Shown: in pieces, positions 1 through 64,000 of the stretch | Position numbering within the stretch: position 1 is the stretch's first letter | Layout: every line of letters begins with the position of its first letter | Virus record (IMG/VR): IMGVR_UViG_3300032229_000798 | Span: 2,199-66,198 of that record | Source of the DNA: a virus | Taxonomy: Duplodnaviria; Caudoviricetes | Strand: one strand, 5' to 3' | Length of the DNA: 64,000 nucleotides | Translations under genes and position numbers: made by a program | The notes under the pieces: generated by a model | Told to the model about the DNA's origin: nothing | Seen by the model: only the letters and a program-made list of their open reading frames with translations | The model's database searches: none

Positions 1-6
1 ATTGAT

Positions 7-399
7 TTGAAACTCACATTTAATTTTGACGTAAAAAAAGCAAAAAAAATTAGGCGCGGCGATGGTATGCCAAATTATTTTAAGACATGGATAGAGTACA
101 GGAATGTTAATGGTGGTTTAGGGTCTATATGTAAAGAAGATATAGATTTCTTCTTGATGGAGGGGTTAGCAGATTGGTTGGTGAAAAGCAGAGTTGATAC
201 ACAGAATTTATACAAAATCAATGAAGTAGATTCGTTTGGAAATCCAAAACCGATTCTTTTTCTGGAAGATGCAACAAAAGTAGAGTTATATCAACCATAT
301 CAAAGGAAAGGCAGAAAAGATGTTATTATGCTGGTAGAGCTGAATAACCCGAATTGGCCCACAAAAATGTCTATTCCCAAACGGCTTTTTAACCAGTAA
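7..399 (+). CDS. hypothetical protein (start uncertain, may extend upstream of the window)
   Basis: 130-aa ORF converging on the next gene; no recognisable motif. Confidence 0.6.
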   Translation: MKLTFNFDVKKAKKIRRGDGMPNYFKTWIEYRNVNGGLGSICKEDIDFFLMEGLADWLVKSRVDTQNLYKINEVDSFGNPKPILFLEDATKVELYQPYQRKGRKDVIMLVELNNPNWPTKMSIPKRLFNQ

Positions 400-1609
400 G
401 GACATTTTTATTTAACAGCCTTTGTAAATCAAAATTCAAAAGTTTTAACATTTGGTCATCTGGAACTGCCCTCATGCCAGGGTAAGGATGGACGTGACTT
501 GAAACAACTTGACGTAAAACATCAAGAAATTCAATTAATCTGTCTCCATAAGGGACAGGATGTGCTTTATCAGCAAGATTCAAGAAATCGGCATCATCAA
601 CCAAATCAGGTTGTTTTTTAACATTAAACTCTTTATTTAAATGGCTTACCAAAAATATTTTATCTGCTGCCATTAAAGAGGTAGAAAAATTCAAAGTTTT
701 TTGAGTCAACTCCGTCACCTCTGTACTCACATTGGTTGTCTCATTTGAATAAATCTTTGGCAGGCCATTTAAAGAAGAATCAGTGTACACCAATTCCCAA
801 TAAACATAGACATTTTGAAGACCAAGCAATTCAGATTTTAACTGCGCAGTCAATTCACTTTTCGTAGGTTTATTGTAGATTTGAGTGGAAATAATTTTAT
901 TTTTCTCCTTATCTTTTATTTGTATTGTAGCCTTGGTATCTGCCAAAAAAGAGACAATAAACTGTGTCTTTGGGGCGATAAAAACAGGGGCCAACTTTGT
1001 TTTTACAGTTGCCTTTTTTTCAGACTCTACTGGAAACTTTAAAGTAATATAAGCTGGGTTGACCTTGTTAAAGGTTAACGGTTTATCATTTTCATGTGAT
1101 CCTACCCTAAAAAGCAATTGGTTGGCTTTCAAAAATATACTGCTATTATTCCTGCTATTAATAGAAATATCTTCTTTGGAGGCGTACACGCCTTTAGATG
1201 CAGGTATGACAGAAGTTTTTTTCGGAGCCTTTATTGCCCCGTCAGGATAATGTGAATTGCTTTCAAGAGCAAACGGTTGATAATCGACATTGTATATATT
1301 AGAATGAACAACACTTACCCAATACCTCAAATCTTTGGTATTTGAATCAAGGCTGGTATATATGTTCCTGAACATCACCGTGACCCTTTCTCCAACCTTC
1401 GGCAAAGCCCTAAAAAAAGAGAAACTAAAAAGCGGTACGCAAACAGGTAAATCATCATTCGACACTGTTTTATCCAATTCAGGAATCCTGACCTTGATAA
1501 CCCCATTTTCTTCGCCGTCCAACACACTAACAACCTCACCCTCCCAAATGACTTTGGAATAAGGTTTTTCAAATTTACTACTGCCATATTCAGTTCCGAT
1601 TAATCTCAT
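389..1609 (-). CDS. baseplate central spike protein (gp5/gpV/VgrG OB-fold type)
   Basis: N-terminal GEVVSVLD...IKVRIPELD...LPKVGERVTVMF OB-fold signature; C-terminal HVHP (HxH metal-binding spike tip). Confidence 0.7.
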   Translation of the reverse strand: MRLIGTEYGSSKFEKPYSKVIWEGEVVSVLDGEENGVIKVRIPELDKTVSNDDLPVCVPLFSFSFFRALPKVGERVTVMFRNIYTSLDSNTKDLRYWVSVVHSNIYNVDYQPFALESNSHYPDGAIKAPKKTSVIPASKGVYASKEDISINSRNNSSIFLKANQLLFRVGSHENDKPLTFNKVNPAYITLKFPVESEKKATVKTKLAPVFIAPKTQFIVSFLADTKATIQIKDKEKNKIISTQIYNKPTKSELTAQLKSELLGLQNVYVYWELVYTDSSLNGLPKIYSNETTNVSTEVTELTQKTLNFSTSLMAADKIFLVSHLNKEFNVKKQPDLVDDADFLNLADKAHPVPYGDRLIEFLDVLRQVVSSHVHPYPGMRAVPDDQMLKLLNFDLQRLLNKNVLTG

Positions 1610-1615
1610 GTTAAT

Positions 1616-2023
1616 TTATTGAATAATGCCTTTTCCCGTTGCGTAATTAGATGTAACACCTTGACCCACAACAGGCAAAACACCACCAGCAAGGCCTGTT
1701 ACTGTTACAGGAACACCTGGGGGTATAACCACAGTCACTTTTGCGTTTTGTATTATATGTTCGACGACTGTCTCTACAATAGTATATATCATTTTTTCCA
1801 TTATAGATTCCGTGCCATCAGGTAATGGTCCGATTGGAACACCAACTTTTTGACTTTTAATTATTATCTCCTTGGTAATATCTCTTGCAGATAACCCTTT
1901 TTTATTTTCACTGCCAATCAATATAAGGGGAGAAGGGATATTGGGCGGACGACTGCTGCCACCATCCAAAATCGAGTTTAGGAAACTTATGAGGGTTTCT
2001 ATGTTCGTTAAATCTTCGTTCAT
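1616..2023 (-). CDS. hypothetical protein, probably virion structural
   Basis: 135-aa ORF, G/V/P-rich C-terminus, co-oriented with the spike gene. Confidence 0.6.
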   Translation of the reverse strand: MNEDLTNIETLISFLNSILDGGSSRPPNIPSPLILIGSENKKGLSARDITKEIIIKSQKVGVPIGPLPDGTESIMEKMIYTIVETVVEHIIQNAKVTVVIPPGVPVTVTGLAGGVLPVVGQGVTSNYATGKGIIQ

Positions 2024-3333
2024 CTGATAAATCCAGCCAAGGAGGTTATTTGTAAAACATAGAACTTTAATTGTTCCTGTTGCTTTTTTATATTACTTTC
2101 TGCAATCAATTTTGTCAACTCCCTTGTGATAATCGTGACCAAATATCTGACAACTGCACCCAGAATATGGTTTTTTACTATATCGAATATAAAGTTCTTA
2201 TGTTCTTTGAAAAACCCGACAAAGCTGACATCCACATCAACTTTCTTAACCATTTTCCTAAACAACTTTATAAACAAGATTTGTTTGGGTGAAAATAATT
2301 TTAAAGTTATTGACTTGGTTATATTCCTGAAAAACTCCAAGAATATATTATTTTGATAAGAGCCTTTGTCGGACGGCGAAACTGTTGGGGAGGTCTGGTT
2401 TATCAGGTAATCGAAATTGACATTATAAATATCTTCGTTATACTGACTGACATTTACGAGGTCGTCAACAAAACCTTGCAAGAGGTTATAATCGTATTTT
2501 ACATAACTTAATTCACAGTCAACATATTCAAAATAACCTTCTTTCTTTTGTTTGATTCTTCTTTCAATTTCTTCATCGTCGAAGCTATAAAAAGAATCAT
2601 CTACCGTAACATCATCAAATATTTTATCAAGAAGGATGTTAAACTGCTCTCTATTTTTCAATCCCCTTTTTGAAATCGCATTTGAAGCTAAAGAACTTAG
2701 CGTACCAAAAATACCATCGACAAAATCAGAGATAATTGTAACATCATTGAAAAATTGAACTTTGCTGAAATAAGCATTGACAAAATCATAAACAGTTTTT
2801 CCCTGAAAACTTGGGTCCAGTTTTATGTAGAAATTTTGATTGGAATAACTAACCAAAAGAATATCGTTCCAATTATACTCAACACCTGGATTATTGATTG
2901 CCTGATAAAGCAATTTATTCAGGTTGTTTTCATAGTCTTCATAATAAAACTTTCCGAGTTCACTATCGGGGTCAATCTTCAAGACTTCAAAAAAATCAAT
3001 TTCTTTGACACTAAAACTAACTCCTGTAAAAAACTCATCAGATATTTCAACGTCAACAGAACAGAATATATAATCGACAATATTCTGTTTGAAATATGAA
3101 ATCAAATCCGCAGATAAAGACTTTAATTCGGTTAAAAGAAAAAGTTTAAATTCATCTTTAACCTTTTGCCCCCCAAAGAAAATCCTGAATAAATCCAGAG
3201 TAAACTCTAAACTATTCCTCGGTTTAGAAATTGAGGGGAGAGAATTAGTAAACGAGATATTGGTGAAAGCCTCGTTTGTAATCTTCAACCCCTCAATTTT
3301 ACCCAATAAAATTTGTTTGGGGTCAATCGGCAT
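2020..3333 (-). CDS. hypothetical protein
   Basis: 437-aa ORF overlapping its neighbours in an operon-like array. Confidence 0.7.
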   Translation of the reverse strand: MPIDPKQILLGKIEGLKITNEAFTNISFTNSLPSISKPRNSLEFTLDLFRIFFGGQKVKDEFKLFLLTELKSLSADLISYFKQNIVDYIFCSVDVEISDEFFTGVSFSVKEIDFFEVLKIDPDSELGKFYYEDYENNLNKLLYQAINNPGVEYNWNDILLVSYSNQNFYIKLDPSFQGKTVYDFVNAYFSKVQFFNDVTIISDFVDGIFGTLSSLASNAISKRGLKNREQFNILLDKIFDDVTVDDSFYSFDDEEIERRIKQKKEGYFEYVDCELSYVKYDYNLLQGFVDDLVNVSQYNEDIYNVNFDYLINQTSPTVSPSDKGSYQNNIFLEFFRNITKSITLKLFSPKQILFIKLFRKMVKKVDVDVSFVGFFKEHKNFIFDIVKNHILGAVVRYLVTIITRELTKLIAESNIKKQQEQLKFYVLQITSLAGFIR

Positions 3334-3730
3334 TTAAAAGTAGATTGTTTTTCAGTGCTTGTCCTCTCAAGAACTCCAAATCTTTTTCTGTCAAAATTAC
3401 ATCATCCGATGTTTCATTTTCCGAAACATCCTCCACAGCAGTTCTTTGTGACATTATGGTCGTACCATAGAACTTTACCAGTTCGATTTTGAGTTTGTTA
3501 TTGGTGTTGATAATGTCAAGTGCTTTATTGTTAAGAGCGTCCAAAATCTCTGTTTCCTTCAATGTCCTGACAGTATCTTCTTCCCCTTCGACTTGTCGTC
3601 TTTCGGTTATTTCATCTTCTCTTTTACGGATAAATGAAAGTGCCCTTTTTTCCTGACGTTCAAGGTCAATAAAAGTTGTCTGAATTTTTTCTAAAACGCC
3701 GTCCAACGACGCAGGTATTTTGGATTTCAT
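3323..3730 (-). CDS. hypothetical coiled-coil protein
   Basis: 135-aa ORF preceded by the TATTTAT motif. Confidence 0.65.
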   Translation of the reverse strand: MKSKIPASLDGVLEKIQTTFIDLERQEKRALSFIRKREDEITERRQVEGEEDTVRTLKETEILDALNNKALDIINTNNKLKIELVKFYGTTIMSQRTAVEDVSENETSDDVILTEKDLEFLRGQALKNNLLLNAD

Positions 3731-3755
3731 TTTCTTGTTTTTTATTTATAAATAT

Positions 3756-4520
3756 TCAAAAGTCATCTTCAAGGTCACTCAAATAATTTTGTTTCCTTGC
3801 GACATAAAATTCTTTGTAGAATTTCAGACTCTGGCCTATTTGTGTCGTATTTAAAAGCGTCATGTTTCTGATACATTCAAGGACGAAGTTCTTGTTATAC
3901 TTTTTAGTGTCGTCAACGTAAATTCGTTCCCAATTCTGGGTTATTTCCAATATCGCTACGCCGACCTTAACATCTGAATCCTTTAGACCGTATTTTAAAA
4001 TATTATCTTCCAATAAAAGGTCTTGTATTTCATCCACGATTATTTTAAAAAATTCATGTAGGAGATTATCTTCAGAATATTCTTTCTCTTCTATATCATC
4101 CCCTTGAGTAATGCTTTTGTAAACGTCTTCGTATAAGACTACTTTCTTTTTATCTTTCGTCTCTTTTTTCCTGTTATTTTGTAATCTCCGTTTTATAATC
4201 GTACCAAAGTAAGAAAATGATTTTTTTCCTCTACTTGGGTCGAACATCGAGATTTTCATGTGCAAAAAAGATAAAGTATCGTCAAACAATTCTTTATAAG
4301 ACATTTTCGCGCTATATAATTTATACCTGTTGATGATAGATTCAGTCATCTTCTCTAAAGGAAATTTCAGGTATTGATTATATATCTCGTTCCTTTCTGC
4401 TTCAGTGGCCGCTGTCAAATATCTAACAACTGCTTCCTCTTGCTCATTTGAAAAATATTCAGATGTTTTTACATTTTCATCTTGTTTCTCATTTTTTGAT
4501 TTTCTACCTCTTTTTGCCAT
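3756..4520 (-). CDS. phage late-transcription sigma factor (T4 gp55-like)
   Basis: YFSNEQEEAVVRYL...RNEIYN...KMTESII and FDPSRGKKSFSYFGTIIKR resemble sigma region 2 of gp55-type factors. Confidence 0.7.
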   Translation of the reverse strand: MAKRGRKSKNEKQDENVKTSEYFSNEQEEAVVRYLTAATEAERNEIYNQYLKFPLEKMTESIINRYKLYSAKMSYKELFDDTLSFLHMKISMFDPSRGKKSFSYFGTIIKRRLQNNRKKETKDKKKVVLYEDVYKSITQGDDIEEKEYSEDNLLHEFFKIIVDEIQDLLLEDNILKYGLKDSDVKVGVAILEITQNWERIYVDDTKKYNKNFVLECIRNMTLLNTTQIGQSLKFYKEFYVARKQNYLSDLEDDF

Positions 4521-4551
4521 AGATTAAAAGTTAAATGAAGAGCAGGTTTTT

Positions 4552-5358
4552 TTAACCTTGGGCCTGCTCTTCATAAAGTAATTTACGGTCTTCCGTAAAA
4601 TAATATTCTTTCTTGGCAACATCCTGATAAAAGCGTTGTTCAAGAACTGGAAGAGCGGAATTAATGCTCGAAATGGAACCTTCCCTATTTACAGTATGGC
4701 GAATAATGAAATGTGGAATTACCATAATCTCTGCTTGTTGGTATAATAATCGGAGAAAAAATTCAAATTCAAAATATTTCTTGATACTGTGCTTAAAGCC
4801 GACATTTTTCACGAAAAGATCCGTATTGTAAACAGCGCCGACAAAAGAAGCTGTCATCAAATTTCTTAGGGATTCGAAATCGAAGTACCCTTGTTTTTCT
4901 GTGTAATTCAGATTCCAAACTGCCTCATTACACATACGGACAAAAGATTCACCGTCGAAATCAAGACTGATAGGTATGAATACTGAAACAGATGGATAAG
5001 AGATATTATACCTCTTCACTAGCTCTACATAATTCTCATTCAATACATCATCGTATTGTACAATGCTGAAAAGTTTTGTTTCGATGGAGTGGACGGCGAA
5101 ATTAACAATCTCCGTATAATTTGGCAGAGGGATATTTCGGATTTCCTCTGGGAGGTCAACGAAAGAGATGTTCAAATCATAAATGTTCATATTATTGATT
5201 TGTCCCTTCAAATCCTCAAAGGTGGCAACAAGGATGTTAAAATCATTGTCTTTTTGTTTGGAAAGAGACTCAAACATATTTGTGATATACTTTCGGTCTA
5301 TATCCAAAGCATGAATAGGTACTAATATAGTCAGAAATTCTGAATTTTTATTCTTCAT
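4552..5358 (-). CDS. glycosyltransferase, GT2/GT-A-like
   Basis: LTILVPIH N-terminal strand, QYDD (DxD-like), FEFEFFLRL. Confidence 0.7.
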   Translation of the reverse strand: MKNKNSEFLTILVPIHALDIDRKYITNMFESLSKQKDNDFNILVATFEDLKGQINNMNIYDLNISFVDLPEEIRNIPLPNYTEIVNFAVHSIETKLFSIVQYDDVLNENYVELVKRYNISYPSVSVFIPISLDFDGESFVRMCNEAVWNLNYTEKQGYFDFESLRNLMTASFVGAVYNTDLFVKNVGFKHSIKKYFEFEFFLRLLYQQAEIMVIPHFIIRHTVNREGSISSINSALPVLEQRFYQDVAKKEYYFTEDRKLLYEEQAQG

Positions 5359-6451
5359 CTTGATATTTTTTTATTGTGTTATCAATTTTTGAAATTTTAC
5401 TTTCAAATATTCCACTGAAAGCATTTTTTGTTTGGGTGACAAAATTATCTTCAGTGTAGAGGGTCGGAGTGGCCTGCATACTGTCATAGAGATTTTGTGG
5501 CACATCACCCAAAAGCCAAGCCTCCATAAACTTCGCAATGTAATCTGGTAGACCCAAAACATTTGAAACATAGATTGCATTATCCGCAAGGTTGGCACCC
5601 TGTTCGGTGAAAACCTCTGCCCATTCTGGAATAAGGTCTGGTATCTTCATTATACAAGGGACACCAGAAGCCATTGATTCCAACGGGAATGTTCCGAATG
5701 TAGCAAAATCATCAATCCAAACAGAAAGACAAGTTTCTTTAAGTGCCTCTGCAAAGTCTTCTTTTTTCATACCTCCAAGTGTCCTGAATGTAATCCATGA
5801 ATACATAGGATACTTTTGGTAGAACAATTTAACAGCTCTTTCAAGGTCATCTTGTGATCTTGAGATAATACTTATGATTGGTTTTTGGGGGAATGTGGAC
5901 GGCGAAAAATAAGAGGGGATTGCTGGGTTTACCACAAAAATGTTTTTTACAGGTTGGTATTCCTGCAAGAAAACTTTCATTTTATTAGACGTAGTAATCA
6001 CATTATCCACACCATAATAACTCCAGTTCTCCCCAGCATTCAAGTACTTGAAAATAAAAGAATGCGATTGACAAATAACGACCGTATCAGAAGGGAGCTT
6101 CGTTTCATGTAGTTTTTTGATTAGGTCAGAGAAAAGCTCTGGTACAAAGAAAGTATCAGCACCAGTGATTTTATACTCTGTGTTGTCATTCATCGCGGAA
6201 AGAGGTATATGTTTAAGAGACGAATATCTCTCACCCATCCAAGATTCAACCCCCACGAATTTGTCTTTTTCATGTACTATAATGACAGGATAACCTTCGT
6301 CCTGCATAAGCACCGCCATTTTATATATCTGTTCTACAGACGACATAGGCGCTCCAGCAGTATCGGAAACGAAAAAGAATAATCTACCTTTTTTGTTTTC
6401 GACCGCTGATTTAAGTTCTTCAAGTTTTTGTATTACTTCTTTATTGGTCAT
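5348..6451 (-). CDS. glycosyltransferase, GT4/GT-B-like
   Basis: TFGTFPLESMASGVPCI resembles the GT4 E-x7-E region. Confidence 0.7.
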   Translation of the reverse strand: MTNKEVIQKLEELKSAVENKKGRLFFFVSDTAGAPMSSVEQIYKMAVLMQDEGYPVIIVHEKDKFVGVESWMGERYSSLKHIPLSAMNDNTEYKITGADTFFVPELFSDLIKKLHETKLPSDTVVICQSHSFIFKYLNAGENWSYYGVDNVITTSNKMKVFLQEYQPVKNIFVVNPAIPSYFSPSTFPQKPIISIISRSQDDLERAVKLFYQKYPMYSWITFRTLGGMKKEDFAEALKETCLSVWIDDFATFGTFPLESMASGVPCIMKIPDLIPEWAEVFTEQGANLADNAIYVSNVLGLPDYIAKFMEAWLLGDVPQNLYDSMQATPTLYTEDNFVTQTKNAFSGIFESKISKIDNTIKKYQDEE

Positions 6452-7098
6452 TTTTTAAATTTGTTTAAAACATCTTTTAAATTTTTACAAGCAATTCCTT
6501 GCTCCAAATGTCTGTTGGTGTCAGTTTCGATTTTGAAAAGTTTTCGCCTGTCCCTTTTATTCTCGATTAAATAATTTTCCGCTGTTATCACTATTTGGTA
6601 ATCATTCCATATTTTGGCGTAAGAATCCACAAATTTGATTGAAGTTGGTTTACACTTCTCTCTGGATAAAAAGAATAAGGTTGCTGGTTTGCTGTTACTT
6701 TTTTCCATAGAGACAATATCAACGTCCATATTTTTAGATGTAAAAAATGCAATCAACTCATGTAAGTCGTCAAATACTGTTTTGTAGGTGGCATTTGTTT
6801 TGGCAAAAATTTCAAACGCCATTTGCTGATATAGAAAGCTGTTAAATTCTTCAGCGTTTTCAAACTCGAAATTTGTTGTCAAATAGCTTGGATCAACAAT
6901 ACCGTCCAAATTTAAGATTTTTCTTTCGATTTTAACTTTCTCAATTTCAATTACTTCCCCATCTTCATTCAACTCTCCGAATGTCAAATCTGGGTTTTCT
7001 TCCACTGAAAGCTCTTCTTCCAGATAGGTTTCATAGACTTCCTTAAATGTTTGATAATGCCTCCGAAGGACATCATTAATCGTTATACATACTTTCAT
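6448..7098 (-). CDS. HAD-fold/5'-nucleotidase-like protein (motif I degenerate)
   Basis: N-terminal KVCITINDVLR resembles IGIDIDGVLR; SKPATLFFLS. Confidence 0.4.
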   Translation of the reverse strand: MKVCITINDVLRRHYQTFKEVYETYLEEELSVEENPDLTFGELNEDGEVIEIEKVKIERKILNLDGIVDPSYLTTNFEFENAEEFNSFLYQQMAFEIFAKTNATYKTVFDDLHELIAFFTSKNMDVDIVSMEKSNSKPATLFFLSREKCKPTSIKFVDSYAKIWNDYQIVITAENYLIENKRDRRKLFKIETDTNRHLEQGIACKNLKDVLNKFKK

Positions 7099-8615
7099 GG
7101 CGTAATTAATATGAATTTTTTTAATGCGTTTCTGTATTTTTCAATCTTGGGGCCGAGGACGTTATTAAAATCAGCTTGCAGCCTTTCCAATTGTTTTGGG
7201 TCTTCATTTCTGGTGAGAGATTCATAATGATAACAAACCGCGTCCCCTTGATAGTAATTGATTTTATTTAAGACTGCAATGGATTCGATATTGAGTACGA
7301 CATCTTCAAAGCATTCGGTTGTCTGCTCATTAAACCCTTTCAGTTTTTCAAATTCTGTTTTCTTCATCAAGAGGAATGCCCCTGTGCTACCAACAAAAGT
7401 TCCAGTGAGTTTACTTTTACCAGAGTAGTAACTTTTCAAACCAAAATGTGTGACACCGACAATACCAGCTTTTTTTCCGTAAATAACGATACCCGCGTGT
7501 TGGACCCTGTTATTAGGATACAAAAGTCTGCAACCAACGGTACCACAATGTTTTCTATTCTTTTGGTATGTCGATACCATCAAGTCCAAAGCATTGTTTA
7601 TCAGTTCAATGTCGTTATTGCAGAACAACAAAAGTTCTTGGTCTGAAAAACAATCTTTTATAATATCGTTATTGTTCTTTGCGAAGTTATAATAAGGGAG
7701 TTTATATATCCTTAGTTTTACATTCTCTTTCGATACAGATGAGATGTATTCCCTTAACTCAATCAATGACTGTGAAGAGGAGCCTGTGTCACCTATAACA
7801 ATATCAAGATTTAAAATCGGATTTGTTTTTTCTATAAGGGAAGAGACACATTTTTTTACATAGTCTATTTTGTCTTTAGTAAGAATAACAACACCTATGT
7901 TAGTTGGTTTGAGGTCGACTTTTGGTTGGACGGCGAAATAGGATAAATCAGGTGTACATGATGCTGGCAGATTTTCCCCATATTCCTGCAAGAAAATTGC
8001 TCTGTTGTTATGCCAAGATTGAGTGATTGGGCCGACACTTTTATGATGGACTTTAAAAGCAGTTGTTACGCCAACCTTTACACCATTTAAAAAGTTCTCA
8101 AGGCTAAAGCTCACATCGTAAAAGTGAAATCCTGTTATCTTCTCGTTGAAACGTGCCTTTATCCTGTCTTTTTTCAATGCGATAAAAACGCCGTCCACCA
8201 CACAAACATTCATAACAAAATCATGGTCGTCGGAAAAGAAAGAATCATATTTGATAAGTTTCCCATTATCCATTTTTTCATGTGAAACAATTCCCGCAAG
8301 ATCACCCCTGTTTTCCCACCAAACCCCACTGTTGTTCATACTAGCTGAACCAGCCGCACCAATGATACCGTAGTCAGTTGTTTCAAAAATGTTTATAAGT
8401 TTTTCATCCCAACCATAGGGGAGGACAATATCATCATGTGCAAGAACCAATATTTCGCCGTCCAAACACATATCCAAAGCCTTATTATAACTTTCAGTCA
8501 AAGAATATTGTCCGTCATTAATAAATTCATGTATTCTTACATCAGTTTTACAAGATTTTTTAACCTTATTTTGATATTCTGATGCAGTACTTCGTGTAGA
8601 ATAAAAATAGAGCAT
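7095..8615 (-). CDS. two-domain GT2 glycosyltransferase
   Basis: Domain 1: LAHDDI, VDGVFIA, GFHFYDVSFSL. Domain 2: GDTGS, NFAKNNN, CNNDIE, QHAG, TGAFLL, FEDV, HYES. Confidence 0.85.
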   Translation of the reverse strand: MLYFYSTRSTASEYQNKVKKSCKTDVRIHEFINDGQYSLTESYNKALDMCLDGEILVLAHDDIVLPYGWDEKLINIFETTDYGIIGAAGSASMNNSGVWWENRGDLAGIVSHEKMDNGKLIKYDSFFSDDHDFVMNVCVVDGVFIALKKDRIKARFNEKITGFHFYDVSFSLENFLNGVKVGVTTAFKVHHKSVGPITQSWHNNRAIFLQEYGENLPASCTPDLSYFAVQPKVDLKPTNIGVVILTKDKIDYVKKCVSSLIEKTNPILNLDIVIGDTGSSSQSLIELREYISSVSKENVKLRIYKLPYYNFAKNNNDIIKDCFSDQELLLFCNNDIELINNALDLMVSTYQKNRKHCGTVGCRLLYPNNRVQHAGIVIYGKKAGIVGVTHFGLKSYYSGKSKLTGTFVGSTGAFLLMKKTEFEKLKGFNEQTTECFEDVVLNIESIAVLNKINYYQGDAVCYHYESLTRNEDPKQLERLQADFNNVLGPKIEKYRNALKKFILITP

Positions 8616-8669
8616 ATTTATATAGTGAAGATTTTTTTTTCACACAAATATAAAACATTTTTATCAATT

Positions 8670-8888
8670 ATGAATTGGTTAACACTCGACGTTCTCCGTC
8701 AAATTCTTATGGTGGCAGGTGCCATCGCAGTTGGTATGGGTTGGAAAGATGAAGGTACCGTACAAACACTCATCGGTATTGTCATGTCTATTGCAGGTGC
8801 TGCTTGGCAAATATTCGACCACAGCAATGTCCAAAAAGAGGTTAAAACTCTCCGCACAGAAGTAAAATCCCTCAAGGGTTTGAAATAA
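8670..8888 (+). CDS. putative holin (small two-TM membrane protein)
   Basis: MNWLTLDVLRQILMVAGAIAVGMGW...TLIGIVMSIAGAAWQIF: two hydrophobic helices and a basic C-terminus; ATG at 8670 preferred over GTG at 8625. Confidence 0.55.
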   Translation: MNWLTLDVLRQILMVAGAIAVGMGWKDEGTVQTLIGIVMSIAGAAWQIFDHSNVQKEVKTLRTEVKSLKGLK

Positions 8889-8909
8889 GCGGGATGACCC
8901 CAAAAAAAT

Positions 8910-8939
8910 ATGGCCAACAGATTAAGTTCTGCTGGCCAT
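8910..8939. terminator. bidirectional intrinsic terminator between convergent genes
   Basis: ATGGCCAACAG...CTGCTGGCCAT stem flanked by A-rich and T-rich tracts. Confidence 0.7.
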
Positions 8940-8945
8940 TTTTAT

Positions 8946-9530
8946 TTAGAAAAAGTTTTCAAAAGCGTCGAGTACAATGAGGTAAAAAATCAATAGAAAG
9001 ACTGATTCTTTATTCGGCCCGACTTTCTTGATGTTATATAAACTGTTATCAATCAACGCTTTTATCCTGACTGTTTGACTTTTTGTAGAAAACAATTCAA
9101 ACTCCCCAGAAATAAGGTCTGCGAAAAATTCTTTGAACGTATTTTCATATAATGTCAAAAGAAGTTCTTTGGGTGTTATTTTTCTTTCTTCTGCCACAAA
9201 GACTATCAAATGAAAAAGTAAAAGACCGAGAACATCTTTTTTCTCAACTTCAATATCTGTTTTTGTATATTCTGTAAAAATATTCAGTTTCTTGCCAGTG
9301 TAAAAAACAAGAAGGTTTTCGATTTTATTCAATCTATCATCTTGAGAAGCATACTCATACGCTACGCTATTGAAATATTCATAGATTTTATTGAATGTTT
9401 GTTCGATGTCGGGGTGGACGGCGAAATCAGGGGAGTTTGCTGCAAATTCATTCAGATTTTCAAAATACTCCTGCAAAAGAACAGGGTCTGAAATATTTGC
9501 GTTTTTCAAGATTTGATATTCGTAGTTCAT
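8946..9530 (-). CDS. hypothetical protein
   Basis: 194-aa ORF with a 4-nt overlap with the upstream gene. Confidence 0.65.
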   Translation of the reverse strand: MNYEYQILKNANISDPVLLQEYFENLNEFAANSPDFAVHPDIEQTFNKIYEYFNSVAYEYASQDDRLNKIENLLVFYTGKKLNIFTEYTKTDIEVEKKDVLGLLLFHLIVFVAEERKITPKELLLTLYENTFKEFFADLISGEFELFSTKSQTVRIKALIDNSLYNIKKVGPNKESVFLLIFYLIVLDAFENFF

Positions 9531-10426
9531 AGTCTGCCTTCTTTTGCAATGAGATAATTTGAGAATGTTCTGACAATATAATAGACAATATAGTGCGGGT
9601 CATCAATCTGTCTATTTTCCTTAAACCAAACCCTCAAAGGTGCGTCCTTATAGAACATATACCAACTGGAAAACAAAACTGACCCAACATTGCTAAAAAG
9701 ATAGGAGGAGAATACATCCACTGAATCGTTTTGGTCAAAGTCGACATTAATATTCTTGCTATTTTGACTTACCAGTTTGACAAGATAATCAACTGCTTCC
9801 TGTACATTCTTCGGGCAAACTTTTAAAAGAAGAAGGTCATCTTCTGTGGGTTCAAAGTCTTCTTGGGTATAAGAACCTTGAGGGTATTTTTCTTTTAGTT
9901 TCTTGGAAATCTCTGACATGATAGCGTAAGTTATTTCAGACATATCAGAAAGCCCAAGTTCTTTTTTGAGATTGTCGAAAAGTGGGTTCTTTTCATAATT
10001 CAATAGAAATTCATCTTGTATAAAAAGATTTGTTGCAGGGTATAAATAAGCAGTTATTACCTCTGGGGTAGTACTGGAGAATACTTCTTCAGCCCCTTCG
10101 TCAATAGAAAGCAAATCTTCTTCAACAAAAAAATCAACAACCTCTTTTAAGTTTTTTGGTAATTCACTGACGATAGCATCCAAAAAATCTTTTAAAATTT
10201 GTGCCTTTTCATACGACTTTGTATCTTCAGCAACTTCAATGAAATGATTGAAAAAATGAATCATGTTAAAGTTAGTATCAAACTGAAACATATTCTTTTC
10301 TTTTTTTACACTATACTTAACTGTTTCAACCACTTGATCCAAGTCGTAATTGTAAAGCAAACTGTCTGTTGTAAATTTAATCTTTTTCATTTTCAAACTC
10401 TCCTTTAATGATTTTTTCGTAGCCAA
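9527..10426 (-). CDS. hypothetical protein
   Basis: 299-aa ORF (start may be at 10390). Confidence 0.65.
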   Translation of the reverse strand: MATKKSLKESLKMKKIKFTTDSLLYNYDLDQVVETVKYSVKKEKNMFQFDTNFNMIHFFNHFIEVAEDTKSYEKAQILKDFLDAIVSELPKNLKEVVDFFVEEDLLSIDEGAEEVFSSTTPEVITAYLYPATNLFIQDEFLLNYEKNPLFDNLKKELGLSDMSEITYAIMSEISKKLKEKYPQGSYTQEDFEPTEDDLLLLKVCPKNVQEAVDYLVKLVSQNSKNINVDFDQNDSVDVFSSYLFSNVGSVLFSSWYMFYKDAPLRVWFKENRQIDDPHYIVYYIVRTFSNYLIAKEGRL

Positions 10427-11000
10427 TCGTGTAAGAATCTTTGTCTTTTAAAGATTTGATTTGTTTTTTTGACCGCTCCGAGTGAACAATAATTTTTTCT
10501 ATAAGTTCTGTATCTGGTGCATAAAAGATACTGTCTTCTGTGTCATAGGTAGATACAATCCCGATTTTAGAGGAAGAAGGAATAAAATCCAAAAGATAAT
10601 AATTCATAACGTCGTTGTTGATATGTTTGTCAATATAAACACAATCCAGTTTCAAATCACTACCTTCGGAATCTACAACCACTTGCTCCATTTCACTGTC
10701 TATAACAACCCCAACGTAATTATTATAAACATATAAAACATTTTTTTCATAATTGAAAAATGTTTCATAACCATAATTATCGAAAAGAAATTTAGTTATA
10801 GTGTCAGCTATAAAGATTTTATCTCGAATATCACCTGTGACAACGAATAACGAAAAACTTTCATCAAAGAAAAGTTTCTTTGCAAAGTAATGGCAAAGCT
10901 CTGTTGTGAGGCCAACTCCTTTGGGTTGGCCCACAATCAACAGCTTTTTATCAAATTCGTCTATGACTGCACCGACTTCTTGAACGTGAATCTTTTTCAT
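10377..11000 (-). CDS. hypothetical protein with a degenerate P-loop (terminase-ATPase-like N-terminus)
   Basis: LIVGQPKGVGLTTELCHY resembles the terminase Walker A region (K.RQ.G.TT). Confidence 0.4.
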   Translation of the reverse strand: MKKIHVQEVGAVIDEFDKKLLIVGQPKGVGLTTELCHYFAKKLFFDESFSLFVVTGDIRDKIFIADTITKFLFDNYGYETFFNYEKNVLYVYNNYVGVVIDSEMEQVVVDSEGSDLKLDCVYIDKHINNDVMNYYLLDFIPSSSKIGIVSTYDTEDSIFYAPDTELIEKIIVHSERSKKQIKSLKDKDSYTIGYEKIIKGEFENEKD

Positions 11001-11449
11001 ACGCCAGTAGAACCAAAGCCTCCTCCACGATTGTTTTCTTCATCAAGACTGTTTACAAGAACAAATTGCGTAGATGGTAGCCTGTAAAACATAATTTGGC
11101 ATACTCTGTCATTGACGTTGTAAATGTTACCGAAACCAAGTTTTGTAAATACTGCTTTCACTTCACCTCGATAACCAGAATCTATAACACCCACACAATT
11201 CGCCAAACTAAGTCCATACTTCATAATAGAACTCCTTGGGAAAATAAGTGCGCACCAACCTTGAGGGATTTCAAGTGCAAAACCAAGGTTGTAGGTAACA
11301 TGGGTGTCTGTTTCTTCCATTTCAGCAGCATAACAATCGTAACAAGCGTCTGTTTCGTTTGCCTTCTGTGGAAGTTGTGTGTTTTCACGAACCTTCATTA
11401 TCTTAATGTCGGTTGTGACTTCAGTTAGATTACATAAAATGTTGCTCAT
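10997..11449 (-). CDS. dut: dUTPase (trimeric)
   Basis: ACYDC, PRSS, GVIDSGYRGEV, RGGGFGSTG motifs. Confidence 0.95.
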   Translation of the reverse strand: MSNILCNLTEVTTDIKIMKVRENTQLPQKANETDACYDCYAAEMEETDTHVTYNLGFALEIPQGWCALIFPRSSIMKYGLSLANCVGVIDSGYRGEVKAVFTKLGFGNIYNVNDRVCQIMFYRLPSTQFVLVNSLDEENNRGGGFGSTGV

Positions 11450-12327
11450 ATTTTTACAGATTTAAGATTTTGAAGATGTTTGAAGAGTTCATATTGGCAA
11501 CGAACATCGTCCTCACAATATGAAACTATTTCATTGATGTCGCAAGCAGCAGAGTAATAATATGATGCCATAGTGCTGCCATTTACAACATGGTCTTTAG
11601 ATGTAGGGATGCCAATTGAAAGTGCAATGGTTTCGAGTGTCGCATCGCCAGTAGTGTTACCGACGCGCCACTCGGTTGCGGTGTCAATAATTTTCTTGTT
11701 CCAAGGCTGCTGGAATGCTTTGTGGAGGAAATCGGGTGTACTAAAGCCGTTGATATTGAGGCGTTTGACCATGTAAGGGATGTCGAAAAATCCAACATTA
11801 TGACCAACAACCCAAATATCAGAATATCTGGCTGAAAGACGCTTGTAAGTCATTTGAACACCGAAAAGGAAGTCTGTCAAAAGTTTTTGCTCTTCTCCCA
11901 CAAAAGAAATAGTATTCAATTCGCCATCTTTAATAGAAGCTATTGAAATACAAATGATTTTACCGTATTCAGGATAAAGGGAAGCAGACTCCAAGTACAA
12001 GTCTTTCGGCTTTGTTTCCATGTTTTTACTGTAGATTTCGTAAATAACATTGTCTGGAATAACATTTTTATTAGAGTTATCAAACTCTTTGAAAACAGCG
12101 TCAATTATTTTTGACTTGGAAGATTCAGAATATTTAATCCATTTTTCTACCTTTTCATCCCAACGGGTCTGCATTTCTTTACTCATACCCTCATAAGAGG
12201 AATATGCAGGGGCAGTTTCAATATCCAGGAAAATACACTGCTCCGCTTTAATCGGAACATTATTTTTCGGATCCCGAAAATAAGGTGAGGTTTCAAACTC
12301 GATTTGTTTTGTGTGTTTGTAAATCAT
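11446..12327 (-). CDS. DnaQ-like 3'-5' exonuclease (PolB-exo related)
   Basis: ExoI FLDIET, ExoII GHNVGFFDIPY, ExoIII YCEDDV. Confidence 0.85.
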   Translation of the reverse strand: MIYKHTKQIEFETSPYFRDPKNNVPIKAEQCIFLDIETAPAYSSYEGMSKEMQTRWDEKVEKWIKYSESSKSKIIDAVFKEFDNSNKNVIPDNVIYEIYSKNMETKPKDLYLESASLYPEYGKIICISIASIKDGELNTISFVGEEQKLLTDFLFGVQMTYKRLSARYSDIWVVGHNVGFFDIPYMVKRLNINGFSTPDFLHKAFQQPWNKKIIDTATEWRVGNTTGDATLETIALSIGIPTSKDHVVNGSTMASYYYSAACDINEIVSYCEDDVRCQYELFKHLQNLKSVKI

Positions 12328-12352
12328 AGTAACAAAAGTTTAAAAGTTTCCG

Positions 12353-12384
12353 CAAAGGTAAGAACCCTAACGGAAACTTTCAAA
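12353..12384 (-). promoter_or_regulatory. Bacteroidota sigma70-type promoter (TTTG-N20-TACCTTTG), overlapping an inverted repeat
   Basis: + strand CAAAGGTA at 12353-12360 and CAAA at 12381-12384; AAAGTTTCCG/CGGAAACTTT stem at 12343-12380 may terminate the upstream gene. Confidence 0.75.
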
Positions 12385-12398
12385 CATTTTTCAGAAAA

Positions 12399-13529
12399 TT
12401 ATTGTAAAAGTTTTCTGTAAACTTCTGCGCGGATAATCGTACTATAATCCAAATTGAATTTGGCTGTAACATATTCATATAGGCTTTCACCCAAGTCCAA
12501 GCGCATTTGTGGGGAATCAATAAGTTGATTCACATATTTTACCCAAAGTTTATGTTCTTTTTTTGGTTCGACCACCAAACAATTTTTACCATGAACGCCG
12601 TCCAAATAAGGCGCAACACCGCTCACAATAATAGGCTTTTTCTTTGAACCAGCCTCAAGCATCTTCAAATTACTTTTACAAGTATTGAACTCGAAACTTT
12701 GAAGTGGTGCAAGACAAACATCAAGTGGGTCGTACAGGTGCATATATGTATGAATAGATTTTGTCCACACCCGTTGATATTCCATATCGTTTTGGAAAGG
12801 ATAAGGAATCTTGTCTTCAAATTCATAAAGATACTCAATAAACTTCTTGTCCCTAAGATTATGATTATCTGTAAACTCCAATTCCATTTTAAGCCATGTA
12901 GAATTTGGACCAGTCTCTTTGGTTACGTTAAAACCACAGAGTTGCATTTGGACGGCTTTTTTGGAAACAGAGGTAAGGGTTCCACGAAGGAGTTTAATAT
13001 CCTCAAGGTGTGACACACCCGCTACATATCCGACATTGACTTTTTCATGCTCATGTTTGATTATCTCAAACTGCTTTTCTTTTACATTAACGGAGTTGGG
13101 AACAACGTAAACATTTTGGTTGAGCTTCCTGATTTTATCTGCGAAGTAATCAGTCGTAGTAATTACCATATCAGCCTTCCTGACACCCTTAACTGTCTTC
13201 TCCTTTAACTTAATCTGTTTTGCCAAGTGAAAGTATGGATGGCTTGGATGGTAGTCCCAGAAGTCATCTATATCCAAAATAAGTTTTACACCGAGGGTTT
13301 TGAGAAATTCGGTTTGGACGGCGATTTGGTCTGCCTGTTCAAGTGAGGCGTGATAAAATAGTGCATCGAATGATTTTACCTTTGCAGTATTAAGAATATC
13401 AACATCATTTCCAAATTCGATATAATAATCTTTGGGAAAAAGATTCTGGAGATGAACGTGTGGATCAATAAGGCGATATTTGTTAATACCTGAATCAATG
13501 TCCCGTACAGGGATTACTAAAATTCTCAT
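12399..13529 (-). CDS. glycosyltransferase, GT4/GT-B-like
   Basis: DIDDFW, ADMVITTT, VVPNSV, LAPL...FNTCKSNLKMLEAG. Confidence 0.85.
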   Translation of the reverse strand: MRILVIPVRDIDSGINKYRLIDPHVHLQNLFPKDYYIEFGNDVDILNTAKVKSFDALFYHASLEQADQIAVQTEFLKTLGVKLILDIDDFWDYHPSHPYFHLAKQIKLKEKTVKGVRKADMVITTTDYFADKIRKLNQNVYVVPNSVNVKEKQFEIIKHEHEKVNVGYVAGVSHLEDIKLLRGTLTSVSKKAVQMQLCGFNVTKETGPNSTWLKMELEFTDNHNLRDKKFIEYLYEFEDKIPYPFQNDMEYQRVWTKSIHTYMHLYDPLDVCLAPLQSFEFNTCKSNLKMLEAGSKKKPIIVSGVAPYLDGVHGKNCLVVEPKKEHKLWVKYVNQLIDSPQMRLDLGESLYEYVTAKFNLDYSTIIRAEVYRKLLQ

Positions 13530-13567
13530 TATCTTTTATATTTTCAACAAATATAAAAAATAATTGA

Positions 13568-13981
13568 TTAATTTGTTTTTACCAAACTCATATTCCCCTT
13601 GAATAAACTGTTACCTACCTTAAAATAAATCACCTGATTGTCCTTAGATTCTTTAAGGATTGTCTTGTCTTTAAGGAATGATGAAAGCTCTTCCCTAAAT
13701 ATCTGCCTTATCTGTGCTTCGGTTAAGGAACTTGTAGTATTACTGGAAATCGGTTCTTTTGAAATACTTGCAAACGGGTCTTGATTTTCACTTAAAAATG
13801 AATCGAAATAGTCGTTTGTTGCGCTGAAAGATTCTTTCGCTGCCCGAAAATCTTGTACTTCATTTTCACCTACTGTCACACCAATATCATCGAGGAAGGA
13901 AGATGAATCACTGGAAAAATCATTTAATAGCGCAGAAGCATCCATTACGAAGTCTTCTGTTTTTGATTTAGTTTTTGCCAT
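13568..13981 (-). CDS. hypothetical protein
   Basis: 137-aa ORF with LTE/LKE motifs. Confidence 0.6.
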   Translation of the reverse strand: MAKTKSKTEDFVMDASALLNDFSSDSSSFLDDIGVTVGENEVQDFRAAKESFSATNDYFDSFLSENQDPFASISKEPISSNTTSSLTEAQIRQIFREELSSFLKDKTILKESKDNQVIYFKVGNSLFKGNMSLVKTN

Positions 13982-14312
13982 AATTGTTATTTGTTTTTAA
14001 TTTAGCTTCCAAGATAGGAAGAAATTCTTTTACCATCACATCAAGAATAAGTTTCCTGAAATAGTCATCCATAGGATGTGTGCTATCTGATTTAGGTTTT
14101 TTATTTTCTTTCACCAAATCAATCTGGGATTGGATATTAAGTAAATAATCCATTTCGACAGGCTGATCCGAAATTATTTCAGAGTCAATATCTTCTTCAA
14201 TTCTTTCCAATTCCTCATATTCTTCATCGTCTAAATTTGTCAAATAGACTGGTGGTTCGAGTTCTATCTCATTTAATTTGGTTCGTGATTTTTTTGAATA
14301 ATTGGTCTCCAT
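13968..14312 (-). CDS. hypothetical acidic protein
   Basis: 114-aa ORF in the array. Confidence 0.55.
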   Translation of the reverse strand: METNYSKKSRTKLNEIELEPPVYLTNLDDEEYEELERIEEDIDSEIISDQPVEMDYLLNIQSQIDLVKENKKPKSDSTHPMDDYFRKLILDVMVKEFLPILEAKLKTNNNYGKN

Positions 14313-14634
14313 ATTTCCTATAATCGTTTCTTATCGTGAAAGGTTCATCCAAAACCTCCCAAGATACAATCTTGTTCACCAAAAATATCTTCCACCCTGG
14401 TTGGATGGTTTGGGTAACTCCACTGACCTGATAAGCCCTGATACCAGCATTATCGGCAATGGTTCTACCCAAAAGATAAGGTTCAATTATCCTTTCTCCT
14501 TTGGGTATATTGTCGTCTCCAAGATAGTTTATTTTGACAAGACTCTTTTGGCCTGTTTTTAATTGTTTCAGAATCTGGCTAAAGGTGATACCCTCATTCA
14601 GTATCGAAACAACTGTTTGTTCAAAATTTATCAC
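14269..14634 (-). CDS. WYL-domain-like protein
   Basis: INYLG...GERIIEPYLLG...IRAYQ...GWKIFLVNKI matches the WYL pattern (R.vePy.l...W+.F++d+I). Confidence 0.6.
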   Translation of the reverse strand: MINFEQTVVSILNEGITFSQILKQLKTGQKSLVKINYLGDDNIPKGERIIEPYLLGRTIADNAGIRAYQVSGVTQTIQPGWKIFLVNKIVSWEVLDEPFTIRNDYRKYGDQLFKKITNQIK

Positions 14635-14661
14635 AAATATAGGATTTTTTTTGTTTTTTGT

Positions 14662-14970
14662 TTACATGAAGCATTCGTATTTGTTGTTTGGGTTATACTC
14701 GTTGACACTGTAGATAGCATTACGGCCACTACCAATCAACGAAGGTACCCCATTAATATCAACAATACTTCCACCGTTGTTGGTATCAAAAGAACCACCA
14801 GTACCCTTGCCTTTGTAGTTAAGGGGGTCATCAATTCCGCCTTGTGCCTGTGTAGCGTTAGGGTGTGTAGAATTGTATTGAAGTCCTGATTGGTCAATAT
14901 AGACATTTTGAGCAACCATTTGTTGCCTTGCCTGATTGGCAATTTCTTCGAGTTTAGTGCAAGATGCCAT
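14662..14970 (-). CDS. hypothetical protein, probably structural
   Basis: 102-aa G/N-rich ORF (YNSTHPNA...KGKGTG). Confidence 0.6.
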   Translation of the reverse strand: MASCTKLEEIANQARQQMVAQNVYIDQSGLQYNSTHPNATQAQGGIDDPLNYKGKGTGGSFDTNNGGSIVDINGVPSLIGSGRNAIYSVNEYNPNNKYECFM

Positions 14971-15355
14971 TTTCTGTTAATTTTTTAAATGTGTTTTCTG
15001 TTATCTTTACCCTTGTTGGGTTTTTGTTAGTGTCTTTTCCGTGTGCTTTCAAATATTGATTGCCCAATCCAGCAGCAGTCTTAAACGCTTTATCTTTTTC
15101 AACACGCTTTCTAAGCATATTCAATTGGCCGTCCACCCACCTATAAAATAAATCCCCCCCGTGCATAAGTTTTTCGCCGTCCAACATCGAAGGATAATTC
15201 TTTTTAAAGTTCTTCAGGTCATCGTATTCCAAATATCCACGCTCAATAAAGTTCTTCAATTGCTGTGAAAATTGCCCTTTGGAAACCTCCCGAAGACGTG
15301 GTAAAAGTGCCTTTGGGAATACAACTTTTACCCCTATTAGATTACTGTTAGCCAT
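14954..15355 (-). CDS. hypothetical protein
   Basis: 133-aa ORF directly downstream of the 64-bp repeat. Confidence 0.6.
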   Translation of the reverse strand: MANSNLIGVKVVFPKALLPRLREVSKGQFSQQLKNFIERGYLEYDDLKNFKKNYPSMLDGEKLMHGGDLFYRWVDGQLNMLRKRVEKDKAFKTAAGLGNQYLKAHGKDTNKNPTRVKITENTFKKLTENGILH

Positions 15356-15401
15356 TTTATTTAAAAATCGTTACAAGTTATTGATTGTCAATGTGTTACA
15401 A

Positions 15402-15465
15402 AGGTTTTTTTGTATTCTGGAGGTGCTAAAAATATATATCTTTAAACTCCCGTAGATTACATTCT
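15402..15465. repeat. 64-bp intergenic repeat, copy 1
   Basis: 62/64 identical to 41777-41840. Confidence 0.95.
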
Positions 15466-15485
15466 AAAAGCGTTCTTTACTCCTT

Positions 15486-15929
15486 TTAAATCTTATTCTT
15501 TATCTCTTCTTTCATAGCGTTGAAATTGGAGTTATCAGTCTTTGTAATGCCTGTGTCAAGGATGCTGTCCAATACAATAAATGCAGCTTCTGTTCTTTGA
15601 TCTTCGTCTTGGATTGCAAGCAGTTTTTGAATTAAATCTTTCAAGGTTATCCTTATGCTATCCAAATTAAGCGGGTCTGAAAGTGCTTCTGAATTTGCAA
15701 TTTCATCTTCATGTATAATCCAGCCGTTTGACGGGTATGGAAAGTAAGAGGATGCTCTGGCAGCTTGTGCAACGTGTGTATCTGTATCCAAAGTCTTTTC
15801 TCCATTCGCTCTCGACCTTGAAATCCCGACCTGCAAACCCATAGAACCAGGAGTATCGTCTGATGCTATTGTCATATCAGCAGACAAGATAGAGGAAAGC
15901 ATATATTCTGGTATTAACACTTTTTTCAT
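15486..15929 (-). CDS. hypothetical protein
   Basis: ATG at 15929 (MKKVLIPE) preferred because the TATTTAT motif lies just upstream. Confidence 0.6.
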   Translation of the reverse strand: MKKVLIPEYMLSSILSADMTIASDDTPGSMGLQVGISRSRANGEKTLDTDTHVAQAARASSYFPYPSNGWIIHEDEIANSEALSDPLNLDSIRITLKDLIQKLLAIQDEDQRTEAAFIVLDSILDTGITKTDNSNFNAMKEEIKNKI

Positions 15930-15960
15930 TTTCAATTTATTTATTAATAAATATAAGCAG

Positions 15961-17604
15961 TTGGCATATATAAACAGCAATTATCATAAGCAACTGGATA
16001 TTAAGTTGTCCAGCATAGATTATTACGATTTGACCTTGTCAGATTATGATTTACTCTGTGGTTGTAACACTCCAGTATTACCCATTGTCTGCATAAATTT
16101 CACTGGAACTACTTTTAACTACGGTGATGAAGTATGGAGTGGGAGTGTTAATGGGTTGGACGGCGAAATAACAGATTTTGGTATAACTGGTTATGATAAC
16201 AGGAGGGTAGCTACATTGGAGTCTGCTTTAGGGGGGTTGGACGGCGATTTTCGGTTCATATTAAAAGCAGTTAGCGGAGATACTTTTGATTACACAATCC
16301 AAAGCGGAAGTCCAATACAATTATGTGGGGGATTTTATCAAGGATTTTATAAACTCGAAGGTCTTGAATATCAAACACTTCCAGACTTTTATAAGGACGG
16401 ATGGACAATAGAACTTTATTTGTCAAGCGGTGGATGCACTGCTTCGGGCAATACATTAAACAATCAATACCCCAATAACAGCGGTATTTTTTATTACTAT
16501 GGTACAAGAGCGGAAAATAAATTCTGTTCATTAAAAGAACATTTACTTGGATATGAGGTAGCAAGCGGTGTTACATTTTTGGATGAATCAATACCCTTGA
16601 CATCTCACATCACACCCCCAGAAGGAGAAAGCTCCTTTTTGTTTTTTAATAGTTCGGGTCTCACCGATTTCTACGAAAACGCAACTGGTGTTACATTTGA
16701 ATTGCCGAACTGTTGTGACGGCTTAAAATACAATGCACTGGCTTTCAGATTAAAAGACAATGGAACAATCGGGTATAGATACCTTGGCACTTCTGGAACT
16801 TGTGTGGATGGCAAATTTGAAGAAGGTTTTCAAGTCTTTGAAAGATACACCACAGAAGCCGTAATAAAAGATGCCAATTACCATTTGGTAAGCATAACAT
16901 TCAGAAGCAACGAACACCACACCTGCAAACCAAATAAACAAACATTTGGTATGTTGAGTATATATGTGGATGGATTTTTGAAAATCAGGGATTACAATTT
17001 CCCAAATATCATCCCATACGCCTTCGATGATCTACCAACGAAAGAATATGGAGTGCCGTATAATATCAGTATCGGCGGTGGAACACAAGGGCTTTTGGAA
17101 ATGCAACAAGACCCTCCTGTAACATACAACGTCTGCGATTATAGTTTCTTTATAGACCAATCACAAGGTATAAGCGGTGTCAGATATGATGGAGTAGATT
17201 ATTATACCCCAACAACATACGGTTTCAATGATGAATTATTGATATTGGATTTCTTGAAATCTGTAATCCCCGAAACAATTGTGTCATTTAGTTACACAAA
17301 AACAGATTTTTATTTGGAATTTAATATGAGATTTGTTGAGGGCGACTTCGAACAAGTCTTTTATGAATTAGTTTTGGATGTAGGTAAGATTCACAATGTT
17401 TGTTCTCCAAACCTGCCACAATATTCACAAGCATACCCCAACAAACAAAATTGTTTTTCTTTCACTACCGACAACAATACTTGTGGGATTTTAGAAGAAA
17501 ATTTTGCTGGTAGCTTTATCGGTAAAATTTCCAAATTCTGTTTGTATGACAAGCCATTAGACATAGAAACAATTCGCTGTAATAATAACATCTATCAAAA
17601 TTAA
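15961..17604 (+). CDS. putative virion structural protein (Cys-rich, LamG/concanavalin-like elements)
   Basis: YHLVSITF...LSIYVDG...ISIGGG...FIGKISKFCLYDKPL resemble LamG; TTG start. Confidence 0.55.
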   Translation: MAYINSNYHKQLDIKLSSIDYYDLTLSDYDLLCGCNTPVLPIVCINFTGTTFNYGDEVWSGSVNGLDGEITDFGITGYDNRRVATLESALGGLDGDFRFILKAVSGDTFDYTIQSGSPIQLCGGFYQGFYKLEGLEYQTLPDFYKDGWTIELYLSSGGCTASGNTLNNQYPNNSGIFYYYGTRAENKFCSLKEHLLGYEVASGVTFLDESIPLTSHITPPEGESSFLFFNSSGLTDFYENATGVTFELPNCCDGLKYNALAFRLKDNGTIGYRYLGTSGTCVDGKFEEGFQVFERYTTEAVIKDANYHLVSITFRSNEHHTCKPNKQTFGMLSIYVDGFLKIRDYNFPNIIPYAFDDLPTKEYGVPYNISIGGGTQGLLEMQQDPPVTYNVCDYSFFIDQSQGISGVRYDGVDYYTPTTYGFNDELLILDFLKSVIPETIVSFSYTKTDFYLEFNMRFVEGDFEQVFYELVLDVGKIHNVCSPNLPQYSQAYPNKQNCFSFTTDNNTCGILEENFAGSFIGKISKFCLYDKPLDIETIRCNNNIYQN

Positions 17605-17607
17605 AAA

Positions 17608-18345
17608 ATGAAAAATTTGAGATTTATTAAAGATGCTGTAATAAAATCTTTGAATGAAGAGAAAACATCAAAAGATTTTGATATAAGACTAAAATGTTTA
17701 CAGACGGCATTGGAACAAGAAATTGATAGATATAATAACGAAAATCTGGATGATAGATGGTCTGATATTAGACAAGAGTTGCGTAGAATTAACAACTATT
17801 TTGAAGACGGATATTTTCATGCAAACAAATATGATGTAGAAAAACAAATGTTTGATTTTTTAAAAAACTTGGATTATAGTAATCAATATAGTTATAAAAA
17901 AGGTACAAAAATTAGGTTATTGCCGAAGACAGACAGTGATGTACCTGTTTACAAAGCAATTGGAGACAAGGTTTTATTCAGAGGTGTTTCTTTGGAAGAT
18001 TGGAACAGGATTAAAAGTCAAGGCTATATTGACAGTGATATGAGAGGTGCGATATTGGAAACAGAAGGAATTAATTTAGGGCAGATTCCAAGCACTGCTT
18101 TATACTATCTTCCAGCTAATAAAGAAGGGGTTATACTTGCAATATCCCCAAAAAATTTGGATTTATATATGTTAGCAGATGAATATATTAGGGTTTTTGA
18201 ACCTATCCCAATAAAAAATGTTTTGAAAGTTTCTGATGTTTTTATAAAAAATGCAACAGGTGGACTTTTAACAACAAACACAGAAGAAAAAGTTAACGAG
18301 ATATTTGAAACATTAAAAAAATTGAATGTTCGTATCAGTTGTTAA
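17608..18345 (+). CDS. putative ADP-ribosyltransferase-fold protein with SLNEE leader
   Basis: VLFRGVS...GINLG...STALYY...GVILAI...DEY pattern. Confidence 0.4.
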   Translation: MKNLRFIKDAVIKSLNEEKTSKDFDIRLKCLQTALEQEIDRYNNENLDDRWSDIRQELRRINNYFEDGYFHANKYDVEKQMFDFLKNLDYSNQYSYKKGTKIRLLPKTDSDVPVYKAIGDKVLFRGVSLEDWNRIKSQGYIDSDMRGAILETEGINLGQIPSTALYYLPANKEGVILAISPKNLDLYMLADEYIRVFEPIPIKNVLKVSDVFIKNATGGLLTTNTEEKVNEIFETLKKLNVRISC

Positions 18346-18361
18346 TAAAAAAATTTAATAT

Positions 18362-18718
18362 ATGAACTTCGCAATCAGAAAAGACAGTATGCTTCCAGTG
18401 TTAACTGTTGAAGTTTCCCAAGACGGATTCCATTCCAGTCGGACAATAAATGAACGATTGCAGAATGCCACCATTTCTTTTTTTATGGAGGAAATTGGTT
18501 CATGTATCCCTATGATACAATGTGGGGAGTGTTGTTTATTTACTACACAACCTTGCAATGAATGCCCAGAGAAGGTTTATATACAATATAAGTGGGGTGC
18601 AAATGACACAAAAAAAGCTGGAAAATATCGTGGATGGTTTGAGATAACATTCCTTGATGATAACAGCACCTTCATCGCACCTGTTAAAGATTCCTTACTG
18701 ATAACAATAATTCCATAA
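18362..18718 (+). CDS. BppU-like baseplate/Ig-fold structural protein
   Basis: FAIRKDSMLPVL...YKWGANDTKKAGKYRGWFEITF. Confidence 0.55.
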   Translation: MNFAIRKDSMLPVLTVEVSQDGFHSSRTINERLQNATISFFMEEIGSCIPMIQCGECCLFTTQPCNECPEKVYIQYKWGANDTKKAGKYRGWFEITFLDDNSTFIAPVKDSLLITIIP

Positions 18719-18722
18719 AAAG

Positions 18723-18754
18723 TTTGTCCACCTGAATTATTCTTCTTACCTTTG
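18723..18754 (+). promoter_or_regulatory. Bacteroidota sigma70-type promoter (TTTG-N20-TACCTTTG) upstream of the DNA polymerase
   Basis: Both the -33 and -7 elements match the consensus with 20-nt spacing. Confidence 0.8.
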
Positions 18755-18780
18755 CGCTGAACATTAAAAATGATACAGAT

Positions 18781-21700
18781 ATGCTTGGTAATAAAATTAA
18801 TTTGAGGCTCGAAGACATTGAAAATCTTCTTCATGGTAAAGACCCAGAAGAAGGTATTCGATATATTGATGCCAATAACTTCTCCCCAGAAGTTAAGGTT
18901 TTTATCAGGAGACCAGAAGATGAAAAGGTATCAATCAAAAAAGATACCTTTAGACCCTTTCTTTGGTTCAAAGGTTTTGATTTTGAAAAAGATTTTGCTT
19001 GGGAATATTTTGCAATACCCGAATCTGATTACAATGAATTGGATCACTGTATTTTATACAAAGGCACTGTTCATTTTCTTGACGAGAACTTGAAGGTTGT
19101 ATGTCAGACTTATGACGGTACGGAAGTGATTGTAAAAAGATTTTTGTCTGATGTAGAAGACAGGAGGAGGCTTTGTTATTCCAAAATGAAGGAATATAAC
19201 ATCGAGATTGAAGAGAAGACAACGAAGATAGACAAGAACAAGAATATTGCGCGTCTTGAAAATGGTTTCAAGTATCTGGTTCATATAAATCCGCCAGATG
19301 AACCCAGACCATATACCAACCCTTTTATTGGCTATACAAAAACAGGTTATGTTAAAAACATAAACGGTTCATATAATAACCTCCTTGATTTTTTCATGGA
19401 AGGTGGTTTGGATATATGGAAGAAGTCTGGAGTGTTTTTGGACGGCGAAAAGTTTGAAAATTTTTGGTCAGAGGGTACACCATTCCAAAAGCTCATGTTT
19501 TTCTTTGGCTTCCCGATGAAAAGCAATCTTTTCACTTTGGTTGATGAAGAGGATGCAGACGATGATATTTTCAACACATACGACGATGACAGGAAACAAT
19601 ATCTTTCGATTGTAAACTTCGACGAATTTTTAGACCTCACATTCAAGATTTTCAATGAGAAGTTGAAAATGACAAATGTGTTTGAGTTTTATGAAAAGAA
19701 GATAAAAGATAAAGATTTAGATTTTCTTAGGAAGCATTCAAAAGAGTTATATTCAGCTCTTAACTTGAAAATAGATAAAATCAAGTTCCAAGACCTTATT
19801 GATAACGAATATACATTCGACTCAAGAAAAGGATTCAAGAACCTGAATAACACTTTTATTGAACACGGTATTGATGTCTTTTACGGTGAAGAACGTCTTT
19901 TCTTTGCAAATACTGCTCTTGAGCAGTATATGATCCAGTCTGGTAAAAGGCTTTTCAAAGGATTTGAAGAATACACTGAACTTCGTATTATGACTATGGA
20001 CATAGAAACGAAGGCACAGGAGGCTTTTGCATATCGAAATGACGCTGCACTTCACGCCACTATGGGTAGGATATTCAAAATCGGTATCTATTGTAACAAT
20101 GGATTGGAAGTGGTTTTGAATGCCAGCAATGATAAAGAGGAAAAAGAAATTATTGAAAAGTTCTTTGAAATTATGATGGAAACAGACCCAGACCTGTTTC
20201 TTACCTACAATGGAGAAGGTTTTGATTTTCCTTTCATTATCAAAAGATATGAACTGTTAAATCGTTTGAGGGATGAAGATGCTGCATTAAATGCTTTGAG
20301 GCATTTGCTAAAAGATTACTATTCCAAATTCGAAGGTGTTTATATTTCCAACAAAAACACCCTGACAAGAAGGAATGGAAACTTAAAGGTTGGTGGAAGC
20401 AGTGAGAAATATACACAAACAAATATCCTCGGCATAAATCTGTGTGATACCATGTTCGCTGTAAAGCGTGCTTCTGCTATCAACAAACAAATACCTAACT
20501 TTAAATTAAAAGATAATGTTAAGTTTGCTGGTTTGGCTAAACCGAATAGGGTTTATGTGGACGGCGGAAAAATCGGGGAAATAGAAAATTCGCCGTCCAC
20601 CTTCTACCTAAACCCATCAAACGGACATTACATAAAATACCACAAAGAAATAATTTTTGAGAGAGATGAATACAAAGAAACCAATATCAAGAAAAAAGCT
20701 GCAACAACTTTTATTTACGGCGATGAAAATGTATTATACACATTCGATGCAAAGTCTGATGGGAGATTTATGCAGACCTGCGAAAATACGATTGAATTTA
20801 AAGCAGACGAAGATGTAGAAATATTCTTTGAGAGGCTTTACAGTAGATTTAAACAATATGATAAAGTCTGCTTTCAACATCAAAATTATGTCGGTAAGTG
20901 GCTTGAAAAAGAAGACCCACAAAAGTTTTCTACCCTTAAATTCCTTTTGAAAGATTTAAGGGAAAATCTGGATAATAAGTCTTTCTTCTACCCTGAAATC
21001 AATTTTGAAGAATATATTGAAACAACAGGTGCCGACATCATAAAAAGGTATCTGATAGACGACCTTTGGGAGACAGCCAAACTTGATGAGCATTACAGTC
21101 AAGCTACATTCCTGATTTCAAAGTGGCTCCCGACATCATATCAAAGGGCCGCTACTATGGGAGGTGCTACCGTTTGGAAATTGCTTTTGACCACGTACTC
21201 TTACGAATACGGACTCGCTATTCCAGAGTTCGATGAACCAAGGGAGTTTAGTGGAGGTCTTGTGGCGTTAATATCTTGTGGGTATCATGGAAAGTCTTTT
21301 AAAGCAGACTTCTCCTCACTCTACCCTGCGGAGTTCTATGTCCATGTGGATAGCCCTGAAATAGATTTATTAGGGGTTTACAAGCTCTTCATGTACTATG
21401 GTTGGTCGACACGTATCAAGTACAAACAGTTGATGAATGAACACAAGGAAAAAGGTGAAATGTCACTTAGTAAAAAATACGAAGTAAGACAATTACCTAT
21501 CAAAATTCTTATCAACAGTTTCTACGGTATGATGGGTGCAGCAGGTGTTACACCATTTGCTGATCTCGTTGTTGCGCAAGCGGTAACTTGCTCTGGAAGG
21601 CAACACCTTCGACACCTTATCAAATGGTTTACAAAGAAAGGGTTTTACGCTACCATCGCACATACAGACGGTGTATTCTTTTCTATTAACAAAGCAGACT

Positions 21701-22884
21701 TGTCCTACAAATATATTGGCAAGGCAATCAACTGGCTTGTTAAAAAAGACAAGGAATATGAAGGTATCGCAGCTTATGTGGCAGAATACAATGACACCTT
21801 TATGAAAGGTATCATGGGTCTTGATATTGATGAAATCGTGGAATCAGTAATCAATTTCTCCAAAGGAAACTATATCTACCTCAAGAAAGCCAAAAACAAA
21901 AAGACTGGTGTGGAGGAAGACAAATTAGAGATTATTGGAGGCGCAATCATTAAAAAAACGCAGTCTGAATATATCACGGAGTTTGTGGAAAAAGAAGTTG
22001 TGAAATTGATGAGAGGTGATGCACTCGGTTTTCTCAATGCTTACTGGGATTATATCAGCCTGATACAAGACAAGAAGCTAAATGTCAATCTTATTACATC
22101 GAAAGCTAAAATCAAGAAGAGCAAGAATGAATATCTGGAACATATCAAAGGTGTTAACAAAAACGGACAGCCATTGAATAGGCAGGTGCACATGGAAATG
22201 CTTATAAATGCTGGTGTAGATTTTGATATGGGTGATACAGTCTATTATGTCAACACTGGAACGAATGAGAAAGATAAAGATAGTATGAGTGTAAATACTA
22301 CTTTTGCTACCTGTGACATTTCAGATGTTAATATTAACGACATTACAAAAGTTATGGCTACTAATGACAGGAACCGTATCAAAAGTTATCTTGTCAGGAT
22401 TTATGAGCAAGGTTATTTGACTGTCAATAGTAAGTGTATGGACGGCGATTTGATTGCATTTTTGGATGATATTGCGACTTGGAAAAACATCAAATTCAAA
22501 ACAAAGACCTTGAAGAAAGGCGTGTTTGTAGAATTTATCAAAACAGAGTTTATCATAAATTGTACGTTGGTTGACACCTACAAGTCAGACAACTTTATCA
22601 ACTACAATAGTGTTCTTTATATAGATAAATTCAATAAAGCCGTCCACCCACTATTCGTAGTCTTTAAACCCGAATTAAGGGAGAAATTAATGATTAAGGA
22701 TAAGAGAGACAGACCCTTTGTGTTGGAATCTGATTTGGAACTCATCAACAGTATTCCATTTGCAGGTAAAGAAAAGAAGACACAAATGAGCTATGAAGAA
22801 GTGATGGAGATAACAAAAGAAGAAGATGAATATTGGAGCTTTGTTAAAATAAGCCCAGACGATTTCAACGTCGAAAGAGCCTAA
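18781..22884 (+). CDS. family B DNA polymerase with large insertions
   Basis: Exo motifs MDIET, YNGEGFDFPF, YLIDDL; polymerase motifs DFSSLYP, KILINSFYG, HTDG. Confidence 0.92.
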   Translation: MLGNKINLRLEDIENLLHGKDPEEGIRYIDANNFSPEVKVFIRRPEDEKVSIKKDTFRPFLWFKGFDFEKDFAWEYFAIPESDYNELDHCILYKGTVHFLDENLKVVCQTYDGTEVIVKRFLSDVEDRRRLCYSKMKEYNIEIEEKTTKIDKNKNIARLENGFKYLVHINPPDEPRPYTNPFIGYTKTGYVKNINGSYNNLLDFFMEGGLDIWKKSGVFLDGEKFENFWSEGTPFQKLMFFFGFPMKSNLFTLVDEEDADDDIFNTYDDDRKQYLSIVNFDEFLDLTFKIFNEKLKMTNVFEFYEKKIKDKDLDFLRKHSKELYSALNLKIDKIKFQDLIDNEYTFDSRKGFKNLNNTFIEHGIDVFYGEERLFFANTALEQYMIQSGKRLFKGFEEYTELRIMTMDIETKAQEAFAYRNDAALHATMGRIFKIGIYCNNGLEVVLNASNDKEEKEIIEKFFEIMMETDPDLFLTYNGEGFDFPFIIKRYELLNRLRDEDAALNALRHLLKDYYSKFEGVYISNKNTLTRRNGNLKVGGSSEKYTQTNILGINLCDTMFAVKRASAINKQIPNFKLKDNVKFAGLAKPNRVYVDGGKIGEIENSPSTFYLNPSNGHYIKYHKEIIFERDEYKETNIKKKAATTFIYGDENVLYTFDAKSDGRFMQTCENTIEFKADEDVEIFFERLYSRFKQYDKVCFQHQNYVGKWLEKEDPQKFSTLKFLLKDLRENLDNKSFFYPEINFEEYIETTGADIIKRYLIDDLWETAKLDEHYSQATFLISKWLPTSYQRAATMGGATVWKLLLTTYSYEYGLAIPEFDEPREFSGGLVALISCGYHGKSFKADFSSLYPAEFYVHVDSPEIDLLGVYKLFMYYGWSTRIKYKQLMNEHKEKGEMSLSKKYEVRQLPIKILINSFYGMMGAAGVTPFADLVVAQAVTCSGRQHLRHLIKWFTKKGFYATIAHTDGVFFSINKADLSYKYIGKAINWLVKKDKEYEGIAAYVAEYNDTFMKGIMGLDIDEIVESVINFSKGNYIYLKKAKNKKTGVEEDKLEIIGGAIIKKTQSEYITEFVEKEVVKLMRGDALGFLNAYWDYISLIQDKKLNVNLITSKAKIKKSKNEYLEHIKGVNKNGQPLNRQVHMEMLINAGVDFDMGDTVYYVNTGTNEKDKDSMSVNTTFATCDISDVNINDITKVMATNDRNRIKSYLVRIYEQGYLTVNSKCMDGDLIAFLDDIATWKNIKFKTKTLKKGVFVEFIKTEFIINCTLVDTYKSDNFINYNSVLYIDKFNKAVHPLFVVFKPELREKLMIKDKRDRPFVLESDLELINSIPFAGKEKKTQMSYEEVMEITKEEDEYWSFVKISPDDFNVERA

Positions 22885-23576
22885 AGTTTATAAAGTTTCT
22901 TTGTTAGTTGGCTCTGATGATATTCCATAGATTCCAAATTCATAATCGTTAACTTCCCACCATTACCAGAACCCGTATCAATGTTTAATACATTCGATGC
23001 GGTTTCTGGTCTATGGGAAATAGTTGGAGTATGACCTATTATTACTTTCGAGAAAGTAAAATCCATGTTTGTGAAGTTGTACTTTAAAAGTCTGTCTTGG
23101 GAAGCAGACACCAAAGCCTTTTGCCAAAGCGTCCTGTTGATTGCAAAGTTTATTGCTTTTTGATTGATTACAGATTTCCTTGTGTCGAAACCTGCATGAC
23201 AAATGAAGAAGTCTCCGTGATGATACCAATAATTGACTTTATTGAAATAGTCTTGTAGATGTTCTTTTACGTCTTTATTTTTCTGGAGTATTTCTATTGT
23301 CTTCTCACCACCAGATTTAAGCCATGTTTTATTTATCTTACCTTGTTCGACCCAATACTTAACCCAAAGGTCATGGTTCCCCATACAGGCTTTTAAATGC
23401 TTTATTTTCAATAGCTCATTCAGACATTCGTTTGGGGAGTTTGCATGGCCGTCGAAAAGATCCCCGACAAAATACAATATATCTTTTTTGTAATCAAAAT
23501 TTACCTTCTCAAAAAGTTGCATCAAACCTTTATAGTTGCTATGCAAATCCCCCAAAACAAATGCTCGATTATTCAA
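22881..23576 (-). CDS. calcineurin-like metallophosphoesterase (Ser/Thr phosphatase-like)
   Basis: GDLH, VGDLFD, MGNHD, HAG, GHTP, IDTG. Confidence 0.9.
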   Translation of the reverse strand: MNNRAFVLGDLHSNYKGLMQLFEKVNFDYKKDILYFVGDLFDGHANSPNECLNELLKIKHLKACMGNHDLWVKYWVEQGKINKTWLKSGGEKTIEILQKNKDVKEHLQDYFNKVNYWYHHGDFFICHAGFDTRKSVINQKAINFAINRTLWQKALVSASQDRLLKYNFTNMDFTFSKVIIGHTPTISHRPETASNVLNIDTGSGNGGKLTIMNLESMEYHQSQLTKKLYKL

Positions 23577-23586
23577 GAGTTATTCT

Positions 23587-23919
23587 TTATTTTTCGCCGT
23601 CCAACTCAAAAGTCTCTGGATTCCTGCCTTCCTTATTGGCAGTAGCATAATAAACTGCTTTGCCTCTCTTTTCTCCATATTGTTTTTTCATGCTTGCCAT
23701 AACTTCTTTGTTATATTCATTCAAAGGATATTGCAATGCTTTTTTTGCCATGTGTGCAAGGTAAATCACATCTTCAAACTTATTTTCTTTCATCGCGAGA
23801 TAAATCTTTTCTTTAATAATGTCCAATTCCACTGGATTCATTTCTTTCTTGCCAAAATTCCCCATATTTTCTTGTATTTCATTATAAAGCATTTCACTAA
23901 TTTTTATCTTCTTGTTCAT
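23587..23919 (-). CDS. hypothetical protein with ISE leader
   Basis: 110 aa; C-terminal MKKQYGEKRGKAVYYATANK; TATTTAT motif upstream. Confidence 0.6.
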   Translation of the reverse strand: MNKKIKISEMLYNEIQENMGNFGKKEMNPVELDIIKEKIYLAMKENKFEDVIYLAHMAKKALQYPLNEYNKEVMASMKKQYGEKRGKAVYYATANKEGRNPETFELDGEK

Positions 23920-23954
23920 AATTCCTTATATTTATCATATAAATATAATGCGCT

Positions 23955-24458
23955 ATGGAAAATGAAAACGAAAAGAGTGTGCAGTATGTGGACGGCGAAA
24001 TGCAACTTTCAAAATATTTGAAGGTAAAGGATTTCACATACTCACCAACAGCAGTGACAAATAATATTGATAACAGGTTGCCAGTTTCTTTACTGGAAGA
24101 TGCAAAGAAAATCGCGGCAATCTATGACCGAATTTACGACCAATTTAAAGGCAAGGTTAAATTGAACTCTGGATATAGAAGTCTTGCACTCAATAGGAGG
24201 GTAGGAGGCTCCACCACATCCCAACACGTCAGGGCACAAGCTATTGATGTGGACGGCATAAACGGTGTTAAAAACTCCCAGATTTTAAGTTGGGTATTGA
24301 GAAACATAACCTACAACCAAGTCATCCATGAATACGGGACTGCAACAGAACCTGCTTGGGTTCATATCGGATTTGGAACCAAAATGCAGTTTTTGAAAAT
24401 CGGTGTTAAGGGAACGAAAGCGTTAACTAATATGCTTGGGGAGGAAGTTGATATTTAA
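23955..24458 (+). CDS. peptidase M15 family (endolysin-like)
   Basis: SGYRS..LN..VGGS.TSQH...AID and WVH Zn-binding motifs. Confidence 0.85.
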   Translation: MENENEKSVQYVDGEMQLSKYLKVKDFTYSPTAVTNNIDNRLPVSLLEDAKKIAAIYDRIYDQFKGKVKLNSGYRSLALNRRVGGSTTSQHVRAQAIDVDGINGVKNSQILSWVLRNITYNQVIHEYGTATEPAWVHIGFGTKMQFLKIGVKGTKALTNMLGEEVDI

Positions 24459-24832
24459 ATGTTTATATTCAAAATATCCTTAACCAAAAAAATCCCGTCA
24501 TTGTAACTGTAATAAACGGTCAGATTAACAGTTTGGTCAAAAGATTCTACTGTGATATTGTCTATGTTTATGCCTTGAATATTTGACTGCACTGTTTGTG
24601 TTATGTCATCTTTCAAAAGATTAAATGTTTGCTCATCCATAGGCTCAAACAAATAATCATAAATGTTTGATCCGAAATCTGGTCTGTATAATCTCGTACC
24701 TTTTTTCGTTACGAGAAGGTGTTTAAGGTTTGACTTCACTGCATCCTTTGATGTTTTAGTTAAATCGAAATAGAACCCATCTGGACTCGTTCTGAATGGG
24801 AAGTTTATACCTATATATTTTCTTTGTGCCAT
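24455..24832 (-). CDS. baseplate wedge subunit (gp25/GpW-like)
   Basis: VKSNLKHLLVTKKGTRLYRPDFGSNIYDYLFEP. Confidence 0.9.
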   Translation of the reverse strand: MAQRKYIGINFPFRTSPDGFYFDLTKTSKDAVKSNLKHLLVTKKGTRLYRPDFGSNIYDYLFEPMDEQTFNLLKDDITQTVQSNIQGINIDNITVESFDQTVNLTVYYSYNDGIFLVKDILNINI

Positions 24833-24833
24833 C

Positions 24834-25301
24834 TTAACCTATTAATTTCTTTAAATGCTCTTCGGCTTCTTTTCTGAAATGTGCAACTCCTGTATGAATC
24901 AATGACTTCTTTATATCCATAAATTGTTTGAATGATAACCACTTATAATCGGTTATTTCAATTTCCATATCAACTGTTAACTTGTTTATAAGTGGGGTAA
25001 ACTCATCTTCAACAAGTCCTATGAAATTATAGAAAGTAAAATTACCTTTTTTATCCACCACAGAAGGAATTAATTTTATCGGGACATATACTCCACCTTC
25101 CTCATAAAACTCTCTCACAGCCGTTTCATAGGGCTTTTCACCTATGTTGGCCTTGCCTCCAAGATTTGCAAAAACATTTGGTTCGTTTTCCAATTTTGGA
25201 CCGCGTTTGCAAAGCAAAATCCTTTTGGTTTTTAAACAGACTGCATATATTCCAGCGGCATAATTTTCTGGTCTCAACGATAAATCAAGTTTCATGTTCA
25301 A
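24834..25301 (-). CDS. NUDIX hydrolase
   Basis: GGKANIGEKPYETAVREFYEEGG Nudix box. Confidence 0.9.
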   Translation of the reverse strand: MNMKLDLSLRPENYAAGIYAVCLKTKRILLCKRGPKLENEPNVFANLGGKANIGEKPYETAVREFYEEGGVYVPIKLIPSVVDKKGNFTFYNFIGLVEDEFTPLINKLTVDMEIEITDYKWLSFKQFMDIKKSLIHTGVAHFRKEAEEHLKKLIG

Positions 25302-25656
25302 ATTCTATTTTGTTTTTCTTTTTCAAGATGGAAGAACATTTTTCGTATTCTTCTGTCTTTTCAAAGAAACGAAGCATTTTATCCAAGAAGTCTGTCGACA
25401 GGTTGCTATCAAAATCAAGACGATAATATGCCATGTTATAGTATAAGTCCATCGTCTCTGGGAACGGCAAACTCTTTTTAAAATTAAAATAATCTATCGC
25501 CTCAATATCTTTTATGTTTTTAAAACCTTCAGATGAAAGATTTTTCATTATGTCGAAAGCTATCTCATCTGCTTCATCTATATTGTTAGCAATTATTGAA
25601 CCCCCATAAAATCTATTTTCGGCGGTTTTTACTTCCAAAATATAGTTGCTGCTCAT
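25285..25656 (-). CDS. hypothetical protein
   Basis: 123 aa; C-terminal EEYEKC UVR-like helix. Confidence 0.6.
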   Translation of the reverse strand: MSSNYILEVKTAENRFYGGSIIANNIDEADEIAFDIMKNLSSEGFKNIKDIEAIDYFNFKKSLPFPETMDLYYNMAYYRLDFDSNLSTDFLDKMLRFFEKTEEYEKCSSILKKKNKIEFEHET

Positions 25657-25702
25657 AGTCCATCAATTATATAAAATAAATAGTTCTGGTGTTAAAACAA
25701 AA

Positions 25703-25726
25703 AACGCCAACCAATTGGTCGGCGTT
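25703..25726 (-). terminator. intrinsic terminator
   Basis: AACGCCAACC-AATT-GGTCGGCGTT stem followed by a T tract on the minus strand. Confidence 0.65.
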
Positions 25727-25730
25727 AATT

Positions 25731-26030
25731 TCACTGTTCTTCTTTCTTTTTTCGAGACTTTCTTGCTGGCTTAGATTTTTCATTTTCCGTCGGGGCAGGT
25801 GCCTGTTCATCGGAGGCATCTGGAAAACCTTCCGTAAAAAATTCTTGCTCAACCTCGCTGGTTTCTCCTTCTTGTTCACGGTCTATGAAAATGAAGTAAA
25901 CCAGTGAAGTAACGACTGCGGAGATAGCAAAAAGTCCAAACAAGGGCATTGTTGGGAAAAGAACTTTTGCAATAAAAAAAGTGCAAAAAGCAACTAAGAG
26001 AGAAACAACAACATTTGAATTAATAATCAT
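25731..26030 (-). CDS. small membrane protein
   Basis: Two N-terminal hydrophobic segments and a charged tail; TACCTTTG promoter upstream. Confidence 0.65.
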   Translation of the reverse strand: MIINSNVVVSLLVAFCTFFIAKVLFPTMPLFGLFAISAVVTSLVYFIFIDREQEGETSEVEQEFFTEGFPDASDEQAPAPTENEKSKPARKSRKKKEEQ

Positions 26031-26046
26031 ACTGTAATTTTTTTTG

Positions 26047-26054
26047 CAAAGGTA
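26047..26054 (-). promoter_or_regulatory. Bacteroidota -7 promoter element TACCTTTG
   Basis: + strand CAAAGGTA, 17 nt upstream of the 26030 start; -33 element weak. Confidence 0.6.
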
Positions 26055-26085
26055 AGGATAATTTTTGGATTTCGAAAATTTTAAA

Positions 26086-26781
26086 TCATTTATTTTTAAT
26101 TTTTACATTTAAAGGATTTAAAACCATTCTAACCGTTGACTTTATTTTACCACCTTCATAAGAATCCAAAACACCAATAACATCTATGCAATCAAAACCT
26201 AAAAAGCTACCTATCGCGGCAATTACATTAGTTTTAATGCCAGTATTTCCTTGAACATAATAATTAAACATAGCTATTAATTTATCAATCTGTTCTTCGC
26301 TTACTCCTGCATTAATAAAACCTCTTTTAACTTTTTCTACTGGTATAAACCTGAATCTATCACCAGTCGCATCTATCCTAACTAATTTATCACATTTGAC
26401 ATCCACTTCATAAACTTTTTGGACGGCGTTTTGGTAATCAAAAGCTATTTTAGGATTGGCGTAAGTTTTTGCGACAGCATATTTGTCAGTTAAAAAAAGA
26501 GGTTTCTTATATGTAAATTTATTTTTTAAATCGAAAACCAAATTAATAACTCTATGATATTCTTTATTATCTCCATTTTCTGATGCAATTCTTATTTGCT
26601 CTTGATAGTCCATTAATTTATTCGGGTCGGTAACATAATCAACTGTTACAGTATTATCAAAAAAACCTCCATTTTTTTCGATTTCTCTGGAATCGGCAGT
26701 TCCATGATACCAAGTCTTTGTAGTTTTTTCCTCATTCAAAGACTGGAGAACATTACTTGTTATAAATTCTTGTGGTTTCAT
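26086..26781 (-). CDS. putative ADP-ribosyltransferase (ART-PolyVal-like) with SLNEE leader
   Basis: WYHGT...LFLTDKYAVAKTYA...VYEV...GFDCI...VLNPLNVKI pattern. Confidence 0.55.
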   Translation of the reverse strand: MKPQEFITSNVLQSLNEEKTTKTWYHGTADSREIEKNGGFFDNTVTVDYVTDPNKLMDYQEQIRIASENGDNKEYHRVINLVFDLKNKFTYKKPLFLTDKYAVAKTYANPKIAFDYQNAVQKVYEVDVKCDKLVRIDATGDRFRFIPVEKVKRGFINAGVSEEQIDKLIAMFNYYVQGNTGIKTNVIAAIGSFLGFDCIDVIGVLDSYEGGKIKSTVRMVLNPLNVKIKNK

Positions 26782-27044
26782 TACGATAAAAGACTATTAA
26801 TATTTTCAACATATTTTTGTTTCGATTGGAGGCCAACTATTTTATTGACTACCACACCATCCTTTTCAAAAACAACCATAGGAACACTTCTAACTGAATA
26901 TTTTAAAGCGAAGTCAACATCTTGATCCACGTCAACATCCACAAATTCTACGTTTGGAAATGTCTGTTTCAATTCATCAAAGATTGGAGAAAGTAGTTTG
27001 CAAGGTCCGCACCATTCTGCGTAAGCTCTTAAAATTTTAATCAT
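26781..27044 (-). CDS. trxA: thioredoxin
   Basis: WCGPC active site; VRSVP cis-Pro loop. Confidence 0.95.
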   Translation of the reverse strand: MIKILRAYAEWCGPCKLLSPIFDELKQTFPNVEFVDVDVDQDVDFALKYSVRSVPMVVFEKDGVVVNKIVGLQSKQKYVENINSLLS

Positions 27045-27072
27045 ATTAAATAAAGTTTTGTTGTAAAATTAA

Positions 27073-27105
27073 ATATGGCCGTCAAGAAAACCCCAACGGC
27101 CATAT
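27073..27105 (-). terminator. stem-loop downstream of nrdA
   Basis: ATATGGCCGT...ACGGCCATAT 10-bp inverted repeat. Confidence 0.6.
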
Positions 27106-27132
27106 CTTTTTGTTTATTAATTCAATTTTTAA

Positions 27133-29526
27133 TTAAGACCCACAGGCTTCACATCCTTCAGGATTATCCAAACTGCAAGATATTCCCTCTTCTGAAGTAT
27201 ATTCTTTTATCGCAGTTGGTTTTTGCACACTGCTAAGGTCTATACCAAGACCTGCAATAGCTTCAACAGCAGCCTTAGTTCTTAAATAATACATCCCTGT
27301 TTTCAAACCTTTTTTCCAACCATGAAAATGTGCGGCTGTAAGTTTTGCGGAATTTACACCTTCGATAAACAAATTCATTGATTGTGATTGGTCAACAAAA
27401 GCACCTCTATCTGCTGCCATATCTAATAAATCTCTTTGTCTAAGTTCCCAAACAGTCAAATACAATTGTTTCAAATCTGCTGGTATTTCCATTATACTTT
27501 GAACAGAACCTTTTGCTGCAATCAAATTTAATCTCATTTTTTCATTCCATAACCCGCGTTCTTGCAAGTCTTGAACCAAATGCTTATTAACTACGGTATA
27601 TTCTCCAGATAAAGTCCTTCTCTTATATAAGTTACTTGTAAATGGTTCAAATGCTTCATTATTGCCTAATATCTGTGCAGTAGAAGCAGTTGGCATAGGA
27701 GCTACCAAAAGAGAATTTCTGACCCCGTGTACAGATATATCTTTTCTAAGTGAATCCCAATCCCACCTTTCAGAAGGTGTTTCTCCCCACATATCAAATT
27801 GCAGTATTCCTTGTGACATAGGTGATCCTTCATAAGAAGAATAAATACCTTCAACTTTAGCAATATCACAAGATGCTTTTAATGCAGCATAATAGATTGT
27901 TTCAAAAATTTCTCTATTAAGTTTTTTTGCTTCTTGTGAAGTAAATGGCAGTCCCAACATGGCAAAAGCATCTGCCAACCCTTGTATTCCTATTCCAATT
28001 GGCCTATGTCTAAGATTAGAAGTTTTTGCTTCCTTTACTGGATAGTAATTCACATCTATCACACGATTAAGATTTTTTGTAACTTGATAAGTTACTTCAT
28101 ATAATTTCTCATGGTTAAATGTTTTTTTACTTTTTTCGTTCCTTTTTGCTCCATTATTTTCCAAATATTTTGGAAGCGCAATAGATGCCAGATTACATAC
28201 TGCAATTTCATCTGCACTTGTATATTCCATTATTTCAGTACACAAATTGCTGCCATGCAAAACACCAAGGTTCTTTTGATTATTCTTTCTATTTGCATGG
28301 TCTTTGTATAACATATAAGGGGTGCCTGTCTCTATTTGTGATTCTATAATCTTTTCCCAAAGTTCACGTGCCCTTATTTTCCTTCGACCTCTTCCTTCTT
28401 TCTCATAAGTCTCGTAAAGTGCTTCAAACTTTTCTCCATAATTGTTATGCAATTCAGGTGCTTCATCTGGTGAAAAAAGCGTCCAATCTCTGTCCTCTTC
28501 TACTCTTTTCATAAACAAGTCAGGAACCCACAACGCGAGAAAAAGGTCTCTTGCTCTTAATTCTTCTTTACCATGATTTTTGCGCAAATCTATAAAGTCA
28601 AATATATCAGAGTGCCAAGGCTCCACGTAGACTGCTATGGAACCTTTTCTCTTTCCTCCGCCTTGATCCACATATCTTGCAGTCTCATTGAATACTTTCA
28701 ACATAGGAATTATTCCATTTGAAGTACCATTTGTACCTTTTATATATGCGCCTTTTCCTCGTATGTGATGTGCATGGACTCCAATACCACCAGCATTTTT
28801 AGAAATCATTGCACAATCTGATAATGTTTTGTATATTCCTTCTAAAGAATCATCCATTATATTGAGGAGAAAGCAAGATGAAAGCTGTGGTTTTTTTGTT
28901 CCAGCATTATACAATGTCGGAGTAGCGTGCGTAAAAAATCCTTGAGAAAGAAGATTATATGTTTTAATCGTTTCTTCTATGTTTCCTTGCCATATTCCAC
29001 AGGCTACTCTCATCCACAAGTGTTGAGGCCGCTCCACGACTTTAGAATCAATCTTTAACAGGTAAGATTTCTCTAAAGTTTTGAAACCAAAAAAATCAAA
29101 ATTAAAATCTCTATCGTAATTTATCGCTTCTTCTAATTTTTCTTTATTCTCCTCTATGAAAGAAAAAACCTTATCGTCTATAAGAGATGCAGATTTTTGT
29201 GTCCGTTTATCAAAATATTCGTGAAGATCCTTCATCGTTTCATAAAAAGATTTCTTAGTGCTTTTATGTAACGAAGTAATAGCAATTCTGCTTGCAAGAG
29301 TAGAATAATCTGGGTGATAAGAAGTCATAGATGCAGCGGTTTCTGCTGCCAAAGCATCAAGCTCTACACTTGTAACTCCATCATAAACTCCTTGTATTAC
29401 TTTTTTTGCTATCTCTAAAGCATCTACATAGTCAGTATTTAAACCATAAGTTTGTTTCTTTATTCTCATGGTTATCTTATCGTACTTAACTGGTTCTTTT
29501 GAGCCGTTTCTTTTTTGTACTTGCAT
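27133..29526 (-). CDS. nrdA: ribonucleotide reductase class Ia alpha subunit
   Basis: N-terminal ATP cone (VQKRNG), [28 protein letters not shown]-terminal CEACGS. Confidence 0.98.
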
Positions 29527-29546
29527 ATTTTGTTATTTTTTTTAAG

Positions 29547-30554
29547 TTAAAAATCTGTATCTAATGTGAAAGAATCAAAAGAATTTGAGTTTCCATTTTT
29601 TACACCAGCTTTTTGGTATTCACCTACTCTTTTTTCAAAGAAATTGGTTTTTCCTTCCAATGCAATGTTTTCCATAAAGTCAAATGGATTTTTAGCGAAA
29701 TATTCCTTTTCGTACCCAAGAGAAACTAATAATCTATCCGTTACAAATTCAAGATATTGTTTCATCATATCAGCATTCATACCAATAAGACGGACAGGTA
29801 GAGCCTCTGTTATGAAATCTTTTTCTATCTCTAATGCAGAACCAAGGATTTCTACAATCTTTTCCCTTGAGAGTTTATTCTCTATATGGTTTCTGTAAAG
29901 AAGACAGGCGAAATCTGTATGCAAGCCCTCGTCGCGAGATATAAGTTCATTGGAAAAAGAAAGCCCAGGCATTAAACCTCTTTTTTTAAGCCAGAATATA
30001 GAACAGAAAGAACCCGAAAAGAAAATACCCTCTACAGCAGCAAAAGCTATAAGCCTTTCCACAAAATTTGGACTGTTTATCCATTTAAGTGCCCACTCCG
30101 CTTTCAATTTAACTGCTGGGACTGTTTCTATTGCATTAAAAAGATAATCTTTCTCTTTTTCATCCGTTATATAAGTATCAATAAGGAGAGAGTAGACTTC
30201 AGAGTGAATATTCTCTATCATAATTTGAAATCCATAAAAACACCTTGCTTCAGCATATTGGATTTCTTGTAGAAAATTAACACCCAAGTTTTCATTAACT
30301 ATTCCATCAGATGCTGCAAAAAAAGCCAGCACGTGTTTGATATAGTGTTTTTCATCTTCAGTTAACTTTTCTCTCCAATCTGTGAGGTCTTGAGCAAGGT
30401 CTATTTCTTCAGCAGTCCAAAATGCAGCTTCATGTGTTTTATATGCTTGCCAAATATCATTATGTTTTATAGGAAATAAAACAAATCTGTTTGGGTCTTC
30501 TTGAAGAATTTTTTCGTTAAAATTTTGATTATTCAAAGTATTTTTGTTTGTCAT
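29547..30554 (-). CDS. nrdB: ribonucleotide reductase class Ia beta subunit
   Basis: [42 protein letters not shown]. Confidence 0.98.
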
Positions 30555-30629
30555 TTTTTAAAAAATTTAATGCGTGAATTTATTTTTTATTGTGTCATTT
30601 TAGATATTATAAATAACCCGAAAACAAAA

Positions 30630-32015
30630 TTATTGCTTTGGGTTCTTTTCATAAGCAGAAGTTACATTGTGGTCTTCGACCTTAATCTTTACCCTGCTAT
30701 TATCAAATTTGACATCATCGAATTTTACACGTCCAGAACCGAGGCGATTTTTCCAAATATTGATATTTGCTTTTCCACTCAATATCTGCTCCTCATCCTT
30801 TCCAATCGTCATCATAACGTGTGTTATTTTTTGAAGGTCTCCAGAACCAGAAAGCATACTTGGTTCAAGATCGCGGATACCGTGTGTACCCTTTTTACCT
30901 TGGAGTAATACCCAAGCAGCGCAATTGAAATTCGTCTCTGAAATAGCGTCTTCAATCTTTCTTAAAACTTCTGGTCCAGCAAGATAATCTTTGTCACCGT
31001 AATCGTTCTTGTCACCCTTGATACATTCAAGATAATCAATAATGATTAAATCCAATTTATACCCTTGCACCTTTTCGACGTGAAACAACGCTTGCTCGAT
31101 ATTAGACCAGTGTGTGTCGATTGCATCGAACTTTTTCACAATAAATTTGCCACCAACTTCTTCACCTTTACGCAAAATACTCTTGCAGTGGGTTTCAATG
31201 ATATGTTTGTTTTTAACATTCATTGATTCATCAATTGAAAATCCACTCCAGTTGGCTTGCAATTTTGAGAAAAGGTCGTTTTGTGTTCCCTCAAAGAACA
31301 CATAAAAAACTGTTTTACCCTCAAGAAATGCTGTGGTAGCGATGACAGCAGAAAAGGTTGTCTTACCTACACCTGTACCAGCACCAACTAAAATAAGGTC
31401 TCCACGTGAAGGCCCACCCTTGATAGCATCGTCAAAAGACTTTCCAAGCCCTGTCGGTATCGGAATGCGGGTTGTATCATCAACCAACTTAAAAGTCTCG
31501 CTACTGATAAGCAATGGCTTTTTGGAGGTATCATTAATCTCGATTGCCTTTCTTACTTTTTCTACCGCAGAATCACCGTCTTTAATTTTTCCTTTTTTCC
31601 ATTCGTTTTTAACACTCTCAACAATATGGATAAAATTCTGTTGCTGAATGAAGTTCCTCGCATTATCTTTTACGTGGTCTGCATTCTCTATTACAACGTG
31701 TTCAATATCGTTGAGGAACTGAAAAAACACTTCTCTGTCTGTACCATACTTGGCAGAATATATTTCCCTGATGGTGTCATAAAAGGGGATACTACGATAT
31801 TCCACGTAGTATCCCTTGATAATCTCAAGAAGTGTTTTTGAAAATGGAAGGGAAAAGTGTTTCGGATTTAGAATGCCTATCATAGAGACACCATATTCAA
31901 CGTCCCTATATAGTTCTTTCCCCTTCAACAAACGCCGTCCAATCAACTGGTTAAAAAACTTGATTTCAAATTTTTCACCAAATACCCCCAAATCTAATGT
32001 CTCATTCAAATCCAT
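30630..32015 (-). CDS. DnaB/T4 gp41-like replicative helicase
   Basis: IPTG, AGTGVGKT (Walker A), FFE, IIIDYLE, KNRLG. Confidence 0.88.
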   Translation of the reverse strand: MDLNETLDLGVFGEKFEIKFFNQLIGRRLLKGKELYRDVEYGVSMIGILNPKHFSLPFSKTLLEIIKGYYVEYRSIPFYDTIREIYSAKYGTDREVFFQFLNDIEHVVIENADHVKDNARNFIQQQNFIHIVESVKNEWKKGKIKDGDSAVEKVRKAIEINDTSKKPLLISSETFKLVDDTTRIPIPTGLGKSFDDAIKGGPSRGDLILVGAGTGVGKTTFSAVIATTAFLEGKTVFYVFFEGTQNDLFSKLQANWSGFSIDESMNVKNKHIIETHCKSILRKGEEVGGKFIVKKFDAIDTHWSNIEQALFHVEKVQGYKLDLIIIDYLECIKGDKNDYGDKDYLAGPEVLRKIEDAISETNFNCAAWVLLQGKKGTHGIRDLEPSMLSGSGDLQKITHVMMTIGKDEEQILSGKANINIWKNRLGSGRVKFDDVKFDNSRVKIKVEDHNVTSAYEKNPKQ

Positions 32016-32035
32016 GTCATAAATACTTTTAAATG

Positions 32036-32590
32036 TTAACGATAAAGTTCTTTACTATTAACAGAAAAAGTATTTACAGGTTGGAAACGCTTTTTGAACC
32101 TGTTATAGTACTTGTTCATAGAAAGCGTTTCTTTGAGTGTCGTCCGAATACCTGCATTGATTTCATTGTCTTTCCATATAGGGATGATGGAGAGGTTTTG
32201 GACGGCGAAAAAATCGTTGGCGTAGATTTCGTGCTCATACAATACACGGACTTCTTTGTTCTGGGAAATTGCACCATTTTCCCGAACAGCAGCCTCATGG
32301 TCTACAAGTTTGAAAATGTAACGGGAATTTGGGTCTTGCTTGGGAATCGGCTCGTCAGAATGCTTGTAAAGCATATCCTCCGTGATTCGACGCATATAGT
32401 CTTGAAAAATGTCGGTAATCTTACCAAAACATTCGACTATCTGTGTAGAATTTTCAACTGCCAAGTCTTCATTACCAAATTCTTTAAGAGGGGTAAAAAA
32501 GTTAAGATTGGTTAATTCTTGGGCCGTCCTTCCGTTGTGATAAATCACATGGAAGGTAAACCTTGCCTTAAAATCTTTTTGTTCAGTCAT
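32036..32590 (-). CDS. hypothetical protein
   Basis: 184-aa ORF within the replication operon. Confidence 0.65.
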   Translation of the reverse strand: MTEQKDFKARFTFHVIYHNGRTAQELTNLNFFTPLKEFGNEDLAVENSTQIVECFGKITDIFQDYMRRITEDMLYKHSDEPIPKQDPNSRYIFKLVDHEAAVRENGAISQNKEVRVLYEHEIYANDFFAVQNLSIIPIWKDNEINAGIRTTLKETLSMNKYYNRFKKRFQPVNTFSVNSKELYR

Positions 32591-33602
32591 TTTTTTTAAT
32601 TTTGTTTGTTAATAAAAAAGGTGAAGTGAAATTTCTAACATCCCCATCAAAATCAAGGTCTGTTCTTATTTGTTTGTAGATTTCTGTGCCTTTTAATTTA
32701 GCATAAAACTCTTTCAAATCCACGGGCAAAGATATGATGTTTTTTATTTCTTCAATACAATCTGGTGAAATAAATTTTTTATTATTCAAATTAATCAAAG
32801 TCTCCGCCAAATTATATCTCTCATCATCTTCCAAGAAATCTACCAAAATCTGAAGCCTCTTGCCTTTTTTTCCTTTGGATTGTTGTTCAAGACAATATTC
32901 CAAAAGGCTCCCCCTTTCATACGGACGTTTTATAAACATCGGGATTTCATTCAAGATAGATTTTTCAGAAAATCCTTTGGCACCATAGATGTTATCTGAT
33001 TCATCTCCGATAATAACCTTTCTCAAAAGAATGTTCTTGTGGGTCTGCTCGAAATAATATTCAAAGTTTTCACTGTTAATAAGCAGATTCTTTGGGTAGA
33101 TGTGGTCTTTAACCTGTATCCTGTTGAGATAGTAGATAAAAACATTTTTGTCAATCAACTGAAAATAATCATTGTCATTCGACAGTATCAATATATTTTC
33201 CTTGTCTTTATTCTGCCTTACATATTCAGCAATACAATCATCCGCTTCGACAAAAGGATGCTCATAAGAATTGATTCCCAACATTTTCATAATGGAAATT
33301 ATCATATCTTTCTGCTGATAATACGGGTCAATTCCATTAAAAAATCTGTTTCTCTTTTCTTTGTACGGTTCATAAATCTCCTTTCTCAATTTACCGCTTT
33401 CTGGGCCATCCCAAAAGAGAATGGTTTTATAAATCTGGTAAGTATGATTGTTTACATTCTCATTCAACAATCCCCTTAACTTCTTCATAAATCCCCAAAC
33501 GGCATGGATATTATGCTTGTGGAGGGCGTAGGATTTTACGCCCTCGAAGCATATTTTATAGAGATTCATTGCATCAACAATTAATACTGCCCTATTCTTC
33601 AT
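32583..33602 (-). CDS. 5'-3' exonuclease / flap endonuclease (T4 RNase H-like)
   Basis: LIVDA, FWDG...R...YEPYKEKR, EADDCIA, SNDNDYFQL, GDESDNIYG. Confidence 0.9.
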   Translation of the reverse strand: MKNRAVLIVDAMNLYKICFEGVKSYALHKHNIHAVWGFMKKLRGLLNENVNNHTYQIYKTILFWDGPESGKLRKEIYEPYKEKRNRFFNGIDPYYQQKDMIISIMKMLGINSYEHPFVEADDCIAEYVRQNKDKENILILSNDNDYFQLIDKNVFIYYLNRIQVKDHIYPKNLLINSENFEYYFEQTHKNILLRKVIIGDESDNIYGAKGFSEKSILNEIPMFIKRPYERGSLLEYCLEQQSKGKKGKRLQILVDFLEDDERYNLAETLINLNNKKFISPDCIEEIKNIISLPVDLKEFYAKLKGTEIYKQIRTDLDFDGDVRNFTSPFLLTNKIKKND

Positions 33603-34674
33603 TCGTCACAATTTCTTCAAATTCAACATTTTCAATATCAACGACATCAATTTCTCTGGTTATATTTGCAAAATATTCAATTATACCATCTTTATTATCT
33701 TTCTTATATTGTTCGAAAACAGATTTATCGGTAGCTGAAATAAAGCCATGTGGGGTAATGATAAGTTCACCTTCAGTGGAAATACCAGTAAAGTGGTTTT
33801 TTGTTACCCTGATTTTGGTTACTTTAGCAAGATCAATCGTCTTTCCATTGACTTTAAACGGCAACTTCTTCACAGCAGCTTCCAACATACCACCAAAATG
33901 AAGTTTGACAGCCATATCATACACAAAAGCCAAACCACCAGTCTCTTTAGGGTTTACACTATTGCTGCCAGCGTGAAGCCTCATAATTGAAACAAAGGTG
34001 ATATTGATTGGATATTCTTTGTACCTCGTCCTCGTAACAAGTGGTTCAATATAATTGCTAAAATTGTTCTTGTGTACTTTTGCGTTGTGCATCGGAAGGT
34101 CCATTTTATCTTCCTTGATTTTATCCATAGCTGGAGCACATTTGAGTTTATTCTGACTATCAACAAAAACACAAATGTCTTGCGGGAATTTCGTATCTAT
34201 TTTAGATGCAGGTACCAAGACATCTGCGATGATGTAGTCATACATCTCTTCAAGATTTTCAAAACCGTCTCTGAAAAGGAAATTACCTTTATCCCATACC
34301 TTAACAAGTTCACCAGTGTCTTCATCTACTACTTCTCGGTAATCACAATCCATACCCATGAATTTCGCGTGTTCAAAAGAAAATTTACCTTCAGTTGAGA
34401 CAATAATTGGATAGATGTTATTCTTTTGACATTCGATAATAGAATGCAAAAGTAAAGTGGTTTTTCCTGTATCAGAATAACCTGTAATAGAAGAACAGTT
34501 ATTTACTGGAAATCCTTTAAAACCTACTGCATCTGCCACACATGGTGGGAAATTAATATAACTAAGTGGTTTTTGTTTTCTTGATTGATTTGCAGGTGAT
34601 TTTTTATAAGACGTCCAAAAGTCCATTTTGTCATCAACATCGTTTGATGTTGGTTTATTAGTTTTTTTTGCCAT
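33592..34674 (-). CDS. RecA/UvsX-like recombinase
   Basis: GYSDTGKTT Walker A, STEGKF, VFVDS, TGG, KIRVTKNH. Confidence 0.8.
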   Translation of the reverse strand: MAKKTNKPTSNDVDDKMDFWTSYKKSPANQSRKQKPLSYINFPPCVADAVGFKGFPVNNCSSITGYSDTGKTTLLLHSIIECQKNNIYPIIVSTEGKFSFEHAKFMGMDCDYREVVDEDTGELVKVWDKGNFLFRDGFENLEEMYDYIIADVLVPASKIDTKFPQDICVFVDSQNKLKCAPAMDKIKEDKMDLPMHNAKVHKNNFSNYIEPLVTRTRYKEYPINITFVSIMRLHAGSNSVNPKETGGLAFVYDMAVKLHFGGMLEAAVKKLPFKVNGKTIDLAKVTKIRVTKNHFTGISTEGELIITPHGFISATDKSVFEQYKKDNKDGIIEYFANITREIDVVDIENVEFEEIVTNEE

Positions 34675-34700
34675 AGTTTAATTTTTTAGACGGTTTAAAA

Positions 34701-34731
34701 TGGGGATTACGAACTTACATCGCAATCCCCA
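34701..34731 (-). terminator. intrinsic terminator after the putative SSB gene
   Basis: TGGGGATT...AATCCCCA stem. Confidence 0.65.
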
Positions 34732-34769
34732 AAAAACCTAAATGAAACAGATTTACTTATTACATTAAC

Positions 34770-35762
34770 TTAAAATGGAAGGTCTTCATCATCGCTGACA
34801 ACAAATTCATCGTCATCTGGTGAAGAAGATGCACCTTTCGATGCAGGAACGGATGCAGGAGCCGTTGCGGGTGCATAATTGGTGACGTTTGCAATATCGA
34901 CATCTTGGCCGATAGAAACGTACTTGAACTTAACCACACCGTCTTTGTCAACACCGTTTTCAACAAGGTCATATCCCATTTGGTTGAGAACCTTCAGGAA
35001 CATATTTTTTGAAAAATTGACCATGTGATTTTTGATGAACTTGATGTAGAAAGAGTCCATAGAAGCCCTCAAAAGTTCTTTGTCGTCTGCATTGTCTTCC
35101 AGCAACTTGAGGTAGGTCTCATTCCAGTTGTCATTAACGACCTTGCTGGATTTTGAAGGGTCTCCAAAACGTGAGCCAATAGACTCTTCTCCTTGACGAA
35201 CATAGATGTTGAAAACCTGCTTGCCATTGATTACAAGAAGTTCTTTGTAGTCAGGTGGGCAATATGCCTTACCAACACTGATAGTTATTGGCTCAAGCAC
35301 ATTCGGGTCTACATTAGCCAGTTTCTGAAGCATTTCCTTACCCTTAAGGGTAAAGGCAGTCTTGATGATGTAAACAGCTCCGATAGCCTTATTGTTCTTC
35401 GGATTGTTTTGGTCAACCGCTTCGAAGGGGTTGATGTAGGTTTGGTTCGGATCAAACAGGGTGATTTGGATTTTCTTGGTAACTTTACCCTTAATTGTCT
35501 CTTCAATAACCGAAGCAGACTTCAAGAATCCAGAGACCTTCGTTTCTGAAGGGAGTGTCCAGTATTCCTTACCATCGCTGTGGCGTTTTTGGTTGTCATC
35601 AAGCCTTAGCGTGACCCTGAAATGTGCGGTGTCGTTAACACCTTTTTGGTAATTTTCCTCGTTTGGAGCGAGGACATTGGTGAACAGTGATAAGTAAGCT
35701 GTTTGAAACCCGACGAACGGGTTTTCTGATTGATTGGTACCATTGTTTTGGTTTCCTAACAT
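34770..35762 (-). CDS. putative single-stranded DNA-binding protein
   Basis: Flexible A/P linker and acidic C-terminal tail ending DDEDLPF; next to the RecA-like gene; own host-type promoter. Confidence 0.55.
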   Translation of the reverse strand: MLGNQNNGTNQSENPFVGFQTAYLSLFTNVLAPNEENYQKGVNDTAHFRVTLRLDDNQKRHSDGKEYWTLPSETKVSGFLKSASVIEETIKGKVTKKIQITLFDPNQTYINPFEAVDQNNPKNNKAIGAVYIIKTAFTLKGKEMLQKLANVDPNVLEPITISVGKAYCPPDYKELLVINGKQVFNIYVRQGEESIGSRFGDPSKSSKVVNDNWNETYLKLLEDNADDKELLRASMDSFYIKFIKNHMVNFSKNMFLKVLNQMGYDLVENGVDKDGVVKFKYVSIGQDVDIANVTNYAPATAPASVPASKGASSSPDDDEFVVSDDEDLPF

Positions 35763-35801
35763 AACATTGAAAGTTTAAAGTGTGTGAAAAAAATTGTGCT
35801 G

Positions 35802-35809
35802 CAAAGATA
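35802..35809 (-). promoter_or_regulatory. Bacteroidota -7 promoter element TATCTTTG
   Basis: + strand CAAAGATA in the intergenic region upstream of 35762. Confidence 0.65.
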
Positions 35810-35849
35810 CGATGTTATTTGGTAACTGAAAAGTTTTTTTCAAATTTTT

Positions 35850-36527
35850 TTAGAAACTATTTTTTACGTAGTTTTCATCGTAGCCTTTCATTACATCAGA
35901 AGATTTTAAAATATACTCCTCTGGCGCCTTTTCGACATCTGGGAGATTTTTTACATCGACCCTGAAAGTAGGGTCATCGTGCATATTCGTTTTTGCGTTA
36001 GCTACCATGTACTTATACTTGTCCTCCTGTGTCGGTTGCCAATAGTCAGTCAACTTGACATTGTAGGGGAAGCTGTGCAAGGATTGTAATTGCAATTTCT
36101 CTGTCGGTGTAGGAACGCGCATTTCCAATTCTCGTTTGACACGTTGTGCAGTTTCAGCAGATTTATTTTCCAAATCCTCGAATTTTTGGTTCAACTCTGA
36201 TTTAAAGGATTCATTTCCTTTCAGTAGTTCACCTATCTTTCCAAGAACGTCTTGTACTGTTTTATTTATTTCGTCTTGTTTTAGTACTAATTGGGTTACG
36301 TCGAGTTGGACGGCGTTATCTGAAACTTCTGCGGGTTGGGTACCAGTAGCATCAGCTGGGGCTGCATCCTGTGGGGCATTTGTGTCCTGTGGAACATCGC
36401 CTCCCTGTTGCTGTGCAGCGGCTGCTTGTGCAACATCTCCCAAACCAAAGGCATCATCAATCTCGTCTTCGTTCAATGGCCTTCTGCCGTAGTATTTGTA
36501 ATTGGTTATAAAATCAAAGTTATTCAT
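35850..36527 (-). CDS. hypothetical protein (LNE leader, acidic low-complexity region, coiled coil)
   Basis: 225-aa ORF. Confidence 0.7.
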   Translation of the reverse strand: MNNFDFITNYKYYGRRPLNEDEIDDAFGLGDVAQAAAAQQQGGDVPQDTNAPQDAAPADATGTQPAEVSDNAVQLDVTQLVLKQDEINKTVQDVLGKIGELLKGNESFKSELNQKFEDLENKSAETAQRVKRELEMRVPTPTEKLQLQSLHSFPYNVKLTDYWQPTQEDKYKYMVANAKTNMHDDPTFRVDVKNLPDVEKAPEEYILKSSDVMKGYDENYVKNSF

Positions 36528-36544
36528 CTTATCTGTTTTTAGGG

Positions 36545-36718
36545 TCAGTCTTTTAATAGTTGTCTTCCATCTTCAACAAGAAAGGTCTTATCCACGACTT
36601 CTAACATACCATTAGACTCTTTCATTTTTACACTTTTCCTTTTTACAGTCTTCTCTTTTGTTTCAACTGCTTCAAATTTTTCAGTTTTATTCAGGTACTG
36701 ATTCAAAATGTTTTTCAT
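36545..36718 (-). CDS. small hypothetical protein (57 aa), absent from the supplied ORF track
   Basis: Read manually: MKNILNQYLNKTEKFEAVETKEKTVKRKSVKMKESNGMLEVVDKTFLVEDGRQLLKD*; fills the gap; TATTTAT motif at 36739-36745. Confidence 0.7.
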   Translation of the reverse strand: MKNILNQYLNKTEKFEAVETKEKTVKRKSVKMKESNGMLEVVDKTFLVEDGRQLLKD

Positions 36719-36753
36719 TTTTAAAAATTGTTTTTTAAATAAATATTCAACTT

Positions 36754-39700
36754 TTATCTTTTCGATGCAATGTTTATGGCTGTCGGCATAAATTGGTATG
36801 CCATGACAGGTATGAAGTTGGCCGCTGGTTTCATATTCGAGATTTTATTGTTACTATGGAAATTATAAAAAATACCATTATAAAAAATACCAATATGTGT
36901 TATAATAGAAAAAGGATATTCGTTTGTTTTTGGTTTTAGATTGTCTGGAACCCGTCTGTTTATTGTCAATTGGTTTATTCTTGCTCGATTATTACTATTT
37001 TTAATAACTTCAAAAGATTCATCAATATATTTAGACCCAATTGTTAAACCAAAAAGAAAAGAACCATTTTTAAGCCCTGCATCTATAAGATCCTGATTAC
37101 TCCAATTAGTTAATTTTTGATTTGGAGAGAAATATTGAACATTACCATTTTCTGGTAATCCAACAGCCCATTCCCAAGCATCTCCTAAAATATTTTGGTT
37201 TTTATATATACCGAGTTCTGAAAGTGCAAGTTTAACCCATTTTGCACAGTTTGCACCAACGACACCGTAACTATTAAAATTGTTTGGATTAAATACAGAT
37301 GCTAAGTTACTACTAAACGTAGCTGAATTAATATTACTGCCCAATAAATACGAAGCAACTTTTCCATCTGAACCGACGACTCTAAAGACTTCGTTGGGGT
37401 TATTTACAGCAGTTGTTCCGATATTCAAGCCTCCAGATAAGATAGCATCTGCTTCTGCGGTAGTAAACCCGACATTTATAAGACCATCTCTACTATAATA
37501 TTCACTATCTTTTCCATCAACGATTATGCTGTAATCTTGAGCTGCTGTAACATCTGTCTGCAATTTATCATTCACTCCGATATTAAAGTAACTGGTAATC
37601 TTGTCAACAAGTGGGTACACAAATTTTGAAATTCGCCGTCCACCAAACTCCGTGACCATATCATGTGGAGTAATAGTGTGCTTAACATTAGTAATCATGT
37701 GTGCACCATGAAACAAAGGTATGTTATCCAACTGAAAATACATGGTCGGAAAAATCTGTGTATTTCCCATACATTCTACATCGGTTCTGTAACTTCTCAC
37801 AGCATAGGCATTATAAAGGTCTGCACCCATATAAATCCTTTTTGTGCCGCCCTTGCCTCCAGCCAATTGATCCTGAATAGTCATGCTTTCAGCAGTCTCC
37901 CTGTGGTCTTCCTGTGTAACATTTACCTTTTTAAAAATGCTTTGATTTTGGTCGGCATAAGAGACCCTGAAGATGCAGAGATTAAACTTGTCAAGATATT
38001 CTTTCGAGTATGGTGTAACACTGTTTACATAATAAGAAGGGACATTTTTTTGATTAAATCCAGGTGGCACAAACGTCTTGCTTCTTGCATTAAAATCAAA
38101 ACCGTCGTTTAAGTAATAAGCACTTTCTGCATTAAGGTCAAGTACTTTGCTGTTACCCGCAACATACTGGAAAATCATACATGAACCACCTTCGGTATTT
38201 TCGACGTTGGTGTAGGGTCTAAAGATATTAGACACCTCATTTTTATTTCCAAATTGAACGAAAGCTGGGATATTATAGAAGTTGAAATTGTTATCTTTTA
38301 TTATCCTCGAAATGAAAAAATAAATATTCCCATCTATCTGACCCGAATACGTCAAAAGTGGTGTGGGATTAAGAACAACCTTATCTCCAATATCAGACCA
38401 AGTCCTGTCAATAAAATAACAATGCTCAATTAATTTTGTGGGCCGATTACCTTTCCTTAGATACCTTGAGAAGTTATAAACCTTACCATCGCTCGTATTA
38501 TACGAAAGCCATTTATCGTAAATGTTTTTTAAGTGTTTGTAAATGACAATTTTTAAGTTCTTGTCAACCACCAAATTGTTTTCCTCTGCATTCTGTTCGG
38601 TATTTGCGTTGGGTGTAGCATTTTGTTTTGGGGGCAATAGATAAACAAAAGTCTCTGCAAATGTTTTAGCGTAAGCAGTAACCCTGTTGGTATCTGTCAT
38701 ATATACCATCTGGTTATCAGAAGGTACAGAGGGTATTATGACTTTGTTGACTCTCTTGAATAATTGTAATAATAAATCTTTTGCTTGGTTAAAATCATTT
38801 TTCGTAACAAATGAACTTTTACCATAATATAAATAAAAACCAACATATATATGAAAAAGAGAATTAGAAACTTCTATAACAAATTCTTTAAAAACATTTA
38901 GAAAATAATTGTTGTTGTCTTCGAAGGGTTGAAAAGGTTTAAATATGTTTTCATTTGCAATCAAAGAAAAATTTGGGTTATTTTTTATATCCTTTGTTAA
39001 AAAATCTGGATTGGTTTTTTGGTAAGATATTCCACCCAAATATGCAGCATAAAGATATGGTATATTCGATAGATTTGCAGAAGTTCTGTTTTTTAAGTTA
39101 GTATAATAAGTTGCATCTTTAAAACCAATAGAATATAAAAACATGAAAGTCAGCGCTTCGTTATTATTTTCACTATAATAAAATTGACGCCAAAGATCAG
39201 CACCTTTGTTATAGTTCGTAAAACTTAATCCCATGCCACTAAACAATGTCACATCATCCAAAAAAGTAATTAACGGTTCTGTCGTATCCAAAGTCCTGCT
39301 ACCGACCAATGTATTATATCTTAACAAAAGATGCTGGTAGATAGTCGGATTTGTGAAACAATCAGAATAATCGAGTATATTCAAAGCGATAGGTTCACTT
39401 ATAAAGAAGTTTTCATTTTTTAACCCTTCTGATAATACAGTAGATATATTTTTCCTGATTCTATTCGTTAGAACGTCTGTTATATTGGCAGCAAAAGTCT
39501 TTGGTGCAAAGCCTTTAAGACTTGTTTCAAGACTGTTTAAATCAGATAAAGGTATTTCATATAACGGATTTAGATTGGTTGTAGCAGTGGATGTATTATA
39601 TGATTGGTAATAATTTGTAAGATCACCTCTAACCTTTAGTCTTATGTTATCTACGTTGTTTTGGGCGTATTGGACGGCGGAATTTACAAAATCCGTTATG

Positions 39701-41724
39701 TTGGTATTTTTTAAAGTCTCTTTGACATTCGAATTAAACACCTTGGAGGTGAAGTATGCTGCCTCAAGTTGTGCAAATGAAAGGATTTTGCCGTCTGTCT
39801 TTCCACTGGAAGATAACGAATAATCACTTAGAAGATGCAATCTCGAAAACATTACCTCAAATAATTCATCGAAATTGTTCCCACTATAATTAAAACTGTC
39901 CGCTGTGTCGTAACCGTTGGCACTGTAATCAAATGGATGTATCGGAACCCATTTTTCACCCAAAGAGGTTGAATAGGACTGTATGCTTCCCTGAAGAATA
40001 TCTGTAAGTTGTTCAGATAAAGAATTGTTTAAAAGTTGATTGACAATATCTATTTCTGGATAATAAGGATTCGTTTCTCCCACTATATCTCCAAGCCAAA
40101 CATCCACACCCGCTTCATTGTAAACACCTGGAAATGGATAGATTTTGTCGTGTGTATGTGGTATATCCGTACTCTTCAACGAGTTTGTAGTCCTGAAATA
40201 GTCTGCAAGCAAGCCAACACGTTCCTGACCGTAGCTTTCTGCCTTTTGACAGACACTATAAAGCTGGTCCAAGAAGACATCAACATTACCCATAATAACC
40301 TCTAAAACATTCCTGATTGTGGGGTTAAAACCTATTTCCTGTATAAACCCTGCATTCAAATCATTTACGATTTTCTCTTGGGTATTTGTCCTAAGCTCAT
40401 TTACTTTAGTATTTACTGAATCGACATTACTGCGGATTTCGTAAAACGAATAATAGTAAACAGGTGTATAAGCACCCATTTTATTTTCCACATCGCTTAG
40501 AACATAATATGCTTTATAGTCGATAGATTCTTGTTCGAATATGGCATCGGAAATATCAGTTATTAATTCATCATTAATCTCTGTATAACCCTTTGATTTA
40601 CTCGGTGTGAAATATTCAAGTTTATAACTGCTTAAAGAAGGATAACCCTCCAAGATAGTGTTTATTTCTGTAATCCTGTTATTGATATTGGACTGAAGTT
40701 CCTCAACATTTCCTATCAACTTTTCACCGAATAAACCAATGTCCCTGAAGAACATATAACCTTGCAGACTATTAAAGGTTTCATAGTTTATATTGTTACC
40801 ATAAACCCTGTCTTCCCTTTTCGTACAAGGCAACCCAAGGATAGTTATTAGTTCGTTTATCTTTTCGGAGACAGTATTCAGAGCAGTTATAATGGCTATG
40901 TCTGGATTATCCTTCTTCTGATTCTCGATATACGTTGATATTTTAGTATATCTCTGCAAAAGGTCTGGTATAGACATCAATCCAACATCGCCGTTCAACA
41001 ACTCGTATTTTGACAGAAGGTCTTTACCAACAGCTGTATTATTCAAATCTATCACATATTTCGTAATAATATCTGCCAAAAACGCATAATCATACCCGAT
41101 AAATTTTGTTTTTATTGAAAAATCCCCTGTTTCGCCGTCCAACGTCGCCTTAAAATCAATCAAATTCAAATAATACGTTGTAGCTTTACCATAGTATCCT
41201 TTTACTGTCAATTCAAAAATAGGATACGGCATTGTAAAGAAGGCATTATACTTTGAGGTATTATAATAATCCTTTCCAACCTGTCTTTCATAGTCATTGA
41301 AAATGGCTGCACCTCTTACATCTACGAAGTCTATTTCGACGGTGGACGGCGTAAACATATTCATGTTGATTCTTATATTCGTTATTCCCAACCCCTCCTC
41401 TGTTTTTCCACCGTCCACCCCTCCAATGTTACTATAATCAGTAGTAAGGTATCCATCACTCTTTTTATTCCTGCCTATAAAATAAATCCCGTCTTCGTCT
41501 TGAGACTTGCTACTATAAGTGTTATTGGAAACAATGGTACTCCTGTTTTGGGGGAAAGCGCGTAATCTCGCAAAAATAAAAAGGTCTTCCGTTGGAACAG
41601 AAATGTTTCCAATAGGGTTCGGATCAACCACACAAGTGAAGTAAGAATCAGTGTTAACATTACCATTTGAAGTAGAATCAAACAGTTCTTCTACTACATA
41701 TTTCAGGTCATTTAGATTAGCCAT
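36754..41724 (-). CDS. large baseplate hub/tail-associated protein with a C-terminal CHAP/NlpC-like peptidoglycan hydrolase
   Basis: VEIDFVDVRG and VECMGN.QIFPTMYFQL...GAHMITNVKHTI (hub-like); C-terminal NCAKWV...GDAWEW...HIGIF Cys-His dyad. Confidence 0.6.
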   Translation of the reverse strand: MANLNDLKYVVEELFDSTSNGNVNTDSYFTCVVDPNPIGNISVPTEDLFIFARLRAFPQNRSTIVSNNTYSSKSQDEDGIYFIGRNKKSDGYLTTDYSNIGGVDGGKTEEGLGITNIRINMNMFTPSTVEIDFVDVRGAAIFNDYERQVGKDYYNTSKYNAFFTMPYPIFELTVKGYYGKATTYYLNLIDFKATLDGETGDFSIKTKFIGYDYAFLADIITKYVIDLNNTAVGKDLLSKYELLNGDVGLMSIPDLLQRYTKISTYIENQKKDNPDIAIITALNTVSEKINELITILGLPCTKREDRVYGNNINYETFNSLQGYMFFRDIGLFGEKLIGNVEELQSNINNRITEINTILEGYPSLSSYKLEYFTPSKSKGYTEINDELITDISDAIFEQESIDYKAYYVLSDVENKMGAYTPVYYYSFYEIRSNVDSVNTKVNELRTNTQEKIVNDLNAGFIQEIGFNPTIRNVLEVIMGNVDVFLDQLYSVCQKAESYGQERVGLLADYFRTTNSLKSTDIPHTHDKIYPFPGVYNEAGVDVWLGDIVGETNPYYPEIDIVNQLLNNSLSEQLTDILQGSIQSYSTSLGEKWVPIHPFDYSANGYDTADSFNYSGNNFDELFEVMFSRLHLLSDYSLSSSGKTDGKILSFAQLEAAYFTSKVFNSNVKETLKNTNITDFVNSAVQYAQNNVDNIRLKVRGDLTNYYQSYNTSTATTNLNPLYEIPLSDLNSLETSLKGFAPKTFAANITDVLTNRIRKNISTVLSEGLKNENFFISEPIALNILDYSDCFTNPTIYQHLLLRYNTLVGSRTLDTTEPLITFLDDVTLFSGMGLSFTNYNKGADLWRQFYYSENNNEALTFMFLYSIGFKDATYYTNLKNRTSANLSNIPYLYAAYLGGISYQKTNPDFLTKDIKNNPNFSLIANENIFKPFQPFEDNNNYFLNVFKEFVIEVSNSLFHIYVGFYLYYGKSSFVTKNDFNQAKDLLLQLFKRVNKVIIPSVPSDNQMVYMTDTNRVTAYAKTFAETFVYLLPPKQNATPNANTEQNAEENNLVVDKNLKIVIYKHLKNIYDKWLSYNTSDGKVYNFSRYLRKGNRPTKLIEHCYFIDRTWSDIGDKVVLNPTPLLTYSGQIDGNIYFFISRIIKDNNFNFYNIPAFVQFGNKNEVSNIFRPYTNVENTEGGSCMIFQYVAGNSKVLDLNAESAYYLNDGFDFNARSKTFVPPGFNQKNVPSYYVNSVTPYSKEYLDKFNLCIFRVSYADQNQSIFKKVNVTQEDHRETAESMTIQDQLAGGKGGTKRIYMGADLYNAYAVRSYRTDVECMGNTQIFPTMYFQLDNIPLFHGAHMITNVKHTITPHDMVTEFGGRRISKFVYPLVDKITSYFNIGVNDKLQTDVTAAQDYSIIVDGKDSEYYSRDGLINVGFTTAEADAILSGGLNIGTTAVNNPNEVFRVVGSDGKVASYLLGSNINSATFSSNLASVFNPNNFNSYGVVGANCAKWVKLALSELGIYKNQNILGDAWEWAVGLPENGNVQYFSPNQKLTNWSNQDLIDAGLKNGSFLFGLTIGSKYIDESFEVIKNSNNRARINQLTINRRVPDNLKPKTNEYPFSIITHIGIFYNGIFYNFHSNNKISNMKPAANFIPVMAYQFMPTAINIASKR

Positions 41725-41776
41725 ATCTGTTTTTTAAAAAAATGCTTGTAACTTATTGGTTGTCAAGCAGTTGTAG

Positions 41777-41840
41777 AGGTTTTTTTGTATTCTGGCGGTG
41801 CTAAAAATATATATCTTTAAACCCCCGTAGATTACATTCT
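41777..41840. repeat. 64-bp intergenic repeat, copy 2
   Basis: 62/64 identical to 15402-15465. Confidence 0.95.
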
Positions 41841-41886
41841 TCTTTCGAACCTATATCTTATGAACCATGTTCTTTTGAACATATCA

Positions 41887-42195
41887 TTAATAATAGCTTT
41901 TAAATTTTTCCATAATGTCAATGTAGCGTTGGACGGCGGATTTGTAGGGGAAGGGAATTAAGATTATGGAGCCATCAGGTATTTCATCTTCGTTTGTCCC
42001 CAGTGTAGCATTCGCAAACATTATCAAGGTTCCCCCATAGGGTGTCCCATAATACTTCTGCGAAATAACATCCATCCTATCCCTGTCCTTATTCCAAAGA
42101 TAAGTTTTATCACCACTTTCTGTTGGAAAGTCAACGTGTGGCACAATGGTTATTTTTTCGTTTTCTATAAACGGGTCGTATATGTTATAATACAT
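41887..42195 (-). CDS. baseplate wedge LysM/tail-X-like protein (gp53-like)
   Basis: DRMDVISQKYYGTP.GGTLIMFAN...IPDG.IILIP. Confidence 0.75.
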   Translation of the reverse strand: MYYNIYDPFIENEKITIVPHVDFPTESGDKTYLWNKDRDRMDVISQKYYGTPYGGTLIMFANATLGTNEDEIPDGSIILIPFPYKSAVQRYIDIMEKFKSYY

Positions 42196-45100
42196 TATTC
42201 AAAATTTTCTGCTCTTTCTTGATTTGTTAATGGTAAATTAAACCTTGTTTTAAAATCTATAATCGTATTGGGGGTTGATTCCAAAGACTCTACCACACTA
42301 TTAAGGTTCGGTAACGGCACTGGATCTAACGGCCTTATAACTTTATTTAAAGGGTCTCCTATTCTTTTCATTCTGGTGTCATCTAAAGTCAGAGGGTCAA
42401 TAGAAATTTGATTCGGGTCAATTACTCTATTTAATCTCACACCTTCTTCAACATACCAATATTTTTGATCGTCTGGTTTAGCATCTTTATTTTTTGAACC
42501 ATATTGGACTGTATCAGCCCTTGGTTCAAACATATTCATAGAAGCATAGAAGTTATAAGAAAGTGCGTTCTGGAGCCTGTTTAGAGGCGCTACAAGCGAT
42601 TGTCCACCAATCAACGATATGTTTAATGTTATGTTCGCTATCATCGGTGCAACAAATCCTTCTGGGTTTAAATCCCATTTTATTTGTGCATCTGACTTAT
42701 AATCAATATTCATGGATTTTATTACCATCTTGGTATGGAAAAAGTCGCCTATTCTTAGGATACATACAGGCGGACGGCCAAATGCAAGGTTGGTGGTAAA
42801 ATCTATATTCTCTACACCGATATTTCTTCCCTGTCTTGTACATTGATGCAAGAAGTTCAACCTTCCATTAAATCCCTCTGGGGTCATGGAATGGAATGCA
42901 GGATGGAAATATCTGATTTTTTCTGATATTGACCTGTATGAGTGTGGGTCATATACTTCCAAATACTCGAACATATCACATTCAGTGATGGCAAATAACT
43001 TATCTAAAATCGTAGGTGAAATGTCATCTACAATAGCTTGGTTGGAATCTGCATCACCTTGGTTCAAATTATCGTCTGCTGCAATATCATCTGCTGTTGA
43101 ATCTGGTGGTGTTGTGTCTTCTGGGACATCGAAATCATATTTTATATCAACTCTTCTTGCCTTCACAGATTCAATTCCACCCCTATTTACATTATCTCCA
43201 GTGAGTGCTGGAGTTGAAAGAGTATCGGATAAAGCAAGTGCAGTAAACGTAAAGTCTACGTCATTAATATTTTTTAGATAAGTAGCAAAATAATCTACAA
43301 ACCATTGTTTTACAGCCTCACTTCTATCTTCAGATAGTTTTAAGTTTGTTGTATCCAAAGGCACTGCATTACTTGCGGATCCAACAAAATAAAATGTAAC
43401 TGATTTGTATTGATTAACACTTATTTGATTTAATACTTCTATGATTTTAGTTTCTAAAAAAATATCACTAAAAAAATCGTTGTTTAATTCATAATTTCTC
43501 CTATTATCATAAGGTGGATCAAAATTTTTATCCCTTTTAACTCCTTTATAATAAGTGTAATCCAATTCAATCGGTTGAAAAGCAGATTGATAACCTGGAT
43601 TTTCGTTTATAGTTCCATTCCGTACAGGCACTATTGAAACATTATTTGGAAAATACACTGAAACAAAATCAAAAGCAGCATCTACAGTAGCTCTGGCAGC
43701 TTTTTCTATATCTTTATCATTTTTTTGTTCTGGTGTCAGTGCTGGGTCATTTGATTTTTTTGAAGGTGGTTTAACACTTTTTGCCTTTTTAATTTCTTGT
43801 ATTTCATCTCCAGTTAATCTTTCATAAAGTGTGTTTTCGATGATGTCAAAAACAGATTTATCTCCCTTAAAATATCTTTCCCAAATTTCAGTCCTCTGCC
43901 CCCTGATTTTATTAACGACCATTGGATGGTCAACAATCATTGAAAAAGTCAACGTACCATCTCTTGAAGTATTATTGTATGTATATATCGGTTCACCTCT
44001 TCCAATAAATTTATGTTCATTCCAGTCAACAGTAACAGATTCAGTGAAATCCAAATTATACGGAGGGAACCACATAATTCTGCCAGCCTTTCCAGTCAAT
44101 ACATCGCCTGCACCTATTTCACAGTCTGGTAATTCTGCCAAATGGTCACTCCATGCAAGGTTTTCAATCGAGAACATATATTTTTTCATCAAAACTCCAT
44201 TCGACCTCCTAAAAGTCGGAGCGAAGTTAAGAAGTCCGTTGGATTTTAAAACACTTGGTATTTTCCTGTCAAGACCTCTGTGGGATATAGCCCTGTTAAG
44301 TTTTGAATATTGTCTATCTTTTGTCCATACGCGAAAGAAATCACCAGCCTTGACATCGTATTCCAACCTGTCTTCATCTACTGGCCAATCCCCAAAAGCA
44401 GTTACAGAATCACCTTTTGAAATAATGATTTCCTCACCTCCGTCTGTTACTTTAAATTCCTTTAGGGTTGAATCAAGGAATTGTCCACTTCCATTTGGTC
44501 TATCCCCTGCATCATTTACAATATCCTTTGTTTTTCCTAAAAGGGAATAAGGGCTTAATCTGTTTTCTTGGTTTGCATCTTTTACCCAATATACATCATT
44601 TGGATTTCTGTCTTCTCCTATTGTGAAGTCGGTGGACGGCGAAAAAACATCCACTCCCTTTCCACCTTTTTTGTGTTGGGTGATGTTGTATTCTGTGTTA
44701 TAATATAATCCACGTTCATCTGAAAAACTCCAATCTATACCACCACTTTTATTCAAAACAATGGTTGCATCTCTAAAATTTATTATCTCGGCATTAAATT
44801 GACCAGTGAAAGGTTTTGGTGCATTTGGTCCGACATAAAGATATTCATTACTCTTTACAGGGTAATCGTCATCTGGGATACTCGGCCTAAATGTATTCCT
44901 GTCTAAATGGTCTTGCAACGCCTGCTTTTGACCTGCACCAGTATAGTCAAGGATGTTCTTGTAATAAGCATCCCTGCTTATTATACCTTCACCTACCTCA
45001 TAATTTATATTGAAAACATCATTTGGGAGATAGCTTAAAGGAAATTGACCGCCAGATAATTTTTGCAGAAATGTAGCGGCTTTACCAATAGTCGTTCTTG

Positions 45101-45761
45101 GAACAGATATATCATAAGGGACACGCCGTAATGTACCGTTGGATACTAATTTAAACGGGTCTGTTTGCAGATATTCACTGACTGTTTGAACGACATTCGA
45201 TTCTATGTTGAGTCTATACTGGTCGTTCAAGGCTTCTGCACCAACCAAACCAATAGGTGTATCACTTAATTTTTGACCAGTTAAAATGGCAAAAGTGTCG
45301 AATATATTTTGATTATTTTGGAGTTTTCTTACATATTCCAAATAACTTTCCTCCTGTTTTTCAAAAGGAGGGCATGGTTCCATACCAATAAATTCATAAT
45401 CTTGATTCGCATAGAAATTACAACCGATAATATCCCTGTAAAAACCTTCAGAGACATCGGATATGGACGGCATATCAATAACATTAATATCACCTATGTC
45501 AACGGATTGGACGGCGAATTGTTGGGGGATATGAACATTAAGGTCAAATTTGTCCTCCAAATATGTTGCACCAATATCCAGTGGGTTAGGAGAATATGTT
45601 ACTGGATTTCCATTGAATGGAATTTCAGCTTGCTCATAAAACCCGCCTAAAGCATATTGACTATCTGTATCTATTTTTGCTTCCGAAAGAGGGAAGAGGA
45701 TTTTTGTTTTATCATCTTCCCTTTTATTGGTCGCAATCAAATCAAGCAATGACTTGCACAT
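42195..45761 (-). CDS. baseplate/tail-tube initiator-like protein with an inserted OmpA-like domain
   Basis: FTESVTVDWNEHKFIGRGEPIYTYNNTSR and GRPPVCILRIGD (tube-initiator-like) flank VYFPNN...GSAS...NLKLSEDRSEAVKQW...ARRVDI (OmpA C-terminal-like). Confidence 0.6.
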   Translation of the reverse strand: MCKSLLDLIATNKREDDKTKILFPLSEAKIDTDSQYALGGFYEQAEIPFNGNPVTYSPNPLDIGATYLEDKFDLNVHIPQQFAVQSVDIGDINVIDMPSISDVSEGFYRDIIGCNFYANQDYEFIGMEPCPPFEKQEESYLEYVRKLQNNQNIFDTFAILTGQKLSDTPIGLVGAEALNDQYRLNIESNVVQTVSEYLQTDPFKLVSNGTLRRVPYDISVPRTTIGKAATFLQKLSGGQFPLSYLPNDVFNINYEVGEGIISRDAYYKNILDYTGAGQKQALQDHLDRNTFRPSIPDDDYPVKSNEYLYVGPNAPKPFTGQFNAEIINFRDATIVLNKSGGIDWSFSDERGLYYNTEYNITQHKKGGKGVDVFSPSTDFTIGEDRNPNDVYWVKDANQENRLSPYSLLGKTKDIVNDAGDRPNGSGQFLDSTLKEFKVTDGGEEIIISKGDSVTAFGDWPVDEDRLEYDVKAGDFFRVWTKDRQYSKLNRAISHRGLDRKIPSVLKSNGLLNFAPTFRRSNGVLMKKYMFSIENLAWSDHLAELPDCEIGAGDVLTGKAGRIMWFPPYNLDFTESVTVDWNEHKFIGRGEPIYTYNNTSRDGTLTFSMIVDHPMVVNKIRGQRTEIWERYFKGDKSVFDIIENTLYERLTGDEIQEIKKAKSVKPPSKKSNDPALTPEQKNDKDIEKAARATVDAAFDFVSVYFPNNVSIVPVRNGTINENPGYQSAFQPIELDYTYYKGVKRDKNFDPPYDNRRNYELNNDFFSDIFLETKIIEVLNQISVNQYKSVTFYFVGSASNAVPLDTTNLKLSEDRSEAVKQWFVDYFATYLKNINDVDFTFTALALSDTLSTPALTGDNVNRGGIESVKARRVDIKYDFDVPEDTTPPDSTADDIAADDNLNQGDADSNQAIVDDISPTILDKLFAITECDMFEYLEVYDPHSYRSISEKIRYFHPAFHSMTPEGFNGRLNFLHQCTRQGRNIGVENIDFTTNLAFGRPPVCILRIGDFFHTKMVIKSMNIDYKSDAQIKWDLNPEGFVAPMIANITLNISLIGGQSLVAPLNRLQNALSYNFYASMNMFEPRADTVQYGSKNKDAKPDDQKYWYVEEGVRLNRVIDPNQISIDPLTLDDTRMKRIGDPLNKVIRPLDPVPLPNLNSVVESLESTPNTIIDFKTRFNLPLTNQERAENFE

Positions 45762-45799
45762 AAATTATGTTCTTTTAACATAAATAAAGTCAAAATAAA

Positions 45800-47725
45800 T
45801 TAATATAATGATTTACTTGGGGTAGTATTCTTTCCGCCATTGTCGTTTGTGGATTTTAAGCTGCTTTCAATCTCTTGGTTAAATTCTTGTTTATAAGCAT
45901 TTCTGAAATTTGGGTCGTTCTTTAAATCTAAGACTTTGTAAGTTTTCCCATTCATGTCTAATTTTATTACCGCTTCTCCACTTAAAAATAGTTTTGCTTC
46001 ACTAGTGTTAGGTCGGTTTTTAGCATATCTTTCATAATTAAAATAAGATTTTACTAATTCTTTAGTGGCATTTTCATCATCTTTTATATCTTTAAAACTG
46101 CTAACAGATGTGGTTTTAATATTACCTTTATTAAAAGTAGTATCTTTGGATTCTGATGAAAAAGTTGGGAATGGAAGCTGCCCTGTTATAACCTTTGGAA
46201 TCATTGATGCTAACATACCTACAAATGAACGACCTTCATCCATTTTTTTAAATACTTCTCCTGATTGATTTGCAGCACTTAATTTAGCCTGTTTTTCTAA
46301 TTCTTGCCCAGTTCTAATTAAACCTGCACCGCTTTCCATACTAGCTTTATCTAAAGCAGCCCTCTTTGCAATTGATAATTGTTCTGCATTTAAAATTTCA
46401 AAATCGTTAGATAAAATTACAATTTGTTGATATATTTTCTGCAATTCTTCAGTTGCAGTTCTGTTAACCATAATAAGATTTTCTAATGGATCTTTTAAGG
46501 GGTCCATACCAATAGTTGATAATTTCTCCAAATCTTGTGGGGAAATTTGACTAACAAGTTTTTGTTCATTCCCTATTGTTATTTTTGGAGTACCACCTTT
46601 AAATTCAGCCAACATTGCAATTTTATTGATGTACTCATCCAAATTTTCTTTTGAACCTGCTGCAAATTCTGGTGAAACATATCTCCTAACAATTTCTTCT
46701 TGTTTTTGTACCCTCCTTGTTCTCATCATCTCCTCCACAGGTATTCCAGAAATAGTTTCAAAATATTTTAATTGTCTTCTCTCCAAAGAAGAAAATTCTA
46801 TTTCCCCTGTTGTTTTATTCAACATACCCATCCCCTTTGTCAAATCTGCCACCTTGTCTATCAAAGAACCGACGTCGTTATTAGCATCATACATTAATTG
46901 AAAAACGTCACCAAATTGTGCAAACTCACCTCCCATCATTTGCAATGAAGCTGCCATTTCAATTGCGTCTTCTGCGTCATAAAACCTGTCAGAAAACTGC
47001 ACGACCTTATCCATGCTAAGATTTAATCTATTGGCCTCAATTGCCATTTTCTTTAAGCCTTCTAATCCGTTTTTGAATGTATATCTATCAACGTCTGCAA
47101 TATTTTTTTGAATGTCATTCAAAACCTTTTTAACTGAAATACCGTATTTATCAGACTTTACCATTGCATCATTCAAAAAAGTTCTTGTATCTTGTATCGT
47201 TCGACCATACAATTTTGCAATAGGAATAAGACTATCAAATTGACCATCAAATGCTTTGTTTATCATGGCCATATTTTTTATATCTTCATCTGATGGCGCA
47301 AAAGGTCTTCCATATTCTTCGACAAAAGTAGAATAAGCACTCGAAAAATTTTCAATATCTACGTTATAACCAAGTAATGCGCTTTTACCTTTAATCAAAT
47401 TATCTCGTAAATCTTTGGCTACTTGGCCGCCGATACCTAACTGGAGATTGGTTTTATTTATAGCCCTTTGTATATCTTCCCAATATTTTGTCGTACCAAA
47501 AGGTGTAGAATATTCAGACCCTAAACTTAATCCAAGTTGTTGGGCCATAACAGACCCTTCAAAATATTGCTTAACTGCTTTACTGGCCTCAAGCGCATAA
47601 TATGCTGGACCATACGTTGCAAAGTTTTCAATATTCCTTGCTATTTTTTTTATAACTTCTCCTATTTCCCCAACGGCACTTAAAATACCTTCAGCTTTTG
47701 ATAAAAAACTTAATAATGCTACCAT
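45800..47725 (-). CDS. putative tape measure protein
   Basis: Helical A/M/Q-rich protein (AIEMAASLQMMGG) downstream of the tube and chaperone genes. Confidence 0.55.
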   Translation of the reverse strand: MVALLSFLSKAEGILSAVGEIGEVIKKIARNIENFATYGPAYYALEASKAVKQYFEGSVMAQQLGLSLGSEYSTPFGTTKYWEDIQRAINKTNLQLGIGGQVAKDLRDNLIKGKSALLGYNVDIENFSSAYSTFVEEYGRPFAPSDEDIKNMAMINKAFDGQFDSLIPIAKLYGRTIQDTRTFLNDAMVKSDKYGISVKKVLNDIQKNIADVDRYTFKNGLEGLKKMAIEANRLNLSMDKVVQFSDRFYDAEDAIEMAASLQMMGGEFAQFGDVFQLMYDANNDVGSLIDKVADLTKGMGMLNKTTGEIEFSSLERRQLKYFETISGIPVEEMMRTRRVQKQEEIVRRYVSPEFAAGSKENLDEYINKIAMLAEFKGGTPKITIGNEQKLVSQISPQDLEKLSTIGMDPLKDPLENLIMVNRTATEELQKIYQQIVILSNDFEILNAEQLSIAKRAALDKASMESGAGLIRTGQELEKQAKLSAANQSGEVFKKMDEGRSFVGMLASMIPKVITGQLPFPTFSSESKDTTFNKGNIKTTSVSSFKDIKDDENATKELVKSYFNYERYAKNRPNTSEAKLFLSGEAVIKLDMNGKTYKVLDLKNDPNFRNAYKQEFNQEIESSLKSTNDNGGKNTTPSKSLY

Positions 47726-47748
47726 AATTTTATTTTATTATAAATATG

Positions 47749-47786
47749 AAAAAAATGGTTCAGGAGTGCTCCCGAACCATTTTTTT
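47749..47786 (-). terminator. intrinsic terminator
   Basis: AAAAAAATGGTTC...GAACCATTTTTTT stem. Confidence 0.7.
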
Positions 47787-47991
47787 ATTGTTTTACAAAA
47801 TCGTCTATTTTTTTTAGTAATTTTTGGTAAGTTTCTTCAAATTCCTCTTTGGTAGAATCCTGCCAACCAAATAATTTTCCTTTACTGTAAGATATGTTTT
47901 TGTTAGTAACTTGTACCATTAAATCTGTATTTGAATCGTACATAATATAGGTTCTGTTATCGTCCGATATTATTTTGTAAAATTCTTTCAT
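47785..47991 (-). CDS. hypothetical protein
   Basis: 68-aa ORF with ATGA overlap. Confidence 0.55.
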   Translation of the reverse strand: MKEFYKIISDDNRTYIMYDSNTDLMVQVTNKNISYSKGKLFGWQDSTKEEFEETYQKLLKKIDDFVKQ

Positions 47992-48170
47992 TGTTCTTGT
48001 TGTTTTTGGTTATATTCAATTAATTTGTTTATATAAAACTTCCTTTCGTAAACTGGCATCATTTTAACATCGGCCCAACTGAAATTACCGTGCTTTACTA
48101 ATATTAAAAGTTCTTCCAATATCATTTCCAAATAACCTTCTGGTAATCTGAAAATTCTATCAACCATCAT
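47988..48170 (-). CDS. tail/baseplate assembly chaperone, C-terminal part
   Basis: LILVKHGNFSWADVKMMPVYERKFYI resembles T4 gp51-like / tail-chaperone C-terminal motifs. Confidence 0.65.
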   Translation of the reverse strand: MMVDRIFRLPEGYLEMILEELLILVKHGNFSWADVKMMPVYERKFYINKLIEYNQKQQEQ

Positions 48171-48895
48171 TCTATACTGGGAAAAAAAAACTCCGACGTC
48201 ATTTCAAGATATTGGTCTTTCATTTTACCTGTTTTAGGGCTTACAACAGAAATGTTAAGGTCCATAGCAGGCATTACTTCCCCCATATAGAAAAGAAGTT
48301 TATTTGCGTCCACAATATTCATCTGCTTAACAAACGTGGCAATCATTATCCTATCTGTTTCGCCGTCCACCGAAGTAATCAACTTCTCCAACCTGATAGA
48401 CTTTGAAGATATTATACTTTGATTACCCAAGCGCATTTGTTCTCTCCTCACCTCTTTTTCATCTTCTCCATTCATCAACCTGAATGTTACTTTATGGTTG
48501 CTTTTCGGTAAAACAAATTCAAACTCTCCTTTCGTATTTGGTTTTATTTTCGGTTCTTTAACCAGTAGTGTTGTTAAATCAAAATCATAAGATTCGCCGT
48601 CCACCTCAATCCTGTAAATCGGATCCATAGTAACACGAAGATAAATCAATATAGCCAACCTGTCTCCAATCAACATTTTTTGGGGATGAATAAACGGAGT
48701 GCTTTCATCTTTGAATGTCACCTTCCTTTCAAGCAATTTGTCAATCATATCCCCAGAGTTCAACAGATTCGGGGAGGTCATTATTTCCTCGTCAGCCAAC
48801 GTCAAGTGATATACTTTCACTTCACTACATTTATTTTCATAGAATAAGCCTTTGGAAGGCAAAGAGATTATGTCGTATTTAGGTTCGAAATTCAT
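48167..48895 (-). CDS. baseplate hub assembly / tail assembly chaperone (T4 gp26-like)
   Basis: ISLPSKGLFY, LTLADEEIMTS, GDRLAILIYLR, LPKS...VTFRLMNGEDE. Confidence 0.7.
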   Translation of the reverse strand: MNFEPKYDIISLPSKGLFYENKCSEVKVYHLTLADEEIMTSPNLLNSGDMIDKLLERKVTFKDESTPFIHPQKMLIGDRLAILIYLRVTMDPIYRIEVDGESYDFDLTTLLVKEPKIKPNTKGEFEFVLPKSNHKVTFRLMNGEDEKEVRREQMRLGNQSIISSKSIRLEKLITSVDGETDRIMIATFVKQMNIVDANKLLFYMGEVMPAMDLNISVVSPKTGKMKDQYLEMTSEFFFPSIE

Positions 48896-48931
48896 ATTTC
48901 AATTCTGTTTTTTTGTAAATATATAACATAT

Positions 48932-48976
48932 AAAAAAAAAGTGCTGCTTGGAACGAACTTCGCCGTCCAACAGCAC
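48932..48976 (-). terminator. intrinsic terminator after the tail tube gene, containing one motif copy
   Basis: Minus strand reads GTGCTG-TTGGACGGCGAAGTTCGTTCCAAG-CAGCAC-T9. Confidence 0.75.
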
Positions 48977-49000
48977 AAACAATAAAAATGTTTTTGATAG

Positions 49001-49492
49001 TTAATATAAAAGGACGCAATACTGCGGTTGGATAGTAAAACCTAATTCAACTACTTCATCACTTGCATAGTCAAAAGTGCTACCAAAATCAATAGTACCA
49101 CTTAGAATACAGTTTACAAGAAGCCATTCTGAAATACGCACACCTGTCGGATCAAGCATTTCTAAAGTAATAGATTTTGAAGAACCGACATTATATCCCA
49201 TACGACCTGTTACTGATTCTGCGTGAAGCCTTAGCCATTCTATTAGACCTTGGGAGGTGGACGGCGCAATGAAATCACGTACTTTGATGTTCATAGAACT
49301 CCATTTATATGAACCATTTACGAATGTGGAAGTGTTGATAAACTTCATTTCGTTCGTGGTGATTTCCATTTTAGGTGCATCTACCGACTTACAAGCCCAC
49401 GTTTGAATACCAATATCTGTTGGAAAACGAAGCAACCATCGGTTCTGCTTTTTGGGTTCTGATTTTAACGGAGATTGCAAAAGAAGATCCAT
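49001..49492 (-). CDS. tail tube protein (T4 gp19-like)
   Basis: EPKKQNRW, LRLHAESVTGRMGY, LEMLDPTGV..EW, FDYASDE. Confidence 0.85.
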   Translation of the reverse strand: MDLLLQSPLKSEPKKQNRWLLRFPTDIGIQTWACKSVDAPKMEITTNEMKFINTSTFVNGSYKWSSMNIKVRDFIAPSTSQGLIEWLRLHAESVTGRMGYNVGSSKSITLEMLDPTGVRISEWLLVNCILSGTIDFGSTFDYASDEVVELGFTIQPQYCVLLY

Positions 49493-49551
49493 GTTATTAT
49501 ATTTGGGTGTTTTTTTTCTTTGTGTTAATTAATAAATATCATTTCAAAAAT

Positions 49552-50706
49552 TTATATTTTTGAAAGCTCTTGACGTATCAATGACATTGTTTCTCTATTG
49601 AAACCAAAAACTGCTTGGATTAAAGAACCACCAGAGCCTAAGAGGTTATTATCTGCAAGCAAACCGACAATATTACTTAAAGCTAATTTTCCATTTTTTA
49701 ATCTGTCGACTTTAGCTTGCACTTCTCTGGCTATTATGTTAGTTAATGTTTCATTGAGGTCTGTATTTTTTCTGATTAACATATTAGCAATCAAATCCAA
49801 TATCTCATCTAATACCTTATCGTTTGGTTTTAAACCGCTGAAAACAATTTGCGCTCTTTTAATAATAGCGGTCGCTGTTAAAACAGCCTTTCTGTTTTTG
49901 GTCTTATCTTTATTGTTTTCTAATTCCTGCTCAAAAATATTTTCTTCTTCAGATTCATCAGAAAAAAAACCTTTAGCCAAGTTTATTGCGGTGTTTCCCT
50001 TAGAATAATTTAAAACCTCTTTTTTTATGAATAAAGGTATTTCTTCAAACCATTTAGGTATATCGTTGTTTCTTAAATCGCTTAATAACCTTTTCTTTAT
50101 CTCTTTTAAAATAAATGTATCAATCTGTTTATTACCAGTTATGCTTAATGGTTTTTTCCCAGAAAAATAATATGTTATGATAGTGTCCAAATAAATATCA
50201 AAAACATAATTCAAAATCTTACCCAAAGTTCTGTTTGTTTTATCGCCAGCGACAAACAACAAAATCTCCAAAGCAAGTTTTTGATTGTTTTGATTTTTTA
50301 TAAAAGCCATTCTTGCAAAATCACCACCTCTTTCAAAAATGAAAGGTATAAAAGACCTTATTATTTCTTTTGTTAATTCTTGCCTTTCGTTTTCTGGTAA
50401 ATTCCTGAAATTTCTAAAGGCTTTATTTGGTGGAATTTCAGATTTCTCAAATCTACTTTTATTTTTTTCGTATTCTTTTTCAGTGTCTTTTAAACTCGGC
50501 TTATCAAACTTTCTTTTCTTTTTCTTTTTTTCTTCTTGATTTTCAGGGTTTTCAATCCTTTCGCCATCCATTGAAACCATAAGCTCATTCAAACCCCGCA
50601 AAACCTTTTCACCAACTGTTTCAAAAATAACATGAAACCCCCCAACGCTTTCACGCTGGGGAATTTCATGTCTAACAGCTTCACTTATTAATTTATTAAT
50701 ATTCAT
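49552..50706 (-). CDS. hypothetical protein with ISE/LNE leader, inserted between the sheath and tube genes
   Basis: 384-aa ORF, K-rich, AT-rich DNA. Confidence 0.65.
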   Translation of the reverse strand: MNINKLISEAVRHEIPQRESVGGFHVIFETVGEKVLRGLNELMVSMDGERIENPENQEEKKKKKRKFDKPSLKDTEKEYEKNKSRFEKSEIPPNKAFRNFRNLPENERQELTKEIIRSFIPFIFERGGDFARMAFIKNQNNQKLALEILLFVAGDKTNRTLGKILNYVFDIYLDTIITYYFSGKKPLSITGNKQIDTFILKEIKKRLLSDLRNNDIPKWFEEIPLFIKKEVLNYSKGNTAINLAKGFFSDESEEENIFEQELENNKDKTKNRKAVLTATAIIKRAQIVFSGLKPNDKVLDEILDLIANMLIRKNTDLNETLTNIIAREVQAKVDRLKNGKLALSNIVGLLADNNLLGSGGSLIQAVFGFNRETMSLIRQELSKI

Positions 50707-50708
50707 TA

Positions 50709-53700
50709 TTAGATATTATCGAAAGTTGCACTATCGTTAGTAAGTGTAAAACCAATATTAATCTCTTCCAGTGCCAGTGTAGGTTGAATCAAAATCTTGC
50801 CGTTCAATTGGTTTGTTTCGTAAGCACTTTGACTGTAATCCAACTGGATTCTGAAGTTGATAATACCCCTATCGTTACGAATATTTGCCAAAATCGGGTT
50901 TACAAGTTGTTCAAACTGTCTGCGAACGGTTTCATCATTCTGCTCAAAGAGAAGATTCACAGATACGTCTGCGATAAGCTGACGCACATAAATCATTAGC
51001 CTGCGGACATTGATTCTGTCAAGAACCGTCTCTTCAATCTGGAGGGTTTTATTACCCCAGTTTGTAACGACGCCTGCATCCCTCCACATACTGTTAATAC
51101 GGCCTCCGTATAATGTATCCCTTTCGTCTGCTGTCGGATTCTTAACGACATCCACAAATACGCTGCCACCACGCTTTTTACCGCTTGGGGCAAACCATAC
51201 ACGCGAAACCCTGTCACTTACAGCATACACCCTTGGAAGGTCAACACTTGCTGGCACATAAACGTAGGTGTTGTTTTCAGTGTCATTGTAAATACAATCG
51301 TATGCGTAAGTTGCAGCATAAGATGTAGAATAAAGACCGTCCAACCTGTCAGAAATCGTTTTTGCGCTGAATGGAATACCGTCTGCATCCCTTGTAGGAG
51401 TATCAGTGATATAGAAGGCATCGCAACGAACTTCTTCCAACATCTCTACCATTTCTTCAATCAGATTTGAATTGTCGAAAGTATTGATATTTGGTGTTAC
51501 AACGAGGTTATATTTAACCAGTTCTGGGTTGGCAATAACCCTGATTCCTTTCAGGTACGCATAGTAATCTGAATTTATAACCGTTGAAAATTCGCCGTCG
51601 AAATCCTCCAAAACATAACTGTCAAAAGCTCCTGACTGAAGACCAAGGATACCGTTTGTACCGTTCATGGTATATTGATCCCCGATACTTCTGTTACCTG
51701 TTGTAAGACGGTGAATATCCCAACCATCGAATCCACCAAAGAATGCCATTGTGAATTTACGGGAGTTCAGTTTTTCGTATGTGGTTCCAACAAGGTCAGC
51801 ATCATTTCTAAACTCATTCACACCCACCTCAAACAGAATACTGCCAACGCCGTCCACCAAAGCACTTGAAGCATCTTTGTCCATGTGGAAGCCTTTTGTC
51901 TTTCCAGTGAAAGACAATGTGTTAACAGAAGGTGCGCCATGCCAATCGAAGAGGTCTTGGTCGTACCCGTCATTACTGTTGAATCCGAGATATTCATAAC
52001 GGACTTTATCTGTGGTCGCATAAGCGGTTTTATATTGGGCGATAGGTGATTTTGCACAATCACCATAATCTACTACAGGATAACCCTCGAAACCAGCAGG
52101 GAAAGCATCATAAACACAAGTAGCAGCTACATCAACACTGATATAAAGCGATTTTTGTGGGTAAATGTCATTCAATGCCTTACCACCAATCACACGTGCG
52201 ATATAGTTGTTACTCTGCACATCCAGTGAACAATTCACAAACTGCTCCAAAATAACTGGATTTTTGTCTGTGTCGTTATAGCTGCGAATCAAAACATCAA
52301 ACAAACGACGGTCTGGGCGAATATTCACAAGACTTACCTTCACATAACGGTTAGATGAATCACCGTCACCGAGTGTCAGGAATTTAAACAAACGCACGAC
52401 CTTGTTTCCACGAAGTTCTGATACAACATAAGGTGTTTCTGCACCCTGATATTGTTGCTTGTAATTGAAAAGGGTTGTGTTATGGCAAATAGTGGGCTTA
52501 ATGCAATAGATTTTATCTTGTGCAACGAGATTATCAAACATCGTCTGATACAATTCGGAAATATAAAGCGGAGAATCATTCTCACAGCAATTTGCACGAA
52601 CACCGAAGACTTTGTTAATGTAATTCTTTTTGCGCTTGTCAAGTGATACGATGTAAGAAAACTCGACACCATCTGTACCAGTACCAGTCAACTTGAAATC
52701 ATCATAAGGTTTGATTGTCTGTCCTGCTACAAGCGGCTCAATAAGAATATTTGTATTTTTAACCCTGAAATTGAGTTCTTCGTTTCCGTTATATGAACCC
52801 ACACTGCGAAGTCCGCAAACAATCATGTCCTCATAAGAAGTGATTCCGCTTGCTGTAAGTTGTCTGGCATTTCCACTCAATTGAATAGTGACAATACCTG
52901 AAGGTATTTGAATTTCTGTTGACGTAGAACCAGACTGGAAAACAGGTGTGCTGATAACAGTTGTGCCTGTTACAATAGTGTATCCTGTTCCGTTGATTCC
53001 TTCACAATCATAAACGACACTGTTTGAACCGAGTTCACAGATTTTGTATTGTGCCCCGTTGAGAATATCTCCGTTCGGAAGGGTAATAGTACCGTTCAAA
53101 ATGGTGATACTATCATCCATGTTGTGGGTAATTGTACCGCCTTTTACTACAATGATTCCTGCACTTACTGGCTCTACTTCACTCGAATTTACGTCAACGA
53201 TTACAATAGGTGTCGCTACTGTGATATTGAGCGTAGAACCGATTGTTTGAGTTCCAGCACTGAATTGAACGTAACAAGTAGTTGTGGTTGCGGTTTGTGT
53301 CACATATCCACCAGAAATAGAAGTTCCTGTCAAGCAGATGTATTGATCGTCACGCTGGGTTACATTGGCTGTAAAACGCGCACTTGAAAACAAGCCGTCA
53401 CAATCTGAAACGAAAGCATCGAGGCTGTTGAAATTCAGTGTCGTTCCAGTAGCGACATTATATCCACCCAAATCTTCAGCGGTCAAGACACCAGAATCAA
53501 ACATATCCTGAATCGTAGTGTTGCTAAAGCTACCAGAAGTCAAAACACCGTTTGCATACTGAATTTCACCAGTAAAAGAGCCTGTTGCTCCTTGGACGAT
53601 AGTGTTGGTATCTACATTCGAACCGATAGTAATTGACCAAAGGTCGCCAGCATCGTAACCAGAAAGACCAAGTACACGGCAAATATATGCCTCATTCGAC

Positions 53701-53960
53701 TCCTGAAGGAATTGCTTGGCTGTATATGCACCCTGGAATTTAAGTTGGTTGGTGTTTTTATATTTGCATGGGTTCAGTGAACCGAACTTAGCTGAAAATT
53801 CGTTGTAATTTGACACCCTTGTTACATCGAAAGCCGAACCGTATTCAAATTCACCCATAATCATCAGTTTGGTTAAGGCAAATTGACGTTGGGGGGTGAA
53901 TGATAAATCGCGTTCAGAAAAGTTTACAGAGGGAGCTACCCTTATTCTATTATTCGCCAT
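50709..53960 (-). CDS. contractile tail sheath protein (T4 gp18-like) with insertions
   Basis: APSVNFSERDLS N-terminus; FFGGFDGWD; WFAPSGKKRG; WGNKTLQ; DRINVRRL; LLFEQND. Confidence 0.93.
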   Translation of the reverse strand: MANNRIRVAPSVNFSERDLSFTPQRQFALTKLMIMGEFEYGSAFDVTRVSNYNEFSAKFGSLNPCKYKNTNQLKFQGAYTAKQFLQESNEAYICRVLGLSGYDAGDLWSITIGSNVDTNTIVQGATGSFTGEIQYANGVLTSGSFSNTTIQDMFDSGVLTAEDLGGYNVATGTTLNFNSLDAFVSDCDGLFSSARFTANVTQRDDQYICLTGTSISGGYVTQTATTTTCYVQFSAGTQTIGSTLNITVATPIVIVDVNSSEVEPVSAGIIVVKGGTITHNMDDSITILNGTITLPNGDILNGAQYKICELGSNSVVYDCEGINGTGYTIVTGTTVISTPVFQSGSTSTEIQIPSGIVTIQLSGNARQLTASGITSYEDMIVCGLRSVGSYNGNEELNFRVKNTNILIEPLVAGQTIKPYDDFKLTGTGTDGVEFSYIVSLDKRKKNYINKVFGVRANCCENDSPLYISELYQTMFDNLVAQDKIYCIKPTICHNTTLFNYKQQYQGAETPYVVSELRGNKVVRLFKFLTLGDGDSSNRYVKVSLVNIRPDRRLFDVLIRSYNDTDKNPVILEQFVNCSLDVQSNNYIARVIGGKALNDIYPQKSLYISVDVAATCVYDAFPAGFEGYPVVDYGDCAKSPIAQYKTAYATTDKVRYEYLGFNSNDGYDQDLFDWHGAPSVNTLSFTGKTKGFHMDKDASSALVDGVGSILFEVGVNEFRNDADLVGTTYEKLNSRKFTMAFFGGFDGWDIHRLTTGNRSIGDQYTMNGTNGILGLQSGAFDSYVLEDFDGEFSTVINSDYYAYLKGIRVIANPELVKYNLVVTPNINTFDNSNLIEEMVEMLEEVRCDAFYITDTPTRDADGIPFSAKTISDRLDGLYSTSYAATYAYDCIYNDTENNTYVYVPASVDLPRVYAVSDRVSRVWFAPSGKKRGGSVFVDVVKNPTADERDTLYGGRINSMWRDAGVVTNWGNKTLQIEETVLDRINVRRLMIYVRQLIADVSVNLLFEQNDETVRRQFEQLVNPILANIRNDRGIINFRIQLDYSQSAYETNQLNGKILIQPTLALEEINIGFTLTNDSATFDNI

Positions 53961-54003
53961 TTAGTTTCAATTTTTTATATAAATATGCGAATAGTTGGAA
54001 ATA

Positions 54004-55083
54004 TTAGGATGCTATTCCGTAGAGCTTTATTTGCACTGGTTTTGTTACTGTTTTATTATATACCAGTTTTAATATATCACCTCTGTTTATATTGAATGGG
54101 AGGGTGGACGGCGAATTGTTTACAAAATAATCCACGTTATTATCTGTGGTGGATTGGTTGTCGAATTGGACGGCGAAATTGGTGGTCAGCCTATATTCAA
54201 TAGTCGTAGATGACTTTTTGTTTAGGTTGAATGTCAATGATTGGTTGCAATCATTGGAATTGGTTATTTCTTCTATACTGCAAACTTCTGGGGTGGACGG
54301 CGAAAGAGGTTCTGTGGACATTTTTATGTTGTTCACACTGCGCTTTATTTTGAAATCCTTTTCATCGAATATAAAGGCTTTCAGGTTTATCACATAATTG
54401 GTTCTATAAAAGCGTCTCTCTTCTATTTCCTTTTTATTATTCTCCGTAATATCATCCAAAACCAATTCCATATTATGCCCAAAAATGTTGATTGAGTTTT
54501 GGGGTTTTTTGAACTCCTGTAAAATCAATTCATTAAATTTGTTGGTCGTATGGATGTGGTTTGCAAATAAATTGATTTTATATTGCAAGTCCACAAAAGT
54601 CGGTTGGGGGATTTCAATATATTCAAATATTGTTTTTCCATTAACGACTTTAGGGATTCTATATAATGGAAAAGATTCTCCCGAAGGAAGTGTCGAAGAG
54701 AATCCCCCAAGATAAGTTCCTTTTTTTCCAGCGGTTTCTTTCGTCACAGTTATAAGTGGCAGTTTCGGGTGACTGGATTCATCCGTTTGGTTCCACGTCT
54801 GCATAAATTCTGAAAATCTTTGCAGGTTTATTTGGAACACTGGCACCAAAGAACCCTCTACTTCAAACTGCAATGCCTTCACCCACTCGATAAAAGCATT
54901 GTCAAGGTCTTCCAAATGAATTGCCCTTGGAAACAAGGTCTCTCCATCTGTCACCTCTTTCATGCTCATTTCAGTAACCAAGTCGTTGTTTTCAACCAAT
55001 TGTTGGACTGGCAAATCCAACAAATCAGTTGTTTTATTTGCTATTCCAGGTTTTTTAATTATTATTGACTTGGGTGGTTGCAT
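54004..55083 (-). CDS. tail completion / sheath stabiliser-like protein (gp15-like)
   Basis: LEDLDNAF...LPLITV...IPQPTFVDLQYKI; located directly upstream of the sheath gene. Confidence 0.55.
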   Translation of the reverse strand: MQPPKSIIIKKPGIANKTTDLLDLPVQQLVENNDLVTEMSMKEVTDGETLFPRAIHLEDLDNAFIEWVKALQFEVEGSLVPVFQINLQRFSEFMQTWNQTDESSHPKLPLITVTKETAGKKGTYLGGFSSTLPSGESFPLYRIPKVVNGKTIFEYIEIPQPTFVDLQYKINLFANHIHTTNKFNELILQEFKKPQNSINIFGHNMELVLDDITENNKKEIEERRFYRTNYVINLKAFIFDEKDFKIKRSVNNIKMSTEPLSPSTPEVCSIEEITNSNDCNQSLTFNLNKKSSTTIEYRLTTNFAVQFDNQSTTDNNVDYFVNNSPSTLPFNINRGDILKLVYNKTVTKPVQIKLYGIAS

Positions 55084-55704
55084 TTAAACGTCTAACATTT
55101 TTAAATTACCATTTTTATCGTATCCGAAATTAGTTGCACTAATATCAATTTCAAATAATCTTAGTTTTTCGATTTCTTCTACCAATTTGGTAAATTTTTT
55201 ATATGCTTTTAATAAACTTTGGTCCAAATTTTTTAACAGCCAATTATGTGCATTCAAATAATATTCATCCATTTTTTTCACATTTCCGTCCACTGATTTA
55301 TATTCAAAAAGTAAATCTTTGAATGAAATATCAAACTTATCTCTTAAAATATTTAAAATCTTAATATATTCTTCTTTAGATTTCAAAGAATTTAATTTTT
55401 CAGTTACAACATAATTTTTTGATATTTTTAAAATCTTTACGAATAAATTGGGATGCTTTTGCATTTCTTCAAACTGATATAATTCATCGTAGTTATATTT
55501 TCTTTTTACATAGTCGGTTACAATGTTTTTATTATCAACAACTTCTTCTCTATCTGCTCTGTGATTTCTGCCAAACTTTATTATTTTATTTGGATCACTT
55601 GAGCTAAAAGCATATTGATAACCACCGTGGCCAATATATTTGTCACGATTTTTTTGAGATAATTCTAATTCTTTTAAAAATTTTTCAGATAAGATAACTT
55701 TCAT
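55084..55704 (-). CDS. protein kinase-like protein with LSE/LKE leader
   Basis: IGHGGYQYAF glycine loop, IIK, VTEKL, DISATNFG (D-x4-N), KMLD. Confidence 0.6.
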   Translation of the reverse strand: MKVILSEKFLKELELSQKNRDKYIGHGGYQYAFSSSDPNKIIKFGRNHRADREEVVDNKNIVTDYVKRKYNYDELYQFEEMQKHPNLFVKILKISKNYVVTEKLNSLKSKEEYIKILNILRDKFDISFKDLLFEYKSVDGNVKKMDEYYLNAHNWLLKNLDQSLLKAYKKFTKLVEEIEKLRLFEIDISATNFGYDKNGNLKMLDV

Positions 55705-55707
55705 GTT

Positions 55708-56115
55708 TTAATCAGCACTTTTACCATATTTATAAACCTGTCCCATGATATAGCTTTTCATAAAATCATCAAGATATTTAACATCTTCGTCTGAAAGGCT
55801 TTCCAATGAAATTATTTTTGTTTTATCGTAAAAAAAATTTTCGCTTCTTTTTTCTTGTTGATTTGGATATATTTTGGATGGTACATAAGCATCTTCGACT
55901 CTGAAATCACCATCTTTTAAAAAATATAAATCATCTCCTAAATCAGGGTCTTTCATTACGATTTTAAATCCAAACTTGTTATCTGGTATTTTTTGGTATG
56001 TTAATGTTTTTTTGCTTCCAAATAAAAGATTAGAGATAATCATGTTTTTTAAAGATTCTTTCAGTGTAAACCCGAAAACACTTTCTACTATATTAGAGAA
56101 TGATATTTTTTTCAT
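55708..56115 (-). CDS. hypothetical protein with IVE/LKE leader
   Basis: 135-aa ORF, AT-rich. Confidence 0.55.
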   Translation of the reverse strand: MKKISFSNIVESVFGFTLKESLKNMIISNLLFGSKKTLTYQKIPDNKFGFKIVMKDPDLGDDLYFLKDGDFRVEDAYVPSKIYPNQQEKRSENFFYDKTKIISLESLSDEDVKYLDDFMKSYIMGQVYKYGKSAD

Positions 56116-56116
56116 A

Positions 56117-57505
56117 TTAGTGGAATATCGGTTTTGTAATTATGTTGAATTTTACTTGTTCTGGATATGTTTTGACTGTTCCTTTGTTTAATATCTTGAA
56201 ATCAAGCATATATGTTTGAGGAATCATCCAACTCGTATCCAAAAAGAACCAATTTTCACATACACCTCTATTCATCGGCATCCAGTCAATTATTGTTAAT
56301 TCATCGTATGGCCCTTGCTTTATATATATGCGATAATAGATATTATCCACAGCAATTGTCTTGTGGGGGTTGGACGGCGATTTCACATCAATAAAAATTT
56401 TGCGAATATCACCCTGTCTGATAATCTCATCCCTCTTTATCCCCCTGAAACCGAAATTAAAATTTGTTTCTGGGGTCGGTGTATTATAACTGAAATCGTA
56501 ATAGTTTTCAGCAGGGACAAGATTGAATTTAAAAGATTGGTCTGGAAGGCTTTTTCCGTTTATATTAATGTCCGTCCACTTGTCCGTCCAAGCATAACAT
56601 TTTTGAATACTGGCAGAAGGTATTTCAAATTCTATATAATATATCCCCTTGTCTTGACATTGACCTGTTAAAGTAAATTGTAATTGGTTTAGCTCATTAT
56701 ACACCTCTACAACAGGGTCATTATCCAAAGCCACATTTTCGCCGTCCACCCTCGCATACAAATACAACCTGTTAATCTTATCAAGATAGAAATTTGCTCT
56801 ATCATCCATTATAGGATTGACATACTCTGTTTCCAGGAACGGTTCAAAAAATGTTTCAGTTTCCTTTCCAAAGAACACAACGTGATTTTCAATATCAGAA
56901 AATTCTCTTTCGGATTCATAATGGAATGCAAGTCCAAAACCTTCGTTACTTCCACCAGTCAAAAGCATATTGTTTACAATCGTGGTAACATCAAATTCCA
57001 AATCTGGGCTACTGCAACTGATATTTTTGCACATCAGATATTGTGGCGTCTGATACAATGAATCATACACCCCCTCTGTAGCCCAAGTATCTCCGCTCTG
57101 GGCGAAGTACCAGTTGGACGGCGATTTGCTCACAGCACAGTTTAACCTCGCAAAAGAAGTACAAAGTTCTGCACAAGATGTATCCGTTCCGCAACCTTCC
57201 TCCCAAAACTCGTTTATTTTAAAAAGACAGACAGTATAACTTGTCGGCATACAGGCATAAGGTGTCTCATTGAACCCCGCGTGTTTGAATTTCAGTTTGT
57301 GTTTGACATTTGACAAATCCCCCAACTCACAATCCAAAAACTTTTGTTCAAGGTTTTCCAATGGAAATTGAAATAAATATCGAGAAAAGTTTGGTTTATC
57401 TCTGCCTCCACCATAGAATAAATCAATAGTAGGCATACTACCAAAGTTAAACTCTGATTTATACATGATGGTGTTATCTTTGGTAAAGTACGTTCTAAAG
57501 TACAT
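56117..57505 (-). CDS. putative virion structural protein (Cys-rich)
   Basis: 462 aa, beta-rich (FSRYLFQF, WEEG, FDVT, FFEPFLETEY); heads the tail operon; TATTTAT motif upstream. Confidence 0.55.
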   Translation of the reverse strand: MYFRTYFTKDNTIMYKSEFNFGSMPTIDLFYGGGRDKPNFSRYLFQFPLENLEQKFLDCELGDLSNVKHKLKFKHAGFNETPYACMPTSYTVCLFKINEFWEEGCGTDTSCAELCTSFARLNCAVSKSPSNWYFAQSGDTWATEGVYDSLYQTPQYLMCKNISCSSPDLEFDVTTIVNNMLLTGGSNEGFGLAFHYESEREFSDIENHVVFFGKETETFFEPFLETEYVNPIMDDRANFYLDKINRLYLYARVDGENVALDNDPVVEVYNELNQLQFTLTGQCQDKGIYYIEFEIPSASIQKCYAWTDKWTDININGKSLPDQSFKFNLVPAENYYDFSYNTPTPETNFNFGFRGIKRDEIIRQGDIRKIFIDVKSPSNPHKTIAVDNIYYRIYIKQGPYDELTIIDWMPMNRGVCENWFFLDTSWMIPQTYMLDFKILNKGTVKTYPEQVKFNIITKPIFH

Positions 57506-57561
57506 CGAATTTTTTTTTGTTAAAAATAAATATTTTTGTTTTCAGTTTCCGAAATAGTTCT

Positions 57562-57569
57562 TATCTTTG
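57562..57569 (+). promoter_or_regulatory. Bacteroidota -7 promoter element TATCTTTG
   Basis: Lies about 32 nt before ATG 57602. Confidence 0.65.
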
Positions 57570-57601
57570 CAGCACTGTTTAACAATCTAAAACACGGTAA
57601 C

Positions 57602-60600
57602 ATGAAGCAGATAAGTTTATTTACACATATTGACAGAACTTCTTCACCTCAAAAGTCGGTCGGTATCGAAGAAACCCTCGACTTAATCAAGAATCCCAAA
57701 CACAAGGATTTAATTCTTCTAGCCAGATCAGCTGGGAAAACAGCCACCACCGACTTTGAAAATGGCGGTAGGTACTATATTGACTATGACCAGTATAACA
57801 GCGTATTCAGAAATGACTATGTCGTTAAAGAATTGAATGAAATCTTTGACAGTACACTAAACGACATTATTTTTTACAGTGAGAAGTTTGTTCCCTCCGA
57901 AATCAAATCAAGGCTTGATTATTATGGCGTGAAATATTCCAAAATCATCAAGATAGATGACTTTGTGGAATATTTTCAAAACAACACAAATAACAACGCC
58001 TTTATCTCTTTTGTCTGGGGTGGATATGATACCATCAAACAGGAGAAGACCGAACAGAAAGGCAGATTTAAAATCACTGTAAGAAACTTTTACACTTTCA
58101 TCAAATCCACAAAAGTTCCAGTAGTAACATGGAATGCGCAGTTTGAATCCAAACGCGCAATCAAAAACATTGTAAATCTTTCTTCTTACATCTATATGGA
58201 TGTGGATGACTTCGCTGAAACGTCAGAGGACAGGGTTTATAAAATCCTTACAGATAATGGCTTGTCTTTTGTCAAAGCCGTTTGGAAATCTTTCGGTGGA
58301 ACTGGTTTTGGTTTTTTGGTTGAAGTGGACGGCCTTACAATGGATAACTTTAAATGGACGTGGATGTCTATTGCCAAGAAATTCAATGAACTGGGCGTTA
58401 AAGTGGATAAAGCGACTAAAGACATGACACGTATTAATGTCCTGTCTTATGACGAAAACATTTTCATACGTGAAAAATGCAGCCCCCTCGCAGCCACAGA
58501 TTCACTCCCAGAAAATCAGATTGAAATAAAAGTAGAACCCTTGAAAGACGAGGCGAAAATTGAAATCCTCGAACAAGTGGTTTCTGGTCTTTATTACAAC
58601 GACGATAATTTCAACAAAGATGAAGGCAGACTTTCTTACAGGTTCTACCAAATCCTTTTCTCGAAGTTAAACCACATTGGGATAACTTTGGAAGACACTA
58701 TGACATTTTTAAGTCAGAACCACAGTGTCTATCCTGATATTCTCAATAACAAGAAATATAGTATTTATGAAATCGAATATATTGGAAAGAACCAATATAG
58801 CGCCTATTCACATCAATTCGGGACGGTAACGGTTGAAAAGAACCTGCACGTTTCAGATGATTTTATTGTCTTGGGAATATACAAACCCTTCAAAGGCGAC
58901 ATTGACCTGAAACTTAACGACCTTTTTGAAAAGGCCGTCCAAAAAGAATCAGACGCAAAAGCAGTGGTAGTATATTTGGCTTTGATTGCGAAACGTGCTG
59001 GAATATCCGCCAACGATGTGATTTTTTATGTTGAGAAGAAGTATGGATATAACCCAGACGACAAATTCAAAATCAAGAAATTATATTCCAACCCAAAATA
59101 TCCTTTTGGTTTGCAGGTCAAGTTAAAATCAAACATCGCAGAAAAAAGGCGGCAATATTTTATAGAAAAGCTGACCAGCGAAGGAAAGATTGTAAATATT
59201 GTCGATGGAGTTGATGGTGAAAAGTATCTGCCAAATATTGTTAAAAAACATTTTGGTTTCACCAAAGTCACTGACAAGAACGCTACTGGATTATGTCGAA
59301 ATTATTTTAAGGAATGTAACTCTTACAACATCCCCTTATTGGATGCAATAAAGTTTCTTGTAAAAAATTCAGAGTTTCATTCTATTTCTCGATATGCAAA
59401 TCATTACGGAGTAGAAGTTTATGAATCTTACGCCCCCTACGCAGGTATCAATGTGAGCCGACCCGTAGAGGAGAAAAAAAAAATCAACCGCATAGATTAT
59501 CTTCCAGCCAACAAGAAGTTATCTGACCTTGGTTTAGAGATAGAGGACAATACTATTCTTTGGGCTGATACTGGAATGGGTAAGACCACTTGGGCTTGTA
59601 CTCAATCCGATGACAAACGTATTATGCTTGTACCTACTGTGGGAGCATTGAAGAATATCGAAAGCAAGTATGGTGCAGCGACCTACTATGAGGGAAACAA
59701 GAATGTCTGTGCAGATGATTATTTGATTGTCTGCACATATTCTTCTGCACCAAAACTGTTCTCCCTTATTCAAAATTGGGATGGAGGTTTAGGTAATTAT
59801 ACTTTGATTGTAGATGAACAACACAACTTCGCTGTATCTTCTGCAAAGGATTACAGAAACAGTGAGTTAAACTTTGTAATGGACCACATTCACTTCTTTA
59901 AGAAGCGTGTTTTTATGACAGGCACATTGTTCCCTGTCGAACACCCTTCAATCAAGGATTTGAAAATCCACAGGGTGAAATGGGAAGAGCAGACAACAAA
60001 AAATGCTTTTTTTGTTTGGTGTGAAGACAAGTATAAGGCAGTTGAAAAAAATCTTGTCAAAGGTAAAAAGAATATCATTTATCTTCAGGACAAGCGGATG
60101 AACAAACAACTTGGAAAACTGGTTGACTATCTCAAAGGAAAGGGATGGAACTCAATTTATTTGCTTAATGCGAATGAAAAAAATGAACCACACTTCAAGA
60201 GCTTGGTCACGACTGAATACCTTGAAAAAGACGCGGAAGTGGTTATAACTACGTCTGTGACTGTTGAAGCAATCAATATTTTGGATACTGATGTCGAAAC
60301 AGTTCAATTTCTGACATTCGAGAATCCAAGGCTCATGGAGCAGATGGTAAACCGTATGCGCAAAAAATTGCCGTCCAAAATCTTTATTTACAAAAAAACA
60401 AAATCTGACACTGTAAATGACACTATAAATGAAAGTTGGTTTAATCCAGTTTCAAATCAGGTAGATTTGGTTTCCAATGCAGAAAGTTTGCTTGGCTTTT
60501 TATCGAAGCCAAAACAAAAGAAAAATGATACGTATGACACTGTCTCTGCTCAAAAACTGTTTGCCAATCATATTTTTGAGAAGTCTATGCTTTTCAGAGT

Positions 60601-61744
60601 AAAGAGTGATGAATCTGCTTGGGATGTTGATTATCTTTCGATTGCCAATAAAGTCTTTAATGATGAAACCAACTATGCCAAGAACAATCTGGAATATCTT
60701 AAAAGTATTTTGAGTGAATATGGTTGGTCTTTTGGGGAGGATTTGGTGGACGGCGAAAAGTTGACAAAAGAGGAGAAAGATTCTTTTACAGAAAAGAAAA
60801 AGGCTATTGAAGAAGAGATGAAAGAATATTCTTTGAATGTACTGGAGAAGGTTTCTAAAAAGACTTTATCTGAATTAAAACAAGAGGTTGAAAACAAGAC
60901 AGTGTTTGATAATACACAGTACCCAGACATTGAATGGGATGTCAGGATAAAGGTTTTGAAACTTTCAAAGTATATGGAGCATTCCGAAGCCTGTAGAATG
61001 GTTTTGGAACTGATTGATGTACATAACAATTCAGATGAGAAGTTTAATAAAGTCATGCGAGAAATAGCGGTTAAAATTGCAAGGGAAAGCGGTGTATTTG
61101 ATAACAGTATTTCTTTGAATAATAAGTTTTCTCAATCGGTTGTTTCTCTTTATTTTGAGCAAAAGAAGAAAAGTACCAACGGTATTTTGTTTACCAAACA
61201 GGAAATTGTTGAATGGTTTAATAGGAGAAAAAGGTTTAATATTGTTTTGAAGGATTTGGACGGCGAAAAATATGCTATCGAAATTTTCAGCAAATACTTT
61301 GAGATAATTCCAGTTTTGAAGGGCACAGAAGTTCAATTTAAGCTCGGAGGTATTAACTCGATGAACGATGTTTCGGAGTTTACACGGAAGTTTTATGAGT
61401 GGGCAGAGATTTCTGCTGAATGTGAACTTTCATTCAATAGTGATGAATTGGCCAATATATTAAATTCTTTCAGGAAGGACTTGCCTTTTCTATCCAAGTT
61501 CAAGTTGGATAATAAGCAAGCATTAAAACTTCTTGAGGATTATGTTACGGTTAAGAAAACAAGTAAGCGTGAAAACAAGAATGTGAAAACCTGTTACAAA
61601 ATCACTGAACTTGAACCAAAGTTAACTAAAGGATACGAAGTCAAAATTAATCAGGAAGTTAAAAAAAGTGAAACAACCCTTTCGGATTTTAATGATGTCT
61701 TCATCAAACAAATTTTTGAAAAAACTTCTAAAAAATTTAAATAA
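57602..61744 (+). CDS. primase-like (BT4734/VirE-N type) / SF2 helicase fusion protein
   Basis: YIYMDVD, KSFGGTG, DKATKDMTRINVLSYD in the N-terminus; ADTGMGKT, IVDEQH, MTGT, QMVNRMR helicase motifs; start moved to ATG 57602 because the promoter lies within the longer ORF. Confidence 0.7.
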   Translation: MKQISLFTHIDRTSSPQKSVGIEETLDLIKNPKHKDLILLARSAGKTATTDFENGGRYYIDYDQYNSVFRNDYVVKELNEIFDSTLNDIIFYSEKFVPSEIKSRLDYYGVKYSKIIKIDDFVEYFQNNTNNNAFISFVWGGYDTIKQEKTEQKGRFKITVRNFYTFIKSTKVPVVTWNAQFESKRAIKNIVNLSSYIYMDVDDFAETSEDRVYKILTDNGLSFVKAVWKSFGGTGFGFLVEVDGLTMDNFKWTWMSIAKKFNELGVKVDKATKDMTRINVLSYDENIFIREKCSPLAATDSLPENQIEIKVEPLKDEAKIEILEQVVSGLYYNDDNFNKDEGRLSYRFYQILFSKLNHIGITLEDTMTFLSQNHSVYPDILNNKKYSIYEIEYIGKNQYSAYSHQFGTVTVEKNLHVSDDFIVLGIYKPFKGDIDLKLNDLFEKAVQKESDAKAVVVYLALIAKRAGISANDVIFYVEKKYGYNPDDKFKIKKLYSNPKYPFGLQVKLKSNIAEKRRQYFIEKLTSEGKIVNIVDGVDGEKYLPNIVKKHFGFTKVTDKNATGLCRNYFKECNSYNIPLLDAIKFLVKNSEFHSISRYANHYGVEVYESYAPYAGINVSRPVEEKKKINRIDYLPANKKLSDLGLEIEDNTILWADTGMGKTTWACTQSDDKRIMLVPTVGALKNIESKYGAATYYEGNKNVCADDYLIVCTYSSAPKLFSLIQNWDGGLGNYTLIVDEQHNFAVSSAKDYRNSELNFVMDHIHFFKKRVFMTGTLFPVEHPSIKDLKIHRVKWEEQTTKNAFFVWCEDKYKAVEKNLVKGKKNIIYLQDKRMNKQLGKLVDYLKGKGWNSIYLLNANEKNEPHFKSLVTTEYLEKDAEVVITTSVTVEAINILDTDVETVQFLTFENPRLMEQMVNRMRKKLPSKIFIYKKTKSDTVNDTINESWFNPVSNQVDLVSNAESLLGFLSKPKQKKNDTYDTVSAQKLFANHIFEKSMLFRVKSDESAWDVDYLSIANKVFNDETNYAKNNLEYLKSILSEYGWSFGEDLVDGEKLTKEEKDSFTEKKKAIEEEMKEYSLNVLEKVSKKTLSELKQEVENKTVFDNTQYPDIEWDVRIKVLKLSKYMEHSEACRMVLELIDVHNNSDEKFNKVMREIAVKIARESGVFDNSISLNNKFSQSVVSLYFEQKKKSTNGILFTKQEIVEWFNRRKRFNIVLKDLDGEKYAIEIFSKYFEIIPVLKGTEVQFKLGGINSMNDVSEFTRKFYEWAEISAECELSFNSDELANILNSFRKDLPFLSKFKLDNKQALKLLEDYVTVKKTSKRENKNVKTCYKITELEPKLTKGYEVKINQEVKKSETTLSDFNDVFIKQIFEKTSKKFK

Positions 61745-61757
61745 AAATCATAAAATT

Positions 61758-61967
61758 ATGAAAGACATTTTAAAATATATTGAAACAGGTGTTTCAATTG
61801 AAGGCAATCCAAAAGATGGATATACGGTCTTTACAGTTCCGACACAACATTTTAAAATCTCCTCTTTAGAAGAGTTAACAGCTTATAAATTTGAAGAAAT
61901 GATTAAAAGGCAAGAAGATTATGAAAAATCGTCAAATGAATTATTAGAATTATTTGATATTTTTTAA
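61758..61967 (+). CDS. small hypothetical protein
   Basis: MKDILKYIE... 69 aa from ATG 61758. Confidence 0.55.
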   Translation: MKDILKYIETGVSIEGNPKDGYTVFTVPTQHFKISSLEELTAYKFEEMIKRQEDYEKSSNELLELFDIF

Positions 61968-61998
61968 TTTTTATTACCAATAATCGGCACTTTTGCTT

Positions 61999-62006
61999 TA
62001 TCTTTG
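61999..62006 (+). promoter_or_regulatory. Bacteroidota -7 promoter element TATCTTTG
   Basis: Intergenic, about 35 nt before ATG 62041. Confidence 0.6.
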
Positions 62007-62040
62007 CCTAAGATTTAATAACCATTTAAAATAAAAAAAC

Positions 62041-63531
62041 ATGGAATTTGTACCGAGCAAATATCAGCAAGATATTTTCGACGTCTGGGAAAAAACAGAC
62101 AAAAATATTTTGGTTAGTGCCGTTGCTGGAAGCGGCAAAACCAAAACGACTTTGGAGTTGATGAAGCGCACACCCGAACATATTAAGGGTATGTACGTCG
62201 CATTCAACAAACATATCGTAAAAGAAATCCAGGAAAAAAATCCGCCGTCCAACTTCATAATCGGAACCCTGCACAGCAGGGGCTATCAAGCCGTTGCAAG
62301 GTCGAGTAGGACGAAATTGAAACTGGATGAATGGAAAAGTTTCTCTTTGATTAAATCCCACATCAAAGAAAACGCTGACATTTGGAAAGACGTACAAAAA
62401 AACAAGATAAATGGTAAAATTGCATCCATTTGTGAGTTTTGGGATTATTATAGGCTCTCCAATCAAAAAGACCTTTCCAATTTCAAATCTCTTGTTGAAA
62501 AGTACAACCTCAATGTTTCTTTTTCAGATATTAAGAAGATTGAAAGCAGTATCAAGGTATTGAATGAATATAATGCCAAGAGAAACAACCACAATCCTTT
62601 TGTGATTGATTTTGTTGACATGATTTATCTTCCAGTCCATTTGAATCTTCATATAGACCAAGTGGATGTTTTGATGATTGATGAAGCACAAGACCTTTCG
62701 GTTATCCAACATGAATTTGTTAAAAAGCTGCTGAAGGAAGGTGGAAGGCAGGTTGTTGTTGGGGATCCACACCAAGCAATCTATAATTTTGGGGGAAGCG
62801 ACATTGAAAGCTGGAACAAATTTTCCGAAATGCCAAACGCCGTCCAACTCCCCCTCTCCTTCTGTTACAGATGTTCAAAAAATATCGTAAATAAAGCAAA
62901 CGCCGTCCACAATATCATGGAATCTCCAGAATGGATGCAAGACGGTGAGATTATAGAAGATGGTAATTTGCTTTACGTTAAATCTGGTGACTTCGTACTT
63001 TGCAGGAATACAAAACCTTTGGTTGAACTGTATTTTACTTTGTTAAACCTTGAAAAACCGTGTTACATTAAAGGAAGCGATATTGGTAATGGATTGATTA
63101 AGGTGTTGGATGAACACAAGAAATTATCAAGTGCCAGCACCTTAACAGAAATGAATAAAGAGCTTAACAAAATCTACAGGGAGCTTATTGCATACGGCGT
63201 CCAACAACCACAAAAAAATCCTAAATATCTCTCTTACAAAGAGAAAATAGATATTGTGAGCCTATTTGCAATGAAATGTAGGACTACATACGAAATCATC
63301 GAAAAGATTAAATCAATTTTTTCGGATGATGGAAAGGGTATAGTTCTTTCGACTATACACAAGGCTAAAGGTCTGGAGGCAGAGGATGTCTATATATATC
63401 TGCCAAGTCTTCTCCCTTCAAAATATGCAGAGACAAAGATTGAATTGGAGCAGGAAGCCAATCTGTTATATGTGGCGATTACAAGGGCGAAGAAAAAATT
63501 AACCTTTGTTAAAAACGAATTTACGTTGTAA
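62041..63531 (+). CDS. UvrD/Rep-like SF1 helicase
   Basis: AVAGSGKT, IDEAQD, VGDPHQAIY, YRC, STIHKAKGLEA, YVAITRAK. Confidence 0.92.
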   Translation: MEFVPSKYQQDIFDVWEKTDKNILVSAVAGSGKTKTTLELMKRTPEHIKGMYVAFNKHIVKEIQEKNPPSNFIIGTLHSRGYQAVARSSRTKLKLDEWKSFSLIKSHIKENADIWKDVQKNKINGKIASICEFWDYYRLSNQKDLSNFKSLVEKYNLNVSFSDIKKIESSIKVLNEYNAKRNNHNPFVIDFVDMIYLPVHLNLHIDQVDVLMIDEAQDLSVIQHEFVKKLLKEGGRQVVVGDPHQAIYNFGGSDIESWNKFSEMPNAVQLPLSFCYRCSKNIVNKANAVHNIMESPEWMQDGEIIEDGNLLYVKSGDFVLCRNTKPLVELYFTLLNLEKPCYIKGSDIGNGLIKVLDEHKKLSSASTLTEMNKELNKIYRELIAYGVQQPQKNPKYLSYKEKIDIVSLFAMKCRTTYEIIEKIKSIFSDDGKGIVLSTIHKAKGLEAEDVYIYLPSLLPSKYAETKIELEQEANLLYVAITRAKKKLTFVKNEFTL

Positions 63532-63532
63532 A

Positions 63533-63582
63533 TAAAAAACTCCCAAAGATAAGATGATTTCTTTTTCTTTGGGGGTTTTTTT
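63533..63582. terminator. bidirectional terminator between convergent genes
   Basis: AAAAAACTCCCAAAGA...TCTTTGGGGGTTTTTT stem. Confidence 0.7.
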
Positions 63583-63904
63583 ATGCTATGTAGGCATTCA
63601 ATTCATAAGTTTCCTTATTATTGTCCATTCTATATATTTGAAAATGAAGTGCTTTATTTTTCACTTTCTCACCATTTTTGAATAAACTTAAAGTTATTCT
63701 GTTTGTTTCTCCTTTCTCTGGTTTTTTTGGTCCTAATCCAATTTTTTCACTCATTTCTTCGCCGTCCAACTCATATCCCCGCTCCTCTGCATATTTTTTA
63801 GCTGCATTAACTGCACTGGTGTAAGAATCATGGTAAAGCGGGTAAGGACTTTTATTATCTTCAGTAATCTTCTTGTAGGTTTCTTCTGTGATTTTTATTT
63901 TCAT
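63581..63904 (-). CDS. hypothetical protein with ITE leader
   Basis: MKIKITEETYKKITED...YELNAYIA; ATG 63904 preferred. Confidence 0.65.
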   Translation of the reverse strand: MKIKITEETYKKITEDNKSPYPLYHDSYTSAVNAAKKYAEERGYELDGEEMSEKIGLGPKKPEKGETNRITLSLFKNGEKVKNKALHFQIYRMDNNKETYELNAYIA

Positions 63905-63914
63905 GTTTTTATTA

Positions 63915-64000
63915 TTATTTTGGGGGAGTATTTGATTCAATATATTCGCTTTCTTCTTCGTCCCAAATTAAACCTGATTTCCAAACACCTCCTTTCCAAA
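63915..64000 (-). CDS. 3' end of a gene running off the window (W-x-x-G-x-W repeat-like)
   Basis: Read manually: ...WKGGVWKSGLIWDEEESEYIESNTPPK*. Confidence 0.45.
   Translation of the reverse strand, partial: WKGGVWKSGLIWDEEESEYIESNTPPK

Follow-up and report, generated by a model that had tools for sequence, protein, structure and literature searches.

We demonstrated that the 9-nt word TGGACGGCG is maintained by purifying selection on the DNA itself in one phage clade. In the window (the whole 64-kb stretch that was analysed) the word is present in 47 copies, whereas 100 dinucleotide shuffles averaged 0.06 copies and never exceeded 1, hence an excess of about 800-fold. The original prediction had expected far fewer than one copy by chance and an enrichment of roughly a thousand-fold, at a GC content of about one third; the measured GC content is 35%. 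The word reaches 0.74 copies per kb here (49 in total in the 66-kb contig) and 0.47–0.49 per kb in relatives.

The copies were listed as exact matches of TGGACGGCG (plus) or its reverse complement (minus), with peptides taken from the reading-frame analysis, and the list agrees with all 47 coordinates given previously (27 on the plus and 20 on the minus strand). Each line below is one copy:

1513..1521, minus, sense, gene 389-1609; xTG GAC GGC Gxx = LDGE
3697..3705, minus, sense, LDGV
5090..5098, plus, antisense to gene 4552-5358, FAVH
5896..5904, plus, antisense, SPST
7927..7935, plus, antisense, FAVQ
8189..8197, minus, sense, VDGV
8456..8464, minus, sense, LDGE
9415..9423, plus, antisense, FAVH
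12596..12604, minus, sense, LDGV; orthologous place kept in L002, L006, L008
13315..13323, plus, antisense, IAVQ
15175..15183, minus, sense, LDGE
16157..16165, plus, sense, LDGE
16238..16246, plus, sense, LDGD; orthologous copy in L002, L006, L008
19439..19447, plus, in PolB, sense, LDGE
20558..20566, plus, in PolB, sense, VDGG; orthologous copy in L002
20591..20599, minus, in PolB, antisense, SPST
22439..22447, plus, in PolB, sense, MDGD; orthologous copy in L006, L008
23595..23603, minus, sense, LDGE
23989..23997, plus, sense, VDGE; orthologous copy in L002
26420..26428, plus, antisense, NAVQ
31933..31941, minus, DnaB-like helicase gene, sense, xxT GGA CGG CGx = IGRR; orthologous copy in L008
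32199..32207, plus, antisense, FAVQ
36307..36315, plus, antisense, NAVQ
37634..37642, minus, sense, GGRR
39671..39679, plus, antisense, SAVQ
41133..41141, minus, sense, LDGE
41343..41351, plus, antisense, TPST
41930..41938, plus, antisense, SAVQ
44633..44641, plus, antisense, SPST
45508..45516, plus, antisense, FAVQ; polymorphic, G>T at 45513 in strain G411 and run X4
48361..48369, minus, sense, VDGE
48595..48603, minus, sense, VDGE
48961..48969, minus, gap between the tail-tube gene and the next gene, covered by a 46-aa ORF only; inside a hairpin followed by a T run (terminator-like)
49258..49266, plus, in the tail-tube gene, antisense, APST
51848..51856, minus, in the sheath gene, sense, VDGV
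54105..54113, plus, antisense, SPST
54167..54175, plus, antisense, FAVQ
54294..54302, plus, antisense, SPST
56371..56379, plus, antisense, SPSN
56740..56748, minus, sense, VDGE
57115..57123, plus, antisense, SPSN
60747..60755, plus, sense, VDGE
61257..61265, plus, sense, LDGE
62243..62251, minus, UvrD-like helicase gene, antisense, PPSN
62838..62846, minus, antisense, NAVQ
62901..62909, minus, antisense, NAVH
63760..63768, minus, sense, LDGE

Each of the top 8- to 12-mers of the stretch is TGGACGGCG or overlaps it. No other frequent GC-rich 9-mer was found among these top k-mers, the next unrelated 9-mers being A/T-rich with at most 19 copies. One-off variants stay near background, position 9 excepted. 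The one-mismatch copies number 17 in all, the nine first listed (all present, those on the minus strand one base to the left) and eight more. The proposed extended consensus, (G/T)TGGACGGCGAA(A/T), holds across copies, and the word, described before as non-palindromic, indeed differs from its own reverse complement and hence is not a palindrome of the HIP1 type. The enrichment persisted under codon-aware null models: synonymous-codon shuffles within genes left 1.58 +/- 1.14 copies (maximum 5 in 300 shuffles) and codon-order shuffles 0.13, versus 49 observed in the contig. Since TGGACGGCG recurs in assemblies made independently from several metagenomes, and since four further runs (four studies) have Logan contigs that cover the stretch and carry it, it is not an assembly artefact.

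The 49 copies of the contig are read in four frames, 24 in sense and 25 in antisense, and 48 of them lie in ORFs of at least 100 aa. The peptides LDGE, AVQ, SPST and GRR are the forms in which genes tolerate the word. Peptides able to hold it number 63 versus 12.6 expected (an approximately fivefold excess), and 49 of them carry it; as the excess of compatible peptides equals the number of word-bearing ones, selection acts on the DNA and not on the proteins. Conservation of orthologous sites pointed the same way. In relatives at 78% nucleotide identity, 27/33 and 28/32 sites are intact, in contrast to 15.6% of all 9-mers in the same contigs (P about 1e-16), and strains at 97% identity have two substitutions in the sites versus 6.9 expected. 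The footprint extends to about 14 nt, K-TGGACGGCG-AAAT, with identity of 0.93–1.0 at flank positions -1 and +1 to +4 versus a background of 0.78, and is preceded by a G/T-rich 5' flank of about 20 nt, seen at sense and antisense copies alike. Because one word is kept in genes, on both strands, even where it changes proteins, some protein must read the DNA; judged from these patterns, TGGACGGCG behaves like a strand-specific recognition site of a putative reader. Thus, the earlier interpretation as a self-tag or protein-loading site stood as regards DNA-level selection and recognition-site behaviour, and none of the functions listed with it was proved.

The word is confined to one clade of freshwater jumbo phages. 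Related phages share it, being found in 16/16 close-relative loci and 0/22 distant-relative loci. Among the matches listed in two viral contig scans, 12 of the 13 low-GC loci with at least two copies belong to this clade, the thirteenth gave weak protein hits only, and no clearly unrelated word-dense phage was found. TGGACGGCG is identical across phage lineages of 30% and 35% GC, which probably have different hosts. Possible hosts were searched among 406 Bacteroidota genomes (401 evenly sampled and five MAGs with the nearest RNR). None comes near the phage density. The highest count, 255 in 4.5 Mb, compares with 116 for a reversed control word in the same genome, and the five most enriched genomes hold the extended word only 3–10 times each. 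The suggested mimicry of a host signal hence found no support in this set.

As stated originally, there is no strong strand bias (27 versus 20, P = 0.38). Per-strand spacing, with gaps of 2.2–4.8 kb, is mildly more even than chance (CV 0.56–0.75 versus 0.95; Fisher P = 0.002 over four strand series), whereas spacing pooled over both strands is near random. Relative G002 carries 2–7 sites per 10 kb along 126 kb and an inverted pair that forms an intergenic hairpin. No orientation switch was found along 136 kb, no strong skew along the replichore of the KOPS/FtsK type, and no long-range asymmetry of divergence around the sites.

The contig covers about one fifth of the genome (about 320 kb) of a T4-like jumbo myovirus, uncultured and known from freshwater metagenomes, and near-identical sequence is present in 20 runs of 10 studies. 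Sheath, tube, PolB and RNR genes bore out the phage origin, and T4-type capsid and portal genes are present in the clade (G002). The genes that matter for the function of the word are:

18781..22884, plus, family B DNA polymerase, the query for finding relatives
32583..33602, minus, 5'-3' exonuclease / FEN, a recombination gene
33592..34674, minus, RecA/UvsX-like recombinase, context as one of the phage's own recombination genes
34770..35762, minus, 330-aa protein with an acidic DDDLPF tail, SSB-like as judged from the tail
57536..61744, plus, 1402-aa protein with a BT4734-like_N (primase-type) domain and SF2 helicase, candidate reader only
62041..63531, plus, UvrD/PcrA-like SF1 helicase of 496 aa, candidate reader only

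The UvrD/PcrA-like helicase is shared by both word-bearing lineages, and a search of 491 kb from word-less relatives did not find it; its family is, however, also common among phages that lack the word. The DDDLPF-tail protein is, in this comparison, confined to the word-bearing clade.

Our best guess, a tentative one drawn by analogy, is that TGGACGGCG may be a Chi-like end-processing or recombination signal. A helicase-nuclease travelling along phage DNA from a free end would, within a few kb, come upon a copy in the right orientation, where it would go from degradation to production of a 3' tail on which a recombinase would load. The phage genome would thereby be protected and recombination-dependent replication fed. 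The reader might come from the host, as an enzyme of the AddAB/RecBCD type, or be encoded by the phage. On our assumption that packaging is headful and the genome circularly permuted, as in T4, its ends may fall anywhere, so copies would be needed everywhere and in both orientations; the lack of orientation bias weighs little against Chi because a permuted genome would show none. The word is, like Chi, short, asymmetric and over-represented (the commonest 8- to 12-mer), and it is G-rich. RecA prefers GT, and it is from the side of the G/T-rich 5' flank that the 3' tail would be made. The per-strand evenness, the phage's own recombination genes and the T4-type capsid and portal also speak for a Chi-like role. 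Against it count the search for a reader protein, in which none was found, the length of the constrained site (about 14 nt here, 5–8 nt in known Chi sites), the absence of phage-like density among the 406 Bacteroidota genomes, the lack of long-range divergence asymmetry around the sites, and the contrast with the Chi-rich phages of PMC12315714, which are without recombination genes and whose sites point to one end. An identical word in 30%- and 35%-GC lineages also fits a host-specific Chi less easily. It is conceivable, if rather doubtful, that the clade runs a private self-word system, in which a phage protein would read a 14-nt strand-specific word absent from the host chromosome. The phage would then tell its own DNA from that of the host, marked DNA being spared or recombined and unmarked DNA degraded, by means of a phage-owned Chi analogue that dictates 3–4 amino acids at hundreds of places.

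An origin of the word as a side effect of codon or peptide usage, or through faulty assembly, was refuted by the four frames on both strands, the codon-aware nulls (1.58 and 0.13 versus 49), the site conservation and the independent assemblies; nothing was found in its support, and its probability is negligible. The main rivals of the Chi-like reading are a priming site and a nick site. In the former, which is possible and somewhat improbable, a phage primase-helicase would read TGGACGGCG on the single-stranded template as a priming or helicase-loading site and start lagging-strand primers there, so each strand would need a copy every few kb; the mildly even per-strand gaps agree with this. 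The candidate reader would be the 1402-aa protein, whose BT4734-like_N domain was recognised at E = 6.9e-9; ResIII/DEAD, PriCT_2 and Herpes_ori_bp are found in its Atlas neighbours. In the sequenced parts of the genome a primase of the DnaG type was not seen, and the A-rich 3' flank could serve as template for a primer on the opposite strand that starts with A. Template words are read by archaeo-eukaryotic-type primases, phage 1706 GP55 reportedly being an example; another, the NrS-1 primase, reads TTTGGTTA and GTG(A/G) in the excerpted text of PMC8718748. However, the word is present at 8/8 loci with homologs of the 1402-aa protein at least 56% identical, and 0/10 loci with homologs 30–42% identical carry it or any other dispersed word, so this protein family works without a long word. 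Moreover, the known primase words are effectively 3–5 nt versus about 14 nt constrained here, and Okazaki starts hardly seem worth altering amino acids in 49 places.

A programmed single-strand nick site in packaged DNA, cut by a phage nickase as in T5, phiKMV-like and tf/LUZ24-like phages, is unlikely. Such motifs are likewise asymmetric, 7–19 nt long and kept in a phage lineage, that of tf being TACTRTGMC at 14 sites in 46 kb (excerpts of PMC3517423). The same excerpts place the nicks of tf, T5 and phiKMV-like phages on one strand only, whereas TGGACGGCG is found on both strands (27 and 20) at a density several times higher, and no HNH or GIY-YIG nuclease was detected among the phage proteins scanned. 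The T5 nicks are dispensable according to this source (PMC3517423, in excerpt), which fits poorly with the strong conservation of the word. There is also a small chance of another DNA transaction, either a site for a genome-organising or packaging protein or a target of sequence-specific base or sugar modification. The many, fairly evenly spread sites of G002, its nucleotide-pool genes (dGTP diphosphohydrolase-like, HD) and the five glycosyltransferase domains encoded by the phage are in its favour. Modification targets are usually avoided and not accumulated, which is unlike the word; the DNA methyltransferase families PF01555, PF00145 and PF02086 were not found in five word-bearing contigs (at most 41% of the genome), and evenness per strand rather than pooled points to an orientation-sensitive reader. 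Least plausible of the functional readings, and very improbable, is a word of a competent host, such as a DUS/USS-type uptake sequence, that is carried passively or mimicked. The density of TGGACGGCG (0.5–0.75 per kb) resembles that of USS and DUS in their hosts, and the hairpins here and in G002 also recall them. The location of 48/49 copies in ORFs, the 12/13 low-GC multi-copy loci of this clade among the matches listed and the lack of a word-dense genome among the 406 Bacteroidota genomes searched argue against it.

Words that are recognised genome-wide, among them Chi, uptake sequences and KOPS, lie at the heart of cellular DNA handling. Most of the known phage cases are either Chi sites borrowed from the host or nick sites in small number. 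The novelty here is that uncultured, widespread lake jumbo phages keep an invariant word of their own at an uptake-sequence-like density, under measurable selection that overrides protein sequence and with no host counterpart among the Bacteroidota genomes. Identification of the reader would bring to light either the hitherto unknown Chi that a Bacteroidota host uses or a DNA-marking mechanism of a new kind, encoded by the phage. The word may also be used as a simple in-silico marker for binning fragments of the clade.

Among the known systems, the DUS of Neisseria and the USS of Pasteurellaceae are similar in density, location in genes, use of several frames and both strands, and occasional terminator hairpins. 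They are chromosomal words of competent bacteria, whereas TGGACGGCG is known here from phages, and among the 406 bacterial genomes searched none was dense in it. The noted resemblance to DUS holds for the hexamer GCCGTC and nothing beyond it. In bS21-encoding freshwater Bacteroidetes jumbo phages, bS21 adjoins the capsid and portal genes (PMC9723584); here bS21 (PF01165) was not found in G002, which holds these genes, or in four other contigs, all of them fragments. NrS-1 resembles our phage in having a primase-type protein that reads a template word, as the phage encodes a primase-type N-terminal domain, but the NrS-1 word reduces to GTG(A/G) (PMC8718748, in excerpt) and the relatives of the candidate occur in word-less phages. 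The nick motifs of T5, phiKMV-like phages and tf are, in the excerpts of PMC3517423, also lineage-specific asymmetric words (9 nt in tf), read by a phage system of unclear purpose and found on one strand at 4–14 per genome, in contrast to both strands and 49 per 66 kb. The closest parallel is offered by the Chi-rich phages LLS, P1 and Pseudomonas phage MD8 (Zheng et al. 2025, PMC12315714, in its excerpted parts): their commonest k-mer is likewise asymmetric and G-rich, occurs about once per 1.4–2 kb mostly inside genes (one Chi per 1.86–1.90 kb in LLS and P1, where Chi is the commonest octamer) and was interpreted as DNA-level selection. According to the same excerpts (PMC12315714), however, their word is the known Chi of the host and points to one genome end, whereas here no host with TGGACGGCG is known and no orientation pattern was seen; the site constrained here (about 14 nt) is longer, and those phages are without recombination genes, in contrast to the RecA/UvsX-like, FEN, Rad50-like and SSB-like genes of this phage.

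The 9-mer TGGACGGCG, read on either strand (hereafter, the word), occurs in 47 exact copies in the window, 27 on the + strand and 20 on the − strand, and the coordinates listed for them in the original prediction were identical to the exact-match list. Dinucleotide-preserving shuffles of the window, whose GC content is 35% and uniform along the length, gave 0.06 copies with a maximum of 1 (100 shuffles). The whole virus contig (66,198 bases, single) carries 49 copies; its commonest 8- to 12-mers all are the word or overlap it, and the next 9-mers unrelated to it are A/T-rich, with no more than 19 copies each. The nine one-mismatch copies named from the sequence alone were all recovered (9/9) among a total of 17. 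After searching the open literature for the 9-mer, its complement, Bacteroidetes Chi and jumbo-phage motifs, we found the word undescribed there, the listed matches to the 9-mer and its complement being primers and constructs only.

ORFs of at least 100 aa (our own greedy ORF calls) hold 48 of the 49 copies, the remaining one lying between the tail-tube gene and its neighbour. The word was read in sense 24 times and in antisense 25 times, and four of the six frames are used.

Frames and peptides of the word in the contig
Frame xTG GAC GGC Gxx: 21 copies, peptide (L/V/M)DG(E/V/D/G)
Frame xxC GCC GTC CAx: 14 copies, peptide xAV(Q/H)
Frame xCG CCG TCC Axx: 11 copies, SPS(T/N)-type peptides
Frame xxT GGA CGG CGx: 3 copies, peptide xGRR

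The predicted enrichment persisted against a codon-aware null model, synonymous-codon shuffles within genes giving 1.58 ± 1.14 copies (maximum 5; 300 shuffles) and a codon-order shuffle 0.13. The contig contains 63 word-compatible peptides versus 12.6 expected from residue shuffles; 49 of these 63 carry the word and the other 14 are about the chance number. Two relatives have 89 and 46 compatible peptide sites, with the word in 61 and 33, respectively. The excess of compatible peptides thus consists of the word-bearing ones, so the word imposes amino acids on the proteins instead of using residues already there. The sole copy outside a real gene (window 48925–48990, − strand), downstream of the tail-tube gene, sits in a hairpin (GTGCTG...CAGCAC) with a T run after it.

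The flanks were analyzed for 143 in-gene copies pooled from three contigs. The stretch of 20 nt preceding the word on its own strand is rich in G/T (62–74%), and over its final 10 nt G makes up 35–38% and C 7–8%. G stands at position −2 in 70% of copies and G or T at −1; on the 3' side, A prevails at +1 to +3 and T at +4. These preferences are alike in sense and antisense copies. One-mismatch variants were close to background except at position 9 (8/17, 7/17 and 2/9), where the flanks were retained. Alignment of a contig pair of 78% identity showed 93–100% identity at positions −1 and +1 to +4 and 79–93% at −12 to −2, background being reached beyond about 40 nt; long-range divergence around the sites was flat. 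The constrained core is about 14 nt long.

The genes recognized in the window are as follows.

Tail sheath and tail tube genes
Family B DNA polymerase (PolB) and 3'-5' exonuclease
dUTPase and class I ribonucleotide reductase (RNR)
DnaB-like helicase and 5'-3' exonuclease (FEN)
RecA/UvsX-like recombinase and UvrD-like helicase
1402-aa protein with a BT4734-like_N domain
Several glycosyltransferases

A relative's 136-kb contig (G002) also encodes a T4-type major capsid protein, a T4-type portal and a Rad50-like ATPase. CheckV completeness of 21% for the window's contig and 41% for the 136-kb contig points to a genome of roughly 320 kb, hence to the window being a fragment of a jumbo myovirus. 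No cultured close relative was found: PolB matched only Salinibacter phages (23–28% identity), and megablast with 22 kb of sequence gave no match. Logan contigs with near-identical sequence came from 20 runs of 10 studies, labelled mostly as freshwater/lake metagenomes. A Bacteroidota host is plausible judging from protein similarity, the RNR being 58–64% identical to MAGs of Chitinophagales, Saprospiraceae and other groups, and the BT4734_N domain being typical of Bacteroidota among the Atlas rows. Published freshwater Bacteroidetes jumbo phages are similar in size and GC content, according to PMC9723584; a search of five contigs of the word-bearing group for bS21, the marker gene of those phages, found none, and so we did not file the phage with them.

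The RNR genes (window 27133–30554) are of another type than in the closest word-bearing relatives (25–27% identity) and resemble those of more distant phages (42–64%) and of Chitinophagales/Saprospiraceae MAGs (58–64%); the region looks like a gene replacement. Contigs of two other studies (X4 and X7) have 359 different letters in place of window 55088–56051, and the ORFs 55084–55704 and 55708–56115 have no homolog in the relatives, which together mark this stretch as a variable cassette. The 136-kb contig has clustered genes for a dATP/dGTP diphosphohydrolase-like protein, an RlaP-type nucleotidyltransferase and an HD-domain protein (locus L152, 13703–17155). A GMP-reductase/IMPDH-like gene is present in both lineages and, with that cluster, hints at nucleotide-pool or base manipulation. 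The same contig also contains a TnpB (IS605 OrfB/Cas12f-like) gene (locus L157, 15985–17265).

The word is invariant within one clade, comprising lineages of 30% and 35% GC, and absent outside it. All eight viral loci with PolB 65–99% identical carried it (4–16 copies each), and none of the eight with PolB 33–40% identical did. Loci sorted by homologs of the 1402-aa protein, some being pieces of the same contigs, gave 8/8 with the word at 56% identity or more (0.47–0.89 per kb) and 0/10 at 30–42%. The word was counted in whole relative contigs of 72 kb (34 copies), 136 kb (67), 47 kb (19), 34 kb (13), 40 kb (28) and 45 kb (42), none of which has the reversed control; more distant contigs of 78, 110, 40, 37, 17, 184 and 61 kb had no copies. 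No alternative dispersed word was seen in the word-less relatives. Scans of viral contigs with 14-mers returned at least 227 loci. Thirteen low-GC loci with two or more copies were among the matches listed, 12 in the word-bearing clade and the thirteenth with 2 copies in 12.5 kb and weak protein matches only; no clearly unrelated word-dense phage was among them. An unrelated phage locus (L384) has a palindrome-like intergenic element with the core TTTTAATTAAAA and conserved flanks in at least 14 places, probably a promoter family.

Individual sites are also conserved. Between the word-bearing contigs G001 and G002 (78% identity), 15.6% of aligned 9-mers are fully conserved, whereas 27/33 and 28/32 word sites are intact (binomial P about 1e-16 and 1e-18). 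When the window's contig is compared with G411, a strain recovered from the same metagenome (97% identity), 24/25 sites are intact in each direction; the two sites that are not intact each differ by one substitution, where 6.9 substitutions were expected (P = 0.03). Of these two, 45513 G>T recurs in another study's contig, as seen among the 40 of 764 differences between the window and Logan contigs that were listed. Between the two deep lineages (50–65% protein identity), about a third of the sites lie at orthologous codons (1–4 of 5–12 per locus), the remaining ones having turned over together with the surrounding residues.

Among 401 Bacteroidota genomes, evenly drawn from the phylum, and the five MAGs with the nearest RNR, none was found to have the word as a genomic signal. 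At most 255 copies were counted in a bacterial genome, one of 4.5 Mb (about 1 per 18 kb; reversed control, 116), and the strongest skew was 32 versus 2, the copies being scattered along 3.9 Mb. The word extended by its flanks occurred 3–10 times in the five genomes with the greatest enrichment, approximately the share expected by chance. Many low-GC Bacteroidota have the word more rarely than the reversed control (e.g., 0 vs. 48 and 0 vs. 50), as does a Ferruginibacter MAG (1 vs. 22). This depletion may reflect only codon and CpG usage, for which the control is unmatched, and it was not counted as host avoidance.

Pooled spacing was near random, neither evenness nor strand alternation being significant. 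Per-strand gaps are mildly more even than random: their CV was 0.72 (P = 0.021) and 0.69 (P = 0.031) in G002, 0.72 (P = 0.051) and 0.75 (P = 0.14) in the word-bearing contig G000, and 0.64 and 0.61 in G001, whose values are not independent of those of G002; in G411 the effect was absent. Combining the four strand series of G002 and G000 by Fisher's method gave P = 0.002; the strongest figure, P = 0.0004, needs post hoc removal of the first 10 kb of G002. Orientation is unrelated to transcription (79 sense vs. 64 antisense, P = 0.24), and no large-scale orientation switch was seen. Three giant ORFs on the + strand of G002 (986, 1620 and 1319 aa; locus L152, 540–8881) contain the repeated peptide ..GWTAQFHN(S/A)LGNSN.., and eight copies of the word lie within it in frame 0 (W-T-A). 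The eight spread by domain duplication, so the + strand count there is inflated. Opposed copies occupy the gap between two giant ORFs (7890–7944; 7890 on +, 7918 and 7936 on −); those at 7890 and 7918, 19 nt apart, could pair as a hairpin, which recalls uptake sequences in terminators.

Candidates for a reader, i.e., a protein recognising the word, were sought by a gene comparison of the word-bearing contigs against six word-less relatives (491 kb in all; a 17-kb contig left out), all contigs being fragments. Four sizeable DNA-metabolism genes were seen only in the word-bearing clade.

62041–63531: UvrD-like helicase
Beyond the window end: 467-aa neighbour of the UvrD-like helicase
34770–35762: SSB-like 330-aa protein
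32036–32590: 184-aa protein, between the DnaB-like helicase and FEN

Such restriction, observed among fragments, is weak evidence, and no tie of the word to any of the four was found. The 184-aa protein had a predicted fold of pLDDT 66 with no Foldseek match in the PDB, and the 467-aa protein had no Pfam family and no informative Atlas neighbour. The 330-aa protein has an acidic DDDLPF C-terminal tail like that of bacterial SSB, which suggests that it may be an SSB; it has no Pfam family, its best PDB match is chance-level (E = 0.14), and none of its 20 homolog clusters has a Pfam family on record. For the UvrD-like helicase, co-variation with the word was negative: its family is very common (4,869 representatives at E ≤ 1e-30), and of 80 homolog loci the 78 outside the clade were without a dispersed word, the top words at four of these 78 being tandem repeats or promoter-like palindromes. 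For the primase-type 1402-aa protein, which had no PDB sequence match, co-variation was negative as well, distant homologs occurring in phages without a dispersed word.

Altogether, the results show that the word is a genuine DNA signal, specific to clade and strand, about 14 nt long and kept by strong purifying selection. All readings of its function are ones that we infer, and a Chi-like role is ranked first among them, albeit tentatively and at well under even chances. Points for this role are that the word is G-rich and lacks symmetry, that its 5' side is rich in G/T, that the evenness is per strand, and that the phage has recombination machinery like that of T4 and, probably, permuted ends. 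Against a Chi-like role, the sample searched (401 genomes and five MAGs) contained no host with the word, and the word is identical across lineages with probably different hosts; the latter point leans to a phage-encoded reader. To our knowledge, no Chi is as long as the site of about 14 nt, and this also counts against such a role.

A priming or helicase-loading site is a less probable reading, though one still worth weighing. Nick sites are unlikely, and equally so is a target for binding or modification of some other kind; the five word-bearing contigs yielded no DNA methyltransferase family. We consider it very improbable that the word is a host uptake word. The five readings together do not take up the whole of the probability.

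The Chi-like role can be set beside the Chi-rich phages of PMC12315714. The phage studied here owns recombination genes, which are absent from the Chi-rich lambdoid phages as described there, and this difference speaks against the role; in its favour, the density of the word matches that in the Chi-rich phages, and the word is the commonest k-mer, as host Chi is the commonest octamer in theirs.

Follow-up and report, generated by a model that had tools for sequence, protein, structure and literature searches.

Does the short GC-rich word that recurs in the genes of a large AT-rich myophage reflect the proteins they encode or a signal in the DNA, and, if the latter, what reads it? We addressed this question in a 64,000-nt stretch of DNA (the window), which represents approximately one-fifth of the genome of a phage from freshwater metagenomes that probably infects Bacteroidota, and in the whole contig that contains the window (66,198 bp, 35.2% GC). 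Within the window we counted 48 copies of the core GGACGGCG, spread along its entire length, and the contig holds 50 motif copies. Specifically, TGGACGGC is the commonest 8-mer of the entire contig, and TGGACGGCGA at no more than one mismatch gave 53 matches, compared to a mean of 0.82 in 100 shuffles (shuffle maximum: 4). Every coordinate and peptide cited in the original prediction is present in the sequence; the range that it gave, 5090–37642, proved too narrow, as the motif runs through the whole window and contig. The motif is a hallmark of one narrow clade of large myophages from fresh water, in which it lies on both strands at about one copy per kb (range, 0.4 to 1.5, including relatives with as little as 38% identity in the primase-helicase), with an identical consensus in the 35% GC and 30% GC lineages. 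The core copies in the window are given below with the peptide and frame, along with the ribonucleotide reductase genes.

1513–1520 (−): core, SVLDGEEN, xDGx frame, ORF 389–1609
2371–2378 (+): core, opposite strand reads TVSPSDKG, PS frame, ORF 2020–3333
3697–3704 (−): core, ASLDGVLE, xDGx, ORF 3323–3730
5091–5098 (+): core, VNFAVHSI, AV frame, ORF 4552–5358
5897–5904 (+): core, YFSPSTFP, PS, ORF 5348–6451
7928–7935 (+): core, SYFAVQPK, AV, GT2 gene 7095–8615
8189–8196 (−): core, CVVDGVFI, xDGx, GT2 gene
8456–8463 (−): core, MCLDGEIL, xDGx, GT2 gene
9416–9423 (+): core, PDFAVHPD, AV, ORF 8946–9530
12596–12603 (−): core, PYLDGVHG, xDGx, glycosyltransferase-like ORF 12399–13529; common to 30% GC lineage
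13316–13323 (+): core, DQIAVQTE, AV; AIGRQT in orthologue
15175–15182 (−): core, SMLDGEKL, xDGx, ORF 14954–15355
16158–16165 (+): core, NGLDGEIT, xDGx, ORF 15961–17604
16239–16246 (+): core, GGLDGDFR, xDGx
19440–19447 (+): core, VFLDGEKF, xDGx, PolB gene 18781–22884; FLDPSK in orthologue
20559–20566 (+): core, VYVDGGKI, xDGx, PolB
20591–20598 (−): core, ENSPSTFY, PS, PolB; NSTAPF in orthologue
22440–22447 (+): core, KCMDGDLI, xDGx, PolB; common to 30% GC lineage
23595–23602 (−): core, FELDGEK* at the C-terminus, ORF 23587–23919
23990–23997 (+): core, QYVDGEMQ, xDGx, ORF 23955–24458
26421–26428 (+): core, YQNAVQKV, AV, ORF 26086–26781
27133–30554 (−): ribonucleotide reductase genes, Bacteroidota-like, within the longest motif-free stretch (26429–31932)
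31933–31940 (−): core, LIGRRLLK, GRR frame, DnaB-like helicase gene; common to 30% GC lineage
32200–32207 (+): core, DFFAVQNL, AV, ORF 32036–32590
36308–36315 (+): core, SDNAVQLD, AV, ORF 35850–36527
37634–37641 (−): core, FGGRRISK, GRR, ORF 36754–41724
39672–39679 (+): core, VNSAVQYA, AV
41133–41140 (−): core, ATLDGETG, xDGx
41344–41351 (+): core, MFTPSTVE, PS
41931–41938 (+): core, YKSAVQRY, AV, ORF 41887–42195
44634–44641 (+): core, VFSPSTDF, PS, ORF 42195–45761
45509–45516 (+): core, QQFAVQSV, AV
48361–48368 (−): core, TSVDGETD, xDGx, ORF 48167–48895; common to 30% GC lineage
48595–48602 (−): core, IEVDGESY, xDGx; in some 30% GC relatives, not in others
48961–48968 (−): core, sole intergenic copy
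49259–49266 (+): core, FIAPSTSQ, PS, ORF 49001–49492
51848–51855 (−): core, ALVDGVGS, xDGx, tail sheath gene; VDGV kept in orthologues with other codons
54106–54113 (+): core, NNSPSTLP, PS, ORF 54004–55083
54168–54175 (+): core, TNFAVQFD, AV
54295–54302 (+): core, PLSPSTPE, PS
56372–56379 (+): core, VKSPSNPH, PS, ORF 56117–57505; 18/18 nt identical in 30% GC lineage
56740–56747 (−): core, ARVDGENV, xDGx; common to 30% GC lineage
57116–57123 (+): core, SKSPSNWY, PS; 18/18 nt identical in 30% GC lineage
60748–60755 (+): core, DLVDGEKL, xDGx, primase-helicase gene
61258–61265 (+): core, KDLDGEKY, xDGx; common to 30% GC lineage
62243–62250 (−): core, KNPPSNFI, PS, UvrD-like helicase gene; common to 30% GC lineage
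62838–62845 (−): core, MPNAVQLP, AV
62901–62908 (−): core, KANAVHNI, AV
63760–63767 (−): core, YELDGEEM, xDGx, ORF 63581–63940

The label "spike", previously given to ORF 389–1609, is unconfirmed because a Pfam search returned no match.

With all protein sequences and codon usage held fixed, a null model predicted 2.0 copies in the contig versus 50 observed (z = 42), i.e., an observed/expected ratio of 25 even when the proteins are given. As the original prediction had anticipated, motif-forming codons are in 7- to 15-fold excess over background, with DG written GAC-GGC in 29 of 92 cases (3.97 expected), AV written GCC-GTC in 17 of 85 (2.07 expected), and PS written CCG-TCC in 14 of 61 (0.94 expected). 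ORFs host 49 of the 50 copies (xDGx, 21; AV, 14; PS, 12; GRR, 2), 23 of which are in sense orientation to the gene and 26 in antisense orientation, an about equal split. The expected use of at least four codon frames was borne out, with four in the contig and all six across 164 unique clade copies, while frames requiring Trp or Arg-Arg are nearly unused. A conserved peptide motif (e.g., a DG turn) that happens to share these codons would fit with xDGx being the commonest single class (21/49 in the contig and 74/164 in the clade); however, other frames or the other strand account for over half of the copies, the fixed proteins predict far too few copies, and orthologues keep VDGV using other codons. 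The frame distribution refutes this explanation, to which we assign practically no chance. The word is written through genes in every tolerable frame and is therefore a signal in the DNA itself rather than a protein motif; multi-frame use, both orientations, the protein-keeping null, and orthologue alignments all support the earlier claim that constraint acts on DNA and not on the peptide.

As a DNA element, the motif is specific to the lineage, asymmetric between the strands, and ~35 nt long; from 5′ to 3′ it consists of a G/T-rich flank (~18–24 nt), K-K-T, the invariant core GGACGGCG, and A-W-W. Of the copies, 98% have T at position −1; A/W fills positions +8 to +10, and the informative stretch spans at least 11 nt. 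In every frame class, and regardless of which strand is coding, ~80% to 95% of third codon positions in the 5′ flank are G/T, a bias that fades by about −24; position −4 shows no G/T bias, indicating that the template is not strictly G/T. Recognition of the word is sharp, as seen from the near-absence of one-mismatch variants: at positions 1–9, the 35% GC lineage has 69 exact 10-mers versus 12 such variants and the 30% GC lineage 38 versus 7. In a distant lineage (L342), the ninth position is relaxed (G, 9; A, 4; T, 2; C, 1; n = 16).

Next to the 30% GC lineage, whose DNA is ~68% identical, 12 of 33 alignable copies are common to both, and 3 of 21 unshared alignable copies differ only synonymously in the core. 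The residue changes that the original prediction had proposed to look for in orthologues are indeed present, with some copies having arisen by synonymous changes alone and others along with amino-acid changes; the element thus entered coding sequence by both synonymous and non-synonymous substitutions where the protein allows. That the motif is fixed wherever the protein tolerates it agrees with the frame usage as far as tolerance is concerned, but the biased process assumed to fix it could equally be ordinary selection. It had also been suggested that sites fall in variable protein tails; FELDGEK* at 23595 does lie at a C-terminus, but copies are not concentrated in such tails, being uniformly positioned along genes (KS P = 0.48) and denser in 25 well-conserved genes (0.97 per kb) than in 22 variable or replaced genes with weak or no conservation (0.28 per kb). 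Copies on the same strand lie at more regular intervals than expected by chance (CV: 0.69, 0.77, 0.73, and 0.70; P = 0.017, 0.143, 0.022, and 0.030, respectively), whereas the pooled strands are not (CV: 0.90 and 0.87).

Outside the clade, distant sheath relatives contain one motif copy in 911,710 bp (74 loci). Among 13 loci with primase-helicase homologues of 27% to 39% identity (L323–L330, L338–L341, L343, and L344; L330 and L336 represent one and the same stretch), 12 lack the motif and L328 has one copy. None of the 401 Bacteroidota genomes sampled is enriched (11-mer, ≤15 copies in each).

The most plausible reader of the element is the replication machinery that the phage itself encodes, in which one protein stands out as a candidate.

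57536–61744 (+): 1,402-aa primase-helicase, putative reader, combining an N-terminal region like BT4734 (AEP primase) with a helix-bundle-like region and DExH helicase motifs

This protein matches Pfam PF08800 (BT4734-like_N; E = 6.9e-9) and has invariant GKTT, DEQH, TGT, and QxxNRxR columns (DExH helicase motifs). A sequence search of solved structures gave no match; the best matches of its fold model are AEP primases, with middling Z-scores of 5 to 7.4 (below 8), and include the helix bundles with which RepB′ and the pRN1 primase bind their template. Neither a DnaG-type zinc ribbon nor Toprim_2 was found in ~273 kb of clade records. The AEP primase-helicase of pRN1 is reported to require a cryptic GTG, with the primer beginning immediately 5′ of it (PMC2034472), and a T7 primase report gives the site as 5′-GTC with a cryptic C, the preferred template as 5′-GGGTC, and the product as pppACCC (PMC11109968). 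We therefore tentatively propose, as a possibility, that the element is a cryptic start site for the phage AEP-type primase-helicase. The replication apparatus would recognize the element on single-stranded DNA, with the GC-rich core serving as a cryptic recognition site that is itself not copied; primer synthesis would begin opposite the near-invariant T immediately 5′ of the core and extend over the G/T-rich flank, yielding an A/C-rich primer. In a phage replicating by recombination, forks may travel either way, and each strand would therefore need its own fairly evenly spaced sites, while newly acquired genes would come without sites and gain them slowly. Several points argue against this reading. 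To our knowledge, primase sites are trinucleotides, and a cryptic site of 8–10 nt would be without precedent. The middling fold matches, the lack of a match among solved structures, and the absence of G/T bias at position −4 also count against it. The primase-helicase family extends beyond the motif, with ~27–39% identical homologues in motif-free genomes, and even same-strand spacing and a G/T-rich flank would equally fit a Chi-like site. Furthermore, the records cover only ~20% to 40% of any one clade genome, so another reader could be encoded elsewhere.

It is rather unlikely, but deserves weighing, that the element is such a Chi-like site, i.e., that a helicase-nuclease (host AddAB/RecBCD or an unseen phage enzyme) recognizes the core on the 3′-ended strand, halts degradation, and loads recombinase onto the G/T-rich DNA on its 5′ side, an activity that would shield the ends of phage DNA and supply recombination-dependent replication. 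The element is asymmetric, present on both strands, and evenly spaced on each, and its G/T-rich flank is on the 5′ side of the site, where the 3′ tail left by a Chi-activated enzyme lies. RecA is reported to favor TGG-type repeats resembling Chi (PMC3763553), and concatemer-packaging phages can over-represent host Chi (PMC3784561). The phage also encodes a FEN-type exonuclease, a UvrD-like helicase, a metallophosphoesterase, and the following recombinase.

33592–34674 (−): UvsX/RecA-like recombinase, candidate reader under this recombination-based alternative (Pfam RecA, E = 9.7e-8; PHROG UvsX-like, E = 3.7e-10)

However, the Chi excess reported in phages is ~2–5 observed/expected at ~0.2 per kb (PMC3784561), compared to 25 given the proteins and about 0.5–1 per kb here, and the informative stretch of at least 11 nt exceeds the Chi octamer. 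The clade records searched yielded no PDDEXK_1 or RecB-type nuclease, the flank bias stops after ~24 nt, and the five Bacteroidota genomes with the most copies carry the 9-mer ~62–203 times (18–100 for the reversed control), i.e., ~0.02–0.06 per kb.

Another phage-encoded DNA-binding protein, unrelated to priming or Chi, is unlikely to be the reader; the element would then act, for example, as a self-DNA tag (helping to compact or sort the DNA or to shield it from a phage nuclease) or as a recombinase-loading site. High information content, sharp recognition, and the relaxed ninth position in L342, suggestive of a reader evolving with the clade, speak for it, and the word, being missing from the searched relatives and the sampled genomes of the host phylum, would mark phage DNA uniquely; yet a duplex-binding tag should not need evenness per strand, and no candidate sequence-specific DNA-binding protein was found, with many window ORFs having no family match. 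We consider it very unlikely that the motif is a functionless by-product of biased mutation or repair, such as short-patch repair or templated conversion to one word. The near-absence of one-mismatch variants, as if near-cognate sites became perfect, the build-up of copies with residence time, and a G/T flank that could be a mutational footprint would fit, but many copies arose only through several changes, some of them amino-acid replacements in PolB and neighboring structural genes, blind bias should not space same-strand copies evenly, and 12 of 33 copies persist across the diverged lineages. The uptake sequences invoked in the original prediction are an apt comparison for the pattern (~1 copy per kb, both orientations, preferred in-gene frames, and lineage dialects; reported in PMC2817400 and PMC3630211) but find no support as the mechanism. 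Accumulation through the uptake bias of a naturally competent host is exceedingly improbable: the DNA belongs to a large tailed phage that has replication genes of its own, the 11-mer never exceeds 15 copies in the 401 genomes, the Bacteroidota-like ribonucleotide reductase genes lie in the longest motif-free stretch, and spacing is even per strand, not pooled.

Among known systems, the DNA uptake sequences (DUS/USS) of Neisseriaceae and Pasteurellaceae resemble the motif in being denser in DNA of long residence. They are likewise short asymmetric words with flanking preferences that lie mostly in genes, in the frames least costly to proteins. Like the motif, they are described as occurring at ~1 copy per kb in either orientation, with lineage dialects (PMC2817400, PMC3630211). 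In contrast, they are carried by competent bacteria rather than a phage clade (401 genomes of the putative host phylum are unenriched), and the motif differs in its near-absent one-mismatch variants and in being evenly spaced per strand only. Chi (RecBCD/AddAB) is similarly strand-specific, read on single-stranded DNA, and set in G/T-rich surroundings, and can reportedly be over-represented in recombination-dependent phages (PMC3784561, PMC3763553); the motif is longer and far more enriched (observed/expected of 25 or more versus a reported 2–5). It is also clade-private as far as searched, with no RecB-type nuclease seen in clade records. The ssi sites of RSF1010 serve as template recognition sites for the RepB′ primase. 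As reported, pRN1 ORF904 (5′-GTG) and T7 gp4 (5′-GTC) read a cryptic word on a single-stranded template and start the primer just 5′ of or within it, the preferred T7 template being G-rich 5′ of the word and the primer made of A and C. The modeled layout of the 1,402-aa phage protein (AEP core, helix bundle, and helicase) appears similar. The primase sites known so far are trinucleotides arising by chance, whereas the motif is an 8–10-nt GC-rich word that, in an AT-rich genome, had to be written in by substitution, and we know of no primase that has so reshaped a genome's coding sequence. The highly iterated palindrome (HIP1) of cyanobacteria, whose function is likewise unsettled, is also a GC-rich octamer present at ~1 copy per kb in many reading frames; HIP1, however, is palindromic and chromosome-wide in cells, while the motif is asymmetric and seen only in a phage clade.

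Counting the core of the motif, GGACGGCG, gave 48 copies in the window and 50 across the 66-kb contig (30 on the plus strand and 20 on the minus strand). Allowing up to one mismatch, TGGACGGCGA was found 53 times, compared with a mean of 0.82 in shuffled sequences, and the commonest 8-mer of the genome is TGGACGGC. Forty-nine of the 50 copies lie inside ORFs, in line with the coding density of 96%, 23 of them in the orientation of the gene and 26 against it. The original prediction held that the motif is read in several codon frames and hence that the DNA, rather than the protein, is under constraint; every coordinate and peptide that it named proved correct, and the contig copies fall into the frame classes listed below. 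Among the 164 unique copies of the clade, all six frames are used (74, 44, 34, 7, 3, and 2 copies).

Frame classes of motif copies in the contig
xDGx, motif on the gene's strand: 21 copies
AV, motif on the opposite strand: 14 copies
PS, motif on the opposite strand: 12 copies
GRR, motif on the gene's strand: 2 copies
Frames requiring Trp-Thr-Ala or Arg-Arg-Pro: 0 copies

Codon choice at the three common dipeptides was decisive, with motif-forming codons used far above their background frequency, as had been predicted.

Motif-forming codon pairs, observed and expected
DG as GAC-GGC: 29 of 92 observed, 3.97 expected
AV as GCC-GTC: 17 of 85 observed, 2.07 expected
PS as CCG-TCC: 14 of 61 observed, 0.94 expected

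Under a stricter null model, in which synonymous codons were re-drawn while each protein sequence was kept fixed, 2.0 copies were predicted for the contig versus 50 seen (z = 42), and 0.1 versus 11 for a 23-kb piece of a relative. The excess is real, and the codon, null-model, and orthologue tests (see below) bear out the view that the constraint acts on DNA and not on a peptide; a reading as a peptide motif is excluded. The motif is positioned uniformly along genes, so it shows no preference for protein tails.

A logo was built from 164 copies, with the core serving as the search word and hence invariant, which gave the following anatomy.

Positions of the element relative to the core
Position -3: G in 70%
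Position -2: G or T
Position -1: T in 98%
Core: GGACGGCG, invariant
Position +8: A in 73%
Position +9: A or T, with G and C absent
Position +10: mainly A or T

The informative stretch covers at least 11 nt, and the motif carries ~25 bits of information. Upstream, from about -24 to -1, the G/T fraction of the motif strand is 0.57–0.70 versus 0.50; this bias is present at third codon positions in each frame class, whichever strand codes, which indicates that it is a property of the DNA. Recognition of the motif is sharp: exact 10-mers number 69 in one lineage, compared with 12 variants carrying one mismatch (at positions 1–9), and 38 compared with 7 in the other, the consensus being identical in both.

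The motif copies were compared with orthologues from the sister lineage (GC, 30–31%; ~68% DNA identity; typically 50–70% protein identity). Positions in the orthologues could be assigned to 33 of the 49 genic copies; another 9 coincided with gaps or uncovered regions, and for 7 the available records contained no orthologous locus. Twelve of the 33 placed copies are exactly the same in both lineages, some matching at all 18 surrounding bases (KSPSNW, KSPSNP, and NPPSNF), and 21 are unshared. At three of the unshared copies the core differs synonymously only (e.g., VDGV of the sheath is retained with other codons), while the other 18 show amino acid differences within the printed six-residue window, as in the polymerase (FLDGEK versus FLDPSK and NSPSTF versus NSTAPF). 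Residue changes accompany the presence of the motif at many unshared copies. Copies are also gained or lost among members of the sister lineage, and since more distant relatives have essentially none, we regard the copies as gains within the clade. Against a strain diverged by 3.4%, five differences were counted in 405 motif positions (counted both ways), with 3 of 24 distinct copies differing, which is only suggestive of conservation at the strain level.

Genes with a good sister-lineage orthologue (25 genes) carry the motif at 0.97 per kb, compared with 0.28 per kb for the 22 whose orthologue is weak or absent. The longest motif-free stretch (26429–31932) contains the ribonucleotide reductase (RNR) genes (27133–30554), the products of which are ~25–27% identical to the RNR of the sister lineage versus 64–66% identical to Bacteroidota RNR; this closer similarity to Bacteroidota suggests that a gene from elsewhere has taken the place of the original one.

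The phylogenetic range of the motif is narrow. Relatives with a primase-helicase (the 1402-aa protein at 57536–61744 on the plus strand) that is 56–99% identical carry 0.4–1.5 copies per kb. The 20.4-kb metagenome contig L342, whose primase-helicase is 38% identical, contains TGGACGGC 16 times, followed at the ninth position by G (9), A (4), T (2), or C (1), and so carries a relaxed dialect of the motif. Among 13 loci with a primase-helicase homologue 27–39% identical, 12 are free of copies and one (L328) has a single copy, and 74 loci of sheath relatives at 36–44% identity yielded one copy in 911,710 bp. Candidate dialects in distant phages with a primase-helicase were rejected: CTGAAGAA and TCAAAAGA occur in several frames but reach a z of 6–7, equal to negative controls under the codon-preserving null, and GGACAGGC has just four copies in the related locus L340. 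Separately, positions 16700–20300 of another related locus, L333, hold 17 copies of GGAGCACC on one strand at multiples of 63 nt; this array is a tandem coding repeat unrelated to the motif. No phage-like density was found in any of 401 sampled Bacteroidota genomes, where the 11-mer reached at most 15 copies. In the five with the most copies, the 9-mer occurs at ~0.02–0.06 per kb, 1.4- to 3.4-fold above its reversed control. A 14-mer scan of genome contigs returned, among the matches listed, single background hits alone.

When both strands were pooled, spacing and strand order were no different from random. On any one strand, by contrast, copies were more regularly spaced than expected at random; this held for each of the four strand sets, which come from two records with some orthologous copies in common (coefficients of variation, 0.69–0.77; P ≤ 0.03 in three of the four), with gaps averaging 2.2–4.7 kb. 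Loose ends of contigs at motif copies (44631, 54166, 61251, 62835, and 63775) were considered as recombination junctions and rejected; identical foreign sequence turned up at both 54166 and 61251, so different motif copies had probably been cross-matched with one another.

The record (66,198 bp; GC, 35.2%), of which the window spans bases 2199–66198, encodes a contractile tail sheath, a family-B DNA polymerase, a DnaB-like helicase, a class I RNR, a UvsX/RecA-like recombinase, a FEN-type 5′-3′ exonuclease, a UvrD-like helicase, and a metallophosphoesterase. Two glycosyltransferase genes are present, a double GT2 at 7095–8615 and a PHROG glycosyltransferase at 12399–13529; no tRNA was found in a tRNA search. 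The record is a fragment, because another contig, L082, which matches its first 1169 bases (genome 1–1169) at 99.3%, runs beyond its left end with 13 more motif copies. CheckV completeness values of 21% for the record and 41% for a 136-kb relative imply a whole genome of probably ~330 kb. Near-identical DNA is present in 20 public runs from 10 studies, labeled mostly as freshwater or aquatic, and a blastn search of reference phages with a 5-kb gene gave no match. In contigs X4 and X9 from two other runs, 962 bp at 55088–56051 with two small ORFs are swapped for 359 other letters, and the region looks like a variable cassette. The divergent spacer at 23919–23955, between the ORFs at 23587–23919 and 23955–24458, holds the near-palindromic, AT-rich TTATATTTATCATATAAATATAA.

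Just 1 of 63 called genes is preceded by a Shine-Dalgarno-like sequence, and TTACCTTTGC, which we take to be consistent with a Bacteroidota-type -7 promoter, lies 20–30 nt ahead of the start codons of ORFs beginning at -113, 12327, 18781, and 26030. Words resembling ATATTTATA precede several structural genes, and the two kinds of word are probably two promoter classes. From the scarcity of Shine-Dalgarno-like sequences, the promoter-like TTACCTTTGC, and the identity of the RNR large subunit to many Bacteroidota (64–66%), we infer a Bacteroidota host, although the RNR similarity, shared by many genomes, singles out no particular one.

Taken together, the data point to a reader that is specific to the clade, discriminates strands locally without global polarity, benefits when sites are supplied evenly on each strand, and tolerates no mismatches. 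Our leading, still tentative, reading is that the motif may be a priming site for DNA synthesis, with the primase-helicase as the candidate reader. Its N-terminal part matches Pfam PF08800 (BT4734-like; E = 6.9e-9), which we take to be an AEP primase family. In a structural model, the second part aligns with helix bundles of RepB′, the pRN1 primase, the NrS-1 primase-polymerase, and ASFV PrimPol, and AEP primases rank highest among the fold matches, at a middling to weak Z of 5–7.4; the third part is a DExH helicase. The protein matched no PDB sequence or PHROG, and searches of the available clade records turned up no DnaG-type primase domain. The genome thus appears to encode a primase of its own, and the motif has the features expected of a primase site: strand specificity, a fixed base at the putative start beside a putatively cryptic word, and presence on both strands at Okazaki-scale spacing. 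According to passages of PMC2034472, the pRN1 enzyme requires a cryptic GTG and begins its primer immediately 5′ of it, and, from an excerpt of PMC11109968, T7 primase uses a cryptic base, with a preferred G-rich template and an A/C primer. In the phage element, a primer of this kind would be templated precisely by the invariant T at -1 and the flank rich in G and T; this T and the even same-strand gaps are compatible with a primase site but do not prove one. We know of no primase site as long as 8–10 nt. More doubtful is the fuller reading of a private genome-wide start code, in which the AEP primase-helicase would need an 8- to 10-nt GC-rich cryptic word all but missing from host DNA, supplied in hundreds of copies, evenly on each strand, and written through genes at the cost of changed codons and amino acids even in polymerase and structural genes; the phage would then replicate only its own DNA by sequence, without base modification.

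A Chi-like site would account for the even spacing on each strand as well as for the asymmetric form and G/T flank of the element, but the length is hard to reconcile with it (at least 11 informative nt versus 5–8 nt for Chi words), no helicase-nuclease candidate of host or phage is in hand (no RecB-type [PDDEXK_1] nuclease was found in the clade records searched, which are incomplete), and the enrichment is far above the Chi levels in phages given in PMC3784561; we therefore consider it unlikely. As a pattern, the DNA uptake sequences to which the original prediction drew an analogy match best, given that we observed ~1 copy per kb within genes and in either orientation, but as a mechanism uptake is poorly supported and very improbable: the word saturates no chromosome among the 401 sampled Bacteroidota genomes. 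Some other reader encoded by the phage is rather unlikely, and readings outside those considered here share a small but appreciable probability. Because a ~25-bit word has remodeled the coding sequence in so large a phage, we expect a dedicated reader. A bias without function seems improbable.

Identifying the reader would uncover a primase with unprecedented specificity or else a phage-owned system of self-recognition, and the word itself can serve in practice as a marker when fragments of this uncultured group are binned. Literature searches by motif strings returned primers and constructs alone, searches by motif strings and topic found no description of such a signal private to a phage clade, and the text reached by keyword search in a paper on large aquatic Bacteroidota phages mentions no DNA motif. 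Bacterial chromosomes are known to contain short genome-wide signals that take precedence over codon choice, namely uptake sequences, Chi, and orienting words; the motif resembles these chromosome-wide signals of bacteria but differs from them in residing in a clade of phages.
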